From positions 17,410-49,409 of the forward strand of contig NZ_JBHSTI010000009.1 of NCBI RefSeq assembly GCF_042660085.1: a DNA stretch of 32,000 nt. Direction: 5' to 3'. This DNA is from Longivirga aurantiaca (GTDB taxonomy: Bacteria; Actinomycetota; Actinomycetes; S36-B12; CAIYMF01). The notes beneath the pieces were generated by a model. That model did not search any database. It saw nothing but the letters and a program-made list of their open reading frames with translations, and had not been told where the DNA came from. This document shows, piece by piece, positions 1 to 32,000 of this stretch; the first letter of the stretch is position 1; every line of letters starts with the position of its first letter. The position numbers and the translations under genes were made by a program.

Positions 1-115
1 GCTCCGCGGCGATGACGATGTCGCCCTCGTTCTCACGGTCCTCGTCGTCGACGACGACGAGCATCTGTCCGCGTCGCAGTGCATCGACCGCGTCGGGGAT
101 GGTGGCGAACGTCAT
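1..115 (-). CDS. ribB: 3,4-dihydroxy-2-butanone-4-phosphate synthase (RibB or RibBA N-terminus); 5' part only, the gene runs off the left edge
   Basis: Hand translation of the minus strand from ATG (115-113) gives [38 protein letters not shown], which carries the DHBP-synthase signature [12 protein letters not shown]. It is absent from the ORF track because the window edge truncates it. Confidence 0.8.
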
Positions 116-160
116 GGGTCCTGCCTCTACTCGGGGTTGGGCGAGCTCGCGGGCGGCTGT

Positions 161-1015
161 TCAGCCGGTCGGTGGCGGTGGTCTCCGGGCTCGGAGGAGG
201 CCTTCCTGGGCGGTCGTCGCGACGAGCCTGCCGTCCTGGCGGTAGACCCGACCCCAGGCAATCCCCCGCCCGCCTGCGGCGCCCGGCGACACCTGGTCGT
301 GCAGGAGCCAGTCGTCCACGCGCAAGTCGTGGAGGAACCACATCGAGTGGTCCAGTGTCGCGATGACGAAGCCGTGGGGCTGTGCGTCCTCGTCGGGGAG
401 GGGCACTGCCGCGAGCATGCTGAGGTCGCTGACGTAGGCGAGGACAGCCGCGTGCAGCAGAGGGTCGTCGGGGAGCTGCGCCGCCGCCCTGACCCACACC
501 TGCAGGGAGGGGTTCTCCTCGGTCACGGCATCGTCGTCGCAGCGCATCTCCAGCGCGGACCACTCGACGTGGGCGAGCGTTCCGTACCGGGCTCGTGAGG
601 CGAGCCTGCTGTGCCAGTTCGGCAGGGACTCCGGCGGTGCGGCGATCGGCATCGGAGCCTGGTGCTCGAGCCCCTCCTCCTGGTCCTGGAACGACGACGT
701 CATCGTGCAGAGAGCTGTCCCACCCTGGATGACGGTCGTGCGACGGGTGCTGAACGCCCTGCTCTCCCGGAGGTTCTCGACCCGGAGGACCACCGGCACA
801 GCCGGGTCGCCGCCGTGCAGGAAGTTCGCGTGCAACGAGTGCACCCGACGGGTTGGGCCCACAGTGCGGCCGGCGGCCATCAGAGCCTGCGCGACGACGA
901 GCCCGCCGAACATGCGGTGGTCGGATTCGTTGACTGCACGGCTGCGGAAGTGATCGGGGTCCAACTGCTCGAGGTCGAGGACCGCCAGCAGAGGTGCGAC
1001 CGAGGGCGATGTCAT
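161..1015 (-). CDS. tesB: Acyl-CoA thioesterase II
   Basis: The 284-aa ORF is collinear with E. coli TesB as I recall it (FGG.VV.QAL, H.FL..GD, FQ...G.EHQ..MP, ATLDHSMWF, QDG.LVA...QEG). Its ATG at 1015 overlaps the upstream gene's stop in ATGA. Confidence 0.9.
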   Translation of the reverse strand: MTSPSVAPLLAVLDLEQLDPDHFRSRAVNESDHRMFGGLVVAQALMAAGRTVGPTRRVHSLHANFLHGGDPAVPVVLRVENLRESRAFSTRRTTVIQGGTALCTMTSSFQDQEEGLEHQAPMPIAAPPESLPNWHSRLASRARYGTLAHVEWSALEMRCDDDAVTEENPSLQVWVRAAAQLPDDPLLHAAVLAYVSDLSMLAAVPLPDEDAQPHGFVIATLDHSMWFLHDLRVDDWLLHDQVSPGAAGGRGIAWGRVYRQDGRLVATTAQEGLLRARRPPPPTG

Positions 1016-1668
1016 GTTCCCCCGCGATCAAGGAGCAGGGGAAGCTCCCGCATGTCCCGGAACACGATGGCACCGAGGCTGGAGAGGGCGTCGTCCTCCT
1101 GGGTGGCCCCGGTGTAGGCGAAGCAGTCCATCGCAGCTGCCCGTGCAGCGCGGACACCCGTGATGCTGTCTTCGACCACGGCGCACGAGCTCGGCAGCGC
1201 GCCGAGCGACCTCGCCGCGTGGAGGAACAGATCGGGCGCGGGCTTGGGCTGTGCGACATCGCTCGCGACGAACACGGCGTTCTCGAACCGCTCGAGAAGG
1301 TTCACACGTCGGAGGTTTCGACGGGTCGTTGCGCGATCCCCGTTGGTTGCGACGCACATCGGGACCCCGATTCGTGCGAGCGCCTCGCTCACGCCGTCCA
1401 CTGCATGGAGGCGGGAGTCGAATGCCGCCTCGCAGCGGGAACGGAGCTCCTCCGCCCACCCCTGCTCGAGCCGATCGCCTAGCTCGTCCCGCACACCCGC
1501 CTGCCACTGGGTCGGGGTGCAACCGGAGAACCGGCGGCGCAGCTCGTCGGCCTCGACCTCCCAGCCGAGGGCCCGGAACATCTCGGCGCTGACCTCGGCG
1601 GCCAGCCGCTCGCTGTCCACGAGGACTCCGTCGCAGTCGAGGATGACGAGTGTGTACGGCGTGGGCAT
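1012..1668 (-). CDS. HAD-superfamily hydrolase (subfamily IA, phosphatase/beta-phosphoglucomutase-like)
   Basis: Taken from ORF 1012..1926, trimmed to the ATG at 1668 (MPTPYTLVILDCDGVLVDSE). HAD motif I is DCDGVL, motif II is ATNG and motif IV is VVEDSITG. The upstream 86 codons are Arg/Pro/Gly-rich and look like noise. Confidence 0.85.
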   Translation of the reverse strand: MPTPYTLVILDCDGVLVDSERLAAEVSAEMFRALGWEVEADELRRRFSGCTPTQWQAGVRDELGDRLEQGWAEELRSRCEAAFDSRLHAVDGVSEALARIGVPMCVATNGDRATTRRNLRRVNLLERFENAVFVASDVAQPKPAPDLFLHAARSLGALPSSCAVVEDSITGVRAARAAAMDCFAYTGATQEDDALSSLGAIVFRDMRELPLLLDRGGT

Positions 1669-1691
1669 GAGTCGGTGGCTCGGAGCGGCGG

Positions 1692-1883
1692 TCAGGAGAG
1701 CAGGCTGATGGCGAGCCGTGGGCAGGAGTCGATCGCGAGCGTGACGTCCTCCTCGAGCTCGAGGGGGACGTCGGCCGCCACTGCCTGGGTCGTGCCGTCG
1801 CCCGCCAGCACGAAGACGTCGGGGACCAGTCCACGGCAGACCCCGGCGGACTCGCAGAACTCCTGGTTCACGGTGGCACGCAC
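1692..1883 (-). CDS. Small single-cluster (3Fe-4S type) ferredoxin, probable P450 redox partner
   Basis: Three Cys in the pattern C-x5-C ... CP (VRATVNQEFCESAGVC ... IDSCPRLAI), typical of actinobacterial P450-linked ferredoxins. I prefer the GTG at 1883, which is preceded by GGGAG plus a 5-nt spacer. The ORF track extends to a TTG at 1895. Confidence 0.8.
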   Translation of the reverse strand: MRATVNQEFCESAGVCRGLVPDVFVLAGDGTTQAVAADVPLELEEDVTLAIDSCPRLAISLLS

Positions 1884-1924
1884 GAGGGCTCCCAAGGATG
1901 TGGTTCACTGCGGTCAGTGTAGCC

Positions 1925-1964
1925 AACCAAGCGCTTGACAGACAATGGCGGGCCCGCCTAGTTT
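1925..1964 (+). promoter_or_regulatory. Operator/promoter site A: AACCAAGCGCTTGACA (palindrome core 1928-1937), -35 TTGACA 1935-1940, 18-nt spacer, -10 TAGTTT 1959-1964; faces the P450 operon and lies 45 nt upstream of the divergent ferredoxin start
   Basis: Read directly from the sequence. The same operator and spacing recur at 6616, 14529(-) and 27549. A minus-strand TACACT (1921-1916) is a possible -10 for the ferredoxin unit, with the palindrome in its spacer. Confidence 0.65.
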
Positions 1965-2072
1965 GCTCGCGACCGGGGTATCCCGGCGAGGGCGCCCTGA
2001 CGCTCCGCCCGGGCGGCCTGACGTCGACCGCCGCGTCGCATGCGTGGGGGCCCGGCCTCGACGAGGAGCGAC

Positions 2073-3323
2073 ATGTCTGGCGAATGCCCAGTCCGGCACG
2101 ACTTCCAGATGCTCGAGCAGTCGTTCGTGAAGGACCCGTACGCGACCTGCCCCGCCGTCCAGGAGTCGCCGGTCTTCTGGTCCTCCGACCTCGGCTGCTA
2201 CGTGGTGACGCGCTACGACGACGTGCAGCGGGTGCTGTCCGACCACGAGCTGTTCTCGAACGCGGCGACCAATGTGCCGGTGACCCCCATCAACGAGGAG
2301 GCGCAGCGGGTTCTCGACGAGAGCGAGGTGTGGTTCCGGCCCAACCTCACCAACGCGGACGCGCCGCGGCACACGATGGTCCGGCGCTGGGTGGCCGACG
2401 CGATGAGCCCTCGGCGGATCCGCGCCCTCGAGCCGGGCGTGCGCGCCTGGGCGTCCACCAAGGTGGACGAGATGGTGGCCAAGGGCCGCGCCGACATCTA
2501 CGCCGAGCTCTGCTTCCCGCTCCCGGCCATCACCGGCTTCACCCTCCTCGGGTTCCCGCCGGAGGACGTCGAGCAGCTCAAGTCCTGGTGCGACCGGCGG
2601 GTCGTGCTCACATACGGACGCGCGACGGGCGCCGAGCAGGTCGAGGTTGCTGAGAACGTGGCCGCCTTCTGGCGCTACACGAACGAGTTCGCCCAGTCGC
2701 GGATCGACGATCCCCGCGACGACCTCACGAGCGACATCATCAAGCACCACCTCGCCGACCCCGAGGAGTTCTCGCTGCGCGATGTGTCGGCCGTCCTGTT
2801 CGGGCTGTCGATCGCGGCGCACGAGACCACCACCAACCTGATGACCAACGGCGTCCGTCAGCTGCTCGCGCACCGCGAGCAGTGGGAGGCGCTGGTCGCC
2901 GACCCGACGCTGATCCCCAACACGATCGAGGAGTGCCTCCGATTCGACGGGCCCGTCATCGCGTGGCGGCGGCGCGCGACGGCCGACGTCGACGTCTCAG
3001 GGACGGTCATCCCCAAGGACTCGGTCGTCCTGATGCTGCTCTACTCGGCGAACCACGACCCGCGCCGCTTCGACGACGCCGGCAGCTTCGACATCCGCCG
3101 CCCCGAGGCCCGTTACCACCTGACGTTCGGCAAGGGCACCCACTTCTGCGCCGGCGCGCCGATGGCCCGCATGGAGATGAAGATCCTGCTCGAGAACCTG
3201 ATCGAGAAGGCTCCCGGGATGCGGCTGGTCGAGGATCAGGCGCTGGAGTTCATCCCCAACATCTCCCAGCGGGGCCCGCACGGCCTCGTCGTCGACTTCG
3301 AACCGGCCCTCACCCACGCCTGA
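2073..3323 (+). CDS. Cytochrome P450 monooxygenase
   Basis: Heme-thiolate loop [15 protein letters not shown]-helix AAHETTT, K-helix EECLR. The start ATG at 2073 ([11 protein letters not shown]) is preceded by GAGGAG. The P450 family cannot be assigned by eye. Confidence 0.93.
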
Positions 3324-3379
3324 TCCGGTGGCCGGCGCCGCCGCGCGTCACCGTCGTACCTCACCTGGAGCCCTCACCC

Positions 3380-4579
3380 ATGCGCGAAGCAGCAGTCATC
3401 TCCACCGCCCGCACGCCCATCGGCAAGGCGTATCGCGGTGCCTTCAACGACACGCAGGGCCAGGCGCTGGCGGCGCATGCCATCGCGCACGCGGTGGCGC
3501 GAGCCGGCATCGACCCGGCTGAGATCGAGGATGTGGTTCTCGGCTGCGCACTTCCGGAGGGTTCCACGGGGCTCAACGTCGCGCGGCAGGGAGCCATCCG
3601 CGCGGGCCTGCCGGTGACCGTGTCGGGGATGACGATGGACCGGCAGTGCTCGTCGGGCCTCATGGCCATCGCGACGGCGGCCAAGCAGATCGTGGTGGAC
3701 GGCGTGCGTGTGGCCGTCGGCGGCGGTGTCGAGTCGGTCTCCCTCGTCCAGAACGAGCACCAGAACAAGTTCCGCATGCAGGACCCCTGGCTGGACGAGC
3801 ACCGACCCGACATCTACATGCCGATGCTGTACACCGCGGAGATCGTGGCCGAGCGGTACGGCGTCACCCGTGAGATGCAGGACGAGTTCAGCGCGCAGTC
3901 ACAGCAGCGGGCGGCTGCCGCCGCGGCCCGCGGAGTGTTCGACGACGAGATCGTGCCGATCACCGTGACCAAGCTCGTGCGCGACAAGGCCACCGGAGAG
4001 ACGAGCGCGGTCGAGGTGACCCTGTCGCAGGACGAGGGCATCCGCGGCGAGACCACCGTCGAGACCCTGTCGGCGCTGCGGCCGGTGCTCCCCGACGGTG
4101 CGGCGTCGCAGGTGTCGACCGTGACGGCCGGCAACGCCTCGCAGCTCTCGGACGGGGCGGCGGCGGTGGTCCTCATGGAGGCGCAGGAGGCGTCCAGCCG
4201 GGGCATCACCCCGCTCGGCTTCTACCGGGGCATCGCCGTCACGGGCTGCGCACCCGACGAGATGGGGATCGGGCCCGTGACGGCCATCCCCAAGCTCCTG
4301 GCGCAGCACAGCCTGAAGATCGAGGACATCGGGGTCTGGGAGCTCAACGAGGCGTTCGCGTCGCAGGCCCTCTACTGCCGCGACTTCCTGGGCATCGACC
4401 CCGAGCTGTTCAACCCCAACGGCGGCGGGATCGCCGTCGGCCACCCCTATGGCATGACCGGCGCCCGGCTGGTCGGGCACGCGCTCCTGGAGGGGAAGCG
4501 CCGCGGCGCCCGCTACGTCGTCATCTCGATGTGCGTCGGCGGCGGCATGGGTGCTGCCGGCCTGTTCGAGGTGGCCTGA
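3380..4579 (+). CDS. Acetyl-CoA C-acyltransferase (degradative thiolase, FadA-like)
   Basis: [23 protein letters not shown]-terminus, active-site Cys in DRQCSSGL, then [15 protein letters not shown] and [14 protein letters not shown]. Trimmed from ORF 2882..4579, whose 5' extension overlaps the P450 gene. Confidence 0.93.
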
Positions 4580-4629
4580 CCCGCGATGTCGACCGGCAGC
4601 AACCACGAGCGGAACCGGAGGACGGCGAG

Positions 4630-5316
4630 GTGAGCGCGAGCCGATCGGTGCCGTCGGTCGGAGTGCGCGGCGTGGTCTTCGACTACGGCGGCGTCCTCAC
4701 CACACCGGTCGGCGACTCCATCCGTGCCTGGCTCGCGCGGGCGGCGATCGAGCCGTCCAGCTTCTCCCGGACGCTGAAGGAGTGGCTGTCGAGGGATGCG
4801 CCGTCAGGGACCCCGGTGCACAGGCTCGAGACCGGCGCGCTCAGCGTGGACGAGTTCAACGTCCTGCTCGCCGAGCGCCTGGTCCGTCTGGACGGTAGCC
4901 CCGTGGAGCCCGACGGGCTGCTGAAGGGCCTGTTCGCCGACGTGCGTCCCGACCCGGCCATGATCGGCCTGGTCGAGCGACTGTCGGCGAACGGCGTCGA
5001 GGTGGCGCTTCTGTCGAACAGCTGGGGGAGCGACGACTACCCCTGGGACGTCGTCGACCGGCTCTTCCGCACGACCGTCATCTCCGGCCGCGACGGCGTG
5101 CGCAAGCCGGATCGCGAGTCCTTCGCACTGGTGCTCGACAGGATGGGTCTCGGCGCCGACGTCACTGTCTTCGTCGACGACGCCGAGCCCAACGTCCTCG
5201 GTGCCCGCAGGGTGGGCATGCGCGCCATCCACCATGTCGACGCCGCGTCGACACGTGCCGAGCTCGAGGAACTCATCCCTGCACTGACCGTCGACCTCAC
5301 CGAGGAGAGCACGTGA
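4630..5316 (+). CDS. HAD-superfamily hydrolase (epoxide-hydrolase-N-terminal-like phosphatase subgroup)
   Basis: Motif I variant VVFDYGGVLT, then LLSNS and FVDDAEPNV. GTG at 4630 is preceded by GGAGGA. The stop overlaps the next gene's GTG (GTGA). Confidence 0.8.
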   Translation: MSASRSVPSVGVRGVVFDYGGVLTTPVGDSIRAWLARAAIEPSSFSRTLKEWLSRDAPSGTPVHRLETGALSVDEFNVLLAERLVRLDGSPVEPDGLLKGLFADVRPDPAMIGLVERLSANGVEVALLSNSWGSDDYPWDVVDRLFRTTVISGRDGVRKPDRESFALVLDRMGLGADVTVFVDDAEPNVLGARRVGMRAIHHVDAASTRAELEELIPALTVDLTEEST

Positions 5317-6083
5317 CCGCCGCTGCCAGCCCTGCGACCCGCACAGCGATCGTGACCGGGGGTGCCCGAGGGATCGGTGCGGCCATCTCGCGCCGGCTCG
5401 CGGCCGACGGCCTCGCCGTGGCCGTGGTCGATCTGGATGAGAGCAGCTGCACGACCACGCTGGAGGCGATCCGCGCGGACGGTGGCACGGCTCTCGCCGT
5501 CGGCGCGGACGTCGCCGACGAGGCGAGCGTCGAGGCGGCCGTCGCGACGGTGGCCGACGAGCTCGGCGCGCCGTCCGTGCTGGTCAACAACGCCGGCATC
5601 ACGCGGGACAACCTGCTCTTCAAGATGACCGTGGACGACTGGGACAGCGTGATGGCCGTGCACCTGCGGGGCACCTTCCTCATGTCCCGCGCCGCGCAGA
5701 AGCACATGGTCGCGGCGGGCTTCGGTCGCATCGTGAACCTGTCGAGCGTGTCGGCCCTCGGCAACCGCGGCCAGGCCAACTACGCGGCGGCCAAGGCCGG
5801 GATCCAGGGCATCACCAAGACGCTCGCCATCGAGCTCGGCCGGTACGGCGTGACGGCGAACGCGATCGCGCCCGGATTCATCGAGACGGAGATGACGGCC
5901 GCGACCGCGGCGCGCATGGGGATGGACTTCGAGGAGGCCAAGCGCCTCGGTGCGGAGCAGATCCCCGTAGGTCGGGTCGGCCAGCCCGAGGACATCGCGC
6001 ACCTGGTGTCCTATCTCGTCAGCGAGGGTGCCGGCTTCGTCTCCGGACAGGTCATCTACGCCGCCGGAGGCCCGAAGACCTGA
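5313..6083 (+). CDS. SDR, 3-oxoacyl-ACP/CoA reductase (FabG-like)
   Basis: TGGARGIGAA, NNAG, NLSS and YAAAKAG (complete Ser-Tyr-Lys set). C-terminal GQVIYAAGG. Confidence 0.9.
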   Translation: MTAAASPATRTAIVTGGARGIGAAISRRLAADGLAVAVVDLDESSCTTTLEAIRADGGTALAVGADVADEASVEAAVATVADELGAPSVLVNNAGITRDNLLFKMTVDDWDSVMAVHLRGTFLMSRAAQKHMVAAGFGRIVNLSSVSALGNRGQANYAAAKAGIQGITKTLAIELGRYGVTANAIAPGFIETEMTAATAARMGMDFEEAKRLGAEQIPVGRVGQPEDIAHLVSYLVSEGAGFVSGQVIYAAGGPKT

Positions 6084-6116
6084 CCCGGCGCCGCCCCTTT
6101 CCACGAGGAGTTCCCC

Positions 6117-6572
6117 ATGCGCGTGTTCCGTACGTTCGACGAGCTCTCCGCCTCGGTGGGCGAGGTGCTCGGCAGCAGCTCCTGGCTCCTGGTGGACCAG
6201 GCGCGCGTCGATGCATTCGCCGAGTGCACCGGCGACCACCAGTGGATCCACGTCGATGTCGCGCGGAGCGAGGCCGGCCCGTTCGGAGGCACCATCGCGC
6301 ACGGCTTCCTGACCCTCTCGCTGATCCCGGCGCTGCAGGCCGAGGTCTTCGTGCTCGAGACCCCCGGGCCGAAGCTCAACTACGGCGTGAACAAGCTGCG
6401 CTTCCCGGCCCCGCTGCTCGTGGGGCGACGCGTGCGCGACACGTGCACGTTGCTCGAGGTCACCGAGCTTCCCGCCGGCCGCCAGGTCGTCGTGCGCCAC
6501 GTCGTGGAGATCGAGGGCGAGGGCAAGCCGGCGCTGGTCGCCGACGCCGTCGCGCTGCTCCTCAACGTCTGA
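6117..6572 (+). CDS. MaoC-like (R)-specific enoyl-CoA hydratase / dehydratase
   Basis: 151-aa single hot-dog protein with FAECTGDHQWIHVD ... GGTIAHGFLTLS, the hydratase-2 motif region. Confidence 0.85.
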   Translation: MRVFRTFDELSASVGEVLGSSSWLLVDQARVDAFAECTGDHQWIHVDVARSEAGPFGGTIAHGFLTLSLIPALQAEVFVLETPGPKLNYGVNKLRFPAPLLVGRRVRDTCTLLEVTELPAGRQVVVRHVVEIEGEGKPALVADAVALLLNV

Positions 6573-6615
6573 GAACCTCGACGCACGGCCGCCCAGGGCC
6601 CTCGGTCACTTGTTC

Positions 6616-6655
6616 TACCAAGCGCTTGACAGAGTGATTCGCGTCGCACTAACGT
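6616..6655 (+). promoter_or_regulatory. Operator/promoter site B: TACCAAGCGCTTGACA (core 6619-6628), -35 TTGACA 6626-6631, 18-nt spacer, -10 TAACGT 6650-6655; drives the monooxygenase operon
   Basis: Read directly. The 16-mer is identical to the reverse complement of 14514-14529. The -10 context CACTAACGTCCGGG (6647-6660) closely matches CACTAGCGTCCGAG at 27570-27583. Confidence 0.7.
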
Positions 6656-6736
6656 CCGGGCCAAGGTCGAGTCCGGGCTCGCGAAGCTGTCCCGGCCGCC
6701 GTGCGCTGCACTGCGGCCCCATCGAACGAGGAGACT

Positions 6737-7945
6737 GTGGTGACGACGTACGCCGGCGAGGACCAGCAGACCAAGCGTCTCGAGACTGCCCGCGAGATCG
6801 GACACGTGCTCAACCGTGAGGCCGAGGCGGGCACGGAGGCCGGTCAGATCACTGACGCGGTCGTGCAGGCGATCCTCAGCTCCGGGCTGCTGAGCATCGG
6901 CGTCGCCCAGGCTGTCGGTGGCGAGCAGTGCTCGTACGCCGAGTGGGCCGCTGTGCTGGAGGAGCTCTCCCGCGCCGACGGGTCGGCCGGGTGGAGCTTC
7001 ATGGCCACCAGCAGCCACGCTGCGGCCTTCAGCTCCGTGCTCCCGGACGCCGGGGTGCAGAGCTACTACGCAGGCGGTCGCCCGCCCGTGATCGCCGGCA
7101 TGCCCGCGCCCCGCGGACGCGCCGAGCGGGTCGAGGGCGGCTACATGTTCACGGGCAAGCACCAGTTCGCCTCCGGATCCGCCCTCGCCGACCACTTCGT
7201 CGGCGGCGGCGTCGTGTTCGGCGCGGACGGCGAGCCGATCATGGCCGACAACGGCGTCCCGGAGATGGTCGCGGTGATCATCCCTCGCGACAAGGTTCGT
7301 CTCATGGGCAACTGGAACGTCACCGGCCTCGAGGGCACGGCCAGCATCGACTTCGAGATCGGACCGATCTTCGTCGAGGAGGACAAGGTCGTCCACGTCA
7401 ACCCGTGGCCGACCACCGTCTACCGCGGTACCTCGTTCTGGGCGCTGGGAGTTGAGATCCTCGGCCCATTGGGCCACTGCGCGCCCGCGCTCGGCGTCTC
7501 CAAGCGAGCGCTCCAGGAGGTGGCCGCCCTGGCTCCCACGCGCAAGCGCGTGGACGCGGCCTTCCCGACGGTCGGCGACCAGCCGCTGTTCCGTCACGAC
7601 CTGGTCGCCCGCTGGGCGGACTGGCAGGCCACCCACCTCCTGTGGGACGACCTGCTCGTGCGCCTCGACGACTGGACCGCCAACAACGACGCGCAGCCTC
7701 CGCGCGAGCTGGTCGACCGGGCCAAGTACGTCGCCCGGCACATCCACGACACCGCTCTCAAGTGCGTCGACTTCGCCTACCACTGGTCGGGCACGGTCGG
7801 TCTTCGCTCGGAGGGCGTGGTCGGCCGCTGCTTCCGCAACGTCCACGCCATGGACGTGCACATCGCCGTGGACCGCAACAACTACGTCGTCGCCGCGGAC
7901 AGCGTGATGCCCCTCCTGGGCGAGGGCGCGCACGACTTCGACTAG
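6737..7945 (+). CDS. ACAD-fold flavin-dependent monooxygenase, oxygenase component (HsaA/DszC/HpaH-like group D)
   Basis: ACAD-like fold without acyl-CoA dehydrogenase motifs (GWSFMATSSH, NWNVTGLEGTASIDF, C-terminal FRNVHAMDVH). A flavin reductase lies in the same operon. The start GTG at 6737 is preceded by GAGGAG; the ORF track begins at 6701. Confidence 0.75.
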   Translation: MVTTYAGEDQQTKRLETAREIGHVLNREAEAGTEAGQITDAVVQAILSSGLLSIGVAQAVGGEQCSYAEWAAVLEELSRADGSAGWSFMATSSHAAAFSSVLPDAGVQSYYAGGRPPVIAGMPAPRGRAERVEGGYMFTGKHQFASGSALADHFVGGGVVFGADGEPIMADNGVPEMVAVIIPRDKVRLMGNWNVTGLEGTASIDFEIGPIFVEEDKVVHVNPWPTTVYRGTSFWALGVEILGPLGHCAPALGVSKRALQEVAALAPTRKRVDAAFPTVGDQPLFRHDLVARWADWQATHLLWDDLLVRLDDWTANNDAQPPRELVDRAKYVARHIHDTALKCVDFAYHWSGTVGLRSEGVVGRCFRNVHAMDVHIAVDRNNYVVAADSVMPLLGEGAHDFD

Positions 7946-7991
7946 CACCCGGCCGTCGACGTCCCACGTCGTCGTACCTCATCAAGGCAGC

Positions 7992-8030
7992 GAGGCGGTC
8001 GCGCGGCTCACGCAGACGTGCGGCCGCCTC
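7992..8030 (+). terminator. GC-rich hairpin (11-bp stem with one G-U, 17-nt loop) between the monooxygenase and MBL genes; possible attenuator or processing site
   Basis: GAGGCGGTCGC (7992-8002) pairs with GCGGCCGCCTC (8020-8030). There is no clear U-tract. Confidence 0.25.
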
Positions 8031-8058
8031 GGGCATCTTCCGGGCGAGAGGGCATCAC

Positions 8059-8916
8059 ATGAAGATCGGCAACGCCAGCATCGACGCCGTCCTCGACGGC
8101 GAGTTCGCGCTCGACCGATCGATCCCCTACCCCGGCATCGATCCCGATCGCTGGACCGGGTACGAGTCGTTGCTGCGCGACGGGACGCAGGTCGTCAACC
8201 AGCTCGGCGGCTACCTCGTCCGCACCGACGACCACATTGCTCTCGTCGATCTCGGCTTCGGCCCCACGCAGGTGCCCACCTGGACCTCGGGCAAGTTCCT
8301 GGACTCGCTGGCAGCGCTCGGAGTCAAGCCCGAGGACGTCACCGAGGTCTTCCTGACCCACCTGCACTTCGACCACATCGGGTGGGCCGCGGTCAACGGC
8401 GACCCGGTGTTCCCCAATGCGACGCACCGCTGCCACGCCCGGGACTGGGAGTACTTCACGGGGCCCGACTTCGAGGACAACCCGATGATGTTCGGGCCGG
8501 AAGCAGGCCTCGACCAGTGGCCCCAGGACATGCTGACGCGGGACAAGCTAGGTGCCATCGAGCACCTGCTCGAGCGCTGGGACGGCACGGCGGAGCTCGC
8601 CCACGGCATCAGCGTCATCGAGTACCCCGGTCACACGCCCGGCACCACAGCCATCAAAGTCACTGCTCAGGGCGAGTCCGCCATGCTCATCGGTGACATC
8701 GCCCATCACCAGGCCGAGCTGGTCGAGCCCGACTTCCACTTCATCGTGGACATGTCGCCGGAGGAGTCCGCAGCGTCGCAGAGCTCGCTCCTGGTCCAGC
8801 TCGAGCAGACCGGGATGCCCGTCGCGGGCGCACACTTCCAGGACTTCCAGTGGGGTCGCGTCGTTCGCGGCGGAACCGGCTATGCCTGGGCGCCCATCGA
8901 CGCTGCGTCAGCCTGA
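8059..8916 (+). CDS. MBL-fold metallo-hydrolase, lactonase-like (AiiA-type HLHFDH motif)
   Basis: A complete binuclear-metal ligand set: THLHFDHIGW, YPGHTPG, IGDIAHH. ATG at 8059 (MKIGNASIDAV), trimmed from ORF 7642..8916. Confidence 0.85.
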   Translation: MKIGNASIDAVLDGEFALDRSIPYPGIDPDRWTGYESLLRDGTQVVNQLGGYLVRTDDHIALVDLGFGPTQVPTWTSGKFLDSLAALGVKPEDVTEVFLTHLHFDHIGWAAVNGDPVFPNATHRCHARDWEYFTGPDFEDNPMMFGPEAGLDQWPQDMLTRDKLGAIEHLLERWDGTAELAHGISVIEYPGHTPGTTAIKVTAQGESAMLIGDIAHHQAELVEPDFHFIVDMSPEESAASQSSLLVQLEQTGMPVAGAHFQDFQWGRVVRGGTGYAWAPIDAASA

Positions 8917-8925
8917 TAGCGGAGG

Positions 8926-9684
8926 ATGTCCATGGAGCTCAAGGGTGCGATCGCCGTCGTTACGGGCGGTGCTTCCGGCATCGGGAAGGCCACCCGCGAC
9001 CTGTTGGAGGCGGCGGGTGCCCGACCAGTGACGTGGGACCTCGCGGGGGCCGACATCCGCTGCGACGTCTCCAGCGAGGAGTCGGTCGAGGCGGCGATCG
9101 CCGCGACGGTGGCTGGCTACGGGGTTCCGTCGATCCTGGTGGCCGCCGCCGGGGTCGGGCGGACCGGACGCATCGTCGACCTGGATCTCTCCGACTGGGA
9201 TCTGACGTACGCGGTGAACATCCGCGGCGTCATGCTCGCTCTGCGCGTCGTCGCACGCGAGATGATCGCGGCGGGCCTGCCAGGCAGCTGCATCCTCATC
9301 AGCAGCGTCAACGGAACGGTGGCCGATGCTGCGCACTCGATGTACTCCACGAGCAAGGCGGCCGTGAACCATCTGGCCCGATGCGCCGCGGTCGAGCTCG
9401 GCCCCGAGGGGATCAGGGTGAACGCGGTAGCACCGGGACCTGTGGAGACCCCGATGATGAGCGGCGTTCTCGCCATTGAGGGCTACAGGCAACAGATCGC
9501 GGACACCACGCCCCTCGGCCGTATCGGCGCGCCGGAGGACATCGCGGAAGCGGTGCTCAACCTGCTGCGGTCCGACTGGGTCACCGGGCAGGTGGTGGCC
9601 GTCGACGGAGCTGCATCGCTCATGAGCGCGCGCGGTCACGACCGCGCTCGCAAGCTCACTCAGAAGCACGGGGACGGGGCATGA
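8926..9684 (+). CDS. SDR family oxidoreductase
   Basis: TGGASGIGKA, ISSVNG, YSTSKAAV. An alternative start ATG at 8932 has better spacing from GGAGGA. The stop overlaps the next gene's start (ATGA). Confidence 0.88.
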   Translation: MSMELKGAIAVVTGGASGIGKATRDLLEAAGARPVTWDLAGADIRCDVSSEESVEAAIAATVAGYGVPSILVAAAGVGRTGRIVDLDLSDWDLTYAVNIRGVMLALRVVAREMIAAGLPGSCILISSVNGTVADAAHSMYSTSKAAVNHLARCAAVELGPEGIRVNAVAPGPVETPMMSGVLAIEGYRQQIADTTPLGRIGAPEDIAEAVLNLLRSDWVTGQVVAVDGAASLMSARGHDRARKLTQKHGDGA

Positions 9685-10193
9685 TGGCGGCGACCCCCGT
9701 CGAGACCGATGCCGGCGGCGACAGCGTCACTGTCCGCTTCCGGGACGCGATGGGACAGGTGGCCGCACCGGTATGCGTGGTCACGATCCTCGACGACGCC
9801 CACCCGTACGGCACCACGGTGAGTGCCTTCATGTCGCTGTCGATGGCACCGCCCATGCTGCTGCTGTCCCTCGACAACACATCCCGGCTGCTCAGCCGGA
9901 TCTCGTTCGGCTCGCGACTGGGTGTGAACATCCTCGCCACGGACCAGCAGGCGCTCGCGAGCAGGTTCGCGAGCAAGATCGATGACAAGTTCGACGGCGT
10001 CGACTGGTTCCTGGACGCCGACGCGCCCCGGTTCGACTCGGTCCACGCGTGGGTCTGCCTCGACGTGCGCGAGATCATCGCGGGGGGCGACCACCGCGTG
10101 ATCCTCGGAGAGGTCGTCGCGGCCGAGGCCCTCGAAGGCTTCCAGCCGCTCACGTACCACCGCCGGACGTTCGGCACGCACGCCGCTCTCTGA
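9681..10193 (+). CDS. Flavin reductase (HpaC/HsaB-like), reductase component of a two-component monooxygenase
   Basis: 170 aa with the flavin-reductase-domain pattern FRDAMGQVAAPVCVVT ... GTTVSAFMSLSMAPPMLL ... GDHRVILGEVV ... PLTYHRRTF. Confidence 0.85.
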   Translation: MMAATPVETDAGGDSVTVRFRDAMGQVAAPVCVVTILDDAHPYGTTVSAFMSLSMAPPMLLLSLDNTSRLLSRISFGSRLGVNILATDQQALASRFASKIDDKFDGVDWFLDADAPRFDSVHAWVCLDVREIIAGGDHRVILGEVVAAEALEGFQPLTYHRRTFGTHAAL

Positions 10194-10253
10194 TCGAGCC
10201 GGCCCAGCTGCTCGGCACGACGCTCCGCCACCCGGCCGAGGAAGGATCCGTGA

Positions 10254-10796
10254 ATGAAGCTCTTCCACATCAACGTGGTGTGCATGGACTTCGAGAAGTC
10301 CTACGCCTTCTACACCGAGACGCTCGGCATGGTGCCGCTCACCCGGCGTACCGCTTCCTCCGGGGACGGCGCTCCGACGGGACCGCTCACGCGTCTGCCG
10401 GACGGACGGCTGCCGGGGGAGGCCCGCACCAAGGACGAGGATCAGGATGCTTCCCGGCGCGCGCTGGCGATGTCCGGTGATATGGGTAGCCGAGGCGTTC
10501 TGCTCTACTGGCCCGAGATGCCCCAGGGTCCGTACATCGACCTGCTCGAGTGGACCGAGGGCGGCTACGACGTCGAGCGGACGGTGAAGGGCACCGGCTT
10601 CGCGCGCCTCGCCATGCAGGTGGACGACATCGAGGCCGAGTACGCGCGCATGACCGAGCGGGGCGTCGAGTTCTACAGCGAGCCCGTCCTCATCACGCTC
10701 GGCGCCACGGCCATCAAGATCGTGTTCTTCGAGGATCCGGACGGCACCGTCCTCGAGTTCGTGGAGCTCGCCGCCGGCGGCTGGGGGAAGGTCTGA
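10254..10796 (+). CDS. VOC (glyoxalase/bleomycin-resistance/dioxygenase) family protein with an internal low-complexity insertion
   Basis: MKLFHINVVCMDFEKSYAFYTETLGM and FFEDPDGTVLEFVE are VOC module signatures. About 50 aa of Gly/Pro/Arg/Asp-rich sequence lies between them. Confidence 0.75.
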   Translation: MKLFHINVVCMDFEKSYAFYTETLGMVPLTRRTASSGDGAPTGPLTRLPDGRLPGEARTKDEDQDASRRALAMSGDMGSRGVLLYWPEMPQGPYIDLLEWTEGGYDVERTVKGTGFARLAMQVDDIEAEYARMTERGVEFYSEPVLITLGATAIKIVFFEDPDGTVLEFVELAAGGWGKV

Positions 10797-10797
10797 C

Positions 10798-11568
10798 ATG
10801 CCTGCTTCGATGACGGGACAGACGGCCATCGTGACCGGAGGGAGCCGGGGGATCTGCCTCGCTGCCGCCAAAGCGATGCTCGATCGTGGCGCCAACGTGT
10901 GCATCACCGGGCGGCACGAGGAGCAGCTGGCCGAGGCGCTGGCGCATCTGGCCGCTGGTAATCGCGCTATCGCGGTTGCCGGGCACGCGGCAGAGGCCGC
11001 GCACCGTGAGGAGACGGTCGCGACGGTGATGGCGACGTTCGGATCGATCGACGTCCTGGTCAACGGGGTGGGCATCAACCCGTACTACGGGTCGCTCTCG
11101 GACCTGCCGGAGGACGTCGCGATCAAGATGTACCGCACCAACGTGCTCGCCGCCCTGGAGTGGTTCAAGCTGTGCGAGAAGGCATGGATGGCCGAGCACG
11201 GCGGGAGCGTGGTCAACCTCGCCGCGGCCGGCGTCTACCGCGGAGGCCCACTGCTCGGCGCGTACTGCGTCACCAAGGCCGCGCTCGTGCGGCTCACCGA
11301 GCAGCTTGCGCTGGAGAAGGCTCCGCTCCGGATCCGGTTCAACGCCGTCGCCCCCGCCACGGTGCGCACGAAGTTCGCCGCCAAGTTCTGGGAGGGCAAC
11401 GAGGAGGCGGTCGCAGCGGCGTACCCGATCGGGCGTGCCGGGGAGCCCGAGGATGTCGGCGAGGCCATCGCCTTCTTCGCGAGCAACGACTCGTCGTGGA
11501 TCACCGGACAGACCCTCGCCATCGACGGCGGGCTGTTGCTCACGACGTCGGTCGACTCGCTCGCGTGA
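10798..11568 (+). CDS. SDR paralogue 1 (atypical: catalytic Ser replaced by Ala, Gly-motif GIG changed to GIC)
   Basis: 256 aa, collinear without gaps with the next gene. TGGSRGICLA, NLAAAGV (where Ser is expected 12 residues before Tyr), YCVTK retained. Confidence 0.88.
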   Translation: MPASMTGQTAIVTGGSRGICLAAAKAMLDRGANVCITGRHEEQLAEALAHLAAGNRAIAVAGHAAEAAHREETVATVMATFGSIDVLVNGVGINPYYGSLSDLPEDVAIKMYRTNVLAALEWFKLCEKAWMAEHGGSVVNLAAAGVYRGGPLLGAYCVTKAALVRLTEQLALEKAPLRIRFNAVAPATVRTKFAAKFWEGNEEAVAAAYPIGRAGEPEDVGEAIAFFASNDSSWITGQTLAIDGGLLLTTSVDSLA

Positions 11569-11581
11569 AGGGGGCAGTCCT

Positions 11582-12352
11582 ATGCCGGCGTCGATGAAGG
11601 ACCGGGTCGCGATCGTGACGGGCGGGACACGCGGTATCGGCCTGGCCACGGCGCGGTCCTTGCTGGATCGCGGGGCGACCGTGTGCATCACCGGACGCAG
11701 TACCGAGCAGCTGGCCGATGCACTCACCCAGCTGGATGCGGGTGAACGAGCAATCGGCGTCGCCGGCCACGCGGCCGAGGCTGCGCACCAGGACGCCACG
11801 GTCGCGCGCGTCATGGCGGAGTTCGGATCCGTCGACGTCCTGGTCAACGGGGTGGGCATCAACCCGTACTACGGGTCGACCAGCGACCTGCCCGAGGATG
11901 TAGCGATCAAGATGTTCCGCACCAACGTGTTGGCGGCTCTTGCCTGGTTCACCCGCTGCGAGCAGGCCTGGATGGGTGAGCATGGCGGGAGCGTCGTCAA
12001 CCTGTCCTCGGCCGGCGCCTATCGAGGCGGTCCGCTCCTCGGCTCGTACGGCATCACGAAGGCCGCGATGATCCGGTTGACGGAGCAGCTGGCCCTCGAG
12101 AAGGCGCCCCGACGGATACGGGTCAACGCAGTCGCCCCCGGCACGGTGCGGACGAAGTTCGCGGCGCAGTTCTGGGAAGGCAACGAGGAGGCCGCCGCGG
12201 CCGCGTATCCGCTGGGCAGGGCAGGGGAGCCTGAGGACGTGGCCGAGGCGATCGCCTTCCTGGCCAGTGACGACGCGTCGTGGATCACCGGCCAGACACT
12301 CGCGATCGACGGCGGACTCCTGCTGACGACGCTCGTCGACTCCCTGGCCTGA
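11582..12352 (+). CDS. SDR paralogue 2 (canonical catalytic residues)
   Basis: 256 aa: TGGTRGIGLA, NLSSAGA, YGITK. ATG at 11582, trimmed from ORF 11306..12352. Confidence 0.9.
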   Translation: MPASMKDRVAIVTGGTRGIGLATARSLLDRGATVCITGRSTEQLADALTQLDAGERAIGVAGHAAEAAHQDATVARVMAEFGSVDVLVNGVGINPYYGSTSDLPEDVAIKMFRTNVLAALAWFTRCEQAWMGEHGGSVVNLSSAGAYRGGPLLGSYGITKAAMIRLTEQLALEKAPRRIRVNAVAPGTVRTKFAAQFWEGNEEAAAAAYPLGRAGEPEDVAEAIAFLASDDASWITGQTLAIDGGLLLTTLVDSLA

Positions 12353-12376
12353 GCAGCCACGGCAACCGGAGGAACA

Positions 12377-13357
<981 letters not shown>

Positions 13358-13362
13358 TTCGC

Positions 13363-13385
13363 GGCACCGTCGTGAGACGGGTGCC
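13363..13385. terminator. Hairpin between convergent genes (9-bp stem with a 1-nt bulge, GTGA loop); possible bidirectional terminator
   Basis: GGCACCGTC (13363-13371) pairs with GACGGGTGCC (13376-13385), inside the 37-nt gap between the AKR stop and the SDR stop. Confidence 0.3.
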
Positions 13386-13394
13386 CGTGACCCG

Positions 13395-14327
13395 TCAGGT
13401 GCGGTTGCCGAACCTCGCGATCAGCGCCTGGCCCTGGCCGTCCGCCTCGGTGTGCCGCACGAGCCCCGCGTCGTACACGGAGTCGGCGAGGAACAGCTGC
13501 TCGACGTTGTCGCGGATGTCCTCGGGGGACGGGTCGTCGGAGCCGAAGCCGTACGCCTCGCCGATCACCACCTGCGCGGTAGTGCCCGCGATGGCCGTGA
13601 ACGTCTCTCCGTTGACCTTCGTCTCGGGGTGCGACAGCCAGAGCACGGTGGGCGACACGAGATGGGGGGAGAACTTGGCGAGCAGCTCGTCGGTGAAGAA
13701 CTTGCTGCTCGCGCTCACGGGGCGCGTGCCGGCGCCGGGTGAGATCTCGTTGATGTAGATGCCGTGGTCGAGGGAGTCCAGGGAGAGCGTCCTCGTGAAG
13801 CCGTGGATGCCCGCCTTGGCGACGCCGTACTCCAGGCGTCCCGTGCTGCCGACGAAGCCGACGGCCGAGGTGGTGTTCACGATCTTCCCGTAGCCGCGTG
13901 CCTGCATGTGCGGCCACGCGGCACGGGTGCAGTTGATGGTCCCGTACAGGTGCACCATGAGGACGCGCTCGAAGCTCTCCTGCGTGGTGTCCAGGAACGT
14001 GTAGCGGTCGGTGAAGATCCCGGCGTTGTTGACCAGGATGTCGATCTGGCCCCAGGTGTCGAGGGCCTGACCGATGATCGACTCGCCCGCCTCGACGGTG
14101 CCGACCGGGTCGAAGTTGGCGATCGCCTCGCCGCCGCGCGACACGATGAGGTCCACGACTTCCTGCGCAGGCGCGAGGTCCCCGCCACTGCCGTCGAGCT
14201 CGACGCCCGGGTCGTTGACGAGGACGCGGGCCCCGCGCGCGGCGAGGAGCAGCGCGTGCTCGCGACCGAGGCCGCGACCGGCGCCGGTGACGACGGCCAC
14301 GTGCCCGTCGAGTCGAAGCTCACCCAT
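13395..14327 (-). CDS. SDR, MFE-2/Hsd4A-like (3R)-hydroxyacyl-CoA / 17-beta-hydroxysteroid dehydrogenase type
   Basis: MGELRLDGHVAVVTGAGRGLGREHALLLAARGARVLVND ... NNAG ... NTTSAVG ... YGVAKAG plus a C-terminal extension, as in the MFE-2 dehydrogenase domain. ATG at 14327 follows GGAGG. The ORF track extends to 14813. Confidence 0.85.
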   Translation of the reverse strand: MGELRLDGHVAVVTGAGRGLGREHALLLAARGARVLVNDPGVELDGSGGDLAPAQEVVDLIVSRGGEAIANFDPVGTVEAGESIIGQALDTWGQIDILVNNAGIFTDRYTFLDTTQESFERVLMVHLYGTINCTRAAWPHMQARGYGKIVNTTSAVGFVGSTGRLEYGVAKAGIHGFTRTLSLDSLDHGIYINEISPGAGTRPVSASSKFFTDELLAKFSPHLVSPTVLWLSHPETKVNGETFTAIAGTTAQVVIGEAYGFGSDDPSPEDIRDNVEQLFLADSVYDAGLVRHTEADGQGQALIARFGNRT

Positions 14328-14489
14328 CGTGCCGACCTCCAAGGACAGCACGCACCCGCCCGCGTACGGGCGGGGCGTGTCACTGGTGTCAGCCGGTCGC
14401 GGACCGACCGGGCTGCTCTCGCGGGAGACTGGGGCGGGGTCCGATCGCCGCGGACCCCTTCCCGGCCACCTCTGGTGCGGGCGGGGTTG

Positions 14490-14529
14490 ACGGTAGGACC
14501 CGCCTGCTGAGACTGTCAAGCGCTTGGTA
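14490..14529 (-). promoter_or_regulatory. Operator/promoter site C (minus strand): TACCAAGCGCTTGACA (plus-strand core 14517-14526), -35 TTGACA = 14519-14514, 18-nt spacer, -10 TACCGT = 14495-14490; faces the Hsd4A-like SDR and lies 52 nt upstream of the divergent crotonase start
   Basis: Read directly. The 16-mer is identical to site B. Confidence 0.65.
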
Positions 14530-14577
14530 GAGAGATTCTCGGACCGCACGCGGTCCCGTCCCCGCGAGAGGTGTCCC

Positions 14578-15333
14578 GTGACCGACGAGGTGCTCACCGA
14601 GCAGCAGGATCGAACCCTGCTCATCACGCTCAACCGTCCCGAGGCCATGAACGCCATCAACGAGGCGTTGGTCGCGGGTCTGCTCGCCGCGGTGCGACGC
14701 CTCGACGACGACCCTGGTCTCACCGTGGGCGTCCTGACCGGCGCCGGCACGCGAGCGTTCTCCGCCGGCATGGATCTCAAGGCGTTCAGCCGTGGCGAGA
14801 ACATGCGCGGCATCTACGAGTTCATCAGGAACGGGTCGCGCAAGCCCCTGCTCGGAGCGATCGAGGGGCTGGCACTCGCCGGAGGCCTCGAGATGGCGCT
14901 CACCTGCGACCTCCTCGTCGCGGCGAAGGGGGCCAGGCTGGGGATCCCCGAGGCCAAGGTGGGGCTGTTCGCCTCCGCAGGGGGGGTCATGCGGCTTCCG
15001 AGCAGGGTGGGCTACAGCACCGCCATGGAGATGGCGCTGACCGGAGATCCGATCCTCGCCGAGGAGGCCTACGAGCGCGGGCTGGTGGCGCGTGTCTGCG
15101 AACCGGGCGATGCCGTCGCTGCCGCGCTCGAGCTCGCCCAGCGGGTGGCGAGGAACGCGCCGTTGAGCGTGGCGACGTCCAAGCAGCTGATCCGTGCCAC
15201 CCAGGGCACCACCGAGGCGGAGTTCTGGCAGCTCCAGGAACCGTACGAGGCCGCCATCGTGGCGTCGGCCGACGCCCAGGAGGGCCCCCGCGCGTTCGCC
15301 GAGAAGCGCCCCCCGCAGTGGACGGGGGCCTGA
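14578..15333 (+). CDS. Enoyl-CoA hydratase/isomerase (crotonase family)
   Basis: LITLNRPEAMNAIN, FSAGMDLK, AIEGLALAGGLEMAL, C-terminal EGPRAFAEKRPPQW. GTG at 14578 follows GAGAGG. The ORF track starts at 14524, inside the operator. Confidence 0.9.
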   Translation: MTDEVLTEQQDRTLLITLNRPEAMNAINEALVAGLLAAVRRLDDDPGLTVGVLTGAGTRAFSAGMDLKAFSRGENMRGIYEFIRNGSRKPLLGAIEGLALAGGLEMALTCDLLVAAKGARLGIPEAKVGLFASAGGVMRLPSRVGYSTAMEMALTGDPILAEEAYERGLVARVCEPGDAVAAALELAQRVARNAPLSVATSKQLIRATQGTTEAEFWQLQEPYEAAIVASADAQEGPRAFAEKRPPQWTGA

Positions 15334-15375
15334 CCCGTTCGGAGTGCGAGCGGAGCCTCAGGGCGGTCGTCGAGC

Positions 15376-16341
15376 TCAGGGTCGGAGCAGCACCTTGCCC
15401 ACCGCTCTCCTGTCGTCGATCAGCCTCAGAGCCTGGTCCGCCTGGTCGAGGGTGAAGACCTCGCCGATCACTGGAGCAAGGGCGCCGTTCTCGACGAAGG
15501 GCAGGAGCGCGTTCCATCCCTCGCGCACGTGCGTGGGTCGCGTGACCCCATAGGCCCCGAGCCCGACGCCCACGACCGAGATGTTGTTGAGCAGCAACCG
15601 GTTGACCTTCACCGAGGGGATGTCGCCACCGGTGAAGCCGACGACCAGAAGCCGGCCGTCGTCGCGCAGGCAGCGGAGGGAGTCGGTGAACCGGTCGTCC
15701 CCCACGGTGTCGACGACGAGGTCGACCCCTCCCGGATGCGCCGCGAGCGTGTCGTCCTTGAACGACTCCGCCAGGACGTAGGTGTCGGCGCCGGCGCCCA
15801 GGGCGACCGCTCCCTTCTCGTGGGTCGAGGTCACGGCGATCACCGTCCCCGCACCGAAAGCCCGGGCCACCTGGATGGCTGCTGTGCCGACACCACCCGC
15901 GGCGCCCTGGACGAGGACCGACTCCCCCGCCCGCATCCGGCCCCGCTGCACCAGGGCGAACCAGGCGGTCAGGTAGTTGAGGGGGAGCGCTGCTCCCTGA
16001 TCGAACGACGTGCCGTCCGGGAGCGGCAGGACGCGAGTGACAGGCGCGGCGGCGAGCTCCGCGAAGCCGCCCAGCATGGTGAAGGCCGCCACCCGGTCGC
16101 CCGGCGCCAGCCCTGAGCCGGCGGGCGCCATGACCACCTCGCCCGCGACCTCCGAACCGGGGACGAACGGAAGGGTGGGGGACAGCTGGTAACGGCCCCG
16201 CGTCTGGAGGACCTCGGGGAACGACACGCCGGCTGCCCTGACGGCGATGAGGGCCTCGCCGGCCGCGGGCACGGGATCGGGGACGTCCGCGAGGCGCACA
16301 GCACCCGGGCCGTCGTGCGTGGTGATCTGGACGGCGCGCAT
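15376..16341 (-). CDS. NADPH:quinone oxidoreductase / zinc-free MDR-family alcohol dehydrogenase-like protein
   Basis: MRAVQITTHDGPGAVRLADVPDP ... GSEVAGEV ... VLVQGAAGGVGTAAIQ ... GKVLL. ATG at 16341 follows AAGGAG. The ORF track extends to 16926. Confidence 0.88.
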   Translation of the reverse strand: MRAVQITTHDGPGAVRLADVPDPVPAAGEALIAVRAAGVSFPEVLQTRGRYQLSPTLPFVPGSEVAGEVVMAPAGSGLAPGDRVAAFTMLGGFAELAAAPVTRVLPLPDGTSFDQGAALPLNYLTAWFALVQRGRMRAGESVLVQGAAGGVGTAAIQVARAFGAGTVIAVTSTHEKGAVALGAGADTYVLAESFKDDTLAAHPGGVDLVVDTVGDDRFTDSLRCLRDDGRLLVVGFTGGDIPSVKVNRLLLNNISVVGVGLGAYGVTRPTHVREGWNALLPFVENGALAPVIGEVFTLDQADQALRLIDDRRAVGKVLLRP

Positions 16342-16389
16342 CGTGTGCTCCTTCTGATCGGATCGTGGCCACTGTAGGCCGAATGTGTC

Positions 16390-16405
16390 TACCAAGCGCC
16401 CGATC
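16390..16405. promoter_or_regulatory. Variant operator E: TACCAAGCGCCCGATC (left arm perfect, right arm degenerate), 50 nt upstream of the quinone oxidoreductase start
   Basis: The first 10 nt are identical to sites B and C. It shares CAAGCGCCCG with the variant at 27538-27547. Confidence 0.4.
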
Positions 16406-16620
16406 AGTCCTGTCCGGGCGGAAGGCAGGCGTGGCGGCTGTCGGCCTACCACCGTGGCGCGTGGATGCGGCCTCAGAGGTGCACGGGCAACCCGGTGTGA
16501 CGCAAGGAATGCCGACGTACCGCCAGCCCGGGAAGAGCGGACGTTGAGGTGACCGTGGTGGTCTGGGCGCTCGGGGACGAGGGCCGGCGACCTCGTTCGG
16601 GAACGCGCTCGTAACAATTC

Positions 16621-16659
16621 GACCAAGCGCTTGATATACGAACCGGCGCATGCCACTGT
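16621..16659 (+). promoter_or_regulatory. Operator/promoter site D: GACCAAGCGCTTGATA (core 16624-16633), -35 TTGATA 16631-16636, 17-nt spacer, weak -10 CACTGT 16654-16659; about 100 nt upstream of the ABC transporter operon
   Basis: Perfect palindrome core. The -10 is only an nAnnnT match, so the promoter call is weaker than the operator call. Confidence 0.55.
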
Positions 16660-16732
16660 CTGCACCACCCAGAAGTCGGTGGACCCGTCTGCCGACCGTC
16701 GACACTCCTGACCCGCGTGCGAAAGGAGCCTC

Positions 16733-18358
16733 GTGACCTCCTCCACGGCTTCGCGGTCGGCCCGGCCGGTCCGGGACGACTCCGCCGTCCCGGTCGTCTC
16801 GCTGCGCGGCGTCACGAAGACGTTTGCCGGCACGCGGGCGCTGCGCCGGGTCGACCTGGACTTCTTCCCCGGGGAGATCCACGCCGTGTGCGGCGAGAAC
16901 GGCTCCGGCAAGTCGACGATGATCAAGATCCTGTCGGGGGTCTACCAGGGCGACCCCGGTGGGACGGTGTCGCTGAACGGTGAGGAGTACGACGCCGACC
17001 GCGTCACGCCGACCGTGGCCAACCGCCAGGGCGTCCGTGTGGTGCACCAGGACCTCGCGGTCTTCCCGGAGCTGACGGTTGAGGAGAACCTCGCGATCGA
17101 CGGCGGGTTCCACACCAGCAAGCTCGGCCGGATCCGCTGGCGCAAGCAGCACAAGTCGGCCGAGCAGCTGATCCGCGACTTCAAGATTCCCGCCCGGCCC
17201 AAGAGCACGCTCGCCGAACTGTCCCTGGCTGCACGCACCGAGGTGGCGATCGCACGGTCGTTGCGCGACATGGACGACCGCGGCAAGGGCCTCCTGATCC
17301 TCGACGAGCCCACCGCGGCGCTGCCGGTCAAGGAGGTCGACGCGCTCCTGGCGTCGTTGCGCGACCTCGCCGACAGCGGCCAATCGATCCTCTACGTCAG
17401 CCACCGGCTGGACGAGGTTCTGGCGCTCGCCGACTACGTGTCGGTCCTCCGCGACGGCGAGCTGGTCGGTACGTTCCCCACCTCCGAGCTCGACGAGGCC
17501 CAGCTCGTGGACCTCATGCTCGGACGAGCGGTCCACAAGGCGCTCGAGCATGTGCCGGTCGTTCCCGACGGAGACGCCGTCTTCAAGGTCGAGAACCTGT
17601 CGGTCGGGCCGCTCAAGAGTGTCTCGCTCGAGGTCCACGCCGGCGAGATGCTGGGGATCGCCGGTGTCATGGGTTCAGGTCGCAGCACGCTCCTCAAGTC
17701 GATCTTTGGCGTCGCGCAGCCGCGCGCAGGACGCTTCGTCCTCGACGGGCAGACGATGGCGGCCGACAGTCCGAAGTCTGCGATGGGCGCAGGGATCGCG
17801 ATGGTGCCCGAGCATCGCTTGCGCGACGCAGCATTCGGCAACGAGCCGGTGGACATGAACATCTCCATCAGCGTCATCGGGAAGTACTGGCGCAAGCTGG
17901 TCCTGGCGGACAAGGCCCTGCGTCAGGACGCAGACCAGCTGATCTCGGAGTACCGCGTCAAGGTGCCGACCGGTCGATCCCTGATGAGCTCGCTGTCCGG
18001 CGGCAACCAGCAGAAGGTCGTCGTCGCGCGCTGGCTCCGTCGCAAGCCTCGGCTGATCCTGCTCGACGAGCCGACCCAGGGCGTGGACGTCGGTGCGCGA
18101 GCCGAGATCTACAACATCCTGAGGCGGGCCACCCAGGACGGTGCCGCAGCAGTCCTGGTGGCCTCCGACTTCCAGGAGCTCGCTCAGGTGGTCGACCGGG
18201 CGATCGTGCTCCGCAACGGCCGAGTCGTCGCCGAGCTCCGGGGCGACGAGATCACCGCCCATCGCCTGGCGCGCCTCAGCCACGCGGATGAAGCCCCCGC
18301 GGCGGCCATGCCCACCCCTGACAGTGACTCATCCGTCGCATCTGCCGAGAAGGGATGA
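16733..18358 (+). CDS. ABC transporter ATP-binding protein, fused double-NBD (CUT2 / RbsA-MglA type)
   Basis: Two Walker A motifs (GENGSGKST, GVMGSGRST), a signature LSGGNQQK and Walker B LILDEPT/LLDEPTQG. GTG at 16733 follows AGGAG. Confidence 0.92.
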   Translation: MTSSTASRSARPVRDDSAVPVVSLRGVTKTFAGTRALRRVDLDFFPGEIHAVCGENGSGKSTMIKILSGVYQGDPGGTVSLNGEEYDADRVTPTVANRQGVRVVHQDLAVFPELTVEENLAIDGGFHTSKLGRIRWRKQHKSAEQLIRDFKIPARPKSTLAELSLAARTEVAIARSLRDMDDRGKGLLILDEPTAALPVKEVDALLASLRDLADSGQSILYVSHRLDEVLALADYVSVLRDGELVGTFPTSELDEAQLVDLMLGRAVHKALEHVPVVPDGDAVFKVENLSVGPLKSVSLEVHAGEMLGIAGVMGSGRSTLLKSIFGVAQPRAGRFVLDGQTMAADSPKSAMGAGIAMVPEHRLRDAAFGNEPVDMNISISVIGKYWRKLVLADKALRQDADQLISEYRVKVPTGRSLMSSLSGGNQQKVVVARWLRRKPRLILLDEPTQGVDVGARAEIYNILRRATQDGAAAVLVASDFQELAQVVDRAIVLRNGRVVAELRGDEITAHRLARLSHADEAPAAAMPTPDSDSSVASAEKG

Positions 18359-19461
18359 CCGGCACCGTGTCGGACACCACGCACACGACCTTGACCCCTC
18401 GGCCCCGCCGCACAGTCGGCGAGGTCATCGAGGTGGCTGGTCTGCCCATCTTCCTCGTCCTCCTGGTCACGTTCTTCATGATCAACCCGGAGACCAAGGA
18501 CCTGTTCGCGGCGAAGCCGAACCTGATCAACATCCTGGGCAACCAGTCCGTGACAGGTCTGATCGCCCTGGCCATGGTGATCCCGCTGGTGTCCGGGTAT
18601 TTCGACCTGTCGGTGGCTGCCATCGCGGGGCTCGCGAACGTTGCCATCGCGTCGGCCATGGTCGACTACAAGCTGGCCCCTGCGCTCGCGATCCTTGTCG
18701 GGCTCCTGATCGGTCTGCTCGCCGGAGGAGTCAACGCGTTCCTCGTCGCGAAGCTCCGGCTGAACGGCTTCATCGCGACCCTGGGCACCTTCACCCTGCT
18801 GACCGGGCTGCTGCAGTGGTACACCAACGGCACCAGCATCTTCGGGGTGCCGAAGGACTTCGCCAACTGGGGCTCGCTCGCCTGGTTCGGAATCCCTCGA
18901 CCGTTCTACCTGCTCATCGTCGTCGCGCTGATCGTCTGGTACGCGCTCATGCACACGCCGAACGGCCGCCAGCTGGAGGCCATCGGATCCAACGAGAGCG
19001 CCGCTCGTCTGGTGGGCATCTCGGTGGATCGGCTCGTGGCGCTCAGCTTCCTGGGCTCCGCACTGGTGGCCTCGGTGGCAGGAGCCCTCCTCACCTCGCG
19101 ACAGGGCGGTGCTGACCCCACCGTCGCCTCCAACTACCTCTTCCCCGCACTCGCTGCCGTGTTCCTGGGTGCCACGACGATCCGCCCGGGTCGCTACAAC
19201 GTGTGGGGGACCATCATCGGCATCTTCACGCTTGCCGTGGCCATCAACGGTTTCACGTTCCTCGGCGCCGAGGCCTGGGTCACCAACGTGTTCAACGGTG
19301 CGGCCCTGGTCTTCTCCGTGGCCATCTCGACGCTGATGGGCCGCCAGCGGGAGCGCAAGGCAAAGCGCCTCCTGCAGCAGTCGGACGACGACCCGCCGCC
19401 GAGTCCCGCAACCGCGGGGTCAGGCGGACAACCCGCGGAAGCGACGTCCTCCGTGACGTAG
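18355..19461 (+). CDS. ABC transporter permease (RbsC/branched CUT2 type)
   Basis: Multi-pass hydrophobic protein with the GGFDLSV-like motif (SGYFDLSVAAIAG) and IGSNESAARLVGI. The start overlaps the ATPase stop (ATGA). It has an acidic, Pro-rich C-terminal tail. Confidence 0.9.
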   Translation: MTGTVSDTTHTTLTPRPRRTVGEVIEVAGLPIFLVLLVTFFMINPETKDLFAAKPNLINILGNQSVTGLIALAMVIPLVSGYFDLSVAAIAGLANVAIASAMVDYKLAPALAILVGLLIGLLAGGVNAFLVAKLRLNGFIATLGTFTLLTGLLQWYTNGTSIFGVPKDFANWGSLAWFGIPRPFYLLIVVALIVWYALMHTPNGRQLEAIGSNESAARLVGISVDRLVALSFLGSALVASVAGALLTSRQGGADPTVASNYLFPALAAVFLGATTIRPGRYNVWGTIIGIFTLAVAINGFTFLGAEAWVTNVFNGAALVFSVAISTLMGRQRERKAKRLLQQSDDDPPPSPATAGSGGQPAEATSSVT

Positions 19462-19594
19462 CCCGCCCCCAGACGGCACGACGCCGCGTGCCTGCTCTAC
19501 GGGACCTGCGCATCCGCGCCCGGCTCGATCGGGTGCGCTCGCCCTGAGGAAGTCCCATCCGTCCGGAGCAAGTCCTGTTTCCCTAGGAGCAACG

Positions 19595-20800
19595 TTGACC
19601 GTCCACAGGAGTTCCAAGCGCCTGCTGGGGATGGGTGCAGCGATCGTGCTGCTCTCCTCCGTTCTCGCAGCATGCGGCAGCTCGTCGGATGCCCCCCCGA
19701 GCAGCAGCGCGGCATCGACCTCGGCCACGTCCGGCACCTCCGAGTCGGCGACCCCCTCGTCCGACACGGCCTGGGCCGACGCGATCGCGACCCAGTTCGT
19801 GGGCAACCCGCCGTCGACGGGCCCGGCGCCCGTCAAGGGCAAGAACGTCTGGTGGATGGGGTGCGGCAACGCCGTCCCTGACTGCAAGACCCTCTCCGAC
19901 GCCGGTGGCGAGGCAGCGAAGCTGCTGGGCTGGGACTTCCACGTCGCTGACGGCAAGGTGAACCAGGGTGGTGGCTACGCCGCCGCGATCCGCACCGCGC
20001 TGGCTGCCAAGCCCGACGCGCTTGTCATCCAGGGCATGGACTGCTCGGTGGTCCAGCAGGCGCTGCAGGAGGCCAAGGACCAGAACGTGCCGGTCTTCGG
20101 TCTCCAGTCGCTCGACTGCAACGAGATCGACCCGTCGCAGCCGTCGCTCATCCCCTGGAAGATGGTCTACAGCGAGGCCGCGCCGACCGTGCAGGACTAC
20201 TACATGGCGGCCGGCAAGAACGCTGCGGCGTACCTCATCGGCTCGTCCGGCGGCACCGCGCAGGTCATCGCGAACCTGGGCAAGGGCGGCTTCTACGAGT
20301 ACATGAACAAGGGCTTCCGCGACGAGATGGCCACCTGCTCGGGCTGCAAGATCCTGCAGGAGGTCCGCTGGGCCGACGCCGACACCGTGCCGAACGGCCC
20401 GTGGATCCAGGCGTTCACCGTCGCCCTGGCCAAGAACCCGACAGCGACCGGCGTCTTCATCCCGTTCGACTCGCTCATCACCGGCAGCGGCGGCAACCAG
20501 GCCATCAAGGACAGCGGCCTGGACATCACCCTCGCCGGCGGCTCGGGCAACCAGCCCGAGCTCCTGCAGGCCGTGCGTGACGGCGCCAAGCTGGGCCTCA
20601 CGAACGCTCAGAGCTTCCCGTGGCTCTCGTTCGGCGTCATGGACAACGTGAACCGGTACTTCGCCGGCGAGCAGCCCGTGGCCCAGGGCGTCGGCCCGAC
20701 GCTCATCGACGCGAACCACAACCTGCCCGCCGAGGGCGAGCTCTTCAACGGCACGACCGACTGGAAGACCGCATACAAGACCCTCTGGGGCGCCAGCTGA
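19595..20800 (+). CDS. Substrate-binding lipoprotein of the ABC transporter (type I periplasmic-binding-protein fold)
   Basis: TTG start follows AGGAG plus 5 nt. Signal peptide with lipobox LAAC (MTVHRSSKRLLGMGAAIVLLSSVLAAC), a Ser/Thr/Ala/Pro linker and a PBP-like body. Six further Cys, including CSGC. Confidence 0.8.
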   Translation: MTVHRSSKRLLGMGAAIVLLSSVLAACGSSSDAPPSSSAASTSATSGTSESATPSSDTAWADAIATQFVGNPPSTGPAPVKGKNVWWMGCGNAVPDCKTLSDAGGEAAKLLGWDFHVADGKVNQGGGYAAAIRTALAAKPDALVIQGMDCSVVQQALQEAKDQNVPVFGLQSLDCNEIDPSQPSLIPWKMVYSEAAPTVQDYYMAAGKNAAAYLIGSSGGTAQVIANLGKGGFYEYMNKGFRDEMATCSGCKILQEVRWADADTVPNGPWIQAFTVALAKNPTATGVFIPFDSLITGSGGNQAIKDSGLDITLAGGSGNQPELLQAVRDGAKLGLTNAQSFPWLSFGVMDNVNRYFAGEQPVAQGVGPTLIDANHNLPAEGELFNGTTDWKTAYKTLWGAS

Positions 20801-20832
20801 TCGTGCACGGCTAGTTCGCAACCAACGCTGGT

Positions 20833-20858
20833 GGGGTCCGTCGGAGACGACGGGCCCC
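20833..20858 (+). terminator. Hairpin after the binding-protein gene (10-bp stem with one G-U, 6-nt loop)
   Basis: GGGGTCCGTC (20833-20842) pairs with GACGGGCCCC (20849-20858). The downstream T-run is weak (GCGCTTTCCC). Confidence 0.35.
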
Positions 20859-20884
20859 ATCAGCGCTTTCCCGGAGGAGCCAGC

Positions 20885-21475
20885 ATGGACGACCGGCAGG
20901 CGATAGCAGAGCTTCTGGCCAAGCAGCAGATCGTCGATGCCATGGCGCGCTACGCGCGGGGCATCGATCGTCGCGACGAGGCGCTCGTGCGCTCGGCGTA
21001 CCACGAGGATTCGATCGACAACCATGGGTACGGCAACGACTCCAGCGGGTGGGGTCTGGCCGCCAAGGTCCGCACCGACGGCACCGGTTTCCCCGTGGAG
21101 TGGTACAGCACGACGCACATGCTCGGTCAGCACCACATCGAGGTCGACGGCGACCGAGCCGTGAGCGAGGTCTATTTCGAGTCGGTGTCCCGCCTGCGCG
21201 ACCCGGAGGGCCGCGAGTGGCGGATCACGTGCTCGGGCCGCTATCTGGATCGGTGGACGCGACGTGACGGCCAGTTCCGCATCTCCGAGCGCACCGTGGT
21301 CTACGACGGCGAGGTCCACACAGAGCCGGTGCTCGCCAACTGGCCCGGCCCGGATCCCGCGGTACCCAAGGGTGTCTGGGGCGGGGAGTCGATCCCGGTC
21401 GACGCCGTGAAGGCGACGGCGATGGGAACGGCGGGGGAGGATGATCCCAGCTATCGGTTGTTCCGGCGCGGCTAG
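20885..21475 (+). CDS. NTF2-superfamily (SnoaL_4-like) protein A
   Basis: MDDRQAIAELLAKQQIVDAMARYARGIDRRDEALVRSAYHEDSIDNHG ... GRYLDRWTRRDGQFRISERTVVYD is a typical SnoaL-like pattern. ATG at 20885 follows GGAGGAG. It is a paralogue of 22050..22598. Confidence 0.75.
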   Translation: MDDRQAIAELLAKQQIVDAMARYARGIDRRDEALVRSAYHEDSIDNHGYGNDSSGWGLAAKVRTDGTGFPVEWYSTTHMLGQHHIEVDGDRAVSEVYFESVSRLRDPEGREWRITCSGRYLDRWTRRDGQFRISERTVVYDGEVHTEPVLANWPGPDPAVPKGVWGGESIPVDAVKATAMGTAGEDDPSYRLFRRG

Positions 21476-22053
21476 AGCCGGTGGCGGCCGAGGAAGGCCT
21501 GGTAGCTCGCCAGCGACTCCGGGAGGTCGGCGGGCTGAGGCTCGCTCCCTGGCCAGCGGCGCCGGGGAAGACGCGGGTCCATCGTCGGCAGGTCGGCCAG
21601 CGGCATGACGTAGTAGAAGCGTGCTTCTCGCGAGCCGAGGAGCCATGCCCCCGAGGCACGCGTGTAGGTGTCCAGGTAGCGGTGCGCGGCAAGCACGATC
21701 CCGCGGTCCACCATGTGCTCCGCATGGGCGAGCACGGTGCCGCGTGCCGTGTCGGGAGTGTCGAACTCGATGATGGCCCCGTGGATCACGTGGTACGTGG
21801 GCCCGAAGTCCGCGAGCCGCGAGGCGAACTGCCGAGCCATCGCCTCGTGGCCCTCGGTGCGGCGGCCGCTCGACAGGAAGTACCCGTCCTCCGCGTAGCA
21901 GCCCACCAGCGCGTCGATGTCACGGTCGTCGCAGGCCATGCAGTAGCGGAGCAGGAGATCGTCGATGGCCTGGCGGCTCTCGACCCGGTCGAGGCGCTCC
22001 AGCAGCGTCGGACGCTCGCGCGCCCCGGACCCTGGATCGCCGCGTCCGGTCAT
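21472..22053 (-). CDS. NTF2-superfamily (SnoaL_4-like) protein B
   Basis: RQAIDDLLLRYCMACDDRDIDALVGCYAEDGYF ... HRYLDTYTRASGAWLLGSREARF. The start overlaps the upstream gene's stop (ATGA). Confidence 0.7.
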   Translation of the reverse strand: MTGRGDPGSGARERPTLLERLDRVESRQAIDDLLLRYCMACDDRDIDALVGCYAEDGYFLSSGRRTEGHEAMARQFASRLADFGPTYHVIHGAIIEFDTPDTARGTVLAHAEHMVDRGIVLAAHRYLDTYTRASGAWLLGSREARFYYVMPLADLPTMDPRLPRRRWPGSEPQPADLPESLASYQAFLGRHRL

Positions 22054-22598
22054 CGCAAGGCCTCGAGGCGCAGGACGTAGCTCGGGTCGGAGGCGTCGCG
22101 CGTCCCGACCACGAAGTCGTCGGGAAAGGGCATCCGCCGGCTGGGGCGATCACCGGGGACCAGAGCAGACTGGCCCGCCCAGTCGTAGATCACGGTCCGG
22201 TGCGCGATTCGCCATTCGCCTGAACGACATTCGAAGCGATCCTCGTATCGGCAGCCGATGAGCAGGACGGCCTGGCTTCCGCCCGTGTCCGCGTGGCCAA
22301 CATGGAAGCCGACTGCCGTGGTCTCCGCCCAGGCGACGTCGCCGCGCAGCTCTACCAGGGGTGGGGAGGTGGTGTGACTGGTCGCAACCCACATCGCCGG
22401 GTCGGACGTCGACACGAGCTCGGCGAAGTCGCGGGCAGATCCCCGGAACATGTTGTGGTCGTCGGTTGCATCAGGGTGGTAGCACGCCAGCATGAGCTCG
22501 CGGTCGCGTCGGTCGGTACCGCGGGCAAGTCGCAGGATGACCTGCGCGATCTCCACGCGGGCCGCGAGCTCCTCGAGCCTTGCCTCGTGGTCCGTCAT
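22050..22598 (-). CDS. NTF2-superfamily (SnoaL_4-like) protein C
   Basis: EIAQVILRLARGTDRRDRELMLACYHPDATDDHN ... CRYEDRFECRSGEWRIAHRTVIYD ... DASDPSY. It shares the YH.D...DH and DPSY motifs with protein A. Confidence 0.75.
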   Translation of the reverse strand: MTDHEARLEELAARVEIAQVILRLARGTDRRDRELMLACYHPDATDDHNMFRGSARDFAELVSTSDPAMWVATSHTTSPPLVELRGDVAWAETTAVGFHVGHADTGGSQAVLLIGCRYEDRFECRSGEWRIAHRTVIYDWAGQSALVPGDRPSRRMPFPDDFVVGTRDASDPSYVLRLEALR

Positions 22599-22602
22599 GA
22601 CA

Positions 22603-23370
22603 TCAGCCCAGCTCGCGGGGCGGCACGACCGACATCAGGCCGCCGTCAGCGACGAACTCGGAGCCGGTGCAGTAGGACGCCTCGTCCGAGAGGAGGAAGG
22701 CCACCACCTCGGCGAGCTCACGAGGGTGGCCGGTGCGTCCGAGCGCGACGTTCGCCGGCTGCTGTCCGGCTGCTGCCTGGTTGTCCCAGTCGGGACGACT
22801 GAGCGGGGTGTCGACGTAGCCCGGGAACACGCTGTTGATCCGGACGCCCATGACGCCGAGCTCATGCACCAGGGTCTTGGTCAGTCCACGGATCGCGTAC
22901 TTGCTCGTGGAGTAGGCGACGTTGCTGCGAAGGCCGGCGAGACCGGCGCAGGACGAGATGTTCACGATGGACCCGGATCCTGATTCGCGCAGGTGCGGCA
23001 ACGCGGCCTTGATGCCGAGGAACGGGCCGACCGTGTTGACTGCCAGGATCCTGGTCATCTCGGCGCCGTCCGTGTCCAGCAGGCCGTGCCCCGTGGCGAT
23101 GCCGGCGTTGTTGACCAGCCCGTCGATGCGGCCGTAGCGCTTCACCGCTTCGGCGACGTAGCTGTCCCACGATGCTGCATCTGCGACGTCCAGGTGCACC
23201 GCGAGCGCCGCAGCCCCGAGCTCCGCGGCCCGTGCGTCAGCCGCGTCCAGGACGATGTCGCCGAGGACGACGCTCCCACCCTCGCGCACGATCGCTGCGG
23301 CGGTGGCGGCACCGATGCCGTTGCCGCCACCCGTGATGAGCACGACGCGCCCCTGATGGCGTGCGGTCAT
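22603..23370 (-). CDS. SDR, 3-alpha(or 20-beta)-hydroxysteroid dehydrogenase-like
   Basis: TGGGNGIGAA, NNAG, NISSCAG, YSTSKYAIRG, PGYVDTP. The overall pattern resembles FabG3/20-beta-HSD-type SDRs. Confidence 0.85.
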   Translation of the reverse strand: MTARHQGRVVLITGGGNGIGAATAAAIVREGGSVVLGDIVLDAADARAAELGAAALAVHLDVADAASWDSYVAEAVKRYGRIDGLVNNAGIATGHGLLDTDGAEMTRILAVNTVGPFLGIKAALPHLRESGSGSIVNISSCAGLAGLRSNVAYSTSKYAIRGLTKTLVHELGVMGVRINSVFPGYVDTPLSRPDWDNQAAAGQQPANVALGRTGHPRELAEVVAFLLSDEASYCTGSEFVADGGLMSVVPPRELG

Positions 23371-23409
23371 GGCAGCCTCCCGTGCTTCGAGTGGTGGATC
23401 GGGTCGCGG

Positions 23410-24645
23410 TTACGCGGTCGGGATGTCCTTGAAGGGGATTCCTCGGTCGGCGCGTGGACCGGAGGGCAGGCCGAGGATGCGCTCGGCGATGATGCCGCGC
23501 TGGATCTCGTTGGAACCGCCGGCGATGCGGTAGCCCAGCGCGCCGAGAACGTGCTCGTGCCAGAGATAGGTCTCGGGTTCGCCGGTGTCGGCGACCAGGC
23601 GCGGTCCCAGGATCTGGGCGACCGTCTCACTGATCTGCACCATGCCCTCGACCCACTGGAGCTTGCGCATCGAGCCCTCGGGGCCACGCGGCGTGCCCCG
23701 TAGCCGCGCGCTGAGGTCGCGGGCGACATCCACCTTGGCAAGGACGTGACGTGTGTACGCGTCGGCGAGCATGGGACGCACGCTCGGGTCGCCCGTGCGG
23801 CCCATGGCCTCGGCGAGTGCGAGCACCTGGATCCAGGACCCGCCCAGCGTGGTGTCGTCCCCGGACGCGTCACGCTCGAAGCCGAGCATGGTCGTGGCGA
23901 CCTTCCAGCCGCCCCCCACCTCGCCCACGCGGTACTCGTCCGACAGTCGCACGTCGTCGAGGAACACCTCGTTGAAGCAGGAGCCACCGGTCATCTGACG
24001 GAGCGGCCGGACGTCCACGCCCGGAGTCTCGAGCGGGAGCAGGAACGCCGTGATTCCGGCGTGCTTGACGACGTCGACGTCCGAACGGGCGAGCAGCAGG
24101 CCGTAGCCGGCGAACTGCGCTCCGCTGGACCACACCTTCTGCCCCGAGATGGACCAGCCGCCGTCGTCGAGCCGGGTGGCACGAGTCGTCAGACCGGCGA
24201 GGTCGCTCCCCGCAGCCGGCTCGGAGAACAGCTGCGCGCAGACGAGCTCGGACCGGGCGAGCGGTCCGACGAACGTCGCTCTCTGCTCGTCGGTCCCGAG
24301 CAGCCGCAGCATCGGAGCAACGAGACGCGTCGTGATCGGCAGCAGGTCGTGGTGGGGTACGTCGTACTCCGCCTCGACAGCCGAGACGGCGTCGGCGTGG
24401 GCCCGCGTCAGTCCGTGACCACCGAACTCCTCGGACCAGTCGAGCCCGGCGAGGCGGTTGTCCCACTTCGCCTGCAGCCAGGCCCGGGCCTCGTCCAACA
24501 GCCGCACCTCGTCGTCGTGCGAGGTGTCGGTGAAGATCGCGACGCTCCACGGCTTGCCCGACCGCGACTCGGTGTCGAGCCGCTTCGGGACTCGGTCGTC
24601 GAACCACGCGCGCGCGCGGTGGGCGGTCTCCTCGACAGTCTCCAC
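23410..24645 (-). CDS. Acyl-CoA dehydrogenase, FAD-binding/catalytic-type subunit
   Basis: FSEPAAGSDLAG ... GQKVWSSGA (FAD/substrate motifs), LGFERD (Glu at the IVD/LCAD-type base position), C-terminal IAGGSNEIQRGIIAERILGLP. GTG at 24645 follows AGGAG plus 5 nt. The ORF track extends to 25125. Confidence 0.88.
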   Translation of the reverse strand: METVEETAHRARAWFDDRVPKRLDTESRSGKPWSVAIFTDTSHDDEVRLLDEARAWLQAKWDNRLAGLDWSEEFGGHGLTRAHADAVSAVEAEYDVPHHDLLPITTRLVAPMLRLLGTDEQRATFVGPLARSELVCAQLFSEPAAGSDLAGLTTRATRLDDGGWSISGQKVWSSGAQFAGYGLLLARSDVDVVKHAGITAFLLPLETPGVDVRPLRQMTGGSCFNEVFLDDVRLSDEYRVGEVGGGWKVATTMLGFERDASGDDTTLGGSWIQVLALAEAMGRTGDPSVRPMLADAYTRHVLAKVDVARDLSARLRGTPRGPEGSMRKLQWVEGMVQISETVAQILGPRLVADTGEPETYLWHEHVLGALGYRIAGGSNEIQRGIIAERILGLPSGPRADRGIPFKDIPTA

Positions 24646-24658
24646 GTCGGCTCCTGGC

Positions 24659-25804
24659 TCAGAGGGCGAGCGACTGCAGCAGCCGCTCGCGGTGGAAGGC
24701 GGGGGAGCCGAGCGCGACTCGGGACGCGAGGGCGCGGCGGTAGTAGCGGTGCGCCTGGTGCTCCCACGTGAACCCGATGCCGCCGTGGATCTGGATCGTC
24801 TCCAGCGCCGCCAGGTAGAACGTCTCGGAGCACACGACACCGGAGATCGAGGCGGCTTCGGCGCGCTGTCGCGGATCCGCCGGCGCGGCAGAGACGGCGT
24901 ACTCGACCGCGGAGGCGGCGGTGTCGATGGAGATCGCCAGATCGGCCAGCCTGTGCTGCAGCGCCTGGAACGACCCGATGGGCTGGCCGAACTGGAAGCG
25001 GGTCGAGGCGTAGGCGACGGTGAGGTCGAGGAGGTGACGACTCGCCCCCAGCTGCTCGCACGCCGCGGCCGCCACCGCCGCATCGAGCACCGGAGCGAGG
25101 AGGTCGTCGCAGCGGCCGACAGCACCGACCAGTCGCGCCGGTGTGGACTCCAACCTCAGCAGTGCCTGCGGCCTGGTGGTGTCCACGACGGACATGGCAG
25201 AGCGGGAGAGGCCGCGGGCGTCCGACGCCACCAGGAACCAGCCGTGCTCGTCGTCGGAGGTTCGGGCCAGCAGAAGGATCGCGTCGGCCACTGTGCCGTA
25301 GGGGACGAAGGGCTGGTCGCCGGTCAGGACCCAGGCGCCGTCGACGCCGAGCTCGGCGGCGACGGCCGACCGGCTCACCGGCGCGAGAACGGAGTCGTCG
25401 CCCAGCGCGACAGCGACGACCGTGCTGCCGTCGACGATCCCGGGCAGGATGTCGCCGGCAGCGCCTTCGTCCCCGGCGGCGAGGACCAGCGTCACCGCCA
25501 CGACGCAGCTCGGGGCGAACGGCACGCACGCCAGACTGCTGCCGAGCGCCTCCAGCACGACACGCGCCTCCGCCCACCCGAGGCCGAGCCCGCCGTGCGC
25601 CTCGGGAACCAGCACGCCGGTGACGCCGAGGTCCTGTGCCAGCGTGCGCCACAGCGGGGCGTCGAGGCCGTCGAGGCCGTCGGCCACCGCGGCCACGCGC
25701 TCGATGGGGGACTCGGCAGCCAGCACCGATCGCACGGCTTCGGCCATCGAGCGCAGCTCGTCCGTCGGCTCCGTCAGCAGCAGCGCGCCGGCTGTGGTGC
25801 TCAT
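24659..25804 (-). CDS. Acyl-CoA dehydrogenase-family protein, degenerate (non-FAD-binding type) subunit
   Basis: ACAD N- and C-terminal signatures are present (PEAHGGLGLG; IQIHGGIGFTWEHQAHRYYRRA), but the S/T-E-P-x-x-G-S-D motif and both usual catalytic-Glu positions are missing. ATG at 25804 overlaps the CoA-ligase stop (ATGA). Confidence 0.8.
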   Translation of the reverse strand: MSTTAGALLLTEPTDELRSMAEAVRSVLAAESPIERVAAVADGLDGLDAPLWRTLAQDLGVTGVLVPEAHGGLGLGWAEARVVLEALGSSLACVPFAPSCVVAVTLVLAAGDEGAAGDILPGIVDGSTVVAVALGDDSVLAPVSRSAVAAELGVDGAWVLTGDQPFVPYGTVADAILLLARTSDDEHGWFLVASDARGLSRSAMSVVDTTRPQALLRLESTPARLVGAVGRCDDLLAPVLDAAVAAAACEQLGASRHLLDLTVAYASTRFQFGQPIGSFQALQHRLADLAISIDTAASAVEYAVSAAPADPRQRAEAASISGVVCSETFYLAALETIQIHGGIGFTWEHQAHRYYRRALASRVALGSPAFHRERLLQSLAL

Positions 25805-27354
25805 GTGGTGCTCCACAGCTCGCGCAGAGCGTCCTTCTTCACCTTCTGGGAGGCGTTCCGGGGGAGCTCGTCGAGGAAGCGGACCGAGGTCGGCTTCTTG
25901 AAGCTCGCCATGTGCTCCTTGGCGAAGGCCACGACGTCCTCCTCCGTGATGGCAGATCCCGGGCGCCGGACGACCGCGGCCGCCACGGTCTCACCCCACT
26001 TGTCGTGCGGGACGCCGAACACCGCGATCTCCGCGATGCCGTCCAGCTCCCGGAGTACCCGCTCGACCTCCGCCGGGTACACGTTGGCGCCGCCGCTGAC
26101 GATCATGTCGCGCTTGCGGTCCACGATGTAGGCGTATCCCTGGTGGTCGACCCACCCGACGTCACCCGTCAGATAGCGGCCGTCCTTGAATGCCGCTGCC
26201 GTCTGCTCGGGGTTGTTCCAGTAGCCGGCGAAGATGGTGTCCTGCTCGACGGCGAACTCCCCGACGTGCTCGCGTCCGCGTGGGAGGACGTTGCCGTCGT
26301 CATCGAGGACGAACAGCCGTGTGGTAGGTGCCGGGCGCCCCACCGTCGCCCAACGGTCCTCTGCCGTCCCGAGGCCGATCGCATCGTTGCGCGTCAGGCA
26401 GGTGAGCGCGCCGACGATCTCCGTCGCCCCCCAGCCGTGGAAGTACTTGTCGCCGACGAGGTCGACGATCTTCCGGATCTCGGCGGGAGTGGCTGCCGAT
26501 GCGCTGTGGTTCAGCGTCTCGAGGTGTGCGATGACGTCGGGGTAGTCCCGCGCCTTCTCGACGAACCGGTCGATCAGAGGGCTCGGGCAGTACGTGAACG
26601 TCGTGCGGTCCTGCCGCATGGTCTCGAACCACGAGTCGACCGTGTAGTCGCGGATGAGGTTGACCATCCCGCCGACGTACAGGTGCGGGAGGATGATGGT
26701 CCACCAGGGGGCGGCGTACCCGAGCCCGCCGATGTAGGCGAGCCTGCTGTAGTGCGGGACGCGCAGAACCCCGACGCTCGAGCGGACGCAGAGGACCAGC
26801 GTCGACTGCGTGACCATGGCGCCCTTGGGGAATCCGGTGGTTCCGCTCGTGTACCCGATGATCGCAAGGTCATCGGGCAGCGACTCGTGGAGGGCGAGAG
26901 CCGGTTCGGCGGCCTCGAGGGCCGCGGCGTAGTCGAGCCTGTTGCCCGACGGCGACTCGGACGGTGCTAGGTGCAGGACGACGTCGATGGTCGCAGCTGT
27001 GGGTGCTCCGGCGACGGAGGCTCGGACTCCATCGGTGTGCACCAGCCCGCGCGCCCCGGAATCACGCAGGACGTGGTCGAGCTCGGAGGCCTTGAACCCA
27101 GCGTTGACGGGCACGATGACCAGACCGGCGATCGTGATCCCCATGAGGACTTCGACCGCTTCGGCGCAGTTCTCCAGCATCAAGAGCACGCGGTCGCCCG
27201 GCTGGAGGCCGCGCGACCGCAGCACGTTGGCGACGCGCGCGGCGTTGAGCAGGACGTCGGCGTACGTGCGATCGCCGTTCACGGACCGGACCGCGGTCAG
27301 CTCGCTGTGACGCTCGCAGCTTCGCACGAGCATCCCGCCGAGGGTGTCCTGCAC
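25801..27354 (-). CDS. Acyl-CoA synthetase (AMP-forming, ANL superfamily)
   Basis: YTSGTTGFPKGA, GWGATE, TGDVGWVDHQGYAYIVDRKRDMIVSGGANVYP, PRNASQKVKK. GTG at 27354 follows GGAGGGAG plus 7 nt. The ORF track extends to 28113. Confidence 0.9.
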   Translation of the reverse strand: MQDTLGGMLVRSCERHSELTAVRSVNGDRTYADVLLNAARVANVLRSRGLQPGDRVLLMLENCAEAVEVLMGITIAGLVIVPVNAGFKASELDHVLRDSGARGLVHTDGVRASVAGAPTAATIDVVLHLAPSESPSGNRLDYAAALEAAEPALALHESLPDDLAIIGYTSGTTGFPKGAMVTQSTLVLCVRSSVGVLRVPHYSRLAYIGGLGYAAPWWTIILPHLYVGGMVNLIRDYTVDSWFETMRQDRTTFTYCPSPLIDRFVEKARDYPDVIAHLETLNHSASAATPAEIRKIVDLVGDKYFHGWGATEIVGALTCLTRNDAIGLGTAEDRWATVGRPAPTTRLFVLDDDGNVLPRGREHVGEFAVEQDTIFAGYWNNPEQTAAAFKDGRYLTGDVGWVDHQGYAYIVDRKRDMIVSGGANVYPAEVERVLRELDGIAEIAVFGVPHDKWGETVAAAVVRRPGSAITEEDVVAFAKEHMASFKKPTSVRFLDELPRNASQKVKKDALRELWSTT

Positions 27355-27534
27355 GTCTGGTCTCCCTCCACCGCCGAGCGGTGCACTGGTGGTCTGGCCG
27401 GCCCGCTGTGGGCGAGCTTGAGCGCGCGCTCCGGACCGCGGGCGCCGGCTGCGACCGAGGCCGCGAGGCCCCTGACGCACGGGCGTCTGCCCTCGTCGTG
27501 AACCGCCACCACCCTGGCACACGCAACGGGAATT

Positions 27535-27578
27535 AATCAAGCGCCCGGTTGACAATGCGCTTCGGCGGCCACTAGCGT
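27535..27578. promoter_or_regulatory. Variant (split) operator F in the divergent promoter region: AATCAAGCGC-CCGG-TTGACA-AT-GCGCTT; + strand -35 TTGACA 27549-27554, 18-nt spacer, -10 TAGCGT 27573-27578 (LLM operon); possible minus-strand -35 TTGATT (27540-27535) for the CoA-ligase operon
   Basis: Read directly. The left half-site TCAAGCGC (27537-27544) and GCGCTT (27557-27562) bracket the -35 instead of abutting each other. Confidence 0.55.
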
Positions 27579-27636
27579 CCGAGCGTCCGGTCACGACCTG
27601 ACGTCGCAGTGCGTACACGTAGGCGGGAGGTGCTCG

Positions 27637-28491
27637 GTGGACATCGGCGTGATGACGCTGCTCACCGACGAGAGCTCGTCGCCGTACGAGGTCGCCCGAG
27701 CTCTCGAGGTCCGCGGCTTCGAGTCCCTGTTCATCGGCGAGCACACGCACATGCCGCACGTCCCGGCCACGGAGTACCCGGGCGAGCGCGGGGAGCTGCC
27801 CCCGGGGGTCAATCGCACGTACGACCCGTGGACCGCACTCATGGCAGCAGCGACGGCCACCAGCCGCCTGAGGCTCGGCACCAGCATCTGCGAGCTGGCC
27901 GTCTACGACCCGATCCTGCTGGCGAAGGTGATCGCGTCGGTCGACCGGCTGTCGGGCGGCCGACTGGTCCTGGGCCTCGGCTACGGCTGGAACGTGCCGG
28001 AGATCGAGAACCACGGGGTCGCGTTCGCCGATCGTCGCGATGTTCTCCACGAGAACCTCGAGGCCATGACGGCGATCTGGACCCAGGACGTCGCGAGCTA
28101 CTCCGGTCAGCACGTCTCGTTCGACCAGATCCTGTGCTGGCCCAAGCCGCTCCAGTCACCACGGCCGCCTGCCCTGCTGGGAGCCACCGGGCCGAAGGGG
28201 CTGGCAGCCGCCGTCGCCTACTTCGACGGCTGGATGCCGACGGGTTACGACAACTTCGTCCGTGGGCTCCCGCTGCTCCGGCAGGCCTGCGAGGCGGCGG
28301 GCCGCGACATCAGCACGGTGCGCATCACCGTCACGGATCGGCATCCCGATTCAGAGCGGATGGCCTTCTACGCCGAGAACGGCGCCGAGCGCCTCATCGT
28401 GTCCAAGGTCATGACCCAGTTCACCCCGGCCACTCTGGATCGCGAGCTCGACACGCTCGCGGCCGTGGTGGGCGAGCACCTTCATCCGTAA
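27637..28491 (+). CDS. LLM-class (luciferase-like) flavin/F420-dependent oxidoreductase
   Basis: MDIGVMTLLTDES ... FESLFIGEHTHMP ... RLRLGTSICELAVYDPILLAKVIASVDRLSGGRLVLGLGYGW is typical of actinobacterial LLM F420-dependent oxidoreductases. GTG at 27637 follows GGGAGG. Confidence 0.85.
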   Translation: MDIGVMTLLTDESSSPYEVARALEVRGFESLFIGEHTHMPHVPATEYPGERGELPPGVNRTYDPWTALMAAATATSRLRLGTSICELAVYDPILLAKVIASVDRLSGGRLVLGLGYGWNVPEIENHGVAFADRRDVLHENLEAMTAIWTQDVASYSGQHVSFDQILCWPKPLQSPRPPALLGATGPKGLAAAVAYFDGWMPTGYDNFVRGLPLLRQACEAAGRDISTVRITVTDRHPDSERMAFYAENGAERLIVSKVMTQFTPATLDRELDTLAAVVGEHLHP

Positions 28492-28536
28492 GTCCGATCC
28501 GACCCGCCCCGGCGGGTCATGACATGGGAGTCACGC

Positions 28537-29856
28537 GTGGCGTGGGATTTCGAGACCGAGCCTGAGTTCCAGGAGAAGCTCGACTGGATGAACGAGTTCG
28601 TCCGCAACGAGGTCGAGCCGCTGGACCTGGTCATCCGCAACGTCTGGAACGTGGCCGACCCGATCCGCAACGAGCTCATCAAGCCGCTTCAGGACGTCGT
28701 TCGGGCGAAGGGGCTGTGGGCGTGCAATCTCGGCCCCGAGCTGGGAGGTGCAGGCTACGGCCAGCTCAAGCTCGCGCTGATGAATGAGATTCTCGGCCGC
28801 ACCGTCGCCGGGCCCGTGGTCTTCGGCAGCCAGGCGCCGGACTCCGGCAACGCGGAGATCCTCGCGCACTACGGAACCCCGGAGCTGAAGGAGCGCTACC
28901 TCGAGCCGCTCCTGCGCAACGAGATCGTCTCCGCCTACTCGATGACCGAGCCCACGGGCGGTTCGGACCCGACGAACTTCAAGACCAAGGCGGTCCTCGA
29001 CGGAGACGAGTGGGTGATCACGGGCGAGAAGTGGTTCAGCTCGCACGCCAACCTGGCTGACTTCATCATCGTGCTCGCCGTCACCGACCCCGACGCCGAG
29101 CCGCACAAGAACTCGTCGATGTTCGTCCTTGCGCGTGACACCCCCGGCGTCGAGATCATCCGCGGCATTGCGCCGTGGGGCCACCCCGACTCGGACGCCA
29201 CGCACTGCTATGTCCGCTACAACGATGTGCGGATCCCGGCCAGCAACATCCTGGGCCCGCGCGGCGCCGGGTTCGCCGTCGCGCAGACGCGTCTGGGCGG
29301 TGGTCGCGTCCATCACGCCATGCGTGCGGTCGGCGTGGCCCAGAAGGCCTACGACATGATGGTCGAGCGCTCGGTGAGCCGGTCGACGAAGAACGGCTCG
29401 CTCTCCAGCCGGCAGCTCATCCAGGAGATGATCGCGGACTCGTGGATCGAGATCGAGCAGTACCGCCTTCTCGTCATGCGCACCGCCTGGCGCATCGACA
29501 AGTACAAGGACTACCTCAAGGTCCGCAAGGACATCGCGGCGGTCAAGGCGGTCATGCCGATCATGCTGCGCAGCGTGGTCTCGCGGTCGATCCAGGTCCA
29601 TGGCTCGATCGGCATCTCGACCGAGATGAGCCTCGGCAAGTGGCTCATCGAGAGCTACGGGCTCGGCCTAGCCGACGGTGCCACGGAGATCCACAAGCTC
29701 AACCTCGCGCGCGAGCTGCTCAAGGGCGCCGTACCCGCGCCGGACGTCTTCCCGAGTCAGCACCTGCTCCGTCTGCGAGCCGCCGCCGTCGAGAAGTACG
29801 GCGACGTGCTCGGCCCGGACGTCGACCTTCCCTCGCCCGGAGGTTCCTTCGGATGA
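28537..29856 (+). CDS. Acyl-CoA dehydrogenase-family protein, ACAD10/11-FadE2-like (Asp in place of the canonical C-terminal catalytic Glu)
   Basis: AWDFETEPEFQEKLDWMNEFV N-terminus, YSMTEPTGGSDP, GEKWFSSHA, QVHGSIG, and LADGATEIHK where MCAD-type enzymes have IYEGTSEIQR. GTG at 28537 follows GGGAG plus 6 nt. An in-frame ATG at 28519 is the alternative, as in the ORF track. Confidence 0.88.
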   Translation: MAWDFETEPEFQEKLDWMNEFVRNEVEPLDLVIRNVWNVADPIRNELIKPLQDVVRAKGLWACNLGPELGGAGYGQLKLALMNEILGRTVAGPVVFGSQAPDSGNAEILAHYGTPELKERYLEPLLRNEIVSAYSMTEPTGGSDPTNFKTKAVLDGDEWVITGEKWFSSHANLADFIIVLAVTDPDAEPHKNSSMFVLARDTPGVEIIRGIAPWGHPDSDATHCYVRYNDVRIPASNILGPRGAGFAVAQTRLGGGRVHHAMRAVGVAQKAYDMMVERSVSRSTKNGSLSSRQLIQEMIADSWIEIEQYRLLVMRTAWRIDKYKDYLKVRKDIAAVKAVMPIMLRSVVSRSIQVHGSIGISTEMSLGKWLIESYGLGLADGATEIHKLNLARELLKGAVPAPDVFPSQHLLRLRAAAVEKYGDVLGPDVDLPSPGGSFG

Positions 29857-30935
29857 CGACGTCTGAAGTTCCGGGATTCACCGAGGTCGCGCCCGTCCGT
29901 CCGGGTGAGGACCTCGACTGGGTCGCGCTCGAGCGCTACCTCCGGGACACCATCCCGGGGCTCGTGGGCGAGTTCTCGGTGCTTCAGTTCCCCAACGGAT
30001 CGGCCAACCTCACCTATCGGGTCGCCTTCGGCGACCGACAGCTGGTCGTCCGTCGTCCGCCGCTGGGCCAGCTGGCCATCGGTTCGCACGACATGAAGCG
30101 TGAGCACCGAGCCCTGTCGGGGCTGTGGGTGGCCTACGACCGTGCACCGAAGCCGTTGGCGTACACCGACGATGTGAGCATTGTCGGCGCCGAGTTCCTC
30201 GTCATCGAGTACCGCTCGGGCGTCGTCATCTGGGGAAGCGACACGGTGCCGCCGGTGATCAGGGCCATGCCGGACCACGGCCATCGCATCGGCATGTCGC
30301 TCATCGACGCGCTGATCGACCTGCACCTGGTCGACATCCACCACACGGGGCTGATCAACCTCGGCAAGCCCGAGGGGTTCCTCGAGCGACAGCTCCGTGG
30401 GTGGCGCCGGCGTTGGGACGCCGTCTCGGACGTCGGCCCCGACCACCCGCTGATGGAGGGGCTCGCCGACCGGCTGTTCGAACGCGTCCCCGTCTCGCCG
30501 CCGCCGACCGTCCTGCACAACGACTTCAAGCTCGACAACTGCCAGTTCTCCTCGGAGAGCCCCGATCGCGTGATCTCCGTGTTCGACTGGGACATGGCCA
30601 CGGTGGGCGATCCGCTCGTAGATCTGGGGACGCTCCTGAACTACCTCCCTGACCCCGACGGCCAGGAGCTCGAGCGCGTCGCGATCCCCGGGCTGGAATC
30701 CCTCGGCCTTCCCTCGCGGCAGACGATCGTGGAGCGCTACGCGGCCCGCACCGGCACGGACGTCGGGTCGATCCACTGGTACGAGGCCTACGGCATCTGG
30801 AAGACGGCCGTGATCATGCAGCAGCTCTACGCTCGGTACGCCCGGGGTGAGACGTCCGACGAGCGGATGGGCACACGGGCGGACCGCATGGACGGCGTGG
30901 CCGCCCGGGCGCTCGATCTGCTCGGCGGAGGGTGA
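29853..30935 (+). CDS. Phosphotransferase-family (APH/ChoK-like) kinase
   Basis: FPNGSANLTYRV (nucleotide-binding region), Brenner motif LHNDFKLDN, then VFDWDMATVGDPLVDLG. ATG at 29853 overlaps the ACAD stop (ATGA). Trimmed from ORF 29175..30935. Confidence 0.88.
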   Translation: MTTSEVPGFTEVAPVRPGEDLDWVALERYLRDTIPGLVGEFSVLQFPNGSANLTYRVAFGDRQLVVRRPPLGQLAIGSHDMKREHRALSGLWVAYDRAPKPLAYTDDVSIVGAEFLVIEYRSGVVIWGSDTVPPVIRAMPDHGHRIGMSLIDALIDLHLVDIHHTGLINLGKPEGFLERQLRGWRRRWDAVSDVGPDHPLMEGLADRLFERVPVSPPPTVLHNDFKLDNCQFSSESPDRVISVFDWDMATVGDPLVDLGTLLNYLPDPDGQELERVAIPGLESLGLPSRQTIVERYAARTGTDVGSIHWYEAYGIWKTAVIMQQLYARYARGETSDERMGTRADRMDGVAARALDLLGGG

Positions 30936-30940
30936 CGCGC

Positions 30941-31750
30941 ATGGCTGAGTTCGACCCGGCGATCCGTGAGGCGGACGAGACGAGACTCGACGAGCCGTCC
31001 GACTTCGCGTTCCTCACCTGGACCGTCCAGGACCGGATCGCCACGGTCGTGATGAGCCGGCCACCGGTCAACGCGGTCAACCAGCGCATGTACCGGGAGC
31101 TGCACCGGCTCTTCACGCAGGTGGACCGCTTCCTGGTCGGCTCCTCGGTCGTCGTCCTCCTCGCGGACGGAAAGCACTTCTGCGGAGGCAACGATCTGGG
31201 CGAGTTCGCCACCATGACCTCCGACAATGCCCGGGAGCGCATGTACCACGCGCGCGAGGCCTTCTACGCGATCATGGACTGCCCTCTCCCGACGGTGGCC
31301 GCGGTCCAGGGGGTGGCAACCGGCACCGGGATCGGCATCGCCTCGTCGTGCGACGTCGTGATCGCGGCAGACGACGCCCGCTTGGGGCTCACCGAGGTCA
31401 AGGTCGGGGTGATGGGTGGCCCGCGCCACCTGGCGAGGATGCTGCCTCAGCACATCGTTCGCTACATGTTCCTCACGGGCGAGCTCATGGCCGCACCCGA
31501 GATGGCTCGGCTCGGCGGCATCCTCGAGGCGGTGCCGGCGGACAAGCTGAGGGAGCGGGCGCACGAGATCGCTGCCCTGATGGCCCGCCATGATCCGCTC
31601 GTGCTGCGCACCGCCAAGTTGGCCATGAACGAGGTCGAGGAGATGGACCTCCGCGTCGGGTACGAGCGTGAGCAGAGCCGTACCCTGGAGCTCGCGGATC
31701 GACCCGAGCGCAAAGAGGCCCTGCAGCGGTTCTTCGACAAGGGCGCCTGA
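30941..31750 (+). CDS. Enoyl-CoA hydratase/isomerase (crotonase family)
   Basis: VVMSRPPVNAVN, HFCGGNDLGEF, VAAVQGVATGTGIGIASSCDVVIA. The alternative start GTG at 30932 overlaps the kinase stop (GTGA). Confidence 0.85.
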   Translation: MAEFDPAIREADETRLDEPSDFAFLTWTVQDRIATVVMSRPPVNAVNQRMYRELHRLFTQVDRFLVGSSVVVLLADGKHFCGGNDLGEFATMTSDNARERMYHAREAFYAIMDCPLPTVAAVQGVATGTGIGIASSCDVVIAADDARLGLTEVKVGVMGGPRHLARMLPQHIVRYMFLTGELMAAPEMARLGGILEAVPADKLRERAHEIAALMARHDPLVLRTAKLAMNEVEEMDLRVGYEREQSRTLELADRPERKEALQRFFDKGA

Positions 31751-31860
31751 CGGGATATGCTGCCGGGCGCCCGGTCGAGACGCGTCGTGCACGTCGTGAG
31801 CCGCGTCCGGGCGACCAGCAGGGGCCGTACGTCGTGGCCCCGGATCCAGGCGGAGGACCC

Positions 31861-32000
31861 ATGGCCGTGAGCGCGAAGCCCAGCAAGGCCCGCAAGCCCG
31901 CCGAGTCGGACGCGGCCGAGTCCGTGAAGTCCATGCGTACGCGCAAGGCGATCGCGCGGGCGTGCCGTGAGGGGTCGCGGCTGTTCGCGGAGAAGGGTTA
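31861..32000 (+). CDS. TetR-family transcriptional regulator, N-terminal 46 codons only (runs off the right edge)
   Basis: Hand translation from ATG 31861 (after GGAGGA) gives MAVSAKPSKARKPAESDAAESVKSMRTRKAIARACREGSRLFAEKG. The segment RTRKAI..A.....LFAEKG(Y) is the typical lead-in to the TetR HTH. It is not in the ORF track because it is open-ended. Confidence 0.65.
   Translation, partial: MAVSAKPSKARKPAESDAAESVKSMRTRKAIARACREGSRLFAEKG

Follow-up and report, generated by a model that had tools for sequence, protein, structure and literature searches.

Results

Gene content of the island

The stretch of DNA analysed here (the window, 32,000 nucleotides) carries a catabolic island of about 30 kb that is co-regulated through a single shared operator and recurs in other bacteria. 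Its genes were mapped by third-position GC and by profile searches against Pfam and NCBIfam (Table 1). All of the parts named in a preliminary description of this DNA were found. The island has its own importer and its own CoA ligase, and its beta-oxidation-type enzyme families form a full set, with two crotonases, MaoC and a thiolase; the window also encodes TesB and seven SDRs. The searches also agree with the description on what the window lacks: they found no gene in it for a ferredoxin reductase, an Mce-type importer or IpdAB. Nearly all of the enzymes score far below any NCBIfam equivalog cutoff. Because the contig is a compositional outlier, its placement in the host genome is not fully certain.

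Table 1. Genes and operator sites of the island (G041 is the Marmoricola MAG)
Feature	Position	Strand	Evidence or remark
TesB-type acyl-CoA thioesterase II, accessory	161-1015	-	Pfam Acyl_CoA_thio/4HBT_3; only a 63-aa remnant in G041
HAD-family hydrolase, accessory	1012-1668	-	Pfam Hydrolase/HAD_2; DCDGVL motif I; unmatched in G041
Small single-cluster ferredoxin, 67 aa	1692-1895	-	Pfam Fer4_15/Fer4_13; divergent from P450; 26-aa remnant in G041
Operator site A, CAAGCGCTTG	1928-1937		Runs into TTGACA -35 box; kept upstream of G041 P450
Cytochrome P450	2040-3323	+	Pfam p450; 82% ortholog in G041
Thiolase (acetyl-CoA C-acyltransferase)	3320-4579	+	Pfam Thiolase_N/C; NCBIfam PRK07108, 596 vs 615 bits
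Second HAD-family hydrolase (maximal ORF), accessory	4531-5316	+	Pfam Hydrolase; absent in G041
FabG-like SDR	5313-6083	+	Pfam adh_short_C2
MaoC-type (R)-hydratase	6117-6572	+	Pfam MaoC_dehydratas
Operator site B, CAAGCGCTTG	6619-6628		Kept in G041 with one mismatch
Group-D flavin-dependent monooxygenase, oxygenase component, distantly HsaA-like	6701-7945	+	Pfam Acyl-CoA_dh_2
Cytoplasmic metallo-beta-lactamase (MBL)-fold hydrolase, candidate lactonase/esterase	8059-8916	+	Intact HLHFDH motif
SDR	8926-9684	+	Pfam
Flavin reductase, partner of 6701 oxygenase	9681-10193	+	Pfam Flavin_Reduct; HsaB/HpaC-like, below cutoffs
VOC/glyoxalase-fold protein	10254-10796	+	Nearer glyoxalase I and methylmalonyl-CoA epimerase than extradiol dioxygenases
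Two tandem SDR paralogues	10798-12352	+	Pfam
Aldo-keto reductase	12377-13357	+	Pfam
Long SDR, PRK07791-like	13395-14399	-	Pfam/NCBIfam; below cutoff
Operator site C, CAAGCGCTTG	14517-14526		SDR/crotonase divergent region; kept in L008 and L016
Crotonase, PRK08252 subfamily	14524-15333	+	Pfam/NCBIfam; above cutoff
Zinc-ADH/quinone-oxidoreductase-type MDR	15376-16344	-	Pfam
Operator variant, CAAGCGCCCG	16393-16402		Close to MDR gene start
Operator site D, CAAGCGCTTG	16624-16633		Upstream of importer; full match to AnCAAGnnCTTGnT; kept in L008 and L016
CUT2-like ABC importer: fused double ATPase, one permease, lipoprotein substrate-binding protein	16733-20800	+	Pfam; lipobox LAAC
SnoaL_4 NTF2-fold gene, first	20831-21475	+	Pfam
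SnoaL_4 NTF2-fold gene, second	21472-22053	-	Pfam
SnoaL_4 NTF2-fold gene, third	22050-22598	-	Pfam
Ligase operon	22603-27354	-	Pfam; the next four genes
SDR	22603-23370	-	Pfam
ACAD large-subunit-like	23410-24645	-	Pfam
ACAD small-subunit-like	24659-25816	-	Pfam
ANL acyl-CoA ligase	25801-27354	-	Pfam
Operator variant E, CAAGCG-CCCG-GTTG	27538-27554		Ligase/LLM divergent region, into TTGACA; same variant in L008 and L016
F420-dependent LLM-class oxidoreductase (predicted), TIGR03619 family	27637-28491	+	First gene of kinase operon
ACAD10/11-LvaC-type acyl-CoA dehydrogenase-fold enzyme	28519-29856	+	Asp for catalytic Glu, HAMR motif, upstream Arg
APH-fold kinase, ACAD10/11-LvaA family	29853-30935	+	HNDFKLDN, DWD; overlaps ACAD stop
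Crotonase	30932-31750	+	Pfam/NCBIfam; overlaps kinase stop
TetR-like regulator N-terminus, 46 aa	31861-31998	+	Follows last crotonase; gene cut by contig end

The nearest solved relatives of the P450 are CYP116B-type heme domains, together with 5gwe and 5xjn. The true start of the thiolase lies near 3380. The oxygenase component of the flavin monooxygenase reaches 99.7 bits on the HsaA model, against a cutoff of 450, and aligns to the structures of Rv3094c and HsaA at 74 and 60 bits. The VOC protein looks like a glyoxalase or epimerase rather than a ring-cleavage dioxygenase.

A shared operator and a conserved gene order

The sequence CAAGCGCTTG occurs exactly at 1928, 6619, 14517 and 16624, in each case within a promoter region, and the 3.67-Mb assembly has no further exact copy. 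With one mismatch allowed there are six matches against 0.70 expected, a number reached in none of 100 shuffles. The variant CAAGCGCCCG is found at 27538, between the divergent ligase and LLM genes, and at 16393; a fifth promoter region thus bears a conserved form of the operator. Judged by its spacer, which is 4 bp longer, site E may not bind the same dimer as the other sites. The motif matches the published KstR2 consensus, AnCAAGnnCTTGnT (PMC3068626), with its central dinucleotide fixed as CG, and no other KstR2-like site was found elsewhere in the genome.

The repressor that acts on this operator is most likely of the TetR type, and the truncated gene at the contig end is a candidate for that role. 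The Marmoricola MAG encodes, some 6 kb upstream of its P450, a TetR protein with a TetR_C_24 domain whose relatives include FadR, DarR and KstR2; it aligns to KstR2 over its full length, though at only 53 bits.

The same gene order was found again in four other metagenomic assemblies, which amount to three sequence-distinct versions: more than 20 genes are kept in order, and their proteins are 53-93% identical. Identity is 65-93% in the Marmoricola MAG, from the P450 through the last crotonase, and 53-84% in JGI contig L016, from the MBL gene through the kinase; ENA contig ERZ1758453 has an identical Pfam order up to the terminal crotonase. In both copies read as DNA (the Marmoricola MAG and L016), the operator positions are kept at orthologous promoters, the site-E variant included. 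A search of 62 further genomes from the host's family did not find the island. The recurring gene order and operator positions, with this absence, therefore point to one co-inherited and probably mobile regulon. Both the single common operator and the unity of the operons had been proposed before, and both are borne out.

It is extremely improbable, by contrast, that the window is a mosaic of unrelated neighbouring operons with no common substrate. The contig is atypical in composition, and the copies differ in TesB, the HADs, the ferredoxin, the MDR, two of the SnoaL genes and the position of the flavin reductase; but the synteny across four assemblies and an operator that marks the same promoters in both copies, and nothing else in the genome, largely refute that reading. 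In the Marmoricola copy, TesB, the ferredoxin and both HADs are absent or reduced to remnants, and on this comparison of sequences they are accessories outside the conserved core, contrary to the earlier view of TesB and the ferredoxin as pathway parts.

An importer of the sugar type among non-sugar genes

Like the CUT2 importers (RbsABC), the island's transporter combines a fused double ATPase, a BPD_transp_2 permease and a Peripla_BP_4 binding protein with the fold of ribose-binding protein. It departs from them in that this last protein shares only 15-22% identity with sugar binders of known structure and belongs to a rare family, with 47 matches in 5.8 billion proteins. Six of its genomic contexts were read: in five, its neighbours are acyl-CoA ligases, ACADs, LLMs or esterases, not sugar genes, and in the sixth they are an esterase, a cupin and an SDR.

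The kinase operon

The preliminary description counted the LLM protein among the oxygenases. It exceeds the TIGR03619 cutoff (226.8 against 166.9 bits), which predicts an F420-dependent reductase or dehydrogenase instead; the host genome encodes CofD. For the next enzyme, alignments to ACAD11 and 4hr3 reach 237-239 bits, whereas ordinary ACADs give at most 137. Its LADG falls on the catalytic-Asp LADG of ACAD11 and its HAMR on HCMR, and the upstream Arg is kept (these features of ACAD11 are defined in PMC12440821). The kinase matches 9o56 (260 bits, its best PDB match), 3dxp and the kinase domain of ACAD11. Split bacterial kinase/ACAD pairs have been shown to carry out the reaction (PMC11342911). 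These ACAD10/11-LvaAC hallmarks make phosphorylation of a 4-hydroxyacyl-CoA and elimination of the phosphate the best reading of the predicted module at 28519-30935, in keeping with the earlier proposal that the pair handles a gamma-hydroxyl. The substrate of the kinase is less certain than was then assumed, because prokaryotic ACAD10-type kinases of the same family also phosphorylate 1-O-alkylglycerols in vitro (preprint, bioRxiv 10.1101/2025.09.10.675409).

Could the kinase act on a free alcohol, such as an alkylglycerol or another glycerol or polyol lipid, rather than on a CoA ester? In that case the island would serve to recover or break down glycerol lipids with ether or ester links, which a polyol-type importer would bring in; the flavin monooxygenase or the CYP116-like P450 would cleave the ether, and the HADs would serve as phosphatases. 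Homologues of the kinase do phosphorylate chimyl alcohol, and 9o56 bears the HYDxK and DWE motifs described in the same preprint; the binding protein has a ribose/polyol-binding fold, and the window holds two HAD hydrolases. We nevertheless think this very unlikely. Translational coupling ties the kinase to an ACAD in which the phosphate-handling Arg and HxMR are kept, and in vitro the alkylglycerol activity often depends on acetyl-CoA, which suggests a CoA pocket (bioRxiv 10.1101/2025.09.10.675409). Moreover, the Marmoricola copy lacks both HADs, and many SDR and SnoaL genes would be left unexplained.

The MBL-fold hydrolase and a lactone substrate

The MBL protein, whose start is most likely at 8059 rather than 7942, had been described as AiiA-type. 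It scores far under the cutoffs of the AiiA model (37.7 against 375) and the AidB model (106 against 360), as it does under every NCBIfam lactonase cutoff, and among solved structures it comes closest, at 83-104 bits, to OPHC2, methyl parathion hydrolase and a reconstructed dihydrocoumarin hydrolase. With this clade, which includes the AidB-type lactonases, it shares the HxHxDH metal motif; it differs in being cytoplasmic, without a signal peptide.

As first proposed, the substrate would be specifically a lactone (a gamma-lactone, butenolide or terpenoid lactone) or a cyclic ketone made into one, which the MBL enzyme opens to a 4-hydroxy acid that feeds the kinase route. The intact metal site agrees with this, and the nearest solved relatives include an AHL lactonase besides the dihydrocoumarin hydrolase ancestor; phosphotriesterases, however, belong to the same clade. 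A type I Baeyer-Villiger monooxygenase (BVMO) is encoded 17 kb upstream on the same contig, yet its region has no operator and is missing from the Marmoricola copy. On a Nocardioides contig, a 41%-identical binding protein lies amid an MBL, an Amidohydro_2, esterases of the beta-lactamase type and a BVMO-like gene. Against so specific a substrate stand two other routes that could yield 4-hydroxyacyl-CoA just as well: a 4-oxo group could be reduced, as happens in levulinate catabolism, or a hydroxy acid could be shortened. We regard the lactone as possible but tentative.

The ligase operon and a steroid-like substrate

The ACAD genes of the ligase operon match PimC/PimD and IpdE2-like models below their cutoffs. 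Of the three SnoaL_4 genes, only the first recurs beside the binding-protein gene in the other copies, which come from four assemblies and represent three distinct versions. The bile-acid dehydratase BaiE is itself a SnoaL_4 protein.

This last point, the fit of the operator to the KstR2 consensus and the weak full-length alignment of the Marmoricola regulator to KstR2 would suit a divergent offshoot of the KstR2 regulon (last two steroid rings), degrading a steroid-derived, hydrindane-type (HIP-like) or bile-acid-like alicyclic acid. The best named models for several enzymes point the same way: IpdE2 for the small ACAD, the FadD3 family for the ligase, EchA19 for a crotonase and HsaA/HsaB for the monooxygenase pair. 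These scores, however, are three- to fivefold under the equivalog cutoffs, and the window has no IpdAB, KshAB, KstD, HsaC/D or Mce genes. A CoA-transferase pair upstream on the contig is of the ScoAB/PcaIJ type, above the cutoffs for it; the P450 is nearer CYP116B than CYP125 or CYP142; and the genome has no KstR2-like site besides those of the island. A steroid-like substrate is thus unlikely.

Discussion

The account that we favour, with moderate confidence in the whole, is of a co-regulated island for import, tailoring, CoA-dependent degradation and gamma-hydroxyl removal. The gene families, the operator, the conservation and the sequence hallmarks of the kinase module are observed here; the activities, the order of the steps and the class of substrate are what we infer. 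A TetR-type repressor, perhaps an acyl-CoA sensor like its relatives, would occupy a 14-bp KstR2-type palindrome that overlaps the -35 box at every promoter region. On derepression, the repurposed sugar-type (CUT2-like) importer would take up an oxygenated organic acid or its lactone. The P450, the two-component flavin monooxygenase and the many SDR, AKR and MDR redox enzymes would tailor this compound, the MBL hydrolase may open an ester or lactone bond, and the ANL ligase would activate the acid to its CoA ester. The heteromeric ACAD, crotonases, MaoC, SDRs and thiolase would shorten the chain. A gamma-hydroxyl, which would block beta-oxidation, would be removed by the kinase operon: the LLM enzyme may make the 4-hydroxyl from a 4-oxo group, the kinase would phosphorylate the 4-hydroxyacyl-CoA, the ACAD10/11-type enzyme would eliminate the phosphate to give a 2-enoyl-CoA, and the crotonase would hydrate it. 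That the substrate is a lactone or alicyclic compound is a circumstantial suggestion from gene content. The integrated scheme of the preliminary description thus survives in its operon unity, its kinase/ACAD pair and its importer, ligase and beta-oxidation families, and is amended in three respects: the LLM as an oxygenase, the MBL as strictly AiiA-type, and TesB and the ferredoxin as core parts.

Two known systems invite comparison. The KstR2 regulon of Mycobacterium and Rhodococcus, which serves steroid C/D-ring (HIP) degradation, likewise has a 14-bp palindrome fitting its consensus in divergent promoter regions and controls a CoA ligase, a heteromeric ACAD, crotonases, SDRs and a thiolase; the TetR_C_24 regulator of the Marmoricola copy aligns to KstR2 itself. 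Unlike that regulon, the island fixes CG at the centre of its operator, has an ABC importer, a P450 and a kinase/ACAD module, and is without equivalog-level orthologs of IpdAB, IpdC, FadD3, EchA20 and FadE30-33.

[quoted passage not shown] Here too an APH-fold kinase adjoins an ACAD-fold enzyme with Asp for Glu, HxMR and the phosphate-handling Arg, an acyl-CoA ligase and a ketoreductase candidate belong to the same regulon, and the expected chemistry would run from 4-hydroxyacyl-CoA through 4-phosphoacyl-CoA to 2-enoyl-CoA. One step of the island would thus be the kinase-plus-dehydrogenase chemistry that animals apply to 4-hydroxy fatty acids. The mammalian proteins are fused, whereas the island's kinase and ACAD are separate genes, and the ACAD has HAMR in place of HCMR, as does the mycobacterial structure 4hr3. 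In contrast to lva, no LvaB-like small gene lies between the two, and the operon opens with an F420-dependent LLM rather than an SDR. Finally, lva is an operon of five genes, whereas the module described here is set within a 30-kb island together with an importer, a P450 and a flavin monooxygenase.

Results

Gene content of the island

The window lies at positions 17410-49409 of contig C9, in a 3.67-Mb assembly of 71 contigs, and has a GC content of 69%. Genes were located by third-position GC and named by Pfam and NCBIfam. Every part in the preliminary description's list is present, and the absences that it reported hold as well: the window contains no ferredoxin reductase, no Mce system and no IpdAB. 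The P450 is nearest to CYP116B-type heme domains, not to the steroid CYP125/142 group. The flavin monooxygenase resembles HsaA only distantly, and an ESM Atlas search with it returned members of its own family only. We rejected the VOC protein as an extradiol ring-cleavage enzyme; its best matches are glyoxalase I and methylmalonyl-CoA epimerase. For the SnoaL_4 proteins, a PDB sequence search yielded marginal matches to dioxygenase beta subunits and nothing else.

Features of the island and related loci (positions are those of the window unless a contig or locus is named)
Feature	Position	Strand
TesB, HAD hydrolase, 67-aa ferredoxin	161-1895	minus
P450, thiolase, HAD, SDR, MaoC (operon)		plus
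HsaA-like Acyl-CoA_dh_2 flavin monooxygenase, MBL hydrolase, SDR, flavin reductase, VOC protein, two tandem SDRs, AKR (operon)		
Tandem SDR paralogues of that operon	10798-12352	
Long SDR, facing a crotonase		minus
MDR oxidoreductase, facing the importer		minus
ABC importer (fused ATPase, permease, lipoprotein binding protein), then SnoaL_4		
ANL ligase, two ACADs, SDR, two SnoaL_4 (operon)		minus
LLM, first gene of the operon facing the ligase operon	27637-28491	plus
ACAD, same operon	28519-29856	plus
APH kinase, same operon	29853-30935	plus
Crotonase, same operon	30932-31750	plus
TetR-like N-terminus	31861-31998	
Operator site A	1928	
Operator site B	6619	
Operator site C	14517	
Operator site D	16624	
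Operator variant near the MDR gene	16393	
Operator variant, site E	27538-27554; L008 (Marmoricola):16697; L016 (JGI):17784	
Host CofD	C2:641074-642045	
Second catabolic set, upstream of the window	C9:1-17409 (L001)	
Type I BVMO of that set	L001:323-2086	
Host lva-like module	C62:1895-4993	
Host ACAD10/11-like gene	C8:3476-4660	
Distant transporter locus	L019 (JGI 3300050227):5085-7168	
Extra Marmoricola genes	L014 (G041:C199:34800-53699)	

The kinase and ACAD module

A central proposal of the preliminary description was that a gamma-hydroxyl is handled by the kinase and the atypical ACAD. A catalytic Asp, an HCMR motif and an upstream Arg are features specific to ACAD10/11 and LvaC (PMC12440821). 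The island ACAD scores 237-239 bits against mouse ACAD11 (8v3u) and the mycobacterial 4hr3, as opposed to 137 bits at most against ordinary MCAD/SCAD-type chains. Its LADGATEIH aligns with LADGPDEVH of mouse ACAD11, with Asp replacing the catalytic Glu. Where RLGGGRVHHAMR of the island aligns with RLGPGRIHHCMR, both Arg are kept, including the counterpart of mouse ACAD11 R626. The HCMR of ACAD11 reads HAMR in the island, the same Cys-to-Ala change as in 4hr3.

The kinase matches 9o56 (its top PDB match), 3dxp and the ACAD11 kinase domain. Its HNDFKLDN, FDWDM and VVRRPPLG segments align with the motifs of 9o56 (HxDxK..N, DW[E/D] and Arg in place of the beta-3 Lys), which carries exactly those described for this family (bioRxiv 10.1101/2025.09.10.675409); the island's metal motif is DWD, not DWE. 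The kinase start (29853) overlaps the ACAD stop (29856), and the order is the same in the Marmoricola, L016 and ENA copies of the island. Split bacterial pairs substitute for the ACAD10 domains in vitro (PMC11342911). Given these hallmarks in both proteins and the published split pairs, the prediction that the module would phosphorylate a 4-hydroxyacyl-CoA and then eliminate phosphate is well founded, and the gamma-hydroxyl proposal is supported at the level of sequence. One caveat on this reading is that prokaryotic ACAD10-type kinases phosphorylate 1-O-alkylglycerols, often only when acetyl-CoA is present (bioRxiv 10.1101/2025.09.10.675409).

Elsewhere the host has another SDR-kinase-ACAD module, lva-like and 39-41% identical to the island pair, as well as an additional ACAD10/11-like gene that lacks a kinase. 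The island copy is therefore a dedicated paralogue.

What does the LLM contribute? It had been grouped with the oxygenases, but a reductase or dehydrogenase is the likelier assignment: the protein scores 226.8 bits against TIGR03619, the F420-dependent LLM oxidoreductases (cutoff 166.9), and the host encodes CofD (357.6 bits; cutoff 257.45). Because the LLM is the first gene of the kinase operon in all copies seen, it is an attractive idea that it would make the 4-hydroxyl from a 4-oxo group.

Conservation and mobility

A DNA search of 40 relatives of the host did not find the island, giving scattered single-gene matches only, and the importer's binding protein, used as a query, was not found in 62 further genomes from the host's family. 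A plasmid search gave nothing beyond 34%-identical Streptomyces matches, and an exact look-up of the last crotonase matched no record. Scanning a genome collection with the binding protein, we found a 75%-identical protein in a Marmoricola MAG. On its 53.7-kb contig the genes from the P450 to the last crotonase stand in identical order, and their proteins are 65-93% identical to those of the island. The JGI metagenome contig L016 encodes a 60%-identical binding protein and keeps the order from the MBL to the kinase; that binding protein recurs in a like gene context in a second JGI sample, L017. An ENA contig has the matching Pfam order through the terminal crotonase. The operator occurs at orthologous promoters in both loci with readable DNA (Marmoricola and L016), including site B with one mismatch.

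Since gene order and operator positions recur in this way, the earlier view of the operons as one operator-controlled unit stands. The island is a single co-inherited unit present across families. The copies differ in TesB, the two HADs and the ferredoxin, of which the Marmoricola MAG keeps just remnants, in the MDR gene, in two SnoaL genes out of three, and in where the flavin reductase stands. In place of the tandem SDR paralogues, the JGI and ENA copies have a single gene; the duplication is therefore recent.

Contig C9 is a compositional outlier: its tetranucleotide distance is 17.2, whereas 50-kb chunks of the main contig average 6.4. This fits horizontal acquisition. A small chance of a binning error is left, but scoAB, upstream on C9, shares 86-90% DNA identity with a copy that lies on a core contig.

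The Marmoricola contig (loci L013 and L014) has extra genes upstream of the P450. There its TetR gene is accompanied by an F420H2-dependent quinone reductase, a crotonase, further SDRs and a second Acyl-CoA_dh_2 monooxygenase together with a flavin reductase. Beyond the opposite end of the island, an extra ANL ligase is followed by an ORF that ends in an integrase-core-like tail, a hint of mobility.

The operator and its regulator

The exact 10-mer CAAGCGCTTG occurs four times in the whole 3.67-Mb assembly, and all four are sites A-D. With up to one mismatch there are 6 matches in the window against 0.70 expected; none of 100 shuffles had as many. With their flanks the sites read ACCAAGCGCTTGAC or end in ...GAT. 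At A, at B, and at C taken in the direction of the minus-strand SDR, the right half merges into a TTGACA -35 box, and a candidate TAnnnT -10 element can be read directly from the sequence 18 nt downstream. Repressor sites commonly overlap the -35 box. Two variants occur as well. The first, CAAGCGCCCG-GTTGACA, is located between the operons of the ligase and the LLM and repeats the TTGACA-N18-TAnnnT pattern; the other is close to the MDR gene. Together with sites A-D, these variants therefore give each transcription unit a site. The centre of the first variant, site E, is 4 bp longer (CAAGCG-CCCG-nTTG) and is kept in all three loci, which suggests that this site may be bound in another way or by a second regulator.

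The island operator, found in divergent promoter regions, fits the published KstR2 consensus AnCAAGnnCTTGnT (PMC3068626), site D at 10/10 specified positions and A, B and C at 9/10. A genome-wide search revealed no further KstR2-like sites elsewhere in the host.

Downstream of the last crotonase, a 46-residue open frame encodes a TetR-like N-terminus and is cut short where the contig ends. No continuation was found when all contigs were searched and their ends scanned for an HTH motif. The last 67 nt of C9 are identical to the end of C5, the sole contig sharing them; the assembly therefore broke inside two paralogous regulator genes. Inspection of C5 led us to reject it as a paralogous island. 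Some 6 kb upstream of the P450, the Marmoricola MAG encodes a TetR with TetR_N and TetR_C_24 domains. Among solved structures it is closest to FadR-like, DarR and KstR2 chains, scoring only 53 bits against KstR2, less than against the other two. These chains represent the acyl-CoA-sensing branch of the TetR family. Just 46 residues of the TetR-like protein are assembled in the window; it is a putative partner of the island operator.

Candidate substrates

The importer is of the CUT2 type, with two fused ABC_tran domains, a BPD_transp_2 permease and a Peripla_BP_4 binding protein that carries a lipobox and conserved cysteines. The top folds for the binding-protein model (pLDDT 85.9) are ribose- and galactofuranose-binding proteins, at 15-22% identity. 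The binding protein belongs to a rare family, with 47 members at E<=1e-30 in a search of 5.8 billion proteins. Because 41%-identical binding proteins adjoin CoA ligases, LLMs, TetR_C_24 regulators, MBL/Amidohydro_2 hydrolases, esterases and a BVMO-like gene, an organic acid or lactone fits as the ligand rather than a sugar. At one such locus, L019, two TetR_C_24 regulators precede the transporter operon, and three ANL ligases, an LLM and hydantoinase A/B genes follow it. We rejected a common operator for L019 and the island, since L019 has a different palindrome, CAATCGAACGATTG.

The MBL hydrolase, described earlier as AiiA-type, lacks a signal peptide and has an intact HLHFDH site, an instance of the HxHxDH motif, yet its scores fall far under the NCBIfam cutoffs (AiiA 37.7 against 375, AidB 106 against 360, YtnP 53.9 against 425). 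Proteins of solved structure related to it are OPHC2, methyl parathion hydrolase, an AHL lactonase and a reconstructed dihydrocoumarin hydrolase. Lactonase activity would be plausible, though not specific.

Does the substrate bear a lactone? The clade membership of the MBL gives circumstantial support for a lactone or cyclic ketone, as do the hydrolase-rich surroundings of the distant transporter relatives and a type I BVMO encoded 17 kb upstream on the same contig. The BVMO region, however, has no island operator and is missing from the Marmoricola copy. On balance we consider a lactone rather unlikely. The BVMO belongs to a second catabolic set that also comprises an SCPx-type thiolase, an LLM, two SDRs, an ANL ligase, a cyclase-family hydrolase, SnoaL_4, a ScoAB CoA-transferase and an HpcH/CitE-like lyase, after which come a PQ-loop protein, a PNPOx protein and a second RibBA copy. 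Its CoA-transferase pair passes the ScoA/ScoB subfamily cutoffs and was rejected as IpdAB.

A steroid-like alicyclic acid is a weak candidate. The KstR2-type operator would suit it, as would weak best matches to IpdE2, the FadD3 family, EchA19 and HsaAB; but model scores are all far under their cutoffs (FadD3 254 against 657, IpdE2 158 against 450, EchA19 264 against 400), and hallmark genes, including IpdAB, are missing. Of the lactone or alicyclic lipid pathway first proposed, then, the co-regulated unit, its parts and the kinase/ACAD module survive, while the case for the substrate class is circumstantial.

Discussion

What is new here is an ACAD10/11-type module embedded in a conserved, mobile island that is controlled by a KstR2-type operator and has an importer with a sugar-type fold. 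If our reading holds, the ACAD10/11-type 4-hydroxyacyl-CoA route can be part of a large mobile catabolic island rather than standalone, a rare branch of the sugar-type ABC binding proteins works in acyl-CoA catabolism, and KstR2-type operators govern pathways beyond steroid degradation. Because the island is compact and conserved and its operator clean, it is a practical system for substrate discovery and reporter construction.

A bolder version is possible, but we judge it unlikely. The island would be a regulon not described before and spread by horizontal transfer, serving natural products of a class so far linked to no pathway; ribose-fold binding proteins would have been repurposed for CoA-activatable organic acids; and the F420-dependent LLM would replace an LvaD-type SDR as the 4-oxoacyl-CoA reductase that feeds the kinase and eliminase. 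If true, this would amount to an F420-linked form of the 4-hydroxy-acid route and a KstR2-type acyl-CoA-sensing repressor outside steroid catabolism.

The island differs from two known systems that it recalls. The KstR2 regulon includes IpdAB, FadD3, EchA20 and IpdE1/E2, whereas the island has no orthologues of these at equivalog level. In the lva operon (LvaABCDE) the small LvaB accompanies LvaA; in the island the overlapping ACAD, kinase and crotonase genes leave no room for it.

Follow-up and report, generated by a model that had tools for sequence, protein, structure and literature searches.

Two adjacent genes in Longivirga aurantiaca raise the question of whether a machinery that mammals carry on one polypeptide chain exists here as separate proteins. 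They encode an acyl-CoA dehydrogenase-type flavoprotein (ACAD) and an APH-fold kinase, and they lie in a stretch of 32,000 nucleotides, referred to below as the window. A first-pass annotation had read them, with the crotonase gene that follows, as a split module of the ACAD10/11 or Lva type. The best explanation is that the two genes probably form a two-protein ACAD10/ACAD11 (LvaC/LvaA) system, in which a hydroxyacyl-CoA would be phosphorylated and the phosphate then eliminated.

Organization of the operon

The four genes claimed by the annotation are all present in their frames on the plus strand, in the order LLM, ACAD, APH-fold kinase, crotonase.

27637-28491, plus strand: luciferase-like (LLM) oxidoreductase, heads the operon
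28537-29856, plus strand: ACAD of clade B, ACAD10/11-type; 439 aa, three ACAD Pfam domains
29853-30935, plus strand: APH-fold kinase, ACAD10/11/LvaA family; PF01636, overlaps the ACAD gene
30941-31750, plus strand: crotonase-fold protein; PF00378

The claimed junctions were read directly from the sequence. The kinase ATG at 29853 and the TGA that ends the ACAD gene (29854-29856) share bases as GGATGACG, an ATGA overlap that couples translation of the kinase to that of the ACAD. At the next junction, a GTG at 30932 overlaps the TGA that ends the kinase gene (30933-30935), with an ATG a little further on at 30941. Because the intergenic gaps measure only 45 nt, -4 nt, and then -4 or +5 nt, the operon has no space for an LvaB-like small ORF, in agreement with the annotation.

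For the ACAD, the GTG at 28537 is favoured over an alternative ATG at 28519, since the N-terminus it yields (M-A-W-D-F-E-T-E-P-E-F) fits that of the homologs (M-x-W-D-F-E-T-D-P-E-F) and the codon sits 6 nt 3' of GGGAG. In the 82% relative (L009), the called ACAD has a length of 439 aa.

The ACAD

Two short elements tie this protein to the atypical mammalian enzymes.

29668-29697, plus strand: LADGATEIHK, with a catalytic Asp (Asp380 in the 439-aa numbering) replacing the usual ACAD Glu
29290-29325, plus strand: RLGGGRVHHAMR, the phosphate-binding helix, with equivalents of ACAD11 R626, R631, H634 and R637 by alignment to 8v3u

In the HMMER alignment, LADGATEIH pairs with LADGPDEVH of ACAD11, and Asp380 is aligned to the catalytic D753, the Asp that is changed to Asn in PDB 8v3v. 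The replacement of the C-terminal catalytic Glu, first proposed from a hand alignment, is thereby borne out; it is an already known hallmark of the ACAD10/11 family and not a new feature. The phosphate-binding Arg and His residues of ACAD11 and their roles are defined in PMC12440821. The Cys of the ACAD11 "HCMR" motif is Ala in the window ACAD. The R, R, H, H, M and R of the helix are invariant in all 78 aligned clade-B homologs and also in alignment A1, as is the catalytic Asp across clade B in the same alignments, and Asp and Arg/His motif alike are unchanged in all 80 clade-B loci examined.

Searches of the PDB lead to the same family. The best match in both sequence and fold is 4hr3 from Mycobacterium abscessus (6.8e-70, TM 0.88), an entry titled only "putative" that names no function and carries HHAMR and LADGPDEVH. 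Mouse ACAD11 follows at 2.6e-69 (37% identity), and the next ordinary ACAD at 7.7e-39. With an AF2 model (pLDDT 88.4), the top Foldseek matches are 4hr3, 2wbi (human ACAD11) and 8v3u (mouse ACAD11), at TM 0.88-0.90.

The kinase

The kinase motifs of the annotation, like LADGATEIHK, are present at the coordinates where they were read.

30516-30539, plus strand: HNDFKLDN, kinase motif
30585-30593, plus strand: DWD, kinase motif

The APH domain PF01636 is recognized at E 9.8e-35, and the catalytic residues R67/R68, E84, D224, K226, N229 and D245 are all present. Alignment to the ACAD11 kinase domain is full-length (residues 12-354; 2.7e-36, 30.9% identity); for comparison with this 31%, the identity of LvaA is given as 29% in PMC11342911. 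The closest solved relatives are 9o56 (2.9e-76, 41% identity) and 3dxp (1.9e-37). By its HYDYK and DWE motifs, the first of these is probably the Caldalkalibacillus thermarum homolog. It shares with the window kinase the beta3 Arg, the alphaC Glu, the catalytic Asp, Lys and Asn, and the Mg-binding Asp, and reads HYD/DWE where the window kinase has HND/DWD.

Phylogeny and distribution

In the ACAD tree, the window protein groups with ACAD11 and 4hr3, with ordinary ACADs outside (SH-aLRT 97). Within this group are two sister clades, each supported at 99 and together at 97. Clade A holds ACAD11, 4hr3 and two further ACADs of the same genome, on contigs C62 and C8; clade B holds the window ACAD. 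The kinase falls in a clade of kinases encoded beside or near clade-B ACADs (support 100), and 9o56 is the sister of that clade. Relationship to ACAD10/11, which the annotation had predicted, is thus found for the ACAD in its tree and for the kinase as a full-length homolog. What is new here, judged from sequence, is that each protein belongs to a well-supported clade that is sister to the characterised enzymes.

The claim of a module like ACAD10/11 or Lva needs qualification. Family membership, the Asp and the Arg/His helix stand, but the pair belongs to a paralogous sister clade. A canonical kinase-then-ACAD pair lies on contig C62, its ACAD being 53% identical to ACAD11, and the two clade-A ACADs reach 53-54.5% compared with 37% for the window ACAD. 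By such identities the C62 and C8 copies correspond more closely to ACAD11 than the window ACAD does, and by published homology more closely to LvaC as well. LvaC is 56-62% identical to ACAD10/11 according to the accounts of it in PMC12440821 and PMC11342911; by this published figure it is as near to ACAD10/11 as the C62 and C8 ACADs and much nearer than the window ACAD. Because the window pair coexists with a canonical pair in one genome, it probably serves a different hydroxyacyl-CoA.

Clade-B ACADs are present in at least 589 species, and their adjacency to a family kinase recurs across phyla. Of 80 loci, 19 have such a kinase within 200 nt and 41 have one within 7 kb; about half have none within the DNA fetched. 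Where no kinase is adjacent, one was found elsewhere in the genome in four of five cases. In a sample of the phylum, a family kinase was present in 93 of 201 genomes overall and in 21 of the 23 that have the ACAD. At E <= 1e-40, no family kinase was found in two complete genomes, both from one genus, that encode clade-B ACADs. As a member of a widespread sister branch of the known enzymes, the locus makes a good annotation with a twist and not a new type of system.

Neighbouring genes

The LLM protein (PF00296, E 4.6e-47) scores 226.8 bits with TIGR03619, above the cut-off of 166.9, and is of the F420 type. Among solved structures it is nearest to Mer and the F420-dependent hydroxymycolic acid dehydrogenase, and cofD is present in the genome. 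The crotonase (PF00378, E 1.1e-40) scores under the NCBIfam cut-offs. Aligned to PaaF (4fzw) and others, it lacks the first catalytic Glu, which is Gly in GTGIGIA (31322-31354), and retains the second in LTEV (31388-31408). Neither gene is conserved beside related ACADs or pairs elsewhere, and both are lineage-specific additions. The association with the LLM gene, to which the annotation had drawn attention, is real and kept in the 82% relative, but it is confined to the window lineage.

A companion operon, identified by Pfam, runs in the opposite direction.

21472-27354, minus strand: divergent companion operon, with ligase, heteromeric ACAD, SDR and two SnoaL_4 proteins
25801-27354, minus strand: acyl-CoA ligase
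24659-25816 and 23410-24645, minus strand: heteromeric ACAD subunits
22603-23370, minus strand: SDR

Synteny is fully preserved in the 82% relative. The ligase and SDR had been proposed as counterparts of the remaining Lva steps. Both genes exist on the divergent strand, but they match LvaE and LvaD only in a generic way, and the ligases adjoining related pairs are 25-31% identical. As far as the loci compared indicate, the truly conserved neighbours of clade-B pairs are the two heteromeric ACAD subunits: in other Actinomycetota, clade-B ACADs occur together with ACAD-beta (identity up to 55%) and ACAD-alpha (up to 44%), and the best PDB matches of the two subunits are Tcur3481/Tcur3483 and 4x28. 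A monooxygenase and an MBL hydrolase are encoded further left.

Comparison with known systems

Mammalian ACAD10 and ACAD11 (PMC12440821; PMC11342911; PDB 8v3u, 8v3v, 2wbi) likewise combine an APH-fold kinase with an atypical ACAD. They have in common with the window pair the catalytic Asp, the R..R.HxMR phosphate-binding helix, the ACAD fold (TM 0.89-0.90) and the catalytic residues of a kinase aligned over its full length. In the mammalian proteins the kinase precedes the ACAD on one chain, whereas the window encodes separate, coupled proteins with the ACAD first. An additional, conserved C-terminal helix is present in the window ACAD, the HGD/DWE of the mammalian kinase reads HND/DWD here, and the operon contains no HAD domain.

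Split systems are known from lvaABCDE of P. putida (Rand et al. 2017, summarised in both PMC12440821 and PMC11342911) and from the LvaA/LvaC orthologs of Burkholderia pseudomallei. As far as those accounts go, lvaABCDE also pairs a bacterial kinase with an Asp-type ACAD for hydroxyacyl-CoA, and again has genes for a CoA ligase and an SDR close by. Compared with lvaABCDE as described there, the window operon is without LvaB, has the reverse gene order and also encodes a single-Glu crotonase and an LLM of the F420 type; its regulator is of the TetR type and has a palindromic operator, and the ligase and SDR lie on the divergent operon with the heteromeric ACAD.

Proposed reaction and alternatives

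From homology, the kinase would phosphorylate the gamma-hydroxyl of an acyl-CoA with ATP. The R..R.HH.MR helix of the flavoprotein would grip this phosphate, and the Asp base and FAD would bring about its net redox-neutral elimination to give an enoyl-CoA. Family precedent suggests that the single-Glu crotonase would isomerise or hydrate this product for beta-oxidation, and that the LLM may convert a ketone to the hydroxyl in an LvaD-like role. The substrate probably comes from the co-regulated ligase, steroid-type heteromeric ACAD, SDRs, monooxygenase and MBL hydrolase. Most likely, hydroxy-fatty-acyl-CoAs freed of the hydroxyl could then be burnt.

It is unlikely, though not far-fetched, that clade B uses this machinery on a substrate whose class or position differs from the 4-hydroxy fatty acyl-CoAs of Lva and ACAD10/11. 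The hydroxyl could sit on a bulky, branched or ring-derived acyl-CoA, or another anionic leaving group in the Arg/His helix could give a 3-enoyl or dienoyl product needing the single-Glu crotonase. The separate, strongly supported clade with its lower identity to ACAD11, the coexisting canonical pair, clade B's own conserved N-terminus and extra C-terminal helix, the kinase clade's own HND/DWD signature, the conserved heteromeric ACAD neighbours and the crotonase without a hydratase's first Glu would all suit such a substrate. Yet every residue known to matter for the binding and conversion of a 4-phosphoacyl-CoA is unchanged except the Cys of HCMR, whose change to Ala is shared by clade-A 4hr3, and the sequence points to no other substrate.

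It is quite improbable that the kinase acts mainly on 1-O-alkylglycerol (an ether or monoacyl-glycerol lipid), its coupling to the ACAD reflecting another shared pathway. Phosphorylation of 1-O-alkylglycerol in vitro, stimulated by acetyl-CoA, is reported for the C. thermarum protein in a preprint that mentions no test of it on hydroxyacyl-CoAs (bioRxiv 10.1101/2025.09.10.675409). [quoted passage not shown] The same preprint calls the relation of the two activities unclear, and stimulation by a CoA thioester is itself consistent with a pocket for a CoA substrate. Translational coupling to an ACAD that retains the phosphate-binding helix, in a neighbourhood entirely of acyl-CoA catabolism, also argues against this reading.

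An ordinary FAD-dependent alpha,beta-dehydrogenase beside an unrelated antibiotic or small-molecule kinase would match the public annotations ("acyl-CoA dehydrogenase", "aminoglycoside phosphotransferase family") and the many clade-B ACADs lacking an adjacent kinase, but is very improbable given the invariant Asp and Arg/His/Arg helix, the inactivity of ACAD11, with the same residues, on plain acyl-CoAs (PMC12440821), the ATGA overlap and recurring adjacency, and a kinase far closer to that of ACAD11 than to other solved APH-fold proteins (3ats, 2.6e-06).

Control region

27355-27636, no strand: divergent intergenic control region, flanked by the CoA-ligase operon on the minus strand and the LLM/ACAD/kinase/crotonase operon on the plus strand

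A consensus promoter scan made no call in this region. Direct reading shows TTGACA at 27549-27554 with TCAAGCGC and GCGCTT half-sites on its flanks. The half-sites are related to the palindrome CAAGCGCTTG, of which the window has four exact copies elsewhere.

Organization of the operon

The window has a G+C content of 69% and carries at its right end a four-gene operon on the plus strand.

Genes of the operon (window coordinates)
27637-28491, + strand: luciferase-like oxidoreductase (LLM), PF00296; TIGR03619 score 226.8 bits against a cut-off of 166.9
28537-29856, + strand: ACAD-fold protein with three ACAD Pfam domains (PF02771, PF02770, PF00441)
29853-30935, + strand: APH-fold kinase, PF01636
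30941-31750, + strand: crotonase-fold protein, PF00378

The stop codon of the ACAD gene overlaps the start of the kinase gene in the sequence ATGA. At the next junction, a GTG overlaps the kinase stop codon and an ATG lies 5 nt farther on. The genes and junctions, read directly, agree with the four-gene operon of the first-pass annotation, and the motifs it listed (HNDFKLDN, DWD and LADGATEIHK) are all found. Its choice of GTG 28537 as the ACAD start also agrees with the N-termini of homologs and with a GGGAG six bases upstream. No LvaB-like small ORF had been seen; indeed, the genes abut or overlap, and no ORF lies between them or after them up to the TetR gene. A promoter and terminator scan of the operon gave nothing useful.

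The ACAD-fold protein

In a search against all solved structures, the best relatives of the window ACAD are M. abscessus 4hr3 (6.8e-70) and mouse ACAD11 (2.6e-69, 36.7% identity), while the top ordinary ACAD reaches only 7.7e-39. An AlphaFold2 model of the monomer (pLDDT 88.4, built on 29 sequences) has as its top matches 4hr3, human ACAD11 (2wbi) and mouse ACAD11 (8v3u), with TM scores of 0.88-0.90.

A maximum-likelihood tree divides these proteins into two sister clades. Clade A (SH-aLRT 99) consists of ACAD11, 4hr3 and two further ACADs from the same assembly, encoded on contigs C62 and C8. Clade B (SH-aLRT 99) consists of the window ACAD and 26 relatives. The two join at SH-aLRT 97 on a stem of 1.7 changes per site, far from the ordinary ACADs. 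The window ACAD is therefore not an ortholog of ACAD11 within the same subclade; LvaC lies outside the tree and is put with ACAD11 by published identity only. Clade-B ACADs have a conserved N-terminus of their own and about 30 additional C-terminal residues, part of which (409-425) is predicted as a helix in the AlphaFold2 model.

The catalytic base of ACAD11 is D753, and the 4-phosphate is held by R626, H634 and R637 of the “HCMR” motif, R631 being common to all ACADs (Rashan et al., PMC12440821). The Asp and the phosphate-binding features are stated to be common to ACAD10/11 and LvaC only (PMC12440821). The ACAD11 segment LADGPDEVH aligns under LADGATEIH of the window ACAD, which places an Asp at the D753 position and bears out the earlier proposal that Asp replaces the usual C-terminal Glu. 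In PDB entry 8v3v, an ACAD11 chain, this catalytic Asp is changed to Asn. The window ACAD segment RLGGGRVHHAMR keeps the equivalents of R626, R631, H634 and R637; the Cys is replaced by Ala, as it is in 4hr3. All 78 aligned clade-B homologs have this Asp, and all share the R, R, H, H, M and R positions.

The first-pass annotation had read the genes as a split ACAD10/11- or Lva-like module. Every residue-level test of that membership supports it, and orthology with ACAD11 is the one part that did not hold.

The kinase

The closest solved relatives of the window kinase are 9o56 (2.9e-76) and 3dxp (1.9e-37). With phmmer, its residues 12-354 align on residues 8-350 of the ACAD11 kinase domain (2.7e-36), and the next solved APH-fold protein follows at 2.6e-06. 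By BLASTP, it is 30.9% identical to the ACAD11 kinase domain over 349 residues (E 1e-42). For LvaA and the ACAD10/11 kinase domain, the published identity is 29% (Paquay et al., PMC11342911). The catalytic set is complete, comprising R67/R68 (beta3 Arg), E84 (alphaC Glu), D224, K226, N229 and D245 (the Mg-binding Asp), with roles taken from bioRxiv 10.1101/2025.09.10.675409.

In the kinase tree, the window kinase falls inside the family clade (support 99) and within a 19-member subclade (support 100) whose members are encoded next to or near clade-B ACADs. The sister of the window's kinase clade is 9o56 (support 98). ACAD11 with 3dxp, and the kinase on contig C62, form other branches of the same family. 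The window kinase clade carries the signature HND..K plus DWD, compared with HGD plus DWE in the other branches; Asp stands in place of the Glu of DWE across the whole clade. A literature search for “9O56” found no paper, and one for the mycobacterial FadE36/Rv3761c, presumably an APH-like “FadE”, found no functional study.

A canonical pair on another contig

The assembly (3.67 Mb in 71 contigs) encodes a second pair, of the canonical type and in kinase-then-ACAD order, at C62:1892-4188 (positions 164-2460, minus strand, of the locus fetched for comparison). Its kinase is 39% identical to the window kinase, and the intergenic gap is 30-45 nt, with no LvaB-like ORF there. The C62 ACAD shares 53% identity with mouse ACAD11 (E 5.4e-135), carries RLGPGRIHHCMR and LADGPDEVH, and is 41% identical to the window ACAD.

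The third ACAD11-like gene, a clade-A member at C8:3461-4708, encodes a protein 54.5% identical to mouse ACAD11. It lies far from all APH-family matches in the genome, the nearest being at C8:473989.

A clade-B pair can thus share a genome with a canonical pair, and this coexistence speaks for a substrate of its own.

Proposed reaction and alternatives

The window pair is probably an ACAD10/11-type kinase and a phosphate-eliminating ACAD that would act together on a gamma-hydroxyacyl-CoA to give an enoyl-CoA. Homology, residues, translational coupling and clade structure are observed directly; the reaction and substrate are assigned by homology. By the same analogy, the kinase would phosphorylate the gamma-hydroxyl of the acyl-CoA, and the phosphate would then be bound by the Arg/His helix of the ACAD. 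The ACAD Asp and FAD would bring about a transient oxidation, followed by elimination of the phosphate and then re-reduction; this is the scheme put forward for ACAD10/11 (PMC12440821, PMC11342911). The enoyl-CoA product would be handed by the crotonase to beta-oxidation.

The same machinery could instead serve another substrate class, or a hydroxyl at another position. In its favour, the clade has termini of its own; against it, all phosphate-binding positions of the ACAD are kept, and this alternative seems unlikely. Still less probable is that the kinase acts mainly as a 1-O-alkylglycerol kinase. Such activity has been shown in vitro for prokaryotic homologs, including what is probably the 9o56 protein; the window kinase gene itself is coupled to an ACAD with the catalytic Asp. 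An ordinary ACAD that happens to stand beside an unrelated kinase is very improbable.

There is also a broader proposal. Clade B might be a functionally distinct, phylum-spanning branch of the phospho-elimination system, serving hydroxylated acyl-CoAs of bulky, branched or ring-opened structure (from terpenoids, steroids or lactones) that the genome's canonical pair would not accept. In this lineage, an F420H2-dependent ketoreductase would make the hydroxyl and a one-Glu crotonase would isomerise a product that is not 2-trans. This proposal is speculative and of low probability.

Distribution and linkage

In a species survey with one genome per species, at least 589 species' genomes encode a relative of the window ACAD. 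The best 80 of these, all 58-65% identical to it, were taken as the clade-B set and come from Actinomycetota, Binatia, Myxococcota, Spirochaetota, Planctomycetota, Acidobacteriota and Pseudomonadota. Of these loci, 19 have a family kinase no more than 200 nt from the ACAD and 41 have one within 7 kb, with both orders of the two genes seen. In four of five clade-B genomes without a neighbouring kinase, a window-type kinase is found elsewhere in the genome.

In an even sample of the phylum, clade-B ACADs occur in 24 of 201 genomes, the window's own counted. A family kinase (E <= 1e-40) is present in 21 of the 23 others compared with 93 of 201 overall; since the genomes are related, these figures do not amount to a statistical test. 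The kinases that accompany clade-B ACADs belong to several subclades of the kinase tree. The closest kinases in the sample (41-45% identical to the window's) come largely from genome families, such as f18, that yielded no clade-B ACAD. A simple phylogenetic profile of window-type kinase against clade-B ACAD showed no one-to-one correspondence; the linkage is many-to-many.

Amycolatopsis acidicola has two ACAD-then-APH pairs in one cluster (6700-9361 and 15535-17074 of the fetched locus), 7 kb apart. A 96-aa ORF lies directly 3' of the first kinase.

Neighbouring genes

LLM oxidoreductase. The first-pass annotation had remarked on the LLM gene leading the operon. It is indeed there and is kept in a metagenome-derived relative (82%) with the same layout, which has SnoaL, SDR, two ACADs and ligase on one strand, and LLM, ACAD, kinase and crotonase on the other, after which come a second LLM, SnoaL and TetR. 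It does not extend further: as conserved parts of the module, both the LLM and the crotonase were rejected, since none of the 80 related ACAD loci has a neighbouring ortholog of at least 45% identity. The two are lineage-specific additions. The LLM belongs to an F420-dependent family, its TIGR03619 score exceeding the curated cut-off, and the genome encodes the F420 biosynthesis protein CofD (357.6 bits against a cut-off of 257.45). Among the nearest solved relatives of the LLM is the F420-dependent hydroxymycolic acid dehydrogenase, so that a keto/hydroxy redox step on a lipid can reasonably be suggested as its putative role.

Crotonase. Rat ECH has the catalytic Glu residues E144 and E164. 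In an alignment that includes PaaF, the window segment GTGIGIASSCD (31322-31354) faces the G-x-G-x-E-L-A..CD of hydratases and has Gly at the first catalytic Glu; the second is retained (LTEV, 31388-31408). The protein thus lacks the full Glu pair of an enoyl-CoA hydratase proper and is more likely a fold member of the isomerase type, or another one-Glu enzyme. Since one-Glu crotonases include enoyl-CoA isomerases, an isomerase role would be as likely as hydration.

Companion operon. The divergent minus-strand operon does contain the ligase (25801-27354) and SDR (22603-23370) that had been proposed as Lva counterparts. The ligase is not well kept: those beside related pairs are only 25-31% identical, so that it is a weak candidate for a conserved LvaE counterpart. 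After the ligase come two further genes.

23410-25816, - strand: heteromeric alpha/beta-like ACAD, two genes; best solved relatives Tcur3481/Tcur3483 (6wy8, 6wy9) and 4x28

We take these relatives to be steroid-type alpha2beta2 ACADs. A set of clade-B ACAD, kinase, acyl-CoA ligase and two heteromeric ACAD subunits recurs in Actinomycetota, in the genera Thermomonospora, Actinomadura, Prauserella, Streptomyces, Dietzia, Rhodococcus, Thermobifida and Amycolatopsis. SDR, DUF35 and thiolase-like genes are its frequent companions, and identity between the two window subunits and their counterparts in the other sets reaches 55% and 44%. As a lead to the substrate, the heteromeric ACAD was set aside, the subunit beside the clade-B pair of Thermomonospora echinospora (E 1.3e-43 only) not being a Tcur3481 ortholog.

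Comparison with known systems

Removal of a gamma-hydroxyl by a kinase plus an ACAD is a recent discovery, reported for P. putida in 2017 and for mammals in 2024-25. ACAD11 is the characterised reference used here, supplemented by the published identities of LvaA and LvaC. By homology, and with all residue-level tests in agreement, the window system would work like ACAD10/11 and LvaA/LvaC, although its ACAD belongs to a sister branch of ACAD11's subclade. It differs from lvaABCDE of P. putida in several respects. There, LvaB is encoded with the kinase, whereas the window operon has no LvaB, and the gene order is opposite. The window also has TetR-type control, adds an F420 LLM and a one-Glu crotonase to the operon, and has a heteromeric ACAD as companion.

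The characterised members of the family represent one branch only, and the window reveals a second branch of both kinase and ACAD. The clade-B ACAD, with matches in at least 589 species' genomes and related loci from several phyla, keeps every catalytic and phosphate-binding residue. Public databases list such genes as “acyl-CoA dehydrogenase” and “aminoglycoside phosphotransferase”; a corrected label would make for better metabolic models of Actinomycetota and of other bacteria from soil and water. With two pairs in one genome, a side-by-side comparison could show what sets the substrate range of ACAD10/11-type enzymes, and might bear on hydroxyacyl-CoA versus alkylglycerol kinase activity.

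The surrounding regulon

Taken together, the genes of the window form a catabolic regulon. Also encoded in it are a P450, a thiolase, a HAD hydrolase, a MaoC protein, an ACAD-fold oxygenase with a flavin reductase, an MBL hydrolase, several SDRs, an AKR, an ABC importer and three SnoaL_4 proteins. The palindrome CAAGCGCTTG has four exact sites, in front of several operons, and six sites with at most one mismatch, where 0.7 are expected.

Sites of CAAGCGCTTG in the window
1928-1937: exact
6619-6628: exact
14517-14526: exact
16624-16633: exact
7543-7552: one mismatch
19615-19624: one mismatch

Between the ligase and LLM genes, split half-sites surround a TTGACA (27537-27562). A TetR-like gene runs from 31861 onward, as noted in the first-pass annotation.

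The 49-kb contig that holds the window has a G+C content of 69.1%, compared with 72% for the two large contigs, and the window end is also the contig end. Horizontal acquisition of a catabolic island may account for this; a binning artefact is less likely.

The HAD-family hydrolase (4531-5316, + strand) of the same regulon has weak similarity to YihX and to soluble epoxide hydrolase, in the latter case to the N-terminal phosphatase domain (E 1.6e-4), and is of note only since ACAD10 bears a HAD phosphatase domain. A row of plus-strand genes at 6701-10193 encodes an ACAD-fold protein (Acyl-CoA_dh_2 type, probably an oxygenase), an MBL-fold hydrolase, an SDR and a flavin reductase. Together, these could turn cyclic ketones or lactones into hydroxy acids, ahead of the kinase/ACAD step.
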